Shown one piece after another: positions 1-64,000 of a stretch of 64,000 bases of DNA. The DNA is taken from positions 26,910,001 through 26,974,000 of the forward strand of contig CM119371.1 in assembly GCA_051294905.1 (NCBI GenBank). The letters run 5' to 3'. The DNA comes from Botryllus schlosseri. Taxonomy: Eukaryota. The translations under genes were made by a program, and so were the position numbers. Under the pieces are notes generated by a model, which saw only the letters and a list, made by a program, of their open reading frames with translations, was not told the origin of the DNA and ran no database searches. Within the stretch, counting starts at the first letter, position 1. Every line of letters starts with the position of its first letter.

Positions 1-846
1 ATGGATTCTCAACACGTGACTCACGATTGAATACGCCGAGAAGCGAACTGCTGAGCCGGCTAAAAGCAGCAGAATTGATAATCCTATAGCTGGCGACCCA
101 CTAATGTATTGGAAGAAGAAGTCAGAAGAATTTCCAACGCTTGCTGCCTTGGCCAAAGATTATTTGGGGCTAACAGCAACATCAGCCCCGTCAGAAAGAA
201 TATTTTCAATTGCGGGCAACTTTTATACGGCAAGAAGAAATTTACTGGGGCCAGAAACTTTTCGCACCTTAATGTTCATTAAATGCAATCCTGCAGTTTT
301 TGAACAAGTAAAAATTTAAATGGAAACAAGATATTGTAATTTATGGTATCATGAGCTTCTTTCCATTTGCATTTTACTGAATTTTTCACACGCTGACGTC
401 TTGACAGCTACATTTCATTTGCGTTGCTCAGTTTTGTCTATTCGTTTGATTGCGTTTCATTGCCCGTCTTGCAGCCTATTCGTTGTTAGTCATTGCCAGT
501 CGCTCAAACTTTTGGTTGTTAACTGTCGCTTAAAAATATTTCCTATGACTAGGAATAGTTCGAAAACGTTTTTTCTTTTTAATAATTAACGGGTATTTGC
601 GTATCATGAATGAAACATGAATACTTGAATTGCTGTTAATTGCGACGCTACGGTTGTCAAGGAGCACGGTTGAATTTATGATTATTTAATTACATGTTCA
701 ACAGCAGCAATTGTAATTGTAATTGTAATTTAATTGAAGCATGCAAGGAGTAATTGTAATTGTAATTGTAATTTGATATTTTTAGCATGGAGTAATTGTA
801 ATTGTAATGTAATTGAACTGAAATAATTGTAATTGATCCAACTCTG
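1..846 (+). mobile_element. 3' part of hAT DNA transposon (CAGAGTTGGATCAATT-TIR family)
   Basis: Ends AATTGATCCAACTCTG at 846 after GTAATT subterminal repeats, the same end as elements 29248-30714 and 48278-51932. Carries a transposase C-terminus. The left end is outside the window. Confidence 0.85.
104..319 (+). pseudogene. hAT transposase C-terminal dimerization domain fragment
   Basis: DPLMYWKKKSEEFPTLAALAKDYLGLTATSAPSERIFSIAG matches the hAT dimerization motif. Upstream sequence is non-coding MITE DNA. Confidence 0.85.
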
Positions 847-1217
847 GTCAGTATTTTGGATGCATGTTACTCCCTCGAGTGAAAATGTCGTGAAGAAGTG
901 GATGAAATAACCCTTACCAGGCGGCTACAAAAGAAATTTCTCGAAAGCTGCGCCTTTTTGTACTATCGTACCTCATTTGCATTCAGCACGGAGACGCATC
1001 CCGCAATTTCGAATGTTGCCGCCCTCGTTTAACTATTAACAATATACGGCCCCTCTGTAGGATCTCTTGTTCGAGTATTTTCAAAGATCTACATTTCAAC
1101 TCCTACTTACAGTCATTTTGACATGTCTTATATATCACTACTTGCAACTGTATTTTAGCTAAATTTCAACGCAATAGAACCATATTTGCATTTCGACAAC
1201 ACCGATGTCCTAAGAAC

Positions 1218-2155
1218 TAGTGATGGTGGGAACGTGAGGTTCACGTTCGCGTTCTGTGTGTGAACCTCAGAAACTTAGAGGTTCACGTTCACAAACAAAC
1301 CTTGGTAGGTTCTGCACTGCGAACCCTTTTCATCTATTACAATTTTCACTTCATTATAACATCTTTGGTTGAAATTTATTGCATTTCAACTGCGGGCCAC
1401 TATATGCATGGCGCTGGCAGCATAAATAAAATCAACAGTAAACGAGCATGCACCTTGACAATCTCACAAATTTTACTTACTTTGTTTCAAAAATTTGCTC
1501 GAATATTTAGTGACTGTGAGGTTGACCCGCAATCACACAACATCAAGAGCTAAATACACTACATGTAGGTAGTCAGCGAATGATGCTTATTCAACCAATC
1601 AATGAAGTTGATATCGTTGTCTGATGCAAACAATGTAGCAGGCGTACGGGGTCAATCTTGATTATGTTTATTGTAGCATAAAATCCAAATTCGTGCGATA
1701 AGGTCGTAGGCTACTGCTGTATTCCTGTATAACTTGTTAATGGGTTAATATCGGCAGCAAGTATAGAAAACCGTTTGACATTATGCTCAATATCAACGTA
1801 GCAAATAGCAATACTCAGACGCCGAATTCATTGTCCGGTCTGGCCTATATCGTTAGGGGGTAAAGCTTAATTATATTCCCTTGCAAGTCCTCGTCGAAAT
1901 TGTTGGCAAAGCGACGGAAGATTTTGATTTTATGGGATTATTATATCATTTGATTGTACCAGTTGATACATTTGGCTAGGTTTAATATGTCAATATGTAC
2001 TTCAGCATTGTGGCGTTATGTGGCCCGAGTTGGTTGGAATTAGAAATCTGAAGTCACGTGACGTCATGAGGTTCACGTTCGCGTTCACACAGAACCTTTC
2101 AAGAAGGTTCGCGTTCACACGAACCTGAACCTTTGAGAGGTTCACACCATCCCTA
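1218..2155. mobile_element. Non-autonomous hAT element (TAGGGATGGTGTGAAC-TIR family)
   Basis: TIRs TAGTGATGGTG.../...CACCATCCCTA. 8-bp TSD CTAAGAAC (1210-1217, 2156-2163). Absent from paralog at ~14360. Confidence 0.9.
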
Positions 2156-2349
2156 CTAAGAACACATTGTCGCGAAACGAAGTATTCGGGTGTCAATGGC
2201 TTCGGAACGTGTCGGAAAATCTCTCAGTCAAACCACGGGATGAAGTCGGACATTGGACGTTTTTAACGTAATGGAAGTTCGTCTTCTTTGTTTGGGCGTA
2301 ACAGCCTTTTGTACTCTTGATCATCATTCCATAGTCATCATATTATAAT

Positions 2350-2641
2350 TGGGGTTACCATACGTCCTTATTCGGAGGAGTTATCCTCCTTTTTCAAGAA
2401 ATGTCTTCCCGTAACCCAAAGTCGTCCTTTATAGCCTAAGATACCTAAAAAGACGGCGAACTACGCGAGATGCGGACCGAGAGACTGGTATTTCGGGAGT
2501 AGAGTTCGACAAATGACTATTTTTTTCAGTACACCTTAATGAGATTCGATGTATACACATTTCAAAATCACCCGTTTTCTCGTCCGCAATAGTGGTTTGA
2601 AAAGTGCACTTCTTTACGGATCTCTAAACATGGTGACCCTA
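2350..2641. mobile_element. Short hAT (Blackjack-like) MITE, shared by both duplication units
   Basis: GGGTTACCATACGTCC...ATGGTGACCCTA termini. Also at 14555-14844. TSD not recognisable. Confidence 0.6.
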
Positions 2642-2806
2642 TATTAGGAGATATTTAAACGAATACCCAAACATGGCGTGTCATGTCCAAACTTGTGTAA
2701 TCGGTGCGCAGTCATTGAATATCAATTTATTTTGCGTATGCTGGAGAGTATATAAGCCTACTGCAATCTAGAGAGGTCTTAATATAGTAGCCTACAGTAA
2801 ATACTT

Positions 2807-3058
2807 TTATTCATCATCATAGATATTAACCAAATACACTAAGCACTGAGTGGCAAAGAATATGAAAAGATACATTCCGAAGGCTATCATATATACGAAG
2901 TAGTCGCAATGGCGGGTGGAGTGTGCCCCGTCTTCACTTGCTTGGACTGGTATTCCTTCTCGACATATGTAGCGGCCCATCGAAATCCACAATAATGTCA
3001 TAAACAAGATCAGAAAGACGACGCAATGCATCATGGGAAAACCTGAGAAAAGATTCAT
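2807..3058 (-). CDS. 83-aa two-transmembrane microprotein, copy A (family unknown)
   Basis: Two hydrophobic segments flank a polar Cys-bounded loop, with an acidic tail. TTGCAG acceptor 5 nt before the ATG and AATAAA ~75 nt after the stop (2726-2731). Same-length intact paralog at 15012-15263. Confidence 0.6.
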   Translation of the reverse strand: MNLFSGFPMMHCVVFLILFMTLLWISMGRYICREGIPVQASEDGAHSTRHCDYFVYMIAFGMYLFIFFATQCLVYLVNIYDDE

Positions 3059-5060
3059 GTTATCTGCAACGCAGCCGACTGAGAATAGGAATATTTAGCT
3101 GCATATATGTACCAAAGGTGGTCACTCGGTCAGTAATGAAGTAGTCCTGATTCTACTTATTCGGACTCCTTAAAGTCGGTTTAACTGACTGCACTCTAGT
3201 CCGTGGTTCCGTTTCAGACAGCGTCGAGTTATCTAGGACATCTGCTACTTTCAATTCATAGTTTTTTTTAAATAGTGGAAAACAGTCTTGGACTACTTGC
3301 TTATTTTCTGTCAATTAATTTTGTAATTCTACCTGAAGTAATTTTGATGGCTTGGGAATTTCTACTTTACTTGGATTTAAGTAAAATTTACGGCGTTACT
3401 CCAACTACTATCCTATACTTGAGTGAGAGCTTTGACTACCTCCCTTCTCAACGTCCTACTACAGTGGTTCTCAGCAGCTAGTCGCTGCAAGATATATTCG
3501 ACTCTAATATCTCTATTCCGAAAGGCAAGAAATTGGACGTTTGTCCATTAAAATACTAAACTTCACAATTTAAACATTGAATTAGCGTACGACAGAATGC
3601 TGCAAGTGTTGTACGAAACTGTTTAAAATGAGCATATCACGATTCACGACCAGTTTACTTGAAAGCTCAAAAAGATGTTTAAACAAAGTTCGTAACATTA
3701 CGATGGTACAATTTAGCGACAATTAGTAGTAAAATATAGAGGCAAGAAAACAGCCAACTCGGATTTATTTCAAGGGAAACCAAACGATCAGACTCTGAAG
3801 TTGGGAGGTTTGAACTTCCATAGAACCGCTTATAACGGTCTAATGAAAGAGCAGTAATAAATGATTTCGAATATTCACTGATAAGTTGAATACTTTCGTC
3901 GTAAATTTGCCGGTCCGCACAGTTGATGTTTCATACCGGTCCGCAAGATCAAAAATTTTGAGAGAAACTGGCCTATACTACAAGCCTTATATCTTATAAA
4001 GAGCAAATTTAAATACTTATCAGGCGTAGCCAGGATTATGTTACACAGCGTGAGATGCGACGGTGACTTTATACATTATCCCTTATGAACAGTAGCAGCA
4101 TTTCACCAGAGTGTTTAGAATATGGATCAAAATCGATCATTTGTAGGTAACAAACGTTCATGCCCGTGTGTGTCAGACATAAAAGTAGAGATGGCAGAGA
4201 AATAATGTTATATTCAATACTTCACAATATCTCCTTATATCTTCACTCCCAAAATTTGAATAGAAAGAACATATTTAATAAAATCGGGTCATTATGCCAG
4301 AATCGTGGTTACAAGTTTTAATGTTTAGAGTTATGAGGTACTATATGCAGGTAATTTTAGACGCCACTGACAGCAGGATGGATATTAAGAGAAAAATACC
4401 AATCAATATCATATTAAAAAAGAGGAAGCTGCGACTTAATTTTGCCAAGACCATTTAGCTGCCATTTATGTCATTGAATATGATTTTTACGTTATATGCA
4501 TCTCACCGCGGAATAAGTGAGGAAATATCCCTTGCTCCAATAATGTGGCATAGCGACCAAGGTTCTGTCTCAACTCTCTTCTGTCATCGACGATTCGGGT
4601 GGATCGAATCCTTTCTGTATCGGTAATAGAATATGGCTAAGCGTTTCGTGCCCTGATCAAAATGTTACATACAATAAAAAACGGGTATAAATCGATCTTG
4701 TGACATTTTCAAGCAATACGTTTATATTCCAACCATGCATACTACATAACAGGGTATACGAGCACTTTTGAATTCGACAGAAAATCTAGAAACTCTGTAG
4801 AGCGAATGATTTTGAGCAGTGGTAAACTATATCCGTTAGGTAACCGGGCCTGATCTAACTGATGCGGTGAACCCGCGGGGAACATATGTGATCACCAGTA
4901 TTAGTTTATGTTAACGTTGTGGCGAGACCTATCAATGAAATCCTTTATACTACTGTTGTTGTTCATCCGTAATGTAGACGATACATTACTGATTTCACTG
5001 CAGTATTTCTGAAACTGTCATCCTCTTTGAGGCATTCGAAGTCCACGAATGACCCACAAA

Positions 5061-5445
5061 TAGGGATGGTGTGAACGCGAGGTTCACGTTCGCGCTCTGT
5101 GTGTGAACCTCAGCAATTTGGAGGTTCTCGTTCAAAAACTGTTCTGCACTGTGAACCTTTTTCATATATAACAGTTTTCATTTCTTAACAACATCGTTGG
5201 TTGAATTTTTGCCTTTCAACGGCGGGCCACTCTATGCATAGCGCTGACAGCATAAAAATCAACACTTACCGAACAAGTACCTTGACAATCACAAAAATTT
5301 TACTTGCTTTGTTACAAAAGTTTACTCGAAATATCCATCTTTCCGTTTGCGAATATTTAGTGACTCTCTGCTGTGAGCTTGACCCGCAATGACACAGGAT
5401 CAAGAGAGAAACACACTACATGTAGTCAGCGAATGACGCTTATTG
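5061..5445. mobile_element. Truncated copy of TAGGGATGGTGTGAAC hAT MITE
   Basis: Starts TAGGGATGGTGTGAACGCGAGGTTCAC and is colinear with 1218-1590. The other end is missing. Confidence 0.8.
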
Positions 5446-5599
5446 ACGGTAAATTCGATGGCATGGCTATTCAATATAATTTAGCAAATAAGCATGCGTG
5501 ACTGAAAAATGCGACATAGTGTCCAATTACATTTTGAAATGAATTTTTGAACATATTTTGTACTTAGTGCCGCAAGTTAAATCGCTAAGACTGAAGCCC

Positions 5600-6880
5600 T
5601 TTAGGCCTACATCCGAAACAAGTCCAAGCATTCAACCACACACCATTAGAATCTTCATCATTGTGGTCTTCGTCTGAAGCTCCCTCAGCGGTGTTATCCC
5701 CTCTTCTCCTCATATCGTTGGTAATGCAGCAACGAAAAGCTTAAGTTTAACAGGGAGCGTATTTAAAAATAATAGGGTAAACTAGAGAATAAATATGAAT
5801 ATTGTTATATCTGACTATGAAATTCGAAGCAAGTAACCACAAACTTTGTGATGCTACTAACCATCGCACTGCAATACCTTTAAGCCAACATACAATGCTG
5901 TGTAGACGATACTGTACGGTATGTTCGTCTGGTGTGGATTGCCAATGCGAACGGACCAAAGGTCAATAATTAGATGATGAAGCACCTGGAAGAAACGTCT
6001 AATCACTGATTACCCTTTCAAAAACGTTATTTTGGTGATTTACGTTGTGGTCAGAAATTTGACCGATTCATAAATTCTCTAAACACGATAAGTTTAAAGT
6101 AAGAGTTTTACTGTGTTTTATACAGTGAGGGTTGTATTTGAAACAAATGGTTGTCTAAAACATGTTTTAAACAGTGTTTTAAAGACTGGCCTTTCAAAAA
6201 AATTGTCTTTTTAAGTTATAAAATCTTGCAATAATCGTGTAAATACTTTCCAAAAACATGTTATATGAGCCTACGGACAATTACCACCTGATATAGATGA
6301 CGTTTACGGTTCAGTCGGTTCAACAGGTCTAGTACGTAGATATTTCGTGAAAGGAGCTATATTGACTCTATATTTTCAGTTGTCAATGTCAAACCACTAT
6401 GACGCTACAATTGAATATACGTGACGTCATGGCATGAAGAACAAACAAAAAATGAAAAATAAATTTTAAACAAGGGCCTTATTTTAAACATGTTTGTTTC
6501 AAATTGTTTTTGTTTTAGATGTAACCATCTGCACAGTTATATATATATCATTAGTAGGAAAATATATAGCAAGAAGAGGTTAAGTAGTTTTTCCAGAAAA
6601 TGACCTTTAACCGGTCATATTTATAGGTAAATCGAGAGATAACTACCAATAAGATCCGAAGTCAAATTTTGTCTATAGGAATATCTTGGATGTTTGCTGC
6701 CGTTCTCTTCGACTTCCCAGGTACAGGAAAATGTCGTGTCGGACTCGAGAATGTGAGCATTGCAATTACTCATCCTATAGGTAGCTCAGATTCGTTGTTG
6801 GTATGTCATTGCAAAACCGATGACTTCGAATTATTTACATTATCGATTCGATATGTCGTCATTGGCTCGATCAGTTCCTG
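5600..6880 (-). pseudogene. Degenerate exons of putative type-I membrane protein gene, unit A
   Basis: Minus-strand relics FRCCITNDMRRRGDNTAEG (~5700) and TTFSCTWE (~6730) align with LRCGITNVMKKRGDKTDAG (~19820) and TFSCASME (~20400). Many stops and frameshifts. Confidence 0.35.
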
Positions 6881-8888
6881 AAAACAAGAAACCAGAGAGT
6901 ACAAATCGCCCCGAGGCCGAAATAATGTTCAAATTGATCGTACAGCGGTCCCCGAATGGCCTATATGCTGATTAACCAACGTTGTCGAGAGGCTTAGCTA
7001 TACAACGGATATACTTTCTCTGATTGTAATGCTTGTTCAATGTAAAATATTTGGTGGATTTTTCTGACTTGACTCCTGCTTCTGATCATTCCGTGGTTTA
7101 GGATGGGTTTTTGGGCCATCAATGATTAAGGAGCCCATGTAGAACGGTCTAATTTGAGGTGTAAGTCATATTCGATTGGATACAAGAACTTCAAGTGGGA
7201 AAATGTGAATATAGTAAAACATTGTGGTGCATTTACCTAAAAATAATAGCGTGGAGATCGAGTTACTCGGAAGGGTGATTACAAGGGCTCACGAATCTTG
7301 GTTGATTTTTCTAATATCGATAAATGAAAAGAGCCTTCAAAAATATTTCTATACTTTAAACTCGTATATTCAAACCTGAACGGTTGCCTAATTACAATAA
7401 TAAATAAAATGGTGTTACCTAAGGTCCCACAACTAACAGAAATATACGTTCAGTGTGGTTGTTGTATGGCAGTGGTCGGCAACCTTTATCCGACGCGACC
7501 CCAGTTGAAACGAAAATAAACTCATTCGACACATTTTGCCTTGCGATACGGAGAAGAGCATTCGCAGGATTGCTTAAACTAAATAGTAACAGTTGCGTTG
7601 ACCCCATAATAGAGCTATATCTAATTTCAGATAACTATTTCAAAATTACTGTTTCTACGACAAAACACAAATTGTCACCGTTTAATTTGCATTGGTAATG
7701 CCATAGCTGAGCCTTTATAGCTGTGCCTCCACCAGTTGTCGAAGCCTCGGCTTGACTTTTCATACGCTCAACAATGTCTCATTCTCTGCTTGAATTTGAT
7801 AAAAATGTTTCATTTTCAATATATTGATACTATGCCATCCATATATTGCTAATTTTTTTTCTGCTGAAGATGCCCCTTTGTTCAATATGGCATTTTGCGA
7901 ATTTAATGGTAACATGTAGGGTCGCATTAAAACATGGCCCTTGTTTAAACGTACATATTTTCTCTGGTATAGTAGCATTGTGCGGGATTGCAAACTTGAT
8001 ACCGTGGCCGCTAAAATCTGCTTTATATTGGTTTAATATAAGTGACCGAAGTTCTAATCGGCGCCGTATACGTATTCAAATTAGGATGTTGATACCGATA
8101 CTGATACCCCGGAAATTAAATGTATATTTCTACCCGTTACATACATATTGAAGTAACGGGAGGGACGGAAGTTTTAATCGGTCCAGTAGATATGCGAGGT
8201 AGGACATTGATACTTGAACGACAAATAAATATTAAATTTATATTGTCTATATATCATGTACATACGTGTATAGGTTGTTAAGCATGCTAGTAGCTTTATT
8301 ATTAAAGTAATGGAATAATTACGGCAGTAAATCCTTACTTAATGATGAGCAGAAATGACAATTTCCAAGACGCGTTCAAACCACTTCAAATGGAAGTAGA
8401 AAAGAAATGCAAAATATATCATTTAAATTATACACTGCCTCATGGTGAGTTGCTCTGAATCAATCTTTCTTCGTGATACGGAGTCAACACATGGTAACGC
8501 AGATCTTCTTACAATATGACGTTAGGAGGATGTGTGTGACGTCTTGTCTCGTAGACACACACTCCAAGTATATCCATGATTATATCCGAACAAATTCGCT
8601 GGCAAATATTTCCGAAACTTCACATATCCTAATACTTTCTACGAAATAGGCAGGACGCATGTCTAGAGTCATATTGCGTCGCTGGGTGCCATGTATAAAT
8701 CGAAACTTCAGTATTACTTGCCGTGGACCAATTACCAGAAGATTATCGACACGCAGAGGGGGTCAATGCCGAAATCTTCGGAGTACCCAAGCCGATTATC
8801 CCGCTTACACTATAGTCAAGCTGCTTCCCTTCTACTCAAACAGTATGCTCGGTAAATACTTCAAACTTTGTATTTACATTGTAGTCAG

Positions 8889-11800
8889 TAGGGTTGTTCA
8901 GAATTGACCGACTTTCAAAAAGTCCAGGTTTTCAGTCCGATTCCCATGCCTTATACCTTAAAAACACATTCTGGCAACTTTTTTTTGTAACTCGTCCCCT
9001 GCATCCGTGTGCACATTGAGCTGGAAGAATAGCAGCTGAAAATAGGGGATTCCCCTAAAATCTGAGTGTCACGATTTTACCTACCCTAGTTAAAGTGACC
9101 TATAACATGGATTTATGCAGCTGTTGCGGTTTGGAGTGCTACAAAACCCCACTATATAAGGCATTCCTAGTTTAGGATATCATTTCCATGTCCCACACTG
9201 CCTTAGAACTGCTCAAAACTACCTAAAACTGATAGTCATTTTGTTGGATCACATATCCTACACCCCTCAAACCTACCCGGCACTGTTCATCAATTTCCTG
9301 GATCCCCATGTGCAAGAATACAACTGTAAATGTAACATCCACTCACAGCCATGTAATAAACATCACAGGAAACGAAAAAATAAGGCAAAGAAAGAGATCA
9401 ACTTGGCAAAATATTACATAAATCAGATGGATGAAATGGTTGCTTTTCGAGAAATCTGCATATCTGTTCCGGTGATCTTCCACAGCTTGTAGGAGGCTCG
9501 CTCGCTGTTTTTTGTCATCCGTTATTTACGCAGCATAGTCGGTATTCAATCAGCATAGTCGGTATTCAATTTTACCATACGCTCTGCTGCATCATTAACT
9601 ATACTTCAACAGTATTCACAAATTCTTGAGCAGTCACGAAATCCGGATCTGTATGCCATTCCGAAACTGGATGACTCAACCAATCATGTTCCACATGTAT
9701 AGCATCAAATAGAAACCACGATTCTGGCCCAATCAAATCGACCATACTCCTTGACTCAGAGACAGCGTCAGAGATCAGACTGAGAGGCATACCTCTGCAA
9801 AATTTTTCAGGGATTGGCATTTTCAGCAATTTAGCAGCCATCGCTTCCTTCAGTTTGTCAGGAATCTTTGGATTAGCCGAGAACGTGGTAAATACCACCA
9901 TTTCCTCAGTTAGATACCAATGATGTTTTCGCAATTTCTTGTATGCCACATCAGCAACGGTGAGATCGCATAATGAAAAGTTTTTCATGTCATGAAGGAA
10001 TTTGATATCATTCCAAGGTGCGTCACATGCAATACCAGTTTTCAACCAAGCTGGAACATAAAACAAAGCAATGAATGTATTGATTCGTTCCAACTTTTCA
10101 ATGAACTCTTCACAATAGTCCATTTGCTCACTCCACATGAAGAACATTTTTTGACAGTACAGGACTTGACTCATCCATCTAGCGCTATGAGTAGCACCAG
10201 GCTTGCGAAACGATGATCAACATATTTGTCATCCAAAATCGCCAAGGTGCCTGTTGCACATTCTCTGTAGTCATCTCTTATCAAGACTTCTTTCTGCTTT
10301 CCATCATTGGGTTTCATCAGTGGAATCAATTTCTTGCTTTGCTTCATCAGCTTTCATCGCCAACCAGCTGCCTTCAATAAACTTCAGCGTTTTATAGCTT
10401 CTTGATTTATCAATATGTTTCCACTTCTTCTTGAAGGTATTAAAATCCGTGTTTTCAGGGCCTGCGGTTGTCGATCCAAACAAACACTTCCAAACCTCTC
10501 GTATGACCAGTTCATAAATATGATGGCGACAGGCATTGTAGAAAACTTTCCTGTTAATCAATTCTTCAAGTAACGGAACCGCACCTTTGTTTTTACCAGT
10601 GTTTGAGGATGTTGTGACAAACACAAGAGCTCTAACAGATTTTGTTAAATTCCAAAGTTCCTAACAGATTTTGTTAAATTCCAAAGTTCCAACAGTTCAA
10701 ATGATGCATCAGCCTGTGCTTTTCCTGTAGCACTTTCCAGAGTTTAAATGCCAAGAAGTTTCCCTTTCTTAAATGCGCCGGAATACGCAGACGATGCGAG
10801 CACTGCCAAGGCCTCAAATTGATATCCTAGACGACTCTTAGTGAGCTTTCCATCCTAGTGCAATGCAATGTGCTCTGGTGGATTGGTGGATATTTTTTCA
10901 AAGATAGATTCGGAAATTTTCCAACGATTTGCAATGCGTCGTCGATAGCTCCAGATCTTGAAAGATGGAAGTCATTAGGGTTGCCATCGCAAGCTTTAAT
11001 CAGTGCTGCAGTTATCATGGTAGCGGCATTATCACTGACTTTCAAGCGATCAAAAACCTGGCATAGGTCTTTGTCGCTGAATAGGTTTACAGGAGCTTTT
11101 AGAGTCACAAATTTAGCGGAATGACCAGATGTCGACTATGCAAGTTCAAAATCAGTGCTGTGAGAAGTGTCAGCTACCTGTGAAGATATAGATGAGCTCT
11201 CTGTAAATTCACCTTCGCTACTTGATGCTGGTGCAGACTCTCTTGCACTCATGGTCCGTGTCTTTTGTTGCATGATTTTCGCTTTCAACACTTTCTTTGC
11301 CACCGATCGCTTCTAATCTCGGACCCCTTTGATCCTGATAAAATGCTATGTCTTCACGTTTTTATTGTCAGAAAGAAGTCTACTTGCTTCAATTGTCGCT
11401 ATTGCGTCAGGGGCTCCTATATCTCATAGCTTACTCAGTTTGGCTTCAAAGTCGCTTTGTTTTTAGATACATATTGCCGGCCTGCAGTTTTCTTTAGTGA
11501 CAGCCATTGTTTCCACACTGTTTCCAATCTTTTAGTGGCATTGACTTTTGTGATAGTCTTTATGCCAGCAAGTAGTCTTTATGCCTGCAAGTAACCAAAA
11601 ACCGATCACTTCATCTACTGCGATCTGGATGTGTGACTTGACTGGTTCATTTTTTAAAAATGAATGCTCTCTCAGGTGTAGCACATATTGCATAACTTGC
11701 CTCAGAGTGGGCAACTTCGATCCCGTAATGGCTTCCTCAGATGGCCCAACTAAGAAATGCTGTGTCGGCGATCGTGTTCTTCTAGTTTTCTTCGGTACTG

Positions 11801-12594
11801 GTGCGCTAGATAACGATTTTCTTTTTTTTCAGACATTTCGCACTACAGCTAATCCTAGAAAAACAGATATACATAAACTCAGTCAAGCAACAAAGTATAG
11901 TGGAAAACATTTCAGTTCTTTTAGAGTTTTAGGTCGAACACATACTGCATAACTTGCACAGGAGTAGCCAGATTAGATCCAATTATAGATTATCGAAGAT
12001 AGTTATTCCTAAATTGGAAAAACTCATACCAGTATATTGATATCTAGGGATATAACCAAAAATTTAGAGCAACCGACTGGCGGTTTTCCCCAGTCACTGG
12101 AATAGACATTTGCAAGCTTTGTTTCTATCCCAGTAGAAAGGAAAAGAGTATCAGGTCTATTATATCAAATAGTTGTATACTGCTATAATACTATGTTCAC
12201 TAATCACGCGCTAAACTCGCTAATAGCATGAGTCAAAACGCCGCCTGATAAGTCCTGCACCTCAATCGTAAACACAGTCCATCAACAACAAAGCAGCAAG
12301 GCACCTGACTAATCAATGATTCCCGTTTCACAGCCGTGCTCAGCGCTTCATCAGCGCTAGAACATACGCGTCACGTCAATGAGAACACACGCCATTCCTG
12401 TCGAGTCACTGACAACGGGGGAATCCCCTAATTTCGAAGAAATTTTTAGGTGCATGAGAAAACGGCAATGTGCACACGGATGCAGGGGATGAATTACAAA
12501 AAAAGTAGCCAGAATGTGTTTTTAAGGTATAAGGCATGGGAATCGGACTGAAAACCTGTACTTTTTGAAAGTCGGTCAATTCTGAACAACCCCA
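8889..12594 (-). mobile_element. Full-length decayed hAT-superfamily transposon (hATm-like) with ~130-bp TIRs
   Basis: TIRs TAGGGTTGTTCAGAATTGACCGAC... (8889-9018) and ...GTCGGTCAATTCTGAACAACCCCA (12466-12594). 8-bp TSD GTAGTCAG (8881-8888, 12595-12602). Confidence 0.92.
9480..11800 (-). pseudogene. Disrupted DDE transposase (hATm-like)
   Basis: Motifs in order: LPTLRQVMQY..FWLLAGIKT, ALH*DGK, TTSSNTG, ACRHHIYEL, PGATHSARWM, SWFLF, VNDAAER. Broken by stops, frameshifts and small tandem duplications (~9530, ~10640). Confidence 0.85.
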
Positions 12595-12886
12595 GTAGTC
12601 AGTATTTTGGATGCATGTTACTCCCTCGAGTGAAAATGTCGTGTTGAAGTGGATGAAATAACCCTTACCAGGCGGCTACAAAGAAATTTTTTGAAAGCTG
12701 CGCCTTTTTGTACTATCGTACCTCATTTGCATTCAGCACGGAGACGCATCCCGCAATTTCGAATGTTGCCGCCCTCGTTTATAACTGTTAACAATATACG
12801 GCCCCTCTGTAAGATCTCTTGTTCGAGTATTTTCAAAGATCTACATTTCAACTCCTACTTACAGTCATTTTGACATTTCTTATATA

Positions 12887-14277
12887 CAGGGTTACCATCG
12901 ACATGGACCAAAAAATAAGGACAGTCGAAAAATTAAATTGGCATGAAAAAGCGTTTTTGTACATATAGGCTACTGCATTTATACGAGCCGTGGCATATCA
13001 TATTCCATACTTTTCACCAGAAACAATCTGCTCCAGCAACTCCCTGTTATTAGAAAGTGCTTCATGGATCTCGCGACAGCTCAGTTCTAGGTTTACCTTT
13101 ATTTAGGGCCGAAACAGCACTTCGTCAGCCCTCCCCCCCAAAAAATACCGTTGGTGTTGCCCCCTGGAGTGGTAAACCAAATTTCGTCACCTCGTTAAGA
13201 CGAGGCGTCAACAATGATGGAAAAAGGCCGCACACCAAGTTTAGACACATCATTTTTGAGCGTATGGAGCAACAACTCCAGTAACAATGCTTGTCGCCTT
13301 GGTGCTGGCCGAAGAAAACTTATTTGAAATGTTGGAATCGGAGAATATTGCTTTGAACAATTGCGATGTGTAATCGTTGGGGAGGAATGATTGCTGGTGT
13401 TTGACAGTATAGAATGCCTAGGTACCCTCTGCAGCTGCTGCCTTGTAGTCTGATGTCGTTGGTGCTGATCGACTTGTGGAAAAATTATTCATTGACTGGA
13501 TCAAATTAATCATCATGTCATGACACACTTCTTGCGTTTTGGGGTATCAATGTAAGTTGAAGTAGCGGTCTCTCCTATGGCCTCCAGGTTAATGTTACAA
13601 TTGCAGATATTGCTATGTGCGAAACACTCGCCCTTCAATCTTCGTTAGATACCGTTGAATTCTCACTCATAATCGACACGAAAGACGTTTTTACGCCTGT
13701 TTATTTCAACTAATCAGATTTAGTCTTCTTTGTAGCTAAAACAATATGCGCAAGTGCAATATAATTTGGAGAAATTTATCAATGATTTATAGCTTTACTA
13801 CTTTTTAACCAATGTGTCGACTGCACTGCGCCTTTTTTTCACTACGCAATAAATGCTGCTTTCCCCACAGCTTGAGCTTATTCTGCTGTGGACCAAACAG
13901 CAGTAACCTGGCATTACTGTTTACTGCTAAAATGACGTCCGCTGCGGTAGCTTGGTACAGCCGAACCACTACTCACTGCCCTAGCTATCTCACCATTTAG
14001 AAGTCAAATCTTGTGGTGTGTACGTCACGAGGGTTCCTTTCATTTATGATGTCATAAAATCTCGACGAATAAGCTTAATTTTAGAATATTATGCAACATG
14101 CAACATAGATACCAGAGGAAAACGATCGAAGTTTTGTAGCGGTTGAAAATAAGACAAAATAAGGACGCAAGTCGAAAATAAGGACATTTCTTAGAAATAA
14201 GGACAGTCGAGTATTCTAAGACGTGGTCCTTCAAAATAAGGACAAATCTTAGAAATAAGGACGGTATGGCAACCCTG
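12887..14277 (-). mobile_element. Internally deleted hAT (Blackjack-like) element with transposase relics
   Basis: TIRs CAGGGTTACCAT/ATGGCAACCCTG, ATAAGGAC subterminal repeats, TSD CTTATATA (12879-12886, 14278-14285). Minus strand reads AAEGT*AFYTVKHQQSF...TKATSIVTGVVAPY, PFSIIVDAS and ..LLEQIVSGEKY. Confidence 0.9.
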
Positions 14278-15011
14278 CTTATATATCACTACTTGCAACT
14301 GTATTTTAGCTAGATTTCAGCGCAATAGAACCATATTTGCATTTCGACGACATCGATGTCTAAAGAACACATTGCCGCCAAACGAAGTATTCGGGCGTTA
14401 ATGGCTTCGGAACGTGTCGGAAAATCTCTCAGTCAAACCGAGGGATGAAGTCGGACATTGGACGTTTTTAACGTAATGGAAGTTCGTCTTCTTTGTTTGG
14501 GCGTAGCAGCCTTTTGTACTCTTGATCATGATTTCATAGTCATCATATTGTAATTGGGGTTACCATACGTCCTTATTTGGAGGATTTATCCTCCTTTTGT
14601 CTTCTCTTCGCCCAAATGTCCTCCTTTATATCCTAAGATACCTAAAAAGACGGCGAACTACGCGAGATGCGGACCGAGATGACGGGAGACTGGTATTTCG
14701 GGAGTAGAGTTGGACAAATGACTGATTTTTCCGGTAAACCTAATGAGATTCGCTGTGTAAATTTCAAGATCACCCGTTTTCTCGTCCGCTATAGTAGATT
14801 TGAAAAGTTTACTTCTTTACGGATCTCTAAACATGGTGACCCTATATTAGGAGATATTTAAACGAACCCTCATACATGGCGTGTCCAGTCCAAACTTGTG
14901 TAATCGGTGCGCAGTCATTGAATATAAATTTATTTTGCGTATACTAGAGAGTATATATAATGCGATCTAGAGAGGTCTTAATATAGTAGGCCTACAGTAA
15001 ATAGGCTACTT

Positions 15012-15263
15012 TTATTCATCATCATCGATATTAACAAAATACACTAAGCACTTAGCGGCAACAAATATGAAAAGATACATTCCGAATGCTACCATATATA
15101 CGAAGTAGTCGCAACGGCGGATGGAGGCTGCCACGTCCTCTCTTGGTTGGCCTGCCGTTCCTTCTCGACATAGGTATCGTCCCATCACAATCCACAATAA
15201 TGTGAAAAAGATGGCCCCAAAGATGGCGCAACACATCATGGGATAATCTGAGAAAAGATTCAT
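15012..15263 (-). CDS. 83-aa two-transmembrane microprotein, copy B
   Basis: ATG at 15263. No indels or stops relative to copy A. TTGCAG acceptor 6 nt upstream, AATAAA at 14929-14934. Confidence 0.6.
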   Translation of the reverse strand: MNLFSDYPMMCCAIFGAIFFTLLWIVMGRYLCREGTAGQPREDVAASIRRCDYFVYMVAFGMYLFIFVAAKCLVYFVNIDDDE

Positions 15264-16293
15264 TGTTATCTGCAACGCAGCCGATTGAGAATAGGAATAT
15301 TTAGCTGCATCTAAAGGTGGTCAGTGAGAAAGTACTTCTACTTTTTCGAACACCTCAAAGTGGGCCTAGCGGACTGACCTATAGTCAGTTTCAGTGAACT
15401 TCTGTTTAACTAGGACAGATATCTACTACTGTTCGCAGTTTTTACTTGGAAAAGTAGATTGCAGTCTCAAACTACTTGCTCTATTTTCAGTCGATTAATT
15501 TGGTACTTCTACCCGAACTAATTTGGATGGCTTGTGAATCCCTACTTTACGAGCAATTAAGTAAAAATTTACGGCGGTACCCCAACTACTATACTTTACT
15601 TGAGTGACAGCGTTGATTACATTCTTCATAACTGCCTACTACAGTGGTTGTCAGCAGCCGGTCCGTGGAAAGCTTCCTTCGGGTCAGCCAGATATACTGG
15701 ACTTTTATATCACAATTCCAAAAGGCTCGAAATTTGACAATTGTTCATGAAAATATCAAACATCACAAATTAAATATTGAGCTATGTTTCCCAGTCTGCC
15801 TTGCGATTAGCGTATGTCACAATGCTGCAAGTCTTGTTCGAAACTATTTAAAATGAGCCTATTACGACCCGTTTACGTGAAAGCTTATACATATGTTTAA
15901 ACGAAGTTCATTACATTACGACGGTACAATTTAGCGACATTAAGCAGTAAAATATAGAGGCAAGAGAACAGCTAACTCCGATTTATTTCAAGGGAAAGCA
16001 AATGATCAAACTCCGACGTTGGCGGTCTCAACTTCAATTGAACCGCGTAGAACATATCTAATATGAAAGAGCAGTATTAAATAATGACGAATATTTACCT
16101 ATTAGTTGCATACTTTCGCCGGTAACAGTTTATTTTGTTGTTTTATACCGGTCCGCAAGATCAAAAAGGTTGACAAACACTGGCCTATACTGCAAGCGTT
16201 ATATCTTATAAAGAGCAAATGTAAATACTGATCAGGCGTGGCCAGGATTATGTTGCACAGCGTGCGATACGAAGGTGCCTTTATACTTTATAC

Positions 16294-17510
16294 CAGTGGT
16301 TCTCAACCGGGGGTCCGCGAAGCATTTTCAAGGGGTCCGCGAAGCCTCAAAATAATTGATAACCGAATTTGTATTTTTTTAATCGGGAAATCACGTGGCA
16401 CAGTTTCGCTTCATTACTAGTAAAACTCCAGAGCTCACATCAACAGTATGGCCGTCTGAGATGAAATATCCTACTGTGCGGCTCATTTTAATCCAAAAAT
16501 TGCCAATAGCCTACTGATACAAACATTTTGCTGTTTAGAGATGTTTTGTGGACTTGGGCCGCGGGCAGGATTCAAGAGTTTTTGCCACTCGCGGGCCGGA
16601 TCAGTCAAATAATTTCAATATGCTACGTCCACATCCATATCTTTGTTTTTCACTAGAATGCTTTATTGATATCACGGAATATGTGGGCCCACTCTATTCC
16701 AGCAATAACGTTATTCGCAAACAATGGAATTGGCAAAAATACGATAATTGGCCGGTTGAATACATTTATTATCTACTATAAGAGTGGCTGTAACGAGGAT
16801 ATGATTGAAAGATTTCTATGCCCATTTTAGTGGACAATGTCACTGGACAACGGATATGCGTCGTTGGTCCGACCTATTCGTGGAGAAAAATATGCTGGAT
16901 TATTTGCGTCGAATTATTCAGTAGTAAAATCTCAACTTCTGTAAAAAATCTGTCGGATAATGAGATTAATTTTTTCAATTTACTCAGAATGGCCTCGCGC
17001 GGGCCGGATGCAGCCCGCGGGCCGTATGTTTGACACCCCTGTGCTAGATAGAAATGACCAGACTCGACGTTGTATGTACATTGAAAAATTGCTTTTCAAT
17101 TTTGGTGCCATATTTATTGCGATCATACCCAAATGTGTCGTTGGAAGCGTTACGCGTTATTATTACATTCGCCATAACCTAAAATTGTGGGACCCAATTT
17201 TCGGCACTCGTTCATATCAAACCGAAGGCGCGTATTTTCAAGACACCACCACGTATTTCAGGATTGCAGTTGCAGAATTTGCTTTGAAATATTAAAAGTC
17301 ATCCCAATTTCAAAATGAAGAGTATGATCTTATTTTCAAGAAAAGTCATTTTGTTGCTCTTTATCACTAAGCCTACAGCTATCATTTGCACAAGTCAAAT
17401 GGTGATTGCATGATAATTGAGCTAAATTTGATCTAAAACTTCGTGGGGGTCCGCGGGGTCCGTGACGGTCCGGAAGGGGTCCGCGAAGACAAAAAGGTTG
17501 AGAACCACTG
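16294..17510. mobile_element. hAT Charlie/Buster-type non-autonomous element with nested MITE fragment (~16548-17041)
   Basis: TIRs CAGTGGTTCTCAACC/GGTTGAGAACCACTG, TSD CTTTATAC (16286-16293, 17511-17518). Empty site at ~4067. Confidence 0.92.
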
Positions 17511-17829
17511 CTTTATACCTTATAAACTGTTGCAGCATTTCACTCTGGTGTTCTGAATATATATCAAAATCGATCATTTGTAGGTAATAAAAGTTTATTC
17601 ACGTGTATGTCTGATATAAAAGCGGAGGTGGCATATAAATAATGTTATGTTCAATACTTCACAATATCTCCTACTTAATATTTTCACTCCTTAAATTTCA
17701 ATATGAAGACAATCTTTAATGAAATCGGGCCATTATGCCAGAATCGTAGCTACAGGCTTTACAGTTTAGAGATATGAGGTACTATATGCCGATAATGCAA
17801 GACGCTACTAACAACAGGATAAATATTAA

Positions 17830-18744
17830 GCGGACAAGCAACCCAGAAAAATCAAAATTTTCGATTGTTTTTCTGGTACGAAATATTAACATGGTATTTC
17901 TGCCGTCACCTCATGGCCTCATTTTACCTAAACAATAACAATTCGGGTTCATTTCAATATGAATATACGATTCAATTGTATATTGAAGTTCTGTACCTCC
18001 AAGAAGCTCTTCAAACAACTAAAAACTGCAAAATTTCAATTTTATTTTTCTTCTATAATGGGGTGGGGGGGTCAAGTTTCAACCAAAAGATCACATGTTC
18101 AACCCGATACCTCTATAAAATATATGGTTTGGCCGTTAGAAAAATATATATCTATACTATCTTCGGGTACAAATTTGTTACATTGTTGTCAGTTGTCATT
18201 CAAGCATTCCGGCATTCATTCTTATAATTACATCGGCAACACTTGGTTCATAACTTTTTACCAAATAGTTTTATGTAATTTTCTTTCAAAAATTTTTTCC
18301 CTAAATGATTCACTCATGGTTTTTCGGAAATGTGACATTCAGACATGGGCTGTTCTAAAAGTTTTTTGACATCGGTCTACCATGCTAAGAGTCACAGAAC
18401 TTCAAAGCAAACTTACAGCAAATTTATGAATTTTTAATTTTGAAATGAAATTTCTTCGAAATGGGTTGCAGAGTAATCCTTGAAATTTTAGCATAGAACA
18501 GCACTGTCCTAGTACTCCTGAAGAAAGCGTTAGATCGGAAAAAAGGCTTCATAATATCGAGATTTTACATAGCCCGTGTCGGTGCATTTTTTGTCCTTGA
18601 AATCCAACAAAATTCACGATCTGCAGGGTAGAACGAAATTTCTTTGTTTTTTTGTTGATAGCATAGCAACAATTAGCAACTGTGAAAATTTCATGCTGAT
18701 GGGGGTAGCAATCCCAAATTTAGGTTTTGGGGTTGCTAGTCACC
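17830..18744. mobile_element. Kolobok-like non-autonomous element at a TTAA site
   Basis: TTAA|GCGGACAAGCAACCC ... GGGTTGCTAGTCACC|TTGA. Paralog has the empty site ATATTAAGAGAAAAATACC (~4382). Superfamily inferred from the TTAA site and G-starting termini. Confidence 0.65.
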
Positions 18745-18879
18745 TTGAGAAAAATACCAATGAATATCATATTATAAAATAGGAAGCTGCGACTTAATTT
18801 AGCAAAGAATATTTATATGTGATTCATGTCATTGAATATGATTTTTGCGATATGTGCATCTCGCCGTCAAATAAGTGAG

Positions 18880-20560
18880 GAATTATCCGTTGCTCCAAGA
18901 ATGGGGTATAGCGACCAGGGTTCTGTCTGGACTCTCTTCTTTCATCGACGATTCTGGGGGATCGAGTCCTTTCTGTATCGGTAATGGAATATGGCTAAGC
19001 GTTTCGTGCCCTGATCAAAATGTTACAGACAATCAAAAACGGGTTTAAATCGATCTTGGGACATTTTCAAACGATACGTTTAAACTTCTTCCATTCATAC
19101 TAAATGACAGGGTATATGAGCACTTTTGAATTCGACAGAAAATCGAGAATCTCTGTAGAACGAATGATTTTGAGCAGTGGTAAACTATATCCGTTAGGCA
19201 ACCGGGCCTGATATAACTGATTCGGTAAAACTGCGAGGAACACATGTGCTCACCAGTATTAGTTGCAAGCGCGCGCTCATTTATGTTAACGTTGTGGCGA
19301 GACCTATCAATGAAATCCTTTATACTACGGTTGTGGTGCACCCGCAATGTAGACGATACATTACTGATTTCACTGCAGTATTTGTGAAACTGTTATCCTC
19401 TTAAGACTGCGGTAAATGAACATTCGAAGCCTACGAATGATCCACAAACATCTAAACATTCTCGCTGAAATTTCGAACATGTCGTAAATACTTGACCGAT
19501 AGATTTATTTTATGTTATGATGATACATCTGCTGGCAAGCCGAATTCGCCAAATAACAATTTTATACTGTTCTACTGGTCTCAGCATTCATCGGCACATT
19601 TCAACGACATGATTGTTATTTTAAAATAGTTAATGAATGAATGGACAACGCCTGAAGTGAACTGGAACGGTGAACTTTGGGCAATTGACATATTATATGA
19701 GCGTACACGTTTTCTGCGATTTCACCAAACACATTCCAGGTTTTCACTCACTTACCAGTAGATCGCTGAACAGTGTTATCCCCAGTAGTGATCCCCGCAT
19801 CGGTTTTATCCCCCCGCTTCTTCATAACGTTAGTAATACCGCACCGTAAACGTTTTATTGTAATGAACGGCCTATATTCGTTGAACATAACATCTTAAAC
19901 TAGTATAGTAATGGCGTTTCTTTCAGTACCATCTGAGTAATATGAACAAGGGGAACAGGATCCCAAATAACGCGATACAATTCACTACCACACATCAGTA
20001 ACTTTGTGGCGTACACACTTAGCTACAGACCATGCTGCATGATCTGTCCGTCCAGTCGTTATTTCCAATGGAAACGGAACCGAGGTCGTCGATGGCGACA
20101 CACCCGAGAAAATCATCTCATCACTAATTACCTATTGCGAAACGTGTTCTCGGGATGAATGTTGGTGTTAAATAACAAATTATTTAAACACATAAAAGCC
20201 GAAGCTGCTGTGTTTTATATACGAAAATATATGCTACTGGCAGTAAAATATATTAATCAGTTTTCTTAGTTAGTGTCCGCAAAATTGTAATACTTATACG
20301 TAAAAACAAACATAAATATTAAAATATCCCATGTTAGAAATTGTATGGGAAAGTTTCGTCTGCAATAATAGTCCAGTTTTCTTCTCCATCGAGGCACAGG
20401 AAAATGTCGATTAGAGAAAGTTAACATAACAAGTATTTTCCAGAGGCAGCTTTAACCATATCAGGTTTATTATAATTTGCACAACCGACTTTTCACGAAC
20501 TCTTCATATCCTCGATTCGATCGTTCGCAACTCGGGCTGGACTGCTTGGACCAGTCCTGG
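18880..20560 (-). pseudogene. Degenerate type-I membrane protein gene, unit B
   Basis: S/T/P stalk (GVSPSTTSVPFP), TM-like VVVNCIALFGILFPLFILLRWY*KKRH, cytoplasmic segment ending at a GTAAGT donor (~19755), and a later exon-like block HETLSHIPLPIQKGLDPPESS also present in unit A (~4580-4650). Confidence 0.4.
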
Positions 20561-21584
20561 AAATAGATAAAACCAGCGAGAGTAAATCAAGCCATAACGA
20601 AGGAAGTTACTGGTTACAAGTTGATCAAAGTTGTCTCAAAGTACCATATTTCATTTTGATTAACCAACGAACTATTTTCTTCCGATTCAGGAGACACGAC
20701 GAATTTTACTTGAAAAACGTTGTCCCGACGCGCAGATACTGCATACTTCGCATTATTATAAGGCTGGTTCATTGTCGGCCTGCTATAGTATTCCCCAGGA
20801 TTTTACGATATTTTACTGTATCTAAGCACTTCCATAGTTTGGTATGGGTAGTCGGGCCCTTTAAGACAAAAGAACATCCTCTACGAGCATATGTCTATAT
20901 ATTAATACGTCGTGACGAATTTACCTAAAAATTATTATAGCGTGCCGGTCCTGTTTGGTTTCGGGCCCAGGACTCCTGCCTGGTATTCAAAAACTTTCTT
21001 TATAGGAACGTCTGTAAAAATATAAGTTTCTTTACGTTATATTTGATTAATAAAACTCGAACTCTAGCCAAATCTGCGATATCAAATATAATTGAATTAC
21101 GGACAAGGAAGTATACCAACGACTCTTAGCTGCGTTTTTTTTATGGAAACTGAATAGTGGGTCACTTGTACTTGTGCAATCGTAGCTTAGCAATAGATAT
21201 GAAGTGAACACTATGCAATTAAAAAATAACTTTGCTGTAGGCGAGGCGTGATCTCGCAACCCCTGCATGTCTGCGGATCATTCGTACGGTGCGCTAACCC
21301 ATTTCGCCAGTGAAAAGTGGCTTATTTTGGACAACGACGACGATATTTTTACGCCAATGGAGAGTGGCTTATTTTGGACAACAACGACGATATTTTCAAA
21401 CTGAAATCAATGTCAGTATTCAAAAATGCTTTATTATGCGTTCTTTCGATATCTCAAATCAGATCGCAGCCCAATCCAGAATGTCTGAGTTATCGCGACG
21501 GTTTCCTCGATGACAAATATCGCACGTCGAACACATGTTTTAAAAATTGTTGCTCCGAAGCAACATAATTCCATTGCCGACGGC

Positions 21585-21930
21585 CTATTTAAAAGCATCC
21601 TGTCGTTTCGGGCCATCTTGAACAGCCGCGAGTCTTTTGTAGACCTTCATCTCCGAGCAGCACGGGACGTGAATCGTCAACGTGTTGGCGTAAACGTCAT
21701 CAAACCACCACCTAATGGTACCGAAGTCTGTTTCGTTGAAGTTGGCATTCAGATTGGTCCCGCCCCGCTGCCACCATCCTTCGCGGTCAGACGACCAACC
21801 ATCATGATCCGCGTCTTTCGTCGAGAATTGTTCATTGTTGTGATATACGAGACCATCTGCGGCTACATTCCCGGAGAATCCGGATACGTGCAATGTGTAG
21901 TTGTCGGATCCGGGACCGATGCGGAAATTC
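21585..21930 (-). CDS. Fibrinogen-related domain (FReD), last exon
   Basis: NFRIGPGSDNYTLHVSGFSGNVAADGLVYHNNEQFSTKDADHD..GWW..TNLN..IRW..SEMKV. TTCTTCCAG acceptor at 21931. Confidence 0.75.
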
Positions 21931-22323
21931 CTGGAAGAATTTAGAACCATGGCGTCACGATTTGACGTTAGTGACGACATGATGGAGCATGACGAGGGCG
22001 CTGTTGAGTGCTTGTCGGTATTACGTGATTGCGTCAGTATTACGTCATTACGTATAACGAGAGAATTCTTTCTCTATTTTGAATTTGGAATTGAAAACCA
22101 AACCAACATCATCAAGAAAGATTTCCCGAAGAAATTATAAATCGGCGGATTGACGTGAAGATCAAAAGTAAGGAAATTGCCACATAGGCGCAAAGAACCA
22201 ACAGTCAATAAATTTAAAAGATTTTGGTGAATTATCATGAGATAGTTATTCGCGCTCGCTGATTGAGTCACATCGATTAACCTAATTTGGTCATTGTCAA
22301 CTCCGTGTACAGTATTCGAATAC

Positions 22324-22423
22324 CTGTATTTAGCCCACAAATGGTCTTTTTCGTCTTTCGTCATCACGTTGATTTCCAACGACGTGTCATTTCCTTTTGT
22401 CATTTGATGCAATGACTCGAGCC
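22324..22423 (-). CDS. Fibrinogen-related domain, penultimate exon
   Basis: TTTTCAG|G-LESLHQMTKGNDTSLEINVMTKDEKDHLWAKY-R|GTATTC. Splices in frame (phase 2) to 21930. N-terminal FReD exons not found, so possibly a pseudogene. Confidence 0.7.
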
Positions 22424-22619
22424 CTGAAAAAATATCGGTTTTCAGTCGATTACTTTCAAACGCAAAATATCATATAAAACGCAACACGACGCTTACTATT
22501 TTAGTCCTCACACAATCGGGTAGTGGTGATTGTGCTGTTCGTGGTGTTCATCAACTGTTATGGTCATTTACACCAGGCTCACAACCCTTTGGTGTTGCAG
22601 CTGTGGGTCACACCACTTC

Positions 22620-24059
22620 GCTATCTCGTCAGGCACACTATCGACTTAAGAGGGGTAAAATTCTACGACTGAATCGAAACCAACCTACCCAGCCACAAAT
22701 CTCCGTTGCAATCCCCGAATCCATTCACGTAATCGTCCCAACCTCGGGAGAAATCCACGTTTCCGTGTTTTCTTCGCTGGAAAACCTGAAACGCAGTACG
22801 GCAAACGGTCGAAGTGACAGAAATCTCACGAATTCTCTTCTCCGAGTCCGCGCTCGAGGCTATCGTTCAAAATAATGCGTCGCCGCGAACTGATTTGAAC
22901 TTTTTTCATCTCAAACCGAGCTTTCTCATGACGTTGCTAACGATTTTTCTTTCAAAGATTCAAAATTCCACTCACAGTCCATTTCCCGTGTGCAGGACAT
23001 GTCTTCTTCCCATCTTCTGCTCTGATTTGAAGCGGGTGATTCACGAATCCAAATATCAAAACAAACCAAATCTTGAGTAACATTTTCAGAGGCGATTTGA
23101 TATCAGAGGCGATTTAACGATGCGTGTCCTGCTGAACTTGAGAAGATAGATGACGGTGGGGAGATTAATTCATATAGGCGCAGAAGATCATGCGGCCAGC
23201 TTCAACTGATCTATACGTTTGCAATGAGAATTCGCTGCGTTGACTACCATTTTGAGGAAAACAGCTTCCTGATATCGTTTAGGAAAGGCGTTGAATAAAA
23301 TCGACAGTTTTTTTTGACAAAATACGAAAAAAACTTCCCTATCAATTTTATGCATGATCGAGTTAGCCTACTGTGAAACTCGATTCAACGCATTTCCTAA
23401 ACGATATCAGGAAGCTGTCTTCCTCAAAATGGCAGTCAACGCAGCGAATTGTCATTGCAAACGTATAGCTCAGTTGAAGCTGGTCGCATGATATTCTGCG
23501 CCTTTATGAATTAATCTGGCCACCGTCATCTATCTTCTCAAGTTCAGCAGGACACGCATCGTTAAATCGCCTCTGATATCAAATCACCTCTGAAAATGTT
23601 ACTCAAGATTTGGTTTGTTTTGATATTTGGATTCTTGAATTACGCGCTTCAAATCAGAACAGAAGATGAGAAGAAGACATGCCCTGCACACGAGAAATGG
23701 ACTGTGAGTAGAATTTGGAATCTTTGAAAGAAAAATCGTTTGCAACGTTATGAGAAAGCTCGGTTTGAGATGAAAAAAGTTTAAATCAGTTCGCGGTGAC
23801 ACATTATTTTGAACGATAGCCTCGAACGCGGACTCGGAGAAGAGAATTCGTGAGATTTCTGTCACTTCGACCGTTTTTCGTATTGCGTTTCAGGTTCTCC
23901 AGCGAAGTAAACACGGAAACGTGGATTTTCCCCGAGGTTGGGACGATTACGTGAACGGATGCGGAGATTGTAACGGAGATTTTTTGCTGGGTAGGTTGGT
24001 TTCGATACAGTCGTAGAATTTTAACCCTCTTAACTCCATTGTGTGCGTGACGAGATAGC
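22620..24059. mobile_element. 1.44-kb foldback/palindromic element
   Basis: Arms 22620-23296 and 23383-24059 are reverse complements with an ~86-bp spacer. Mirror ORFs 22814+ and 23599- are an artefact of the symmetry. Confidence 0.85.
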
Positions 24060-25157
24060 TAAATCCAACAGAAGCTCCACTGCGCTGAGTATATAGTTAT
24101 AAATCGTGAAAGTCATGTACATTTGAACAATCATGAGGTTCTAGTGGGTGAGCTTCGGAAGGTTCCATTGTTAATAGTAAATTTATTGACACGTTGATAT
24201 TTAGTGACGTTCCTGGCAATGGTTGTTGCTATTAAAATGATATTGGTGTCGATCACACGTACCTGGCCAAACTAAGGGTGGATTGCACAGATGCCGATTG
24301 AAAAGTAATCACCGATTGCCTTAATCGGCGATAATTTAATCAGCGAGTAAGGTCACCTGGTGACTCTGTGGTACAGATACGGATTCGCCTGTGAGTTATC
24401 TTATCGCGGATTACTGACGCAAATGACGTACGTTAGCAATCAGCTGTTTTCGGTCGGTGGCGATATGAACTTTGTCGTCATAAGGGAGAGATGCGCTCTT
24501 CATGGATATGTATATTTAGCTGATGTCATGCGCGTATAGCAGCTAACTAAACTGTTGCTACTACACAGTGTAAGGTTATGAACGCCAGAACGCGTCAGAA
24601 CAAACGTTTTGAGGTTATGAAAAGAGGTATTGTAGGAATAGCGTACCAAAATCATCGTCTTATACCGGTATTGCTATGCCAGAAACTCTACTACAAATTT
24701 CGTATATTGCAGGACATTTATCTACTCAGGCATATCTAGAACTAGAGAGATACTTTTCAGATAGAACCTTATTTTCCGTTTATTGGTGCATTAGTCATTA
24801 TAGCCGCTTCACCAATGTGAAGATATACAAATTGAGTTCATACACACACATTTGCATACGATTTTGATTTCTCCATACCAATGACAATTGGCTCTGCATA
24901 GGAGTGTAGAAGTAAATTTCAGCCATTGCAAAGATCTAACTATTGTGCAATGTGCTCAAGTGCTGTACAAACAGTAATGCATTTATGTTACAATTTTGCA
25001 ATGCAAAGTTATCTGCTGTTACCCAGTTGAGTAATCATGTTTGTTGACAGCCAAACCTCACTTCAGTTTATCAAGAATTTGGTAAACCATAAAATTTAAT
25101 ACAACCTGTTCTACAGAGAGCTATATTAATATAGTGCAATGTCGACTGAGAGTAACA

Positions 25158-25373
25158 ATGGATCCATACCTCAATGTTCTTGCTACCCTCCAGATGTTAG
25201 ACAGCCTAGCATACGAGAGAGTGCCAAGAAGATTGGTCAAAGACAGAGCAAATCCATTGGAATATACCCTGGAGGTTAGCGACACCGATAACGTGACGGC
25301 ACAACCGAGAGCACGACTTCAGCGCAGACAGATTGTTCAAAATCACTTCTCTGGAATGTCATCTCGTGTTTGA
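25158..25373 (+). pseudogene. Harbinger nuclease N- and C-termini fused by internal deletion
   Basis: PRRLVKDRANPLEY (typical N-terminus) joined directly to ARLQRRQIVQNHF (typical C-terminus). DDE core absent. Confidence 0.6.
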
Positions 25374-25744
25374 ACACCAATAACCACACATTCAATTCCT
25401 CGTCAATTATTTTTATTACGAGATCCAGTAGCCTAGGCTGTAGTCAGAATTGGACAACTAGAAAATCAGCTTTTCAAAATTAGACTATAATGATAATTAT
25501 GGCTGCATATTTTTCCAAATTAGAATAGAATTATAGACAGTAGTTATTTTTCAATTAAATTAGAATAGGGATTACTGAATATGTGAAAATTTGGAAATTG
25601 AATCTGCACAACTCGCTTAGTATTGTAGAGTTCTACTGTAGAATTTTCACCAAAACCAGAAATTAAGTTGGAATTATATTACTGGCATTTTCCACTTACT
25701 ATTCTAATTATACAGCCAATTAACTAGTTGTCCAAGTCTGGTTT

Positions 25745-27335
25745 TTGTGCTATTTCGATTCGTTGCTGTATTTTCTCAATTTTGCAGTTCTTTTTCCATT
25801 TCCAGTTTCTGGTACTTGACATGCATCTGTAATTCAAAATTTTTCATTCTGATATCATGCTGCTCCTTTGCCATTTCCAGGACGCTCATTTCTGAACACC
25901 ACATTTTGATCACCAACATTATAGTTAAAATAAGATTTTTTTTTATCAACACACCTGGCTCATTTTCGAGACAATTAGCGTTGAACTTTTTGTGTTCTCT
26001 GTTTCATCTTGCATATCTGAATGTAGTAATGAATAAACTGTGAGTTGCATCACCATCATTGTATGCTAACACTTACCGGTCTGGTGTTCCATCCTGAAGT
26101 CTGTCGAGGGAACTGAAGGAAGCGTCACATCGCCATCAACAACGAAAAGGGCAGCAATTTCATTTGCTGCAAGAAAACTATGGTTAACAACAGTTGTATT
26201 GATTCAGTAGAGTTCAAATTCAATAGAGCAATGTTAATGTCAATCAAAACAACCCGCGATGTTCTATTTGAAGTATTCGTGTGGCTATGTTAGTACCAAC
26301 ACAATTCATATGGATTTCAAATTAGTACCTCAACTTACCATCGCTGTTGTGACATGAAGAACCAGCCTCTGTGTTCACATCCTCGTCGATGATGAAGGTG
26401 CAAACTGAATCTTCGGAATATGCATCTGAATAAACATTTTATTTAAAAATTTTAGTTTGAAAAGTTACTTTCAAATTATTTTTTCATGGTTTATCTTGAA
26501 GTCAGGTTGCAAGCCTAACAATAATATGGCCAACGATACTGCTCAGGCACCTGCACAGTAGCAAAGCCAGACTGTTGCACGTTAAAATTGGATGCAAGTT
26601 CCTCTGTCGTTGGTTGTAACATATTAAAAAAGTTTATGTCCTAAATGCACTCACCATTGTTCGTGTGACTATCGAATACGGAATCGTAGTCATACCGATG
26701 TTTCAAACATTCAATTTGAGATGGAATAAGGTCTGAAAAGTGATAATAAATATACCAGTGCTATAAAAATCAATTGCAGATTGATCAAGGAGCGGTTCAG
26801 ATTAGGAATTTGCTGAGCAGTGTTCCCCATGTGTCGTTTTCGTATAGCTGATGACGTGCAGAAGTCTCTGGATATGGTTAGTTTGTTGAGAATTACAAAA
26901 AGACAATAAATCCATGTTTCTCATGAGTATGAAGCACGCAGAGAGTCACGATAAACACAGATGGAAACAATACATCTCCTACTGCGAATTTTAAAGAATT
27001 GTCAGTAAAATTACCTATCGAAAACCTTTTCCAAGGAGTTCGTCAACTGGAGGTGGGCCAGTTTTGGCCCGTTCGACGTGTCGTGATGCATATAACTTTT
27101 TTGCTTTTCGTTTCAAATTTTTCAATACATTCTGGATTTGGCCAGTTGTGCGGCTGCACGCGCAGGACCGGTATTCATAGCTGCATATTTCTTACTGATT
27201 ACATCTCAGGCCACATCTTTTTGTTTTGCCGTCAGTCTTTTTGTCTTCTTTGGTTTCAATATATTCTTCTATCAATTCAATTATTCTAAACTTTTCCTGT
27301 CTGTTGCAATTTTCCGTACTCGTATTTTATTTCCA
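25745..27335 (-). pseudogene. Harbinger Myb/SANT-like accessory protein relic (spliced)
   Basis: EKFRIIELIEEYIETKEDKKTD..KDVA*DVISKKY..AAQL..*KNLKRKAK at ~27100-27310. Coiled-coil-like tail EMAKEQHDIRMKNFELQ at ~25830. Confidence 0.7.
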
Positions 27336-27779
27336 AAGTATACTGTCGAATTCTGTACAGTGTACAGTACAGTCTGTAAAAAATGTCATACCGGTAATCA
27401 TAGCATAAGGTACTATCGGCCCATAATATGCGCCAACAGTTGCAGTAGTGTCTGAGTACAATGTTTTCAACTAATACCGCAACTGCACGTCAGAGCATCC
27501 AGTTAACACTATCTCAATACCAAATACTAGTGTACCCGTAGCCAGCCCAGACCGCAGTCAACGCGAAGCACACAGCCGATTAACTTTCTAGACACCTCGC
27601 TCGGCGGATAACATTTGGCCGATTAAAATTCACCGATTAGTGGCAAATCGGCATCTGTGCCACGGAAGCCAGCCGATTACTGACGTTTAATCGGCGATTA
27701 GGAATTAATCGACATCTGTGCAATCCACCCTAAAAGAAAAACTTTTTTTCATACGACTAAATAGGTATTATTTCACAGT

Positions 27780-28140
27780 GCGCAATATTGTACTCTGACG
27801 GTCGCATTTGTACCGCGATGGTCATATTTAAAGGACTATTATTAAGCGCAGCCATTTCGGCTCATGGAGATATAAATATCGAAGGTTTCGCCCAAAGTGC
27901 GGAGTATTTGGTGGGAAAAGGCTTAGTCACCGTCGAGTTCATCAGTCATGCAGTATCCGACGTCGCAGGCTGTGTCGTACATAATAGGCCTTGATGGACT
28001 ACGAAATGCCGATATCTGAAAATCTTGCACCAGCAGGTTTAACGCCAAGCGGTCATTCTCAACCGGTGCGTGCCACTTACAATACATCTGGCAAGTGCGA
28101 CGCGAGCGATTTCTACGGGATTTTGAAATTATGCGCAAAA
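27780..28140 (-). pseudogene. CUB-domain-like relic
   Basis: MYCKWHAPV..LNLLVQDFQI..ACDVGY..ELDG* resembles the CUB C-x-W / DF / C..DY..DG pattern. Contains stops. Confidence 0.4.
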
Positions 28141-29247
28141 TAATGCTAGCCCATTACAAACGGTCAATAATCTAAATTGAGCTTGATAGGAAGTTTGTAA
28201 ATTTGACAAATTAAAATTGATATTATGCCCGCAATCAATATCCCCCTTGAATTTTCTTTACCGGGCAGATTGCGTGCCGTGAAGGCTGAATTCAGTTTTG
28301 CACAATACGTTGATCGATTGATCGAACGCAGAGAAGAGCAGACATGGCGCCGACTGTATGACAATGCAGTTTTTAATCCCCATTGTTTCTCCACTCAACA
28401 GCAAGAAATAAACTCCACTGTGGAATTGACGTTCGCGTTTACAAATTCGAATTTCAAACGTGGCAATTCACATTGTGATTGTTAGGTATCGTGTCGGCAC
28501 TTCCGTTAAAATGTAGGCTTGTAGAACAACGTTGTGTTGCTGTCGACGAATATGAGTATTGAGATGTAAGGTTGATCAAATTAAAACAGTTAGCAAACTT
28601 CTTGCTTCGCCGCCAAGGTTATAATCTTGGCTTGTTTAAAGTATCGTTGAAATACGGGTGGCTGGCAGTAGAACTATTGAGGTATATGACCATTGGTATG
28701 TCCAATCGTCGACAGGATATTTCAACCTGATATTTCCCACCTACTAAGCCGTTTTTTTACCGTATATTACACAAAAGTTACAAACCGGCAGTGGTGAATT
28801 GTCAGTAGTGAGGAGAATAGGCCCGTAGATCTTTGGGGGCTTTGCGGGAAAGGAAGACCGCGATAAAGATGACCAAAATCGCTTGTAAAAGTGCTTTTAT
28901 ATACTAAACTACCATTTGTAATTACTAGAAACAAGTTTCCCAAAAACTGTTCAAATCTGAATCTTCACGCGTGCTACACAACCTACGTCAAAATGCATTG
29001 AATACGCCTACGTAATCGTTACGGAGATCGTGCTTGACCTCTTCGAACCAATGCAGCAGTGGGCAGGTTTATGTCAAACAAATCCTATGAAATCGTATCT
29101 AAGCGCGGAACGAAGTTTCTGGGAAGTCGTATATCAAAAGGACCCCTTTTACTTTCGTCAGAATACTTTAAGGATTGTTAAAATGGAGGAATTAATTTCG
29201 GAAAAGGAAGTCCAACAACATTTTGGATCGACTGCAGAGGTGGTCAC

Positions 29248-30714
29248 CAGAGTTGGATCAATTGTAATTTGTAATTGAGCTGAATGCAATTAATTACATT
29301 TTTCAATTTAATTGTAATGTAATTGTAATTGAAGCTTTTTTATTTTATGTAATTGTAATTGTAATTTGACAAAAATTTTGCTCAATTACAATTTCAATTA
29401 CATTAAATTGCTATTGAGACCTGACAAGCACAACATAAAACAATTGACTTATAATGCATTCTCTTTAAATGTCGATAAGGAATTTGATGGATCCATTCGC
29501 GTAAGCCCTTGACTGCGCCCTTGCGGGCGAAGTTTTTTTTATTTTTACCGCTATGCTGGCCTCGGCTGCCATTGTATACAATTATTAGATTACTAACCAA
29601 CGGATGTATTCGCAACACGTCACTCACGATTGAATACGCCGAGAAGCGAACTGCTGAGCCGGCTAGAAGCAGCAGAATTGATAGTCCCATAGCTGGCGAT
29701 CCAAGCGTCGAAATTTGATATGTATGGTCCTAATCGAAAGCTAGTGTCGCACTGATTCCGCAATAAAAGTATATTTTCAGGCAATGGTACCATCCCAAAA
29801 TAGTCGTGAAAGTCTGGGAATCGGCATTGTTCTGAACAATCGCTGGGCGTAATTGATCATTGTTGTGGTCATGCTGCTGCGGCGCTCTCACTTTTCAGAA
29901 CAGTCGGCCTCAAACGGCTATTTTGGAGCAGTTACATTGCCCTGACGAGATTTTAATTTGTATTTTCGGAATTAGTGCATCAATAGCTTACGATAAAGAC
30001 CAGATGCATCAAATTTGGACGCCTGGATCGCCAGCTCTAGGACTACAAAGTTTGCTGCTTTTAGCCGGCTCTGCAGTACGTTTGTCGGTGCATTCATCCG
30101 TGACTCACATCTTGCGCATCTATCCGTGGGTTGGCAATCTACAATACGATTTCAGATCACAATGCTGCATCGTTACTTCGTCTGGCTAACTAACCAGACC
30201 ACTGGATATTATATAACGTCTTATCTGACAAAGCACGGTTTTCTTTTTACTCCTCATCCTAATTTCTACACTACGTCCCTCGATAAAAATAATATTATTT
30301 CTTTATTTATATACTATATACACAAATCCAACACGTGCATATATTGTAATACTTTTTCAACGACATACTGCATAGGCTACTGGAATAGCTCGAAAACGTT
30401 TTTTCTTTTTATTAATTAACGGGTATTTGCGCATCATGAATGAAACATGAATACTTGAATTGTTGTTAATTACGACGCTACGGTGGTCAAGGAGCACGGT
30501 TGAATTTATGATTATTCAATTACATGTTCAACAGCAGCAATTGTAATTGTAATTGTAATGTAATTGAAGCATGCAAGGAGTAATTGTAATTGTAATTGTA
30601 ATTTGATATTTTTAGCATGGAGTAATTGTAATTGTAATGTAATTGAAACATGCATGAAAGTAATTGTAATTGTAATTGTAATTGAACTGAAATAATGTAA
30701 TTGATCCAACTCTG
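29248..30714 (+). mobile_element. Non-autonomous hAT (CAGAGTTGGATCAATT family) with GTAATT repeats
   Basis: TIRs CAGAGTTGGATCAATT/AATTGATCCAACTCTG, TSD GTGGTCAC (29240-29247, 30715-30722). Confidence 0.93.
29586..30141. mobile_element. Palindromic MITE (TAGATTACTAACC termini) carried inside the hAT element
   Basis: Imperfect internal inverted repeat. Same module at ~50671-51227 and 1-97, related free copy at 57071-59776. Confidence 0.7.
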
Positions 30715-30755
30715 GTGGTCACATTAGTCAGGGTTACTACTAAAGTGGGTGCAGG

Positions 30756-33533
30756 GAGCCGACGGCCCAAGTGCGTGCTCATAAGGTCTTAGAAGGTTTG
30801 ACGGTTGGAATTGAAAGTATGAAATGCACTGATCACAAATCTTAGAGTCAGCCGTTACCGCTCCGGGGGGATTGGCTGTGAGGGGGCAGCAAAAATTTGC
30901 ATAAAACCGAAATTTCGAGTCATAGGTACAGCGTCAGTTCCGATAATTTAAGAAAGAGTACCCTTTTACATAACGGAATTTATATGAACTGACCAATGAT
31001 ACTGGTGGAATCGCGAGATACGCCCGTCGGAAGATCGACTCTAGTAAAAAGTCCTTGCCACATTTTGAAATCGCTGCTCAAACGAGAGTAATGTTGCAAC
31101 TGATATTAGGTTCAATCGTGCTGGTAAAATGCCAATAAATCCACCAGGTCACCGTTGTTTTGCAGTTATAAGTAATTAAATGAATATTGATGAGAGAGAA
31201 TGGAAGCAGACGAAGTAAATATAGCAAGAGATTATGTGAAAATTACAGCTGATAGAGATTGATCATATGTAACCACAGTTAGCCTATCTATGCTCATTGC
31301 TCATATTGCGATGAAGTCATTCATATACACAGTTATCATCTGTACAGGATTTGTATCAATTAGCTTGAGGTGAGGCTCTTTACCTACGTTTGCTTTCTAT
31401 GTCCGACGCATGTGACATTATTGCTTTAAATGAAATGAAATGGTGCAATTTGTCTATTGATTTTCATTTTTTCGCTGTTTACACCGTGGAAAAGTTGAGA
31501 ATATAAAACGTTTAGCAAAAGCCATTGCTAACAAGACACACTCTTTTCCGAACCATGTTACCTCAGTACAGGCAGAGACGCGTGTTTGCAGGAATATCTA
31601 GAGGTACAACCTACCAAAAGTATGGGAACCCTCGAAAAGCTCTATTTTTAGAAGATAATTACTTGAGTAGTTTTCAGACTGTTCATTCTTTTGATACACT
31701 TGAAATAGTCTTGACACATCTGGGAAATTGCTACTTCTACTCGCAATTGAGCAGAAATCCTCGACATTACTTCTACTTCTACTTGAGCAGCGAAGCTGAA
31801 CACTTTCACTGGTGGTGTTAAATCAAACCCTCTGTCGGTTGTCGACCAATCGATAAGTCCAGAATTATTCATTGTTTCATGCATGTCCAGTTGGTACAGC
31901 GCGATTAACTGTCGATATTGGTCAAATGTGTATAAATTAGGCAGAAAATCAATTATTCACCTTCTCCAGGCGTGGCTGGTAATACTTTTCCGAAAAATAC
32001 TTACAACTAAGCGAGTTAGCATTGACTCATTTCCGTTATTTCAAAATCACATAAATCCGATAAAAATACATAAATTTTTATGGAAATCGATAGGAAAACA
32101 CCACAAGATAGAATATATTCATGCTAAACCAACTCGTGAGAAATTAGATTTAACGCTATATAGATAGAGGGGCTTCAAACATACGACCGTCAAACGATTT
32201 CATCCGGCCCGCGAAGCAATTCCGAGTAGATTAAAACATGTGTGTATTATCAAGCACATTCGTAACAAATGTTGAGGATTTTGGTAAGAAATACTTCAAT
32301 TAATTAATCCCTCAAAACAGCAGATGTAGAGTATGTTCATGTTCAATTGTTCAAAGACCACCTTATAACCAATTGATAACGGTACTGTGGTTTCACTCTA
32401 GTCACAATTAGGAACAAGTAGCAGATATTGACACCCAATTCCCAGAAGGAAGAAAAGTGGATGTAGATTTTGGAGTTTTATCGAAAAATTGACCAGAAGT
32501 GAAAAGGCCAGTGCGAAACTGTCATATGCGGAGAATATAATAGTCACAGAGAAATATAATTCAAATATATGTCGTCGCACTGCTACATTACTTCTGACTC
32601 AAAAGGTTCCCGCGGCTTCGTCGAGAGAAACTAGAATCGCAATTTAACAAAAATCAATTCCAATCTCCGCGGTTACAGGTAAAATTGACGCCAATATACA
32701 ACTGAACAAAGGGAGCATAGAAATGCCAAATTATAGCTAGAGCCTTTAGCGCTCTAGAACTGGACTTATTCAACCTGCCAATCATCGCATTATTGCCAGT
32801 TCCATTGTCCACGAATTAAGATGTAACTAGAATTTCTTCTAAATGAATAGGCGCTACTGGTCAGCCATCAGGTTCTGGATTACCGGACCTTATGACCTTA
32901 CATATCGATCTCGCCTTCCACCACATGTCACCTCATTTTGTCGCTTGCATTTCATATTCTCTGCTTTACTTTTCAATCATAACTTCATCGCAATATGAGC
33001 AATGAGCATAGATGACTGCGGTTACTTGTTCAATCCCAATAAGCTGTAATTTTCACATAATCTTTTGCTATATTTAATTCGTAAGATCAACACTCTTTCA
33101 CCAATACTCATTTTAATTACTTATGAAAGCAAAACGACGGAGACATGGTAGATTTATTGGCATTTTACCACGATTGAACCTAATATATGCTGCCACATTA
33201 CTCTTGTTTGGGCCGAGCTTTAAAAAATGTGGCAAGATGTTTTCCTAAAGTCGATCTCCCGACGGCTGTATCTCGCGTTTCCATCACTATCATTCGTCAG
33301 TTCAGATATATTCTGTTATGCGAAAGGGTACCCTTCCTTAAAACATCGGAACTGACGCTGTACCTATGAGTCGAAATCTCGGCTTCATGCAAATTTTTGC
33401 TGCCCCCTCACAGCCAAACCCCCCGGAGCGATAACGGCTGACGCTAAGATTTGTAATCAGTGCATTTTATACTTTTGATTCCGACCTTCAATCCTTCTAA
33501 GACTCTATGACCACGCACTTCGGCCGTCGGCTC
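30756..33533. mobile_element. Long-TIR element (~560-bp inverted repeats), superfamily unresolved
   Basis: Arms 30756-31320 and 32978-33533 are reverse complements (GAGCCGACGG...CCGTCGGCTC). No clear TSD. Confidence 0.8.
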
Positions 33534-35804
33534 TCGGTCTATAAGTATTCTGGTAGTTTGATGGTGCCGTAAGCCAAAAAAGTGCTGAACCACTGTGATG
33601 GTGTGCTGCGAACAATTTTAATTTCCAAAGGGTGCCGCGAGGTCAAAAAGGTTGAGAACCACTGCTCTAAAGATTGAACTCCCCTCTCTAGCATTTGCCT
33701 TATTCTTTTATTATTAACCTACCAAGATTTTGTTGAGTAGAAATCAACCGATTTTATGACATGAAATCGCGCCAAGCGCGAGGAATATTTTCAGGTTGTA
33801 TAATTCCGCATAGAAGCATTCTACGTAATGTTGATTCGCAAAATAGTTTTCGATGTATACTTGGTGTCACAGTACAGCATGTACCTCCTGGCCTGGTGCA
33901 TCGTACTCCGACGGAGCCCATGGCCCCTGATTAGGAGCCTCTGATCTATATGGACATAAAACTTGCTGATTAAGTAGCAGATCGTCTACCTACCCGCAGG
34001 CAAGTCACTCACAAAACTTAGTTACATAATTTACAAAGAAATCATATTGATTTATTAGTACATTGGTGGCTTAAAACGGGAACTCGGAAGCATGCCTTAC
34101 AGAAGAAAGCATTTAATACCGAGGTCGATGTCAGAATACTTACAAAAGAATAGGCCTAGCATTCTTAAAAAATAATGAGCGGTATAAGACCACTGACGAT
34201 ATCTTTATACACTAGCGATTGTGATCATATAAATAATGATTTTCATACCATTTTATACCATAGGTAAAACTAAAAGAGATCTCGCGAGAACCCGTCCCGT
34301 GACCATCACAAAAGATAGTGATTATTGCTGCCGCCGGTGAGACATTCAAAATGATGATGGTGAATTGTGGGGATCAAAATATCCTAACTGACAAATGCGA
34401 ATAACTTTCAATCACGAAATCCCACATTTCATGTTGGAGTCGATGAACTGCATTAGAACATGGCACTGATAGTCAATTACTTTCAGAGATATCAGCGCTG
34501 AAATTGCACCTTCCGCAATGTCCATGAAATCAGGAGAACGTATAACGCATGTTAAGCAAATATAACTTCAGCAACGTGGTTTCATTCTTCCATCCCGAGA
34601 AACTTCATGCAAAAGTAGACAATGAGCTTGATCACTACATATGCAGCAAACCCGTAGGCGAGTGCTAGACACATCCTGTAGTGACGAATGGATTGTGCGT
34701 TAGAGACATAAAATTTATTCACACAATTTGATAATCATTTACAGGTAGCAGTAGCTATTTTTAGTACATGCTACATCTACTTCAAGATGTAAATGAAGAA
34801 TATGCCAGAGACTGTTCGTGTTTAAGGTGATTAGGGCGAGTCGGAGAGAACCTTTGTGGTTATGTATCAACACCTTTCAAGACTACAACACATGGTATGT
34901 TGATTTTGTAGATCGACGCGAAACGACTGTCCGAGTTTAGAATAGGGAAATTCTATATATTTTGCTCAGTTACCCCAACGTAGGTGGTGTATTGAATGAA
35001 ATGTAAGACAAAAACTTCATGCAAATCTCATCTAACTGTACAAGTTCCAATCGAACAAAAACGCCAATAAAGATTTGTGGGTATTGCGGCTTTTCAAAAT
35101 TCTTGAAGGTCCAGTTCCATTAGTCCAATGGAAGTGAGTTTTCAGTGTTGTTGGACTGGTTGATGAGAATCGTATAGTTTGGTAATGAGAAGCGTCTGGT
35201 GATAATTCTGACTGTTATATTTCCTGGATTTTAATTAGGCTTATACCAGCTGGACTGGCACTACTAGTTTCTTACTCAGCTGGGATTTTATTGAAAAATG
35301 TCGAGTTTATATGCCCGGGATACACTTTTCAGACTTACTGCAATTAGAAGTCATAGGTCAGGGTATTCAACAGTTTTCTGGTTATAACCCAGCAAATTAG
35401 TAAAAAAACGGAAAATTAACAAGTGTCGACTGCGGTACCTAATCTCGTTAATTACCCGCTTGACCTTGGCTCAAGCGCACACCTGACCATAGGCTTCATC
35501 AAGAACCAATGACACAGCTACGCGCATTCATTAGCTAATTTTTATTCAGTTACATCTTCTGATTAGTGCAAGGTTGGGTATCTCAGTCAGAATCTAGCTT
35601 CAGTGTATTGATGGTACGACGCAATTTGGGAATGTAAAACAGAAATCGAATTAGGATTATTGCCACTTTTCAAACTTTGAAGTTTCAGCAAAAATTAGAC
35701 TCATTCCTAGTTCAAAAAACATTTACTCGGGCGGCTTCGCGCCTTCCTCGAGAGGCTTCCACGCCTCCAGTTCGATAATCACAGAGATACAAATGCAGTG
35801 ACAA

Positions 35805-35915
35805 ACAAAGCATGTCAAAATAGGTCACGGCAGCCTGAATCATTGCGGAAGTCAACTATTTCATCTTGCAATTCGTCATTTGCATGCTGAACCGCAACAC
35901 GAAATGGATTTCTCA
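35805..35915 (-). pseudogene. Charlie/Buster-type transposase fragment
   Basis: NPFRVAVQHANDELQDEIVDFRNDSGCRDLF matches the NPF..LQEELIEL.ND motif. Confidence 0.55.
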
Positions 35916-36174
35916 GAAGCGTGATACCATATCAGCTAATCTTTGGAAAGTGGGATTCGAACTCAATTTATAGTTAACAGATGCCGTTCACACTTCCTAT
36001 CTAATTGAACGATCCCCATCGGACACACATACGAAACTGCGAAACATGTTACAATTTCACATTTGACGTTTCCAAATGCTGAACTCAACAAATACAGCAT
36101 AACAAGTGATGCTACATGTGTAAGAAAAACTATGTCACAAACGTAACATCAGGTAAGTCTTCTTTTCTGTTTAC

Positions 36175-36216
36175 CTATCGTAGTCTAATATATTCATGAT
36201 AACATTATTTCTTGAC
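36175..36216 (-). CDS. Predicted exon F of unknown spliced gene (SRNNVIMNILDYD)
   Basis: TCTTCCGCAG acceptor, GTAAAC donor, 42 bp, phase 2-2, in frame with exon 36355-36520. Confidence 0.5.
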
Positions 36217-36354
36217 CTGCGGAAGACAGCGTTACAGCCCAGTGTTGAACTACGCCGGCAAGTTTGAAAGCGCTATTCTTGCGGAATTTTGTCAGATGTT
36301 AATATCGGTATTGGCATGAATTAAAATCATAAGATGCGACAGTACGACACCTAC

Positions 36355-36520
36355 CTTTCGCGCCATTCCATATCCGCGAACATTGATTTTATTTCAGCTG
36401 TTAGCTTCCGCGACTCAGGACTTGGTTCCATTGGAACAAGTTTTGGGCCGCCACTTGCGCCCCGGCCTTGATGATAATCTTCCTCGATTTGTATACGTTC
36501 CTCCCCCATTAAGGCTGCCG
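36355..36520 (-). CDS. Predicted exon E (AALMGEERIQIEEDYHQGRGASGGPKLVPMEPSPESRKLTAEIKSMFADMEWRE)
   Basis: TTTCTATCAG acceptor, GTAGGT donor, phase 1-2, open frame, locally GC-richer than flanks. Confidence 0.6.
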
Positions 36521-36762
36521 CTGATAGAAACCGATTGCGACGGTTAAGCAATAGCACATACATGCCTCGGGTTCTCCCGAACATATCTCTATTAACTTGA
36601 AAAATATATTCATATTGAAATGTACACTTTCGGGTGACAGTCGTCAGTAGGAATACTCGCCAACTAGCAGCAAAGATTTCGAAACTACTTGTGTATCAAT
36701 AGTCGTATCCCCAACTAAGATGTAGCCGGCATAAAAATTCAAACCGTGCAGATGTCATAGAC

Positions 36763-39700
36763 CAGAGGTCTCAAACTCAAATGTGCTGGCGGGCCAATTT
36801 CCTAGTTTTTGATGAGCTCGCGGGCCGCAGCATCAATAATAGGGATATTCAATGTATAATTTCCAAGTAGGCCTTATTTGACGGGACCTTGCAAACAGGC
36901 AGTCCACAAATATAGTGGAAATGTAATTTATTATTGCACTATTTACGCGTGACACGTAAAAAATTCACATTTTCATGTAGGCTTTTGGAATAATTTTTTT
37001 TTTTTGCCGAGCATAATTTTTTTAATTGATGAGTTATAGACATCATGCGAGAGGATGCATCATGACATCGTGAAACTGTCGTGTTTTGATATTGCAGCAA
37101 GTGGACCTTGACATTTCATAATTTTTATGCAGAATATTTTAAAATCTACTGAAGATTGATGGGATATCAGAGCATTCGGGCGGTATAGCCCAATCCTGGT
37201 TTTGATATAGTCGTGATAAATATAGGCTTTTGTTACTGTCATTGTCAAAGTCAAATTTAATCAGCGTTAGATTTTGATTTCGGTTATTATTGGAACACAT
37301 CAATAACAACTAAAATATAATCATAACTGATCCATAGTAATAACATTGCTTCTTATCCTCTTTAGTGATTGTACCCCTTGTGCTTCCAATAATATTTCTC
37401 GTATCCCCTGCCCATTTTCAACACAGTTTCTGACGGTACGTATATTAAAATCAGAAAGCCTTTTCACATAAAATCGCGCGTAGCGCGAAGACGTTTTACC
37501 AGTTGTATAAATTGGCCAAGAAAATTCCACAGCATATATGCATAATTCCACAACGCATCTCGTACACCCTGGTGTGGTGCTTCGTACTCCAATGGGGTCT
37601 GCAGACCCTGGTTAAGAACCCCTGGAATAGAAATGTCCAATCGGCGAAGAATTCATTGATATTACAGCTGTGGAGCGTATACTACCAACTTACTCGCCAC
37701 CGATAATAACATGGACAATGAGAACAAACAACACCCAGCATGTAGCCAACTATACGTCACCGGGGTTACAGAATAACAATGGTTGCCATACTGACCCGAT
37801 TAGATAGCTACATACCCTACACAACGCAAGCGACGACGTTTTAATATCTTACTATTCCCCATGACAGTTTCATAGATTGTTGCGTCCGCAGGATTACCAA
37901 GTCACCGTTCCGAGTCTCAGGTCCATCTCTGATTTTAACGTTTGACCCGACTCAACTCGAGTCGTTTTTATTTAATTACCCAGTCAATCCGAAATCGAGT
38001 AATTTTACGAGAAGGTCGCACCAAAACAAATTACAATTTTCAGTCACGAATCATCAACCGGTCATGTTTTATCATCATAAACTAGAAATGTGACATATTA
38101 GCTCAGTGGTTCTTAACCTTTTTTCTTCCAGCGCCCCCTTTCAAAAACTATCGTGCTCCACCGCCCCCCACCCAATATTGTAAGGACTGTAACTAAGACA
38201 ATGGGTGAGAGGGAGGGCCGTTACAGCACCACGTCAGTCCCCTAAAAACGATTGTCTTCGGCACCCATAGCGTGATAAACCAAACTCATGAGGGCTTCGC
38301 CCCCAATAACCCCGTCGCGTGATTTCGATGGTCAGCATAGTTTATGTGGCCTGGTCGCCCTAGGAGCCAATATTTTGCTATATTACATGAGTCTAAAGTA
38401 AGCACACGATTCAAAATTAGTATTTTGTCACTGGCGAATAATTTTCTCTGATGGATGTTATTTGTCCTGTGGGGTGCAGATTGCGACGACATGATAATTC
38501 GGCACGATTGATTTAAGTATCTATGGACAATTGGACTTATATACATCGGAGTTTACGCTCAACATAAGGGCAATCCTCTTCGGCTAAGATTTACTCGCTG
38601 ACGGTCTTTTTGACACACTTCTCGGAGTCCCATATTCACCAGAACTTCATATGTCTTCGTGCATTGTGGCGTGGTAATGGGCGCCGCCGAAATATCCTAT
38701 TTCTATTTTCTAAATTACGCGTATTCTTCCGTGGGGGAGTCGTCAACACATGTTTAATTTATTTTCATTCACCGAAATAATTTAGGGCACCCTTCGAGCT
38801 AACCGATTGGGGATTTGGATTGCAGCAGTTTTGGTGTTGGTAAGAGGTCAAACTTCAGTCGGTATTTTTGAAACTTTGGTATTGGAAATATTCCGCGCTT
38901 TAATCGCGCTCGAGGACCATTCGACTATAATAAACCATATATTAATTGTTTGTGGTATATTCAGGGTCACTTCAAGGTTGTTATAACAACAATCGGGTAC
39001 AGTCTCATACCCTGTGGTTCGAACCCTCCCGAATTCACATCGGCGATTGGCAATACGGGGAAATTAATGGTATTGGATTTTTTCTTAGTGCTTTGTGTTA
39101 CTATAAGTAAGTCAACTGAGAATGGGATGCATATATCTGCTCACATTGAATTTAGTACTGTACCCAGTTATCTAATTTAACATGACTGTATTCCAAACAT
39201 AGCAAGTCATATTATTTAACGTTCATGTGAGGTCGTGACCACAACACGAGATAGTAATATCCTTAATGATACGATGAAGAAATATTATGACGATTTAATT
39301 TTGTAGCTCTCAAGTATATTTAGTAATTCATTTCGTGCACAAAGCTTCAAAACTTATTTTATGTACAAGGGGCTCTCACTCTCAACCAAACGTAATATAC
39401 AGTGCCTCATTCTTCGATTTTCACACGCTGTGCACTGCGGTATATAATACCTACTTCGAAACATTTTGTTGAAAATAACCCTAGCAAGCTTGACGGCAGT
39501 GTTCTAAATAACAGGAAATTGGCGGTCTAAAAGTGCGCGCAATTCGTTTCATATGAATTATAATAACCCACTACATTTATGAAAACATATGTAGCAAACA
39601 TAATCGCGTATCGCGACCAAACATTTCGGGATTTGACATGTTTTGTGGAATGTTAATTTGTTCTGAATACTCATTAAGGATATGTCCTGTACTAACACAT

Positions 39701-40072
39701 CATCTACGGCGAAGCCATATTTTTCTTCAGCGCCCCCTTATCGCCCCCCTGTGCCCAGCGCCCCCTCCATATCGCTCCCTGAGCGTTTCCGTCCCCTTCA
39801 AAATCCCCAGCGCCCCTTTGCGGGGCGCTGGAGGCAAGGTTAAGAACCACTGTATTAGCTGATCTCCTACCGCATGGTAGCTTTTAAAAATGATGTGATG
39901 GTGAAGTTTGTTGAGATTCCAGTGATTTTTATAGTAGTTTTACCGTGACGTTAAAGTTCTTACATCTAAAAAAGATATAGGACACTTGAATATATTGTTG
40001 AATACTTGAAATTCCAGGATGCCGTCGCGGCCGCACAAAATAATCTCGCGGGCCGCGTGTTTGAGACCTCTG
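36763..40072. mobile_element. hAT Charlie-type composite element
   Basis: TIRs CAGAGGTCTCAAAC/GTTTGAGACCTCTG, TSD TCATAGAC (36755-36762, 40073-40080). Confidence 0.92.
38104..39852. mobile_element. Nested Charlie-type element
   Basis: TIRs CAGTGGTTCTTAACCT/AGGTTAAGAACCACTG, TSD TATTAGCT (38096-38103, 39853-39860). Relative at 57403-59362. Confidence 0.92.
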
Positions 40073-42511
40073 TCATAGACTCAGTGTAATATCTCTCAGA
40101 ATCTAATACTTAGACTATACACGAACTTCTTCTGTTGGCACGAGCTGGGCTGGCGGACTCTAACAAGACTCAACTCCAAGGCATATAAACGAAAGAATGG
40201 ACGGCTTTTCCCACAACAAGAAATCTGTCGTTTCGTTAACAGTTCATGCAAATAGAAATATTCATCAAATGTTTGCTAATTATTCAAAAACAATTTTATT
40301 TTTCAAATTTCACTGGCTATATGATAAAATTCTTAGTTGGCTAAAACAACGCTGCACACCATATTTTGATCAATTCCAACCAGTAGAAGCGAAGTTATTG
40401 CAGTAGCAAAATTTGGATTTGAATAAAATAGTCTTTACGGTGGCTAACTCTTCAATTATTTAATATAAAATCATGGAATTAGAAATATTTCTACTGCAAT
40501 AACTTAGCTTCTAATGGTTGGCTTTTCGAAAGTTGCGTCTAGTTTCGGATTTCGTCTTATACCGCTTGTGGAAAAATAATATTTCCATAAATAATGCAAA
40601 TAGGAAATATAAATTAAATAAATATTGCAATTACTGCATCAAAAGCAAATAATAGGTGGGAATTATCACAGCCAACTTACGATAATATAGAAAACGGTGT
40701 TAGTGGAGTTACACACACCCGACCTACAAATATGAAGGTGCGAAAAGACAACATGTTACTCTTCGTCATGTACTCTAGCTTTGTTCGAACATAACAATTT
40801 TCTTCTAATGTCATTGTCCATTCCGTAAAATTAATAGGTTGGATGAAAAACGCTGCACACTAAATTTGGGTCGATTCCAACCTGCATCAACGATGCTACT
40901 GGAGTCGGAAATGTTTATTCAAATATAAAATAAATAAATAAAATGTTCAAATTTTACAGGAAACCACGTGAAATTGTTAGGTTGTCTACAAATATGATGC
41001 ATGCCAAGTTAAACTAAATTCCACTCAGTAGACGCGAATTTGAGTTGTTTAAGTTTTGGATGTTGAGATATGAATAAATTTGGGGTGCCGTACCATTTAG
41101 CCAACCGAACAGTTCTATCGAATGGCCAGTGAAATTTGAAGAAAATAAGTTATTTCAGAATAACCATACTGTAGGCCTTCATGATTTGCGCCCGTTTGGT
41201 ATTGACGCCTGAATTCGAGGACACAATGTTGGAATTTCATTTTATTTCTACTTTGGTAGCATCAGATAGTTTCTCAATTAGGAATCACCGACTGGTGTAT
41301 CAGATAAATATTTGAATCATTTCCTGCAATGATCGCATATCGGAGGGACTATCGTTTTGATGAAGCTATCTCAATAAATTTACACTCATTTCCAAAAAAT
41401 CAGCGTCATATTTTTTCTCTGTTCAGCAATGTCTTTATCTGAACGTTATCATCGCCCCGTCTCATGACAACATACTATTGTTTCCCATAAATGGCCAAGA
41501 TTTAAACATTACCCTATTCTGATTCGACCACACGAATCGTTTGCCGAAATTCCTACTGAATACATCACTTATTAGATGATGATCGCAATCTCGATTGTCT
41601 ATTTGATAATAACAAGGTAACAAGCAAGCAAGGTCCCGACTTACGGAGCATTCCGAGATGTCACGGAGCATTCCGAGATGTCTATGTTTTATAAGAATAT
41701 GTGGCGAACGAAAACCTACAATAAAAAAGCTCAGGTGAATACAGACCTTCAGTCCGAACCACTTTCCTTTGGCCGGACATTGGTTGTGGGTAAGAAGCGC
41801 CTATATCACTCCGATCGTCACGCCTTGTATACTGGTTGTCTGTAACACATATTACAGCACATTTGTAGTAATAATTGCACTTTTCACTTCCTAAAAACTT
41901 CTAACGTACATTCATCGTGATCTAGCACAGGATACTAGCAATTTCATGAATGCCAAGGCATGCTCCGACTACAGCATTGTGAATAGGTGCAGTCGCCATA
42001 TTACCACCATTGGGAAAGGTGCAGTAGAAGCCATCCACACTTCGTAAAACAACATTTTTCTCTCTCATATTTATTCCAATGGGCGAAAAAGTCAAATATA
42101 CCAATCCTGGTGGAGATAGAGATATGGACCTTGGAACGAGTATGGAAGCAAAATTTCCTACTGGAAAGTGAAGTTCAATTGATTTACACCCTACTCGACG
42201 CTGGACATATGCAAATGCACGACATTTATTTCCATTCGGGGTGAATTTAAACTAGTTAGGAGATGTTGAGTATACCACTTATCCTTGCCCCGGTCTACGT
42301 CAGCGTGATATCACGGCATGTGCAACTCATTTCACTTCTTACATATTGTTCTATAGTCGATATACATAACACTATGATGACTAGCCAATTTCACATCGTT
42401 ACGACACATCTAGCTGATATTTCATAACATTACTAACGCGATTTGGTTTTAGAATCCTAAAATCAATACCAGTTCAGATTGATATACGTTGCCCGCATTG
42501 CGTAGCGTATC

Positions 42512-42710
42512 AGAGAGAGAGCGAGAGAGCGCGCGAGAAAGAGAGCGCGAGAGAGAGTGCGAGAGAGAGCGCGAGAGAGAGCGCGATAGAGCGCGCTAGA
42601 GAGAGCGCGAGAGAGCGCGCTAGAGAGAGAGCGCGCTAGAGAGCGCGCTAGAGAGCGAGAGAGAGAGAGAGCGGCAGAGAGAATGCGAGAGAGAGCGCTA
42701 GAGAGAGAGA
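42512..42710. repeat. (GA)n/(GC)n compound microsatellite
   Basis: GAGAGAGCGC-type units. Confidence 0.95.
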
Positions 42711-43660
42711 CTTTATTTTCATCAAACCAAAATGCATACTAACAGACGGCAATGATGGTGGTACAGAAAATATGCATGCACAGTATTCAGTATTAGATAG
42801 GAATGATCGATACGACGTTGAGTGTCAACTAGTCTGATCACAGCCGCATCGAACAGGTACACTTGTCTTTATACAGTCTGGCTGCAAAAAAATGCGAGGT
42901 AAAACAAGAAAAAAATAAACGATGGTAGCAAATGATTATTGAAGCAATGTCTGGGCGAGGTAGGGCAACAGTGTTATTATAACCTCAAGAGGTAATTCAG
43001 TAGGTCTTTTCTGAATCTATTACAAGGCAATTCACTGATATGTGGTGGTAATGCATTACAGATGATAAGTCCTGAGTAGTCGATAGATCCCTAGGTTAGT
43101 TTGCTATTGGGTGGGGGTAAGTAGATCTTTCGCTCTGACGAGGAGCCCGTGTAATGGGAGTGGACGTTTTGAGCATGTACGAAAAAGTCATTAAACGCCG
43201 AGTAACGAATATAATTATATTCCTTTTTAATTAGACGTTATATAAGGCTAATGAGGTTTGAAAACTACCAAGGTCTTTGTTCGAGATAATTCGAACATTT
43301 CAGGAAATTATATTAAAAATGGGCTTGGATTACATCACGACTAAAATGCTTCAATGAGGTAGCATCGCTCGCATAAGACTGTAAAATGACGCCACGGGGA
43401 TCTCTTTTTGTCCGCTGAGGAGACGAAAGGCAAGGCAAAAGTAAACTGCTTGGGAAATTATACTCTTCGTTTATGTGACGGTGAAGCAATTCGTTCATCA
43501 GATATTATCACTAAAAATACACATACGTTTGTTGTAAAACAACTCTCGCGCATATCTACGATAGTTGATGTAATATACCGCCAAGTTTTAGTGCAACTTC
43601 TTGACGCCTATATAATACCAATGCAACTGTTTGGTTCTTTATCATGCGACATAATAGCAG
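42711..43660 (-). mobile_element. Decayed LINE (L2/CR1-group-like) 3' part
   Basis: Minus-strand RT-like relics (..ILQSYASDA, KDLG, NRFRKDLLNYLL), then AATAAA immediately followed by the (TC)n tract. Confidence 0.5.
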
Positions 43661-43866
43661 AAGCAGACTAAGCGAGCGGCAGTTTAGCATGTCTCACTTG
43701 AGCATGTGGATTTCATTTAGGAAGACGGTAGGGCTGAGTTGCGTGGGGTTAGGTTTAAAGATATTGTCAGTTTCTAAGTTCGAAAATCACGAGTTGAGTA
43801 TTGCACGCGCATGCTAACTGTTGTTTATCATTGTGTTGCATACTTAGATGTCGACCAATCACTTAC

Positions 43867-43944
43867 GGATTTCCGCGACAGTCGTTTCTCGGTGCTGATG
43901 TCGCTTGAGCTCCATTTCTTCGCGCCTTTGTCGAATTGATGTAT
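43867..43944 (-). CDS. Predicted exon B1 (TSIRQRREEMELKRHQHRETTVAEI)
   Basis: TTTCTACAG/GTAAGT, 78 bp, phase 1-1. Paralog 60199-60276 differs by 4 silent and 4 replacement codons. Confidence 0.7.
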
Positions 43945-44056
43945 CTGTAGAAAGGAGTATTTGTCAAGCCAATAACTCTTCATTTTAAAGTTCTGCAGTA
44001 TCGCGAAAATATAAATATGGACAACGTGAATTGAGCACAATACGCATATGTTGAGG

Positions 44057-45334
44057 CAGGGGTGGGCAAACTACGGCCCGCGGGCCGCATGCGGCCCGCG
44101 AAATGCTCAAGAATCGTATTTAAAATATTGAATAATTGCGCAGTAAAAATCTAGTTTCTGCAGGGACTCGATTAAACTTTTTATTAATATATTTCAACAT
44201 GATAATGATAAGTTATATTCTGACCAGTATATTTTTATTTCACTGCTGATCCGATAGCCCGACCTCAAGGCACACGCATTTTAAAAGGTTTCAATTGCTA
44301 AACATTACAGTAAGTCAAAATGCGAATGACTTTCGGATCACAAGTGTAATTTTACATTGGCCATTTCAATGCTGTACTTGTAAAAACCGATTCGTGCGTG
44401 TTGTAGGTAGATTCGTTCTCAGTATGTGCAAAAGTATTTATGTATATAAAATCTGTAGCATATTTGAAGCTAACATGGTTATGACGCAAATCAGTAGAAT
44501 CAACAAATCTATAAACAGATCACTGCTCACAGATTCAAATCTCCATCCTGTTCTGAGAATCGGGACAACCGACTATCATCCCTAGTTTTAAAAATTGGTT
44601 ATATTGAGGTTGACCAGCAGCTAATGAAATATCGCCAATGTTTCTGACGCGTGTACCATATCCTTAAATCAATGATTGGTTTGTTTTATATAAAAATATA
44701 TATAATTTCCACATCTTCACTACATAATCAAATATCACTATTGCGTTTTGGTTTATAATCCCAGTTTTATATAGTGCGGCAGGCGGATGGATTTAGATGT
44801 TGAATGCTCAGTCCACGAGCGTTTTTTCTTTACAAACTTGTTACTGATGAGGACGATCCACTTCTATACTATATCCATATTTGTTCGGTCACTATATGAC
44901 AGAAACAGGGGTTCTCAAATTGTGGGGCGTGGAAGCATCTTAAAGGAGGCGCGAAGCCGCAGTAAATTTTAAAAAATGTCGCGCTCGGTGCGATTTACCT
45001 CCGCTTCATGGTTATTGCTCTGTCTATTGTCCATATTTTATATTTGATAGTTCTCTCGTCTACAGCCATAGCCTTCAATGCCATCAAACTATCCGATAAG
45101 ATTGCTAGCATTCTGATTTCTCTCTTGGATATTTTGTTATATCACGATAAGGGGGACGCAAAATTTTTCACTATGATAAAGGGATGCGTGTCTAATAAAG
45201 TTTAAGAACCCCTGATATATGATTAAATAACAATATTGCTTTTTGACTAATAATCTCAATTTAATATAGTGCGGCCCGCGAATAGATTTAGATGTTGAAC
45301 GCAGCCCGCGAGCCCAAAAGTTTACCCACCCCTG
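44057..45334. mobile_element. Charlie-type MITE (intronic) with nested fragment 44906-45214
   Basis: TIRs CAGGGGTGGGCAAAC/GTTTACCCACCCCTG, TSD TGTTGAGG/TGTTAAGG. Empty site at ~60380. Confidence 0.88.
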
Positions 45335-45385
45335 TGTTAAGGCAACGTATTGCCCGCGTTAGTGCATTATATTTTCTATACTTGC

Positions 45386-45508
45386 CAGGGGATGATACAT
45401 TGCTGCTGAAAACAGGATGAACGACTGGATGCAATCCCAAAGAATCAAACGAGGGCGATAACGACAAATTGCGGTCTCTCCACTGTTGTAGAGATGACGG
45501 ATAATCAT
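45386..45508 (-). CDS. Predicted exon A1 (DYPSSLQQWRDRNLSLSPSFDSLGLHPVVHPVFSSNVSSP)
   Basis: TTTCCTACAG acceptor, GCAAGT (GC-type) donor, 123 bp, phase 1-1. Paralog 60432-60554. Confidence 0.65.
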
Positions 45509-46809
45509 CTGTAGGAAAACGAAAAAGAGGTAAATACGGCTATGTAAAGTTGAAATATAGCAATTCACAATCGACTGCAATAAGTGAATTAACAATAGAT
45601 ATCACAGGAAGCATGAAAACCACTTATGTACGAGGCGAATAACTATCATCAATGGCGTTTTGAGTTGTCAAAATATTCAACATTTGTATATAGTGCAGTT
45701 GTTCTTAGCCTTTACTAAACTGCGGAACGCATACGCCAATCGCCAGGCCTTCGCAGATCCCCGAATTTTCAGCGAATTATAAAAACAAAAATCCTCTACA
45801 ATTCACATCTAAATACACATCTAATACATTACTAAATATCACTGTTGCACAACTGTGCATCAATCGAATGTTAACAAACTCATCCAAAGAGATATTTCGC
45901 ACAAAACCAAAACATATTTGAATATTTATGGCAAATTAGTGTGACATCTGCAGTGCCATTTCAGATATCAGTCCAGAAATTGGAGACCTCACATTGGAAA
46001 ACGTCATCAGGTTATTTGGTCGCAATAGCGTCGATACCCATTGCTTAATTGCATATGATCTACTAAATATTGGAAATGCGATAGGCATTTCAGAGATGAG
46101 GGTTTTGATTTCGAGCTTCCACATCCCCTTCGTACGCCACTGCACACGTCGTGCCACCACATCAGTCACAATTCGTCAGCTGATAGCCACCATTGGTTGC
46201 AGGTTACATATAATTCGTTTTGACATGGACTTCTTAGCCACCATTGGTTGCAGGTAAATTGGCCCTAAGAAGTCCATGTCAAAACGAATTATATGTATGT
46301 GTTGTGTCTTGACCTCCACGGAACCCCCGATACCGGCTCACGGAGCCCCTAGTGTTCCACGCAACGGCGATCAAGAAAAGATGTGTTAGTGTCAAAGAAG
46401 CGCATTACAAAAAAAAAAAGCAAAAATCCACAGAACATCGAGGCCTTCATAAACCAGAGTAGGCTACTTCAAAATAGCAAATGTCAAAATAGCGAGTGTT
46501 ACAAATACAGGGCTTTCCAATAAAACTATATCAAAGTTAATCTCCCCCTTAAACCTGTGGTTCTCAGCCTTTTTTGTCTTTGCGGAACCCCTTGGGACTG
46601 TTTCGGACTCCCACGGAGGGAGAGATAGAGATATGGTATTCTTTTTCGCCTGCACCATTGAGATGCTTTGACGACGGAGATGCGATACGGCCTTTATTAG
46701 TAAGGTCATCGAGTCTCCACCCCCGGTTTTTCTCATCCATGCTATCCGGGATTGCTCAACGCCTAGCAGGATAGCCGCGGATACCAGTTTTCGAGTCTTT
46801 GGTCTGACC

Positions 46810-47677
46810 CGTGAACGCGAACATGAACCTTATGACGTCACGTGAGGTCATAATGCTAATTCCAACCCTACATTTCAGTGAAGTAATAGTATATATTAAT
46901 ATGTACGGTTCCTATAGCGACAACTCGGCAATCATCTGATATAATAATCCCATAAAATTATTATCTTCCATCGCTTTGCCAACAGTTTCGACGAGGACTT
47001 GCAAGGGAACACAGGTGTACGCCTTAACGGTCTAGGCCAGACCGGACAATGTATTCGGCGTCTGCGTATTGCTGCGTTGATATTGAGCAGAGTGTAAAAC
47101 GGGTTTCTATACTTGCTACCGATATTACCCAATTACCAAGTTATGCAGCATTAGCCAACACCCCAATCACACGGATTTGGCTTTTATGATACAATAAACA
47201 TATGAAGTCAGGATTGACCCCGTACTGCAGCCAGATATTTTTCACCAGACAACGATATCATTTTCATTGATTGGTAGAATAAACATCATTCGCTGACTAC
47301 ATGCAGTGTATTTCGCTCTTGATGTTGTGTGATTGCTGGCCAAGCTCGCAGCACCGAGTCACTATATATTCAAAAACGGAAAGCTGGATATATCGTGCAA
47401 ACTTTTGTAACAAAGCAAGTAAAATTTTTGAGATTGTCAAGGTGCATGCTCGTTTGGTGTTGATTTTTTTTATGCTGCCAGTGCCATGCATAGAGTGGCC
47501 CGCAGTTGAAATGCCATAAATTTCATACAAAGATTTTTGAATGAAGTAAAAATTGTAATATATGAAACAGGTTCAGAGTGTAGAACCTACCAAGGTTCGT
47601 TTGTGAACGTGAACCTCTAAATTTCTGAGGTTCACACACAGAACGCGAAAGTGAACCTCACATTCACACCACCCCTA
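46810..47677 (-). mobile_element. Inverted copy of TAGGGATGGTGTGAAC hAT MITE
   Basis: Reverse complement of 1218-2090, ends CACACCACCCCTA. One terminus lost. Confidence 0.85.
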
Positions 47678-48142
47678 ATGTCACATTGAATCGCGCCTAG
47701 CGCGAAAAAAAATTCAAGAATAATCGAATCTCTAAAAGATTTTTTTTTTCAATTTAGGGAGTCAATTCGTAAATTCCGATTGCATATCCATGGCCGCCAA
47801 AACATACTAATTGAATTAGGTGTCTTCGAGCGCACAAATTTCCTTCTACGGCCGCAGGTTGGCCACCCGTAATGTAGAGATTGGTAAGACTTATATAATT
47901 TCGAAGCGAATTCTGTCGCTACATTTCTTGAAATATGCGATCGTGTATTCAGAACTCGCGTCGTCCAACTTGGTGAACGGGTGCTGCGAATCCATTTGCA
48001 AAAAGATAGGCGGCAGTCGACACAGCCTAAGCAAATTGAGTGTGTGTTTCTTCTCGTGTACCGCGGTATAAATCGAGTACAACATTTCAATCCAGAGTAT
48101 GCATGCACGTAGAAATGCAGGAATGTAAGTATATAGGCCTAC

Positions 48143-48256
48143 GTAGGCACGTAGGATTTACGTCCGCGATATCATTCTGAGTTAGATTCTCTATGTGTAC
48201 CACCCTTTTCGGCCCTTTAGGTGTGAATGCATAGTCTATTCGCTTACAGTGCCCCT
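48143..48256 (-). CDS. Possible exon D (GHCKRIDYAFTPKGPKRVVHIENLTQNDIADVNPTCL)
   Basis: CCCAG acceptor, GTAGGC donor, 114 bp, phase 1-1, open. No paralog support. Confidence 0.35.
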
Positions 48257-48277
48257 CTGGGTATGATGGCATATATA

Positions 48278-51200
48278 CAGAGTTGGATCAATTGTAATTT
48301 GTAATTGTAATTGAATGTAATTAATTACATTTTTCAATGTAATTGTAATGTAATTGTAATTGAAGCATTTTTATTCTGTGTAATTGTAATTGTAATTGTA
48401 ATTTGACAAAAATTTTGCTCAATTACAATTTCAATTACATTAAATTGCTATTGAGACCTGACAAGCACAACATAAAACAATTGACTTATAATGCATTCTC
48501 TTTAAACCAGTGGTTCCCAAACTTTTTCGGTATGAGGGCCAAATTTAGAATTTCAGAGTACGGTCGGGGCCGCACGAATACTACGGCTACGAAACGGACC
48601 CAAACAGTCATCATGGCTATTTCTTAGTAGTTTTATTGCCCTGGCGAGATTTCAAAACTGTACACTGTTTACCGCTACTTATCTGCTGCATTGGGTGTCC
48701 GTTGAGTGAATAAGGTTTTCTCGCCTAAACGCGCGAAGCGAGTGAAATTTCTTTAGTTTCATCACTGAATCGGTCAAATGATCGGGAATTGCATGTATTG
48801 CTATCAATTTTCATCCTGTCTCTGTTTACGTAATCCGATTTACCGGTAGAGCTGAGTGAGATGTGTTGAAAAAGTATAGGCCCCCTCAATAGTAATTAAA
48901 CATATCCGGGGGTATACCCGTTGGCAGGAACATAACAGCAGTTCGTCAGGACCCCGGGCTCCTATAGGGTGATAAACTGACCCCACATTACGTTGTTCGC
49001 TTTTGCCACGAAATTAAAGCTGTACTGTTTAGTGAGACAGCGCGACGCGCGAATATTTCGATAATTCATGATAAAATCGGTGAATAAGATCGGGAATTGC
49101 ATGGTTGACCTCTTTGCCCACGTAATCAGATTTACCGGTAGAGCTGAGTGAGAGGTGTCTTTGAAACTGCAGACCCCGTAAAATTAAACATCTTCGAGCG
49201 GGCGGACTCCTAGGTATGACTGCTTTACATGATGTTATTTCGTGACCTCCTGTCTGCTATATCAAAAAATGTAGAATTGCCCAAACCTACTAAACTGAAA
49301 GATCACACGATTTCAGATTGGTATTTCTTCACTGGCATACAATTTTCTTTCCTGCGGGATGGTATTTGTCTTGTGAGGTTCAGATTGCCAAGACAAGAAC
49401 ATTCGGCGCCAGTCATTTAGGCGCCTATATGGACAATTAAACCTATATGTATTTTGTATATATAACGAAGTTTTTGGTCTGCATAAAAGCAGTCCTTTAC
49501 GGCCAAGGCTTTCTCGCTGCCGATCGTTCTGACACACTTCTTGGAGTCACATGTTACATGGCCTAAAACTTTATATGTCTTGGTACGTTGTGGTGTGGTC
49601 ATGGCCAACGCTGATATTCCCATTTCTCTAAATCTTGCGTATTTTTTCTTGGGGAAGAGTACCCAATAATCAAGATATGTGGCGAATTGAAATCGCGACT
49701 AGCGCGAGAATTTTTTGAAAAAGTTGCATAAATTTTCAAAAAATACTCTATAATTTATGCTAATTCACGAAATAATTTTGGGCCCCCTTCGAGCTCGAAG
49801 CCCCTCAATTGGGGGGTTTGGGGTGCGGCAATTACAGCCCTCACTATAGGACTACTAATTAGGCTGCTTTTAGCCGGCTAGGCAGTAGGGCGATGCATCT
49901 CGACGTATTCGACATTGAGTCACGTGTTGCAAATCTAATTATCAAAGGGTTACCATACGTCCTCTTTTGTCCTCTTTTTTGATTTTTTTAAAGTGTCCTC
50001 GGAGGACGCTCTAATGACTTCATTTTTGAGGATTTTGGTTACATATAGGGCCAAATTCGACTGATATAGCCTACATTAAGTCACAGCACTGTAGGCGGCT
50101 ATTTCGGGAGCTGGACCGGAAAGTTGACCTTTTTTCCAGTCAACCACCTGTTAATGTGAAAGAAAAATTGTATTTTCCGGGAGTTAAGCCTCTTTTTCTT
50201 TTTTAGTCAAGCGACCACGAAGTGGGAAAAATTTACCATTTTTCAGGATTTTCCTCCGGTTTTGAAAGTTATCAATACCTATTTATATCTATAGCTACTG
50301 CTCGTTCAACTGGAAAGTTAGGACACATTGCATTGAAACAGCAGTGGCGTAACGTTAGCAGTCTATACTCACAACTTTCCTGCAATTCTATAATTAAAAA
50401 CTACAGAGGCCAGGCCAAGCAAGAGTATTTTATAAATATAAATTTTATTTTTTTCATAAATCGATTTCTTAATATATTTTGGGGGCCGCAAGAAGGCTAT
50501 CTGGGGGCCGCATGCGGCCCTCGGGGCCGCGCTTGGGAATCACTGCTTTAAACGAACGACAAGGAATTTGGTGGATCCATTCGCGAAGGCCATTGACCGC
50601 GCCCTTGCGGGCGAAGTTTATTTTTATTTTTACCGCTATGCTGGCCTCGGCTGCCATTCCATACAATTTTTAAATTACTAACCAACCGATGGATTCGCAA
50701 CACGTGGCTCACGATTGAAAACGCCGAGAAGCGAACTGCTGAGCCGGCTAAAAGCAGCGGAATTGATAGTCCCATAGCTGGCGATCCAAGAGTGGAAATT
50801 TGATATGTATGGTCGTAATCGAAAGCTAGTGTCGCACTGATTCCGCAATAAAAGTATATTTCCAGGCAATGGTACCATCCCAAAATAGTCGTGGAAGTCT
50901 GGGAATCGGCATTGTTCTGAGCAATCGCTATGGGCGTAACTGGTAATTGTTGTAGTCATGCTGCTGCAGCGCTCTCACTTTTCAGAACAGTCGGCCTTAA
51001 ACGGCTATTTTGGAGCAGTTACATTGCCGTGACGAGATTTTATTTTGTATTTTCGGAATTAGTACATCAATAGCTTACGATGAAGACCAAATGCATCAAA
51101 TTGGACGCATGGATCGCCAGCTCTAGGACTATAAAGTTTGCTGGTTTTAGCCGAATTTTCAGTACGTTTGTCGGTGCATTCATCCGTGACTCACATATGG

Positions 51201-51932
51201 CGCATCTATCCGTGGGTTGGCAATCTACAATACGATTTCAGATCACGATGATGCATCGTTATTTCGTCTGGCTAACTAACCAGACCACTGGATATTATAT
51301 AACGTCTTATCTGACAAAGCACGGTTTTGTTTTTACTCCTCATCCTAATTCCTACGTCCCTGGATAAAAATAATATTGTTTCTTTAATTATATACTATAT
51401 ACGCAAATCCAACACATGCATATATTATAATACTTTTTCAACGACATACTGCACCCTATCCCCAATCCTAACCCATAGGAAATTAGGTAAATAACATTTT
51501 ACATTTCCAATTACGTGAGCCTAATTACCTAGCATACAAAACACGCTTACATTACGTCACAGTGACATCTTACATAGCATACTATGTACGCACATCAACG
51601 CAATTATTACTACACAATCTGAACTAGACTTGAATTGTTGTTAAATACGACGCTACGGTTGTCAAGGACCACGGTTGAATTTATGACTATTCAATTACAT
51701 GTTCAACAGCAGCAATTGTAATTGTAATTGTAATGTAATTGATGCATGCAAGGAGTAATTGTAATTGTAATTGTAATGTAATTGATGCATGCAAGGAGTA
51801 ATTGTAATTGTAATTGTAATTTGATATTTTTAACATGGAGTAATTGTAATTGTAATGTAATTGAAACATTCATGAAAGTAATTGTAATTGTAATTGTAAT
51901 TGAACTGAAATAATGTAATTGATCCAACTCTG
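48278..51932 (+). mobile_element. Non-autonomous hAT (CAGAGTTGGATCAATT family)
   Basis: TIRs as for 29248-30714, TSD CATATATA (48270-48277, 51933-51940). Confidence 0.93.
48508..50545. mobile_element. Nested Charlie-type element
   Basis: TIRs CAGTGGTTCCCAA/TTGGGAATCACTG, TSD CTTTAAAC (48500-48507, 50546-50553). Empty site at ~29463. Confidence 0.92.
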
Positions 51933-52999
51933 CATATATATGATCAAAAAATTAGGAAACAGATTTGTAATGGCCATATAACGCCCACCCTATAGTCATT
52001 TCTATCTAGCAGCTCGGATTGAATGTATTCTGGAATAGCGGTTATGCATATAGGAGAAAAAGGATTTTTTTTAATTTTTCCCCAAAACTTTAACAGAACA
52101 TATCTAATCAGCAACCTGTTTGTATCAGTAGTCTACTGACAATTTGGCGATCGAGTTGGCGCAGTAGAATACTTCATCTCAGACGGCAATTCTGTTTATG
52201 TGAGTTCTGAAGTTTTAGCAGTTACGAAACGAAACTATCTCGTGATTTATCTAATTTATAAATGCAACAAATTAGGTGTTCAAACATGTTTTCAAATTTG
52301 CAGGTTTCGCAGACCCCATGAAATTGCTTCGCGGACCCCCGGTCGATAACCGCTGCCTTAAACCAATAGCAGAAACTAAATTAACCCCGAAACAAACATC
52401 AGTCTTAACCATTATTGCAAACAAAGCAAATCAGCATCAACGCACCAGTTATCACAGGTGCCACCGAACCTCATTTCTAACCCAAACTAAACGTATACAT
52501 AAGCTATCGGGTCACAAATGCCCAGCAGGGCGCAATTTCAACTCGCTATTCTGGATGCGTTGTAGCTCTTATGACACTCGCTGTTTTGACACAAGCTATT
52601 TTGAATATCACCCTATGATAATAGTAACTGTTTAGTTTGTCATTTGCTATTCACCCTGGGTGATCATTGATAATATTTAGATACAGATATCAGCATCAGT
52701 ATCAATAGTAAATTACTTTGTTTTCGTCTGGAAATAAACAGTGCTGTAGTATCACTGTGTCAGTGTATGTGGTTAAACTGAACGCATATCAAAAATGCTT
52801 CAAGGTGGACCTGCCTAGTGGCGAGCCCTTGGCTGAGCTTGTGTTGAACATTCTGGAAGTGGGCATTTTGACATCACCGTGTTCACTACGTCGCAATCAG
52901 TCTCGCTGATCCATCCATCCTTAAAAAATGGAACCGTCATCTCTAACCTCTCATCCTGTCACACGTATGATAGTCTATAAATAAAAGTTATCACGCTAC

Positions 53000-53119
53000 C
53001 CTTGGAAACATCCGTGACATCCCACATTTTCAGATTTCGTTGCGTAGTAGAGTACGGAGACTTCACTGAATGCTTATTCTTTTCAGGCATGGTATTTCTG
53101 CGTTGTTCTGTCCTCGACG
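53000..53119 (-). CDS. Predicted exon C1 (SRTEQRRNTMPEKNKHSVKSPYSTTQRNLKMWDVTDVSK)
   Basis: AACAG/GTAGCG, 120 bp, phase 1-1. Same-length paralog 61629-61748. Confidence 0.6.
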
Positions 53120-54380
53120 CTGTTCGTAGATGCATTATGACATGAGTAGTACACACACTAAATACATTAAACAAACCATTTTTGCCGCAAAACTTCATAA
53201 TTACACGAAATGATAAGTTGATATCGTTAATGTATTCACTAAAAGCGTATCCACCGACTATTGTCAGTAGCGAACTTCAGTAATACGGCGAATCCTATTC
53301 AAAATGTGTGAAGTAATAATAACAAAGCGAATAAGTCTTCAGCATGTTCCACGGCAAAATAGAAAAAAAAAGCGCGATGCTTCCCTAGCTCAATGATCGC
53401 GGTCTGACTTCTCGCTGCTTGATAAAACAAAGTTACTGGTTGCTATTCCGCTTTCGGACAACATCATTTATGGGATTCTGAAGGTGCTATACATCACCGT
53501 GATAATCAGTTTACTCTATAGTCGCTCGCGACTGTACCCTTCTGGAATGCGGAATCTACAATCATAAAACTGCGAAGGGCGATTCTCTGTTGCCATAAGG
53601 AACGTCTCTATATAGCCTTGGAATATTTCACCAATGTTATGTGTCGTTATTTTCTCTTATCTATTACCGAACACGCCCTCGTTTGTTATGTAACGCTACT
53701 GCCAGTGACGTGACGTTCGTGGGGCACCGATCCCTATATGTTCAGATTTAAACACTATAAACAATAAAGGAATAAAGGTTATCCGATTCATTTGCCGATT
53801 GGCTTTTTATTACAATAGTACTATTTGCACGAACGCCAAGTATGAGCTACTGCATATCGACACTGAAGGTGGGTTTGGATGGGAAACACAAACATGTACA
53901 TAAGTATTGGAATGCATCTGCTCTAGCGCTTGCAGCAGCTACAACGTTCGTTGGTTCGCGAAATTGATAGGGCATTGTGTCGCTGCGATTGTCGGATTGT
54001 TAGCCAGCAATAAGTGAGACGAATTATATTTTAAACAATGATCTGTGTGTGTATACATGCTCAAAATTAGTCATTCATAAACACCAACAGAAAATACCAG
54101 TATTATATGCAATTACGTTTTTCACTTCAATATTTTCCAGGCCCTCATTTTCTAATATTAACTCCCGTCTTTTAGATAAAGTAATTGAATTATGTTATGG
54201 CTCATTATTCATTATATAAATAAATATTTAAAGTTCGGCCTTCTTGAAAACTCGTGAATGTCTAGGTTAAAGGTACTGACAAGACTAGGCCTCAGGATTA
54301 AGGTTATGTTGAATCGGCAAGCGTCGTGGTTAGGAATACAAGCGCAAAAGTATGGATTGTTCAAGTCTCACATCACTTAC

Positions 54381-54452
54381 GCATTTCCACGGTAGGCGAT
54401 TCGGAATGTCGCTGTGACGTGCTGCCCATTTCTTCATTTCGTTGTCCAACAT
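54381..54452 (-). CDS. Predicted exon B' (VGQRNEEMGSTSQRHSESPTVEM)
   Basis: TGCAG/GTAAGT, 72 bp, phase 1-1. Distant homolog of the B exons. Confidence 0.6.
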
Positions 54453-54632
54453 CTGCATTTATAAATATATGGCACTTATCATCAAGTCAACAAATTACCA
54501 TATTTTAAAGTCCCTCGCATAGTTGCACTTATTTAAGTAACAAGCATTATATAAACACAATATTCATTATTAAGACAGGGTAATTATACAACACAGGGCC
54601 CGCGTCATTTCATGACATCATTTTCTGCATAC

Positions 54633-54719
54633 CTGAAGACGATACGCTTTTGCTGGGGCAGTCATATATTAGCGGACGCATATCCAACGAGTCATGCGAA
54701 GGGGATAAATGCTGGTGGC
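54633..54719 (-). CDS. Predicted exon A' (HQHLSPSHDSLDMRPLIYDCPSKSVSSS)
   Basis: ATAACAG/GTATGC, 87 bp, phase 1-1. LSPSxDSL..P..VSS shared with the A exons. Confidence 0.6.
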
Positions 54720-54945
54720 CTGTTATAAATAAAATTGAACAACAAACTTTTTTAAACAATTGTGCCGATACGTGGTGATATGCAAGGCTGGGAATTGCCG
54801 AGTGCTTGACAAGACACTTTTCGAGTAAAAGGCGTCCAGTCGAGTAATCGCGTATCAGTTATGGTTACGTCACACACTAGAAGACCAGACCGCTCAATTC
54901 TACACCTTCATCCCAGAAAACAGAATTATAAACTATCAGTTACAG

Positions 54946-55356
54946 CAGAGGCGGGCAACATACGGGATATAGAGTGGCCCGCATACAGTTTCCGGTCTTC
55001 AATGATAATGTGACCCACGGGCCTACATACAGTTGCGATCAAACATTTTCGACCATTAACAATCTAACTGACGTTCACGTGCATTATTTCTCATTGGTTT
55101 CTACGTCTGACATGCGGCCAGAGTATGATGAACTTGTGGACAACGTTGATGGACCAGAGATGTCGCATAGGCTGCAAGAGCTATTCAAGTGCATTGCGTT
55201 AATAATGTAATAAACACTGATTTTGGTCAGTATACTCTAGAGTCTAGACTCAAAGGTTGCAATAGATACGATTTATTTCTTGTATAGGCGGACAAATACG
55301 TGATCAATGTATCGATTCAGGAATCCGGCCCGCCGACTGGAGAAGTTGCCCACCCT
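54946..55356 (+). mobile_element. Charlie-type MITE retaining transposase C-terminal relic
   Basis: CAGAGGCGGGCAAC...GTTGCCCACCC termini. Translation TYSCDQTFS..LTDVHV..STSDMRPEYDELV..SH. Confidence 0.7.
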
Positions 55357-57070
55357 TAAAGCAGGGCATGGTATGGAATGGAATGGAATGGGAATTTTAC
55401 ATATTCCACACCATAGCAATATTCTTCCATACCTTATTCGATACTTTTTTCGTACTTTCGCGACCTGCCCAACCTCGCCAGTGATGTTCCATTTTTGGTA
55501 TGTTGATATGTTGCGGCGTTTTTATTCTAATTATTGTGAATGAAATTATCCATTTAATCAGTCATGGTGCACTAATGATATCCCCAGTGTCTTTATATCA
55601 TATGTCTTTACGAGTGTATGTTGCCTAATCATCGAAGACGGAACGTACAATATATAGGCCTATCACACACGGGATTATTTGGAAATCTCAACAGAATCTC
55701 ATGACATGTAAGTCTAGTGTGGTAACGGACTGCTAGCAGTAACATAATCTACAAGATTACATAAACCGAAGGTATTGTGAAATTAGAAGATTGGTTCCCA
55801 AACCTTTTTTCTTTATTCCCCACAACCTGAAATCTATATTTCCACCCTTTAAAATTGTTCCCTCCAACAAAATTTGGTAAGACTTTGTTTTGTAAAGACT
55901 TGCGATTGGTGAAAGTTAAGATTGCCAGAATTGAACGGCACGCAATGAACAGTGAACTGGTAACCGTAAACACAATGTTGCGCCTCCGTCAAATGTGGGC
56001 ATGTGTGTAAGCTGGCAGAAAAATAGGAACGGCTTCAAATCTTTCCAAATGGAGCGAGGTAGCATCAATTTACATGTGTAAGTGCCAAACACTGCATGAG
56101 CCGGATAAACTTGCTGCTGTTAGATATAAGCTGCCATCAGCTACACTTTCGCACGCTACATAACTCAAAAGAAATTTGTCATTTAATACGTAGCGAGTCC
56201 GGCTATGCTATAGATTAGGGAGTCCGCGATCTCCCTAAATTCATATTCATATACATATGAACTCTCATTATAACGAATCAGGTGATGTTAATTAACACCA
56301 TTTCGCATGTGACTGAATATCAACGTATGCGGGAGATCGCGTGCCGCTGTCCAGTGTCCACTGTCCAGTCGATTCTCACTAATTGGAGGCATTGATAATA
56401 CGAATCGATGAAAGAACAAATTAGCTAATAGGCTTAAATAATAGAGACACGATCGGCATTTCATATAAACGTTTAATAAACGAGGTTAATAATGTAAAGA
56501 ATTTTTTACAAGTGAGTCTATACCCGACCAGAAACCCCTAAGTTACCCACCGCTTCGAAACCACTGCATTAGAATGTATCTTCGAATATAAATTTACATC
56601 ACTGCAATCAGTTTGGTGCATCGGATCAATTATCCATTTTTCGCGCCAATCTCTTGGCCACACATTAGATTCGTTAGCCCAGATCAGGGTGTCTATTCTT
56701 TCATCATAAATGACCAAATTTCATGAAGCTTAATGCATGTTGGAGAACAGCATACCGTAACGTCGGTCCATGACAAGCTACATATTTTTGAATTACAATG
56801 ATGATAAGGCCAAATATTCATTTTAGTTTTTATATTCTCAGAATCTACGATTTTAAAACTCCCTTGGAAGTGGAAGTTGAAATGGAAGTTGTAACGCGAA
56901 AGCGGTCGAATATCATTCGTTTTTATAGTCGATAGATTTGATTTGATTTGAATATTTATTATTAATATTATCTTCTTTCATATGCGCGTAACGCTACTTT
57001 GTTGTCTTCAAATAGATGTCAACCGGGGTGGGTAAGTGATGAATCGAATTTGAGATATTAACTTAGACCA

Positions 57071-59776
57071 TAGATAACTAACCTACGGAATGATGCACAA
57101 CACGTGATTCACGGTCGAGTGATGCGATAAAGGCAGATTTGTCGTCTGTTCACAGCATGAAACGGCAACGTAATTGCCAATCGCATAGATGACGACCCGA
57201 GCGCTCAAATTAAATAAAGTTGATCTTATTTGAGAGCTACCGCCGCGCTGATTCTGATAATATACATTGAACTTTTATCGAGGCAATGGAACCACCCCGA
57301 AATAGCCTTCAAAGTCTGAAAATCGGCATTGCTCTAAACAATCGCAACGGCGCAGCACAATAACCATAACAACGGTCCTTGCGTGGTTGCTATTGTTTAG
57401 AACAGTGGTTTTTAACCTTGTCTCCTTCGCCCCCCAGGGGGCGTTTTGGATTTTGAACGGGGTGGAAACGCTCAGGGGGCGAAATGGGGGGCGCTGAAGA
57501 AAAAGGAACTTACAGTAGATGCTGTAGTGAGGACATATGATTATATAGTTCTATAGGCCTATATCCCCGAGTTCTCACTGTCAACTAACTCGAGAAAATC
57601 TGTCAAATCACAACATTATTCGTTGCACTCATCGCGAAATATCCACCGACGATGTTCCCGTGAAAGCAGTGGTTTATTTTAATTGATGTAAAATTAATTT
57701 GGTTTACTTTTGAATTGCCAATTCCCCGTTAAAACACTCCCGTCTCGCTAGCTTCTCCAAGTCGTTTCGACACCTTCCTATCTTTTCATTGTATCACAGT
57801 TTTGTTGTGTTCTGAAACTATGAAAATATTATTGAACGGATCCTTATACTGATCTAGTACAATTATTCACTACAATATGGCGGCGCCAGAGTATCCATAG
57901 CTCTAATAGCTCGGGTTATTTCCACAAAATGTTTTAACTAGGTATCGACGTATATCGTATCCTGTAGCGCACTGCGTGTCAAAATCGAAAAGGCACTGTA
58001 ACTGTACAACTTTTGAGAGTGACGCCCTTTGTACATTAGAGATGTTTTGAAGCTTTTTGGCCAAACTGATCTACTAAATATACTTGTATTTGCGAGCTAC
58101 AGAATTAAATCGTCAGAATATTTCTTCATCGTGTCATAAAGGATGATACTATTTAGTGTTGTTACCCCATTCATGTTAAAGTTAAGATTTTGGTGGCTTG
58201 GTGAAGTACTAGATTTAATGTGAACAAATCTTTACCACATTCTCAGTTGATTTAGTAGTCTCACAAAGCAATAAAACTAAACCTTATACTATTAACTTCC
58301 CCCTATTGCCAATCGCAGAGGAGAATTCGGGATGTGTTGATCGATCTTGAACGAAATACTGTGGGCCCGTAGGCTAGGGTTGCCATACGTCCGGAATTTC
58401 CCGGACATGTCCGAAATTTCACTGTTCAAACTAACGTCCAGGAGGAATTTCTAAAATATGTCAATAGTCCGGAATTTTGAAGACTTGACGTAGGCTCATA
58501 ATTTCTTCGTAAATCAGCATAAAAACAGTATTTTTTGGAAATATTTATGCTGATGCATGATAGTTTTCTTCGCGCTGCGCGCAATTTACTATCACATTTG
58601 TTGCTTTTGATATGGAGACTACCACCTTCTCAAAATCTGCAATAAAATATAAATAAAAGCAACCTTCATTTACTGGAATAAGCCTAATTGTAGTCGCAAT
58701 TATAGGAGAACGGTAAATTCCTAGATATTGTTAAGGCGGTTTAAATGCTTCATTCAACGAGAGTTGTTCCAAACGGGAGCGGGGTCTTTTGTCTTTATTC
58801 TGGGGTTTGCGAATATGTTGAACGTAATCAGCTTCCAAATTAGCCCGTGAGTAAGTCTGAGCAAAGCTGCTGACTTCTCTTAGTAATTGGCTCGTAAAAT
58901 TTTGATCAGAGCCACGGAACATTTTCAAATTGGAGAAGGAATCGCGACCATAAAAGGTTGGAAACCACTGGATGTGGGGTGTTTATAAAGCTCCGTGGTG
59001 CGCACCGGCATAAGGCTGATAAACAATCTTATCGGTAGGACATGACCACGACTTAACGATGTGCAATTACGCTCCCTGTATTTTCGAACTCATTATCCTC
59101 CACCAGCTCTACCGCTAACTCTGATCATGTGGGCGGAGAGTAATATCTAAATAGGAATATATGGAACGACCAATATTATTGACAGAATTCATTCAAATAA
59201 TTCAACGACCAGATGCATATAAAAACCAAATTCATATAGCAAGCACCCCCCCACCCGAAGTTTCATTGATTACCCTGTAGTGTGGGCTCAAAATCATTGT
59301 TTATTTGGGCGGGAGGAAATTTTTGAAAGGGGTGCTAGAGAAAAAAAGGTTAAGAACCACTGGTTTAGAACAATGCCGATTTTCAGACTTTGAAGGCTAT
59401 TTTGGGGTGGTTCCATTGCCTTGCCTCTTCTTTACATCGCCTAGGCGAAGGTTGGGGTCTGATCCTAAAGGCTACTCCAAGTTGTTTCGACACCTTCCTA
59501 TCTTTTCATTGTATCGCAGTCTTGTGATGTTTTGAAATGATGAAAATATTAATAAAACTGATTGACTGATGAAAATTCAATGGATATCATCAGAATCACC
59601 GCGATTGTAACTTTCAAATAAGATCAACTTTATTTAATTGGAGCGCTCGGGTCGTCATCTATGGGATTAGCAATTACGTTGCCGTTTCATGCTATGAAGA
59701 GAGGACAAATCTGCCGTTGTCGCATCACTCGACCGTGAATCACGATTTGCGTATCTATCCGTAGGTTAGTTATCTA
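57071..59776. mobile_element. Palindromic MITE (TAGATAACTAACCTACGGA termini) split by later insertion
   Basis: Arms ~57071-57345 and ~59371-59776 are reverse complements. Confidence 0.8.
57403..59362. mobile_element. Nested Charlie-type element (contains Blackjack-like end at 58376)
   Basis: TIRs CAGTGGTTTTTAACCT/AGGTTAAGAACCACTG, TSD GTTTAGAA (57395-57402, 59363-59370). Confidence 0.9.
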
Positions 59777-60198
59777 TACATAGACAGTGAGAGATTTTCT
59801 GAGGTATCGCAAGTAGGATCATTGCCATGATTCTGGCAAAATTGCCAAAGCATGGAAAAAAGTACCGAAGTATGGAAAGAACATTCCATACCATACTTGG
59901 TAAATTTCCATACCATACCATACTTGCACTATTCCAAATTCCATACCGAAATTTTATTTCATACCATACCATACCATACTTCGATACCATACCATATCAT
60001 GCCCTGCCTTTGAGTTACAGCATTCGACGGTAAGCGACGGTAAGATCACGACACTAGAAAACTATATATAACTTGTTTCAATATAAGTGATTGCGGGCCC
60101 TTACCATACCTAAAATTTATTCCGCGTTCGATGATTTCACGTCGTGGCGTGAGTTAAGTATTGCATACTTGGGTGTCGACTGTCGAGCAATCACTTAC

Positions 60199-60276
60199 GG
60201 ATTTCGGCGACTGTCGTTTCACGGTGATCCTGTCGCTTGAGCTCAACTTCTTCACGCCTTTGTCGAACTGATGTAT
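60199..60276 (-). CDS. Predicted exon B2 (TSVRQRREEVELKRQDHRETTVAEI)
   Basis: Same splice sites and length as 43867-43944. Confidence 0.7.
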
Positions 60277-60431
60277 CTGTAGAAAGGAGTATTTGTCAAG
60301 CCAATAACTCGTCATTTTCAAGTTTTAGAGTGGTACGAAAATAGAAATATGGGCAACGTGAAATGAACACGCTACGCATGTGTTTAGGCAACGTATGGCC
60401 CACGTTAGTGCATTATATTTTCTATACTTGC

Positions 60432-60554
60432 CAGGGGATGATACATTGCTGTTCGAAACAGTATGGACGACTGGTTTTAATCCCAAAGAATCAAACGAGG
60501 GCGATAACGATAAATTGCGGTCTCTCCACTGTTGTAGAGATGACGGATAAGCAT
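60432..60554 (-). CDS. Predicted exon A2 (AYPSSLQQWRDRNLSLSPSFDSLGLKPVVHTVSNSNVSSP)
   Basis: Same length and GC donor as 45386-45508. Confidence 0.65.
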
Positions 60555-61093
60555 CTGCAGGAAAACGAAAAAGAAAGAAATAGGACTATATATAGTTATA
60601 ATATAGCAATTCACAATCGATTGCAATAATTGAATTAATAATAGATACTGCAAGATGCATCAAAACCACTTACGTACGAAGCAAAAACTATTATCCATGG
60701 CGTCTTGAGTTATCAAAATATTAAATATGTGTATATAGTGCAGTCGTTCTTAACCTTTTGTAAACTGCGGAACACATACGCCAATCTGCAAGCCTTCGCG
60801 GAACCCCAAATTTTCACCGAATCATAAAAACAAATATCTATACTACAATTCACATCTAAATACATATCTAATACATTACTAAAAAATACTTTTTCACAAC
60901 TATGCATCAACCGAATGTTAACAAACTCATCCAAATAGATAGTTCGCATAAAACCAAAACATTATATTGTATATTTATGGCAAATCAGTGTCATCTCTGC
61001 AGTGCCATTTCAGATACCAGTCCGGAATTGCGAGACATCACATTGGAAAACGTCATCGTGTTATTCGGTCGACACGCAATAGCGTCGATACCC

Positions 61094-61566
61094 ACCGAGT
61101 CAAGTCCGAGCCCGAGTCATGGAGTAGAGTGCCGAGTCCGAGTCGTAGTGTTTTGACTCGAGTCCGAGTCCAAGTCATTGTGTCGACTGTTCAGTTACGA
61201 GTTACTGTCATGTGAAACTCACTTTTTACAACTCTGCTCGGTGACATCGAGTGCTTCGCATTTACAAACCATAGTTTTCCTCAATTTTACAAGTTTCTGG
61301 TAGAATTTTCAAGTACCAGTACTGATAGACGAAATATTAATAGTGTGATAACTTTACTATTCTTCGGAATGACTAAGAAATGCCTGAATTGGTAGACCCA
61401 GTCTCGGGGCATGCACGATGATTCAAGTACAAGTCGAGTCGATGCACAAATTGACTCGAGTCGAGTCATTTTTCATTTTTAAGAAATTGACTCGAGTTAA
61501 ATGAAGTCACCAAAAAATCGCGACTCAAGTCTGACTCGAGTGATGACTCGAGTCATTACAACCCTG
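61094..61566. mobile_element. Truncated hAT-like MITE with GACTCGAGTC repeats
   Basis: Ends GACTCGAGTCATTACAACCCTG. Related end starts ~63821. Confidence 0.7.
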
Positions 61567-61628
61567 CTAACCCCTCATCTTGTCACGCGTATTGCTCCAT
61601 AGTACAGCAACCAAAATTACCATGTTAC

Positions 61629-61748
61629 CCTTGGAAACATCAGTGACATTCCACATTTTCAGTCTTCGTTGTGTAACAGAGGGTGGAGGCTTGACTGAAT
61701 GCTCATTCCTTTCAGGATTGGTCATTCTGCGTTGTCCTGTCCTCGACG
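61629..61748 (-). CDS. Predicted exon C2 (SRTGQRRMTNPERNEHSVKPPPSVTQRRLKMWNVTDVSK)
   Basis: AATAG/GTAACA, 120 bp, phase 1-1. Confidence 0.6.
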
Positions 61749-63419
61749 CTATTGGTAGATGCATTATGAAGTGAGTCGTACAAGGAATAAATAAATTCAA
61801 CAAGCCATTCGTGGTACAGAACTTCAGAATTGAACGAATCAGTATCTGAATATTGATAATATGTCACTCAAAGCGTTTGCAACGACTCTCGGCAGTAGCG
61901 AATGACAGTAAAAAGGTGAATGCTATTCGTAATGTCGTAGATAGTAAGTCTGTGTGACGTGATAATAACAAAACGAATAATTCTTCGGCATGTTCCACGG
62001 CAAAATAGAAAAAACGCGATGCTCATTCAACTCAATGATCGCGTCATTCATAAACATCTATAGAAAATACCCATGACATTGCCAATAGAGTTTTTCACTA
62101 TTTTCCTTACTCATCCTGACGACGTCTGAAGCAATGCCTCAATTGAACTTCAGACCGCGCGGTGGTTTGTACCATGGCTCTTGTGTCTGCTAGTTTTTTG
62201 TTATTATTACGTCCCATAAACATATTATTTCCTACTTGGCGGGTTTTATCCACCGTATTACTGACGTTCGCTACTGATCATAGTCTTAGCCTGACGTTAA
62301 TATATTTTGAGATCCGGATAGGACGCTTTTAACAGGTTGCAAAAGTTACTATAGCGGACAAGTGAATCGTCGATTTTTATATTTATAGAGCTGATTTCGT
62401 TAGTTTGAATGAGAAAAAAAAGTATTTTATCGACTTGAATCCCGAAATAACCGCTTTTATTTTAGCGGCATTGACTAAAATAAAAAATAGGTATTTTTCA
62501 ACTCGACCCGCGAAATACTCTTAGTCCGAGAGATCGGCCCAACATTACCCGTAAATCATGGTCTTTTTTTGGCATTTTAGGCACAAAAGAAGGCCAAGTT
62601 GCTAAAAAGGAAGACATTTGGGTGAATGGAGGACATTTCTTGAAAAAGTATGACAAATCCTCCTAGAGGACGTATGGTAACCATATCATAGTTAGTTAAA
62701 AGGCTGTTAGTGAATATATTGCCAACGTGAAGCTATTCTTCAGTGTAATACCTGATGCATTGATATCATAATACATCATTATCCCTTCACCCTCAAGCAA
62801 TGTAACTACGACAATTACTAGACTGTAAAATCAATGCTACTGAGACCACTGGTAGACATGATGCGCGCTTTAATTACATTGACTGTACTTATAGTACCAA
62901 CTATGTATTAACTACGTTACCCCCCTCAAGAAAATACTCAATATATATTTTTCGGAATTTTTATCAACACTTTCGATTGAGTTTGAAGGAGATATCATTT
63001 TAATCGCTCTCTGCATTATCCGCAAGCTTACCTTTCATCTCGAATATCATATGCACACTTCTCGGTAGAATGATAATTAGTGCGACTGCTTTTTGACATG
63101 TCAAAATTTTGTCAAAATTGATACTTTAGGACGAAAAATTGTCCCAATTGTTCAAAAAGTTAATATTTTTTGCAACCTGCATTTCGTTTGTATCGTAGAT
63201 GTTTGCACTGTCGATGAACCATATACTATATATAGGCGATGCATGAACTTATCATTCGACACTTTACAGCTTGTAGCCTATTATATAGGCCTACCGGGGT
63301 GGACGGCCCATTGTCTGCTCAATTTGAATCGTAAACGGTCATATGAACTAAATAGGTTGACATGGTATTATGTTCAACGTACCGCAATATCTAAACTGAG
63401 GCAAGACTCGTGGGCATTG

Positions 63420-63645
63420 GTTCTTATATCAAGAAGCGCACGATGAAAAAGTGTAATGTATACTACATTGTCAGAATAGAGCAACAAGGTGTGTAACCAG
63501 CATTGTACGCACAACTTGAGTGTTGACAGCCAACAACTGCTGCTGTTGAACGCTCTTTCTCCATTATAGGCCAGCTACTTAGCATGGACAGACACTGTCT
63601 ACGCGAGAATGTAGGAAAGTATCTTTCGTTGTACTATAACGAGTC
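63420..63645 (+). pseudogene. hAT-like transposase C-terminal relic
   Basis: QPTTAAVERSFSIIGQLLSMDRHCLRENVGKYLSLYYN. Confidence 0.65.
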
Positions 63646-63820
63646 TTCATTATTTTAAACACGAGACATGATGTAACTACTGCCATTAGTTATAGGTCCA
63701 GATTTCGTCAAAATGAAGTTTTTTTCAGGCCAAACTACTTCTTCGAGACATACAGTCCAACCAAAAATGAAGAATAGTAGTCCGATTCTAACATTATGTG
63801 GAAAAACACCTAATTTACAT

Positions 63821-64000
63821 CACTGTTAGGATGACTCGAGTCATCTTTTTCGTATGATTTGACTCGAGTCACTTTGCTAAAATGACTTGACTTGACTTGA
63901 TTCGGCGTATAGAAAATGTCAATTGACTCGTGACTCGAAGCAAAATTCACGAGTCAATTTCAAGTCATCAAGTAATCGGTGTCGATAAAAATCATTGTAT
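63821..64000. mobile_element. Start of GACTCGAGTC-repeat MITE
   Basis: Repeated GACTCGAGTC/GACTTGAC motifs as in 61094-61566. Confidence 0.55.

Follow-up and report, generated by a model that had tools for sequence, protein, structure and literature searches.

Two open reading frames (ORFs) of 83 codons each lie on the minus strand of a 64,000-nucleotide stretch of Botryllus schlosseri DNA (the window), at positions 2807–3058 and 15012–15263. We think it somewhat probable that each is the terminal exon of an intact three-exon gene, that both genes belong to an array of six with four hybrid middle members, and that the 137-residue two-helix membrane proteins encoded there likely serve a few cell types as variable partner-binding tags. 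The DNA sequence itself shows the exon structure, the open frames of all six copies, the mosaic and, at its junction, half of a MITE. The family is real and lineage-restricted, and its role is only predicted.

Gene models of the two ORFs

An earlier note on this DNA described the ORFs as a pair of 83-amino acid microproteins, each with its own ATG. We recover its counts: 39 of 252 nucleotides differ, 26 codons carry replacements versus 5 with silent changes only, and 57 of 83 amino acids are identical. The motifs MGRYxCREG, CDYFVYM and DDE* are present in both ORFs, and the changes cluster, as noted, in the first transmembrane segment and the loop (18 of the 26 replacements). TTGCAG does precede each ATG, with a 1-nt indel there, and AATAAA lies downstream of both. 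The microprotein is not supported: both genes (W1 and W2; Table 1) have 137-residue three-exon models in which the gene is intact and the ORF supplies exon 3. The exon 3 acceptor of W1, TTTTCTCAG, is conserved in all five close copies, and the first ATG of the ORF is out of frame in one copy (L002) and missing in the distant copy c6. With the acceptor at 3043/3042, ORF codons 1–5 and the 1-nt indel are therefore intronic, and the indel does not mark an untranslated region as had been supposed. If TTGCAG at 3064/3063 were the acceptor instead, an 87-nt middle exon would be required, and none is common to the copies.

All six gene models in the array are open, with AG acceptors, phase 1 introns throughout and products of 136–155 residues. 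GT donors are found in 11 of the 12 introns, the exception being the donor of W2 exon 2. The length of exon 2 had been predicted by contig arithmetic before the exon was located. An in-frame stop sits upstream of the exon 1 ATG of W1, and the homologous exon of the neighboring copy L005 is part of a joined contig. The YAG|TTTA site at 5782/5781 may be a cis- or trans-splice acceptor; a contig ends 2 nt above it in both X2 and X3 (from_end 36 and 46). Two further coding readings, an FN3-like one at 5530–5631 and exons within the 6628–7584 block, were dropped because their reading frames differ among copies.

Table 1. Positions in the window of the W1 and W2 gene parts and of the homologous blocks around them.
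Feature	Position	Strand	Description
W1 coding exon 1	5644..5713	-	ATG at 5713; 23 codons + 1 nt; phase-1 GT donor; in c6-type half
W1 5′ UTR	5714..5781	-	Follows YAG|TTTA acceptor-like site, present in 6/6 copies
Half-MITE in W1 intron 1	5061..5446		hAT-type, left part, about 385 nt; at c6-type/W2-type junction
W1 coding exon 2	4507..4614	-	108 nt; phase 1-1; CAG acceptor; GTGAG donor
W1 intron 2 end	3043..3058	-	Former 'start' MNLFS; acceptor TTTTCTCAG at 3043/3042
W1 exon 3	2807..3042	-	Helix 1 about 3034–2978; loop 2977–2903 with two invariant Cys; helix 2 2902–2849; acidic tail; stop
AATAAA 3′ of W1	2726..2731	-	Putative signal, from sequence; a second overlaps the stop (2811–2806)
W2 coding exon 1	19756..19825	-	Length and phase as in other copies; 54–59% identity to the other five
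W2 coding exon 2	18865..18972	-	108 nt; GC donor
W2 exon 3	15012..15247	-	Second ORF minus its five intronic first codons
AATAAA 3′ of W2	14929..14934	-	Putative signal, from sequence
W2-type block of W1	2158..5060		3′ flank, exon 3, intron 2, exon 2, intron 1 end; homologous to 14363–19448 in three pieces, 81–86% identity
c6-type block of W1	5447..8890		Intron 1 start, exon 1, upstream; common to copies left of the window, absent from W2
W2 block homologous to 2158–5060	14363..19448		Intron 2 carries two insertions

Transcript evidence

The proposed check for spliced RNA gave a divided answer. Contigs of two runs, X2 and X3, whose library type is unrecorded, fit the spliced form of L005 to the base (72 + 108 + 9 = 189), with the exon 3 match beginning at contig position 190 (depth 14.1 and 15.1). 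At 5682, within exon 1, both depths are found again and the contig end is 34 nt off; non-repeat intron bins mostly have a depth of 0 in X2 and X3. Splicing of this neighboring copy is indirectly shown; the exon–exon joint of its contig is absent among the 15 joints listed, to which 96 further ones add. W1-type contigs in X2 and X3 comprise exon 3 only, with 1–2 differences over 2826–2980, and W2-type contigs were not seen in either, the spliced contig being that of L005 and neither W1 nor W2. Raw reads did not bear the proposal out: there were none on the ORF in any of five raw RNA runs (3–54% of each run read), and no RNA run was among the matches listed in a search of sequencing runs.

A mosaic array with a transposon fragment at its junction

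The further paralogs that the earlier note proposed to look for turned its pair into a set of six, all open and within one array of 81 kb. Comparison along their length identifies the middle four, W1 included, as hybrids of the two end genes, with a 5′ half like that of the leftmost gene, c6, and a 3′ half like that of the rightmost, W2. Through the upstream region, exon 1 and early intron 1, c6 is 87–94% identical to the hybrids and W2 47–67%; from late intron 1 to exon 3, the figures are 72–91% for W2 and 52–63% for c6. All four hybrids carry the half-MITE at the intron 1 junction, its terminal repeat precise on the W2-type side and its end broken on the c6-type side. No trace of a fractured MITE was found in intron 1 of either parent.

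The starting point would have been two old tandem paralogs, c6 and W2, about 55–65% identical. A single exchange in intron 1 would have set the c6 promoter and exon 1 ahead of W2 exons 2–3, and the hybrid unit would then have been amplified to four by unequal crossing-over. A crossover followed by MITE insertion and deletion fits the junction as well as a fusion made by the hAT element. For the latter there is a described counterpart in the maize P-oo alleles, p2/p1 chimeras attributed to alternative transposition of the hAT elements Ac/fAc (PMC1592236), and hAT elements are also described as producing tandem duplications (PMC3744419). As in P-oo, the fusion of two linked three-exon paralogs lies within an intron, and its junction retains a fractured hAT element whose terminus is joined precisely to the intron of the other paralog. 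The array departs from P-oo in that its product would be a duplication whose copy number later rose fourfold, in that the two parent genes are still present, and in that intron 1 of each lacks the element. The two parents, the hybrid with its junction, and the four copies that arose by amplification can all be found within 81 kb, an unusually readable record of how a gene family was born; because none has been lost, the sequence in which the events took place and the consequences of the promoter and exon 1 swap are directly testable.

Constraint and divergence among the copies

The copies preserve reading frame and hydrophobicity better than chance would predict. In a neutral simulation on the five-copy tree, the probability of no stop in exons 2 and 3 is 0.002–0.02, and it is 0.002 or less when retention of both helices is required as well. 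The lack of stops together with retained hydrophobicity, to which the earlier note had pointed, stands as exceeding chance. Taken by itself, the lack of indels is weaker evidence than it seems: its Poisson P is about 0.001–0.002, but 213 of 778 flank windows (overlapping, 228 nt, and taking in exon 2) are equally free of frameshifts. Alignments of c6 with the other copies are gapless over 64 codons despite 42–47% nucleotide divergence, and coding indels among the six copies are multiples of three only. These six intact copies and the simulation, along with an intact relative from outside the GCA_051294905.1 assembly (P0001) and the spliced-form contigs of one copy, support the proposal that these small membrane proteins form an orphan family under constraint.

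The proposed rapid divergence of the pair is not seen: between W1 and W2, divergence per site is 16.7% in exon 3 and 17.1% in intron 2. Diversifying selection is not shown, with an omega of 1.04 for exon 3 (five copies) and 1.13 for exons 2 and 3, and the suggested codeml-type site models are not significant (M2a over M1a, p = 0.38, 0.26 and 0.57; power is low with only 5–6 sequences). The 26:5 split has a binomial P of 0.05–0.30, varying with the assumed neutral silent share. At an omega of about 1.1, the caveat that a ratio near 1 is compatible with neutrality was apt.

Among the four hybrids, variable sites are more frequent in exons 2–3 (97 of 338, 29%) than in introns (156 of 934, 17%; p = 5e-6), also when CpG sites are removed (p = 4e-4), and exon-level variability is reached in none of 35 windows, each 100 columns long, placed outside the exons. 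Most hybrid pairs have diverged by 10–20% in exons 2–3 versus 8–10% in intron 2. The excess is significant in three of four copy subsets (the fourth, with W2, gives p = 0.24), and there is none within the W1/W2 pair. This excess is the sole sign, an indirect one, that suggests selection for difference. Local mutation rate or old haplotypes could also explain it, because omega is not above 1, variability is the same across codon positions (34, 42 and 36 of 112) and divergence among copies is likewise raised in the 3′ flank (24%). By part of the protein, variability is lowest in the loop (11 of 25) and highest in helix 1 (14 of 19). A comparable pattern is described for the human L/M opsin array, where divergence is maintained against gene conversion and peaks around two known functional sites (PMC3924837). 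As with the opsins, introns are more alike than coding exons among tandem paralogs; unlike there, the excess is broad, takes in silent sites and the 3′ flank, and has no known function behind it. On the preferred reading, purifying selection would hold frame, hydrophobicity and loop, and exchange between copies would even out introns more than exons 2–3, so that several distinct variants would persist.

Two readings dispense with such selection. The genes may be real but redundant, any two-cysteine hydrophobic hairpin sufficing and the sequence drifting at an omega near 1; we regard this as possible, if rather doubtful. It agrees with the omega values and site models, with the equal divergence of exon 3 and intron 2 between W1 and W2, and with the peak of variation in helix 1, whose T-rich codons easily swap hydrophobic residues. 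Relaxed constraint alone does not, however, predict that exons 2–3 diverge about twice as much as intron 2 in most hybrid pairs, also without CpG sites. Alternatively, the array would be mostly silent, its open frames left over from recent duplication. The lack of reads on the ORF in five RNA runs, omega values close to 1, transposons inserted into introns and close to stops, and the GC donor of W2 all speak for decay, but exons, phases and frames are intact in six of six genes at up to 45% divergence, and the restriction of coding indels to multiples of three, the simulation and the existence of spliced-form contigs add to making it very improbable.

Protein architecture and predicted role

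The 137-residue protein starts with a charged N-terminus of 60 residues; two hydrophobic helices follow, joined by a loop with two cysteines, and the tail is acidic. Its two-transmembrane character, claimed from the ORFs, is suggested by two hydrophobic peaks behind the charged N-terminus (helix 1 of c6 falling below the 1.2 hydropathy threshold used) and by a predicted structure that is a helical hairpin (pLDDT 68). Given the lack of a signal peptide, both termini would be cytosolic and the 25-residue loop outside; basic residues directly after helix 1 are also compatible with a cytosolic loop. A Cys86–Cys105 disulfide would close the loop, whose conserved residues GRxxCxE and RxC, with the helix 2 face A-x-x-x-Y, would hold a partner membrane protein, and helix 1 and exon 2 would tolerate change.

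Nothing links the array genes to immunity or gametes, and the recognition, immune or gamete role once suggested finds no footing here; as known now, this is an ordinary orphan tandem family of chimeric origin with no function attached. Should selection be keeping the variants apart, the family would become a candidate for a recognition or defence module in an animal closely related to vertebrates. In its furthest form, which we consider unlikely, a transposon-made fusion of two old paralogs would have founded a new tunicate family of disulfide-loop membrane hairpins. Selection would hold its variants distinct, and at the cell surface they would mark identity or act in defence, confined to a narrow cell type or stage; this would be a minimal recognition module built without Ig, lectin or Sushi domains.

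Search for relatives

The searched libraries yielded no detected relative of the family, as judged by sequence and predicted fold. Queried with exon-3 or single-exon pieces rather than the whole 137 residues, the protein-family searches gave no Pfam family for the ORFs, the exons or all six exon-3 proteins (best E 0.043), the weak matches being to five unrelated families with one array member each. PDB sequences returned no match at E up to 10, and the ESM Atlas no usable match for exon 3 of W1 and c6, which says nothing on absence or novelty. A search of 5.8 billion proteins gave 1 match among 540 candidates and none among 7,997 longer ones, the latter being weak evidence. Fold searches returned generic hairpins only, whether in the PDB (best E 2.5), among viral structures (best E 0.56) or in a wide search, where the top match has Z 9.2 and 2% identity. 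Among the papers listed by literature searches, none deals with the protein family.

Two known hairpin families were weighed as sources. That the family arose from an RNASEK copy (V-ATPase subunit f; PF23489) and now provides an altered accessory subunit to the proton pump, or to a complex like it, is in our view improbable to a high degree. The array proteins are predicted to form a small two-helix hairpin, as RNASEK does; subunit f accounts for at least 7 of the Foldseek matches listed (E 4.3–8.2), the helix 2 motif IAxG[M/I]Y is common to the array and the genome's own RNASEK, whose gene is likewise intronless across the domain, and the hhalign score was equalled by just 2 of 150 segment shuffles. 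That hhalign match, however, spans 12–13 columns at probabilities of 4.9% and 12.8%, for a target picked after viewing the fold list. PF23489 does not match two exon-3 proteins at E up to 10, nor is the array among its six genome matches, and the fold comparison (VIA Z 4.9–6.3, rmsd about 5; 6vq6_f, Z 6.3, rmsd 5.1, 71 aligned) ranks under unrelated hairpins. The array loop is 11 residues shorter and has two invariant cysteines, the 60-residue charged N-terminal extension and acidic tail set the proteins further apart, and RNASEK relatives are 77–83% conserved, unlike the fast-evolving array family. CD225/dispanin (IFITM-like) proteins have a hydrophilic N-terminus and two hydrophobic segments separated by a loop of about 25 residues, and the array proteins share this coarse layout and size class. 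The genome also holds a large, tandem CD225 expansion (71 matches), but a highly diverged member restraining membrane fusion is an extremely improbable identity for the array: PF04505 has no match there, a profile against eight native genes scores 11.8 (hhalign probability 0.35%), with 16 of 40 shuffles as high, and the native genes have an intron inside the domain, between the first segment and the loop, where the array genes have none.

Three other candidates were rejected. A second two-helix array in the genome (C1, about 9.01–9.04 Mb) has no similarity to this one (best tblastn E 0.47, HMM E 2.7). PIRT (PF15099) resembles the array proteins in size class and small two-helix layout, with no sequence or profile match; its three genome matches all lie outside the array. 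The Fester family of Botryllus allorecognition receptors is described as type I proteins with Ig and Sushi domains and three transmembrane helices, in tunicate membrane-protein clusters that undergo birth-and-death evolution and intergenic recombination (PMC12582321). No Pfam domain was found in any scanned exon of the array, and its proteins, with a charged N-terminus and two hydrophobic peaks in place of a signal peptide, ectodomain and third helix, share with Fester the organization of a tunicate multigene membrane-protein cluster.

A six-copy family of three-exon genes

The two 83-codon frames of the earlier note (2807–3058 and 15012–15263, minus strand) are present and differ as described, at 39 of 252 nt, with 26 replacement and 5 silent-only codons, and agree at 57 of 83 residues; also confirmed were TTGCAG, the 1-nt indel and AATAAA. 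The 2-kb duplicated block carries 40 alignment gaps, none of them within the frame, which is a weak argument taken alone because 213 of 778 flank windows are likewise frameshift-free. The real unit, however, is not an 83-residue microprotein pair but a constrained, lineage-restricted family of 137-residue two-helix membrane proteins. Queried with two family members, the animal's 496-Mb genome shows at least six copies on the minus strand of C1 within 81 kb: c6 (leftmost), four middle genes (L004, L002, L005 and W1) and W2 (rightmost). Over the frame, identity to W1 is 64–79% for the close copies and 23% for c6.

Features of the array and of related loci (window numbering unless another sequence is named; negative positions lie left of the window)
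Feature	Position	Strand	Remarks
c6 stop	-61537	-	
L004 stop	-42001	-	
L002 stop	-19249	-	
L005 stop	-5645	-	
W1 stop	2807	-	
W2 stop	15012	-	
Full hAT-type MITE copies, ~0.9–1.3 kb	1218–2155; also -72338, -37795, -24828		terminal repeats, 8-bp target duplications
Upstream blocks	6628–7584; 8218–8583		
X3 contig in upstream block	7144–7271		
Fibrinogen C-terminal domain fragment	21585–22469	-	PF00147, E 1.3e-5; broken frames; just upstream of W2
CD225/dispanin expansion	G000:C13, ~12.6–22.6 Mb		
RNASEK / V-ATPase subunit f gene	L073:1471–1761 (G000:C2, 17.597 Mb)		96-aa coding sequence
GH6-domain matches	G000:C9, 15.01–15.07 Mb		

In L002 the first ATG lies out of frame, and c6 lacks it, while every one of the five close copies retains TTTTCTCAG, five codons downstream of it; the frame is the last exon of a gene. 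Five raw RNA runs (X4, X6, X8, X10 and X24; 3–54% of each examined) gave zero reads on it. Two small contig sets, X2 and X3 (10 and 19 million letters; library type not on record), cover the bin of the frame, the bin at 5595–5823 and repeats, with 20 of 30 and 15 of 30 bins, respectively, at zero coverage. In each set, a contig aligned to exon 3 from 3033 downwards begins its match at contig position 190, and its depth (14.1 in X2, 15.1 in X3) recurs as the sole coverage at 5682, 34 letters away from a contig end. On these depths and positions, a phase-1 donor was expected near 5644, together with a 108-nt middle exon (87 nt with another acceptor). An exon of 108 nt with CAG and GTGAG was located afterwards at 4614–4507 of W1; each close copy has it, at 105 nt in L004, and c6 has it at 111 nt, and the contig arithmetic is exact (72 + 108 + 9 = 189).

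The exon-3 contig bears L005 variants, and the exon-2 bin is empty because exon 2 of L005 is 79.6% identical to that of W1, just below the 80% threshold. The exon–exon joint is not among the 15 joints listed, beyond which there are 96 more; contig depths and lengths allow a tight inference of L005 splicing. W1-type contigs (one or two differences) are limited to 2826–2980, with none for exon 1 or exon 2, although those on exon 3 are deeper (19 in X2, 32 in X3) than the spliced L005 contig; no W2-type contigs were identified in X2 or X3. In both sets a second contig stops 2 nt above YAG|TTTA, a motif present 62–74 nt before the ATG in six of six copies; this may be a cis- or trans-splice junction. 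All six gene models are open (137, 137, 137, 136, 137 and 155 residues), and both introns are phase 1, with GT at 11 of 12 donors and GC at the second donor of W2; the c6 acceptor is 21 nt upstream of that in the other copies (L010:8463–8747). The three-exon structure is almost certainly correct.

Probable hybrid origin of the middle genes

Region by region, c6 groups with the four middle genes over the upstream sequence, exon 1 and early intron 1 (87–94%, versus 47–67% for W2), whereas W2 groups with them from late intron 1 through exon 3 (72–91%, versus 52–63% for c6). This clean split, the failure to find a close copy of W2 exon 1 in the genome and the five genomic occurrences of the c6-type block indicate that the middle genes are very probably hybrids of c6 and W2. 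The main interest of the array would then be a chimeric gene birth recorded intact.

The switch between types falls at 5061–5446, where the left part of a hAT-type MITE sits in all four middle genes but in the corresponding intron of neither parent. Its terminus adjoins the W2-type intron exactly, and its broken end joins the c6-type intron; for the full copy at 1218–2155, the W2 unit shows an empty site (14278–14368). A single break inside the insertion on one chromosome, joined to the c6 intron on another, explains everything, and the junction resembles the maize P-oo fusion alleles (PMC1592236). A crossover in a 66%-alike intron stretch, now missing from the hybrids, followed by insertion and deletion explains everything equally well.

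The two upstream blocks are kept in all c6-type units (74–90%) and duplicated again beside c6; they have splice-like motifs and no shared frame, and may represent promoter or non-coding exons. They also contain one X3 contig.

Constraint and variation

Under neutral evolution on the five-copy tree, stop-free exons 2 and 3 have P = 0.002–0.02, and the lack of stops with both helices intact has P ≤ 0.002. Coding indels among the six gene models come only in multiples of three. At least some copies probably yield a functional protein.

For the W1/W2 frame pair, dN is 0.19 and dS 0.12 (NG86) with only 5.5 silent changes, so few having a neutral probability of 0.05–0.30 depending on the silent share assumed. 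The diversifying selection raised earlier found no support in site models, where M2a was not better than M1a (p = 0.38, 0.26 and 0.57); omega was 1.04 (exon 3) and 1.13 (exons 2 and 3), all from purpose-written MG94 code on 5–6 sequences with recombination ignored. Exons 2 and 3 are nevertheless more variable than introns in the four middle copies (97/338 versus 156/934 sites, p = 5e-6; p = 4e-4 without CpG sites) and in five copies (113/338 versus 222/916, p = 0.0015). This matches a pattern set out in PMC3924837 for paralogues in which conversion evens out introns and selection protects coding differences. The excess extends to every codon position and to the 3′ flank, and could also be a local rate effect; it is missing from the subset W1, L004, L002 and W2 (p = 0.24) and from the W1/W2 pair (exon 3, 16.7%; intron 2, 17.1%). 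Selection for distinct variants stands at even odds. Variation is lowest in the loop and highest in helix 1, opposite to what a classic hypervariable ectodomain shows. A recognition or defence role seems rather unlikely.

Protein features and relatives

W1 and W2 are identical at 85 of 137 residues (8/23, 25/36 and 52/78 by exon). Residues 1–60 of the six models are highly charged and lack a hydrophobic stretch, so no signal peptide is predicted; two hydrophobic peaks follow (Kyte–Doolittle 1.7–2.5), the first weak in c6, whose first helix is glycine-rich and whose tail is an Asp/His repeat (L010:8463–8747). The tail of the protein is acidic. AlphaFold, run on the exon-3 alignment, gave a hairpin (helices 6–34 and 43–82, pLDDT 68). 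Two loop cysteines occur without exception in the six copies and in P0001, a protein-library match. The simplest topology would have both termini inside and an outer loop closed by a disulfide, although basic residues following helix 1 point the opposite way.

Single-exon queries matched nothing in Pfam, PDB, Atlas or fold searches, and one intact, unnamed fragment among 5.8 billion proteins. This fragment, P0001 (59 residues, from a public contig), is 56% identical to W1 with a different tail and equals none of the six copies, making it a seventh intact variant. Because every query was a single exon, distant relatives may exist, also outside the libraries covered. CD225 fails in comparison with native members of the genome, PIRT does not match the array, and RNASEK gives a weak match over 13 columns. 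Another two-helix array of the same genome is unrelated by sequence.

At an E limit of 1, the genome holds 71 CD225/dispanin matches, the majority of them on C13; 38 exceed the family cut-off, and the domains are two-exon with Cys runs. The RNASEK gene has its full coding sequence in a single open frame. Animal GH6 is a mark of tunicate cellulose synthase, and three GH6-domain matches within 55 kb on C9, two in open frames of >500 residues, point to a tunicate.

What the first reader, a model, noticed from the sequence alone, without database searches (positions are those of the whole stretch)
36175..62830. Hidden ~26-kb orphan gene built from repeated symmetric phase-1 exons
Seen on the minus strand, in order: C2 (61629-61748), A2, B2, a possible exon 54772-54876, A', B', C1, possible D, A1, B1, then E and F. 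All exons up to B1 are 3n long, phase 1-1, open and have plausible splice sites. Recent duplicates keep length and show silent changes, and A'/B' are an older duplicate. The product is Ser/Pro/Arg-rich with recurring LSPSxDSL, QRxEE(M/V) and dibasic RR/KR sites. A hydrophobic exon candidate LVIVVVTLLEGEG lies at ~62752-62823. The ORF track misses it because the exons are tiny. Inference: a modular protein growing by exon-block duplication with free exon skipping, such as a secreted precursor or receptor tail. It could instead be two tandem paralogs.
Basis: partly seen in the sequence, partly recalled or inferred. Interest (0 to 1): 0.7.

Follow-up and report, generated by a model that had tools for sequence, protein, structure and literature searches.

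The report
Orphan gene doubled five-exon block
In a sea-squirt-type genome, a block of five tiny exons was copied in tandem and kept its reading frame while the DNA around it decayed; the exons likely belong to one gene for a floppy protein predicted to hang in a membrane by its tail, but no transcript was seen and this way of growing a gene is already known.

Summary
The exons are real. Five phase-1 exons (A'-B'-C-A-B) occur twice in tandem on the minus strand; the upstream copy starts just beyond the window. Across 468 aligned exon bases there are no frameshifting indels, against 27 in 1,659 flanking bases. All ten copies are open with intact splice sites, but dN/dS (0.6-0.75) is not significantly below 1. 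The start and end regions are single-copy, so this is most likely one gene with an internal duplication, not two paralogs. The best model has 17 exons and 527 aa: basic, largely disordered, no signal peptide, with one hydrophobic helix in a newly found last exon (34675-34582), so likely tail-anchored. No spliced reads or homologues were found. Both A' copies keep a dileucine sorting motif, a weak hint of endosomal sorting. The scan has noted the same architecture at four other loci in this genome, which I found not detectably homologous, and it is described for human disordered proteins. It is an ordinary mechanism in an uncharacterised orphan gene.

The parts
61749..64000 (-). Intron B'2-C2, which runs past the window end. 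Five more modelled exons lie beyond it in locus L002 (L002 coordinates, minus strand): B'2 1832-1891 (60 nt, phase 1-1, 12 nt shorter than B'1), A'2 2062-2148 (87 nt, 1-1, dileucine motif EMRPLL), and the tentative start cluster B0 8766-8858 (93 nt, 1-1, alternative ATG at 8838), A0 8935-9018 (84 nt, 1-1) and first coding exon 9063-9126 (ATG at 9126)
   Evidence: A'2 and B'2. Start cluster; needs 44-nt and 76-nt introns and a weak A0 donor
61629..61748 (-). Exon C2, 120 nt, phase 1-1
   Evidence: 84% identical to C1; only two copies in the genome
60432..60554 (-). Exon A2, 123 nt, phase 1-1, GC donor
   Evidence: only two copies in the genome
60199..60276 (-). Exon B2, 78 nt, phase 1-1, end of the upstream block copy
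54633..54719 (-). Exon A'1, 87 nt, phase 1-1; dileucine motif DMRPLI
54381..54452 (-). Exon B'1, 72 nt, phase 1-1
53000..53119 (-). Exon C1, 120 nt, phase 1-1
45386..45508 (-). Exon A1, 123 nt, phase 1-1, GC donor
43867..43944 (-). Exon B1, 78 nt, phase 1-1, end of the downstream block copy
41747..41839 (-). Exon E, 93 nt, phase 1-1, single copy; supported by frame and splice sites only
36355..36520 (-). Exon F, 166 nt, phase 1-2, single copy
   Evidence: donor score 5.9
36175..36216 (-). Exon G, 42 nt, phase 2-2
   Evidence: acceptor score 4.0
34582..34675 (-). Predicted last coding exon H: phase-2 start, 23-residue hydrophobic run with one Lys, 7-residue tail of net charge -1, then TGA
   Evidence: Nearest listed phase-2 acceptor after G, score 4.3; KD19 2.13, the only membrane-length peak of the model; single copy
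34051..34581 (-). Predicted 3' UTR with ATTAAA at 34117 and AATAAA at 34056
   Evidence: no reads
54772..54876 (-). Rejected: 'exon X' is duplicated intron sequence
   Evidence: Its copy in L002 (about 2200-2308) lacks the AG and has frameshifts and stops
62752..62823 (-).
   Evidence: Weak sites, short hydrophobic run, no counterpart in the other block copy
49136..49249 (-). Rejected: best candidate for 'D' lies in a high-copy dispersed repeat

Best explanation
The duplicated exons are held in frame by selection and likely belong to one lineage-restricted gene of about 39 kb, predicted to encode a roughly 527-aa basic, mostly disordered cytosolic protein anchored in a membrane by a C-terminal helix. 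History, read from the DNA: an A-B exon pair was copied once long ago (A'-B' versus A-B), then the five-exon block A'-B'-C-A-B was copied in tandem, and transposons later filled the introns. Because every cassette is phase 1-1, each copy was tolerated without breaking the frame. Selection keeps frame and splice sites but constrains the residues only loosely, as expected for a flexible arm carrying short motifs. Inferred, untested: the tail anchor (hydrophobic helix, short tail of charge -1) enters the ER membrane after translation; the two [DE]xxxL[LI] motifs in the A' exons would bind clathrin adaptors and sort the protein to endosomes or lysosome-type organelles, where it would act as a tether or adaptor; duplication doubled its motif count; expression is restricted to a tissue or stage not sampled here.
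For: Frame and splice-site constraint. All 17 exons join into one open frame of 527 codons plus stop, with one hydropathy peak, at residues 496-509 as window starts, and a maximum of 0.66 before it. FoldIndex-like values are negative over most of the length, pI 9.2. Start cluster, E, F/G and H are single-copy; A and C have exactly two copies; duplicated DNA spans internal exons only. H is the nearest listed phase-2 acceptor after G; 7 of 1,513 comparable acceptors in 264 kb, H included, give a frame this hydrophobic; poly(A) signals follow. The dileucine motif survives in both A' copies although two motif positions changed (D/E, I/L) and resembles LIMP-2's DERAPLI (PMC5297682, passages). A hydrophobic helix with low tail charge favours ER entry in mammals (PMC5450235, abstract and section 7).
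Against: No transcript. Exon-bearing bins had mean depth of at most 0.12 in three bulk RNA runs read to 6-13%, and no splice joint was among the 15 joint rows shown, with 155 more not shown. Over F, G and H, contig run X24 gave only 3 intronic records, and three single-cell runs laid 0 reads, which the tool marks as no test. dN/dS is not significantly below 1, and C gives 1.15-1.37. No homologue. The G-H join and the first three exons rest on my own approximate splice-site scores; the first two introns are only 44 and 76 nt. Hydrophobic pseudo-terminal frames are common at looser thresholds. A plain dileucine match arises in 29% of shuffles, and the Pro-containing form in 1.9% but was chosen after the fact. 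A phase-2 acceptor at 23683 scores higher than H (5.5) but lies 12.5 kb beyond G, inside the neighbouring gene's inverted copy.
Confidence: 0.55

Rival explanations
1. The same single gene, but soluble or with a different end: H is a chance hydrophobic frame and the transcript ends or continues elsewhere.
For: No junction reads for G-H. H has a Lys in the middle of its helix. Chance hydrophobic frames behind good acceptors exist (7 of 1,513 at this strength, 50 of 1,513 at KD 1.6 or more; many at looser cut-offs).
Against: H is the nearest and strongest listed phase-2 acceptor within 12 kb of G, lies in single-copy DNA, ends in a stop and is followed by poly(A) signals.
Confidence: 0.17
2. A recently silenced gene: the frame was protected in the past, but the locus is no longer expressed.
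For: No exon reads in the runs laid; dN/dS of 0.6-0.75 is not significantly below 1.
Against: All 17 modelled exons are still open with intact splice dinucleotides after 12% exon and 18% flank divergence between the copies. The runs were partly read, of unknown tissue, and three were no test.
Confidence: 0.12
3. Two tandem partial paralogs or two transcription units, one ending after B2 and one starting before A'1.
For: The B2-A'1 join (5.5-kb intron) has not been seen in RNA.
Against: There is no second copy of the start cluster or of E, F, G or H, and the duplication is internal only.
Confidence: 0.08
4. A secreted precursor or type I membrane protein, with the repeats outside the cell and cleaved at dibasic sites.
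For: Six N-glycosylation sequons in the model. The 5' end is tentative, so an unseen signal-peptide exon is possible.
Against: No hydrophobic first-exon candidate in 66.4-82.3 kb. Dibasic sites number 14 versus 11.2 expected. The 62.8-kb hydrophobic exon fails.
Confidence: 0.06

Closest known systems
Disordered proteins assembled from phase-symmetric exons by internal tandem duplication, e.g. calpastatin and MAP2 (class 1,1 exons); Schad, Kalmar and Tompa 2013, PMC3632108 (abstract and section 19 read)
   Same: Run of phase 1-1 exons, low-complexity disordered product, repeated multi-exon units from internal duplication.
   Different: No sequence similarity shown. Calpastatin and MAP2 repeats hold conserved binding subdomains with known partners; here the residues are loosely constrained, no partner is known, and a C-terminal membrane helix is predicted.
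Tail-anchored membrane proteins as a class (Costello et al. 2017, PMC5450235; abstract and section 7 read)
   Same: Single hydrophobic helix at the C-terminus, short tail, no signal peptide; low tail charge of the kind linked to ER entry.
   Different: Membership rests on an unproven last exon. No family domain was found in the pieces scanned. The targeting rules come from mammals and yeast.
Membrane proteins sorted by [DE]XXXL[LI] signals, e.g. LIMP-2 (DERAPLI, AP-1/AP-3); PMC5297682 (passages read)
   Same: Both A' exons carry a matching motif with Pro before the leucines, on the predicted cytosolic side.
   Different: The motifs lie about 250 and 400 residues from the helix, not in a short tail. 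Binding is untested and the match is statistically weak.
Other exon-block orphans noted in this genome by the scan (e1-9984145 and e1-9921604, acidic tail-anchored family; e1-9074204 and e1-7802777, basic)
   Same: Same build of small cassette exons duplicated in blocks; the acidic family also uses phase 1-1 exons and ends in a hydrophobic helix.
   Different: No detectable homology (best tblastn E 0.02-0.05 in small databases; tail alignment p about 0.03). The acidic gene ends in one phase-1 exon; this one ends with 1-2, 2-2 and 2-stop exons and is basic.

Membership tests
Gene grown by internal duplication of phase-symmetric exons | Consecutive exons of one symmetric phase | tested here: met
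   13 modelled phase 1-1 exons, 10 of them in duplicated pairs
Gene grown by internal duplication of phase-symmetric exons | Duplicated exons keep frame and splice sites beyond neutral expectation | tested here: met
   0 versus 7.6 expected frameshifts; survival 8e-4
Gene grown by internal duplication of phase-symmetric exons | Both copies are spliced into one transcript | tested here: inconclusive
   No junction reads; single-copy ends argue for one gene
Gene grown by internal duplication of phase-symmetric exons | Product largely disordered | tested here: met
   Composition (Ser 12.9%, Arg 10.1%) and FoldIndex-like profile, negative in 15 of 20 windows; prediction only
Tail-anchored membrane proteins | One transmembrane helix within about 30 residues of the C-terminus | tested here: inconclusive
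   Met in the model (KD19 2.13, 7-residue tail), but the G-H splice is unseen
Tail-anchored membrane proteins | No N-terminal signal peptide and no other membrane helix | tested here: met
   Maximum KD19 0.66 outside the tail; no hydrophobic first-exon candidate; 5' end tentative
Tail-anchored membrane proteins | Post-translational insertion with the N-terminus in the cytosol | not testable with these tools
   Needs a cell experiment
Secreted peptide precursor | Signal peptide | tested here: not met
Secreted peptide precursor | Enriched dibasic cleavage sites | tested here: not met
   14 observed versus 11.2 expected
Dileucine-sorted endolysosomal membrane proteins | [DE]XXXL[LI] motif on the cytosolic side | tested here: inconclusive
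   Present in both A' exons; chance 0.29, or 0.019 with Pro
Local acidic tail-anchored orphan family (e1-9984145, e1-9921604) | Sequence homology and shared terminal exon structure | tested here: not met
KASH proteins; immune-receptor tails (motif patterns recalled, not from a call) | C-terminal PPPx; ITIM | tested here: not met
   No match in the model
BH3-only proteins (motif recalled) | L-x-x-hydrophobic-G/A/S-D spacing in an amphipathic helix | tested here: not met
   In the helix of exon F the Asp is one position late and Phe occupies the small-residue position (sequence; loose pattern)

The most novel reading that the evidence does not exclude
A tunicate-specific, tail-anchored trafficking adaptor whose cytosolic arm is an accordion of 13 freely skippable phase-1 cassettes, so that splicing sets the arm's length and how many dileucine, LIR-like and phosphorylation motifs it shows. 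It would be one of several unrelated orphan genes that this genome builds the same way, which would point to a recurring route by which new membrane adaptors arise.
Probability: 0.1. Interest if true: 0.55.

Novelty: new member of a known kind. Interest (0 to 1): 0.24.

Why it matters
It adds an unannotated gene model and is a clean case of selection acting on reading frame and splice sites much more than on amino acids, with two rounds of duplication still legible. With the similar but unrelated loci noted elsewhere in this genome, it suggests that exon-block duplication is a common way to lengthen disordered orphan proteins here, and that ORF-based annotation misses them. It opens no long-standing question unless regulated skipping or a sorting function is shown.

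Tried and rejected
Sequencing-run search: no RNA holder listed. Run X1 behaved like DNA: its pieces run through introns. Single-cell runs X6, X17 and X18 laid 0 reads, which is no test; 8 of the 24 listed runs were laid. Protein homology: exon F against longer proteins, 0 of 11 candidates at E<=1; A-exon alignment, 0 of 79 at E<=10. Both are weak negatives, and near-length proteins were not searched. The full HMMER search of protein representatives never ran (queue full on eight tries), so remote homologues remain open. Pfam: no family for the 7 exons of this gene among the 11 pieces scanned. ESM Atlas with exon F: only small bacterial hypothetical clusters, recognition below threshold, uninformative. 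Own-genome searches found no paralog. The pooled dN/dS of 1.06 used an A'2 coordinate off by one and is replaced. Fusion to the downstream fibrinogen-domain gene was considered, because G ends in phase 2 and an in-frame phase-2 acceptor exists at 23021. It was rejected because that gene has its own ATG and hydrophobic leader and H ends in a stop. An E-like match in L002 at about 5740 (tblastn E 0.28) was treated as chance. C versus B, E versus C and E versus B0 are not significantly alike (p 0.33, 0.91, 0.56). LIR-like (chance 0.19) and RxRxxS (0.46) motifs in the A exons are not significant. Literature: 'Botryllus' + 'tail-anchored' and 'ascidian' + 'orphan genes' + 'exon duplication' gave 0 papers; that genus name was only a guess used as a search word, and the species was not determined. 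Tandem exon duplication papers were seen as a search listing only. No supplements were read. No structure or complex prediction was run, since a disordered chain in separate short exons would not be informative.
Full report
Setting. The window is G000:C1:26,910,001-26,974,000 of a 495.5-Mb eukaryotic assembly in 219 contigs, about 39% GC and rich in dispersed repeats. The genome has three matches to the glycoside hydrolase family 6 profile, all over the cut-off (one only together with its neighbours in the frame). Among animals this domain is typical of tunicate cellulose-synthase genes (recalled knowledge), so the host is likely a tunicate. The species was not determined. Coordinates above 64,000 extend the window numbering into locus L002.

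Observation. A strict splice-site scan of 36.5-74 kb returned only the four A-type exons as phase 1-1 candidates; a loose scan of 36.5-100 kb returned 68 rows, so single uncopied candidates need other support. Looking past the window end showed further copies of A' and B' at 66062-66148 and 65832-65891. The duplicated unit is therefore the five-exon block A'-B'-C-A-B, present twice, and the homologous DNA covers these exons and their near introns only. A'-B' and A-B are an older duplicate: 0 of 2000 protein shuffles and 0 of 500 DNA shuffles reached the observed scores.

More than chance. Comparing the two block copies, exons are 87.6% identical over 468 bases and flanks 82.0% over 1,659 bases (Fisher P=0.004). 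Flanks carry 27 frameshifting gaps, the exons none (7.6 expected, P about 5e-4); the only exon indel is 12 nt. A simulation at flank-level divergence keeps frame and splice dinucleotides in all five pairs with probability 8e-4. The pairs were chosen for being open, and the failing X pair was counted as flank, so these figures overstate somewhat. Amino-acid constraint is weak: pooled dN/dS is 0.61 (P=0.13), or 0.75 with transition weighting (P=0.34), with single exons from 0.33 to 1.37.

Parts that fail. Exon X has a copy that lacks the acceptor and has frameshifts and stops. The best D candidate is a high-copy repeat. The hydrophobic candidate at 62752-62823 is unique DNA, but has no AG at that start, weak sites, a peak hydropathy of 1.43 and no counterpart in the other copy. 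Dibasic sites are at chance level.

Ends of the gene. Downstream, E (93 nt, 1-1), F (166 nt, 1-2) and G (42 nt, 2-2) follow. The nearest listed phase-2 acceptor after G is at 34675 (score 4.3) and opens a 30-codon frame that is mostly a hydrophobic helix, then a stop; ATTAAA and AATAAA follow at 34117 and 34056. Of 1,513 acceptors scoring 2 or more in 264 kb, 7 (this one included) give so hydrophobic a frame. This is suggestive, not proof, because looser thresholds give many such frames. Upstream, four ATG-to-phase-1-donor candidates exist in 66.4-82.3 kb; two are 2-3 codons long and the other two sit in one single-copy cluster at 72.8-73.1 kb. None has a hydrophobic leader. The cluster needs introns of 44 and 76 nt and a weak donor, so it is tentative; its second exon is faintly like A' (p 0.04-0.06). 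The start cluster, E, F/G and H are single-copy, and A and C have two copies. This favours one gene with an internal duplication over two paralogs. The 17 exons join into 527 codons without a stop: Ser 12.9%, Arg 10.1%, pI 9.2, mostly predicted disordered, with one hydrophobic peak at the end.

Expression. Three bulk RNA runs, read to 6-13%, gave mean depth of at most 0.12 in the bins holding A1, C1, A'1/B'1 and A2/B2; reads elsewhere were mostly partial matches to repeats, and none of the 15 joint rows shown (155 hidden) was a splice junction of the model. On 33800-36700, contig run X24 gave three intronic records and three single-cell runs gave no reads, which the tool counts as no test. So there is no transcript evidence, and tissues are unknown. 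Narrow expression and recent silencing both remain open.

Homologues. None were found in the protein collection with exon F or the A alignment (weak negatives), in Pfam or in the Atlas. The full profile search could not be run. Earlier notes of this scan describe four other exon-block orphan loci on the same chromosome. I fetched those regions and found no homology. The terminal helix exon of the acidic family aligns to this tail at only p about 0.03 and has a different exon structure.

How it most likely works. Shown: two rounds of internal duplication of phase 1-1 cassettes and selection on frame and splice sites. Inferred: a single mRNA for a long flexible cytosolic arm on a C-terminal membrane helix. 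A hydrophobic helix with a low-charge tail favours ER entry in mammals (PMC5450235, abstract and section 7). Both A' exons hold a [DE]xxxL[LI] motif with Pro before the leucines, the type that sorts LIMP-2 through AP-1 and AP-3 (PMC5297682, passages), and both amino-acid changes within the motif stay inside the consensus. That suggests onward sorting to endosomes or lysosome-type organelles as a tether or adaptor, but the motif's chance rate is 0.29 (0.019 with Pro, chosen afterwards), so this step is a lead only. I put the gene model with a tail anchor at about 0.55 and the sorting role at about 0.2.

Comparison and verdict. Genes of disordered proteins built from symmetric exons by internal tandem duplication are described, with calpastatin and MAP2 as class 1,1 examples (PMC3632108, abstract and section 19). 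This locus works like those in how it grew but is not shown to be related to them. Two literature searches for this gene type in ascidians returned nothing; supplements were not read. It is a real orphan gene with no database match found here and a new member of a known kind; interest 0.24.

Noticed in passing
window 21585-23083, minus strand: A four-exon gene for a small secreted fibrinogen-domain protein with a shortened N-terminus: hydrophobic leader from the ATG at 23083, Fibrinogen_C matches in exons 2 and 4; one relative, 55% identical, from sequencing-run contigs.
   Followed up: partly
window 22617-24062: Inverted repeat with 680-nt arms, 93% complementary, 86 nt apart. It copies the first two exons of the fibrinogen-domain gene head to head onto the plus strand.
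   Followed up: partly
window about 24270-27730: Element bounded by matching terminal inverted repeats that holds a spliced, apparently damaged Myb/SANT-like gene on the minus strand (exons at 26732-25955). Likely a Harbinger-type transposon; the label is recalled, not tested.
   Followed up: partly
window 9602-10216, minus strand: 205-aa open frame that looks like a transposase remnant; no Pfam match.
   Followed up: partly
L003 about 8380-10000 plus strand (extended 82.4-84.0 kb) and extended 130980-131525 minus strand (L008): Two near-identical C-type-lectin-like frames; the nearer one appears to start with a signal peptide and would bound the gene's 5' end. The family label is recalled, not tested.
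   Followed up: no
window 45386 and 60432 donors: Both A exons use a GC donor with an otherwise perfect consensus, kept through the duplication, while the older A' copies use GT.
   Followed up: no
G000:C9:15,015,149-15,068,854 (L027, L028): Three clustered GH6-like matches, two in open frames of over 500 codons; more copies than the single cellulose-synthase gene recalled for tunicates.
   Followed up: no
G000:C1:7,775,293-7,775,488 (L032): Terminal phase-1 exon with a strong hydrophobic helix and acidic tail of the acidic orphan gene noted earlier by the scan.
   Followed up: partly
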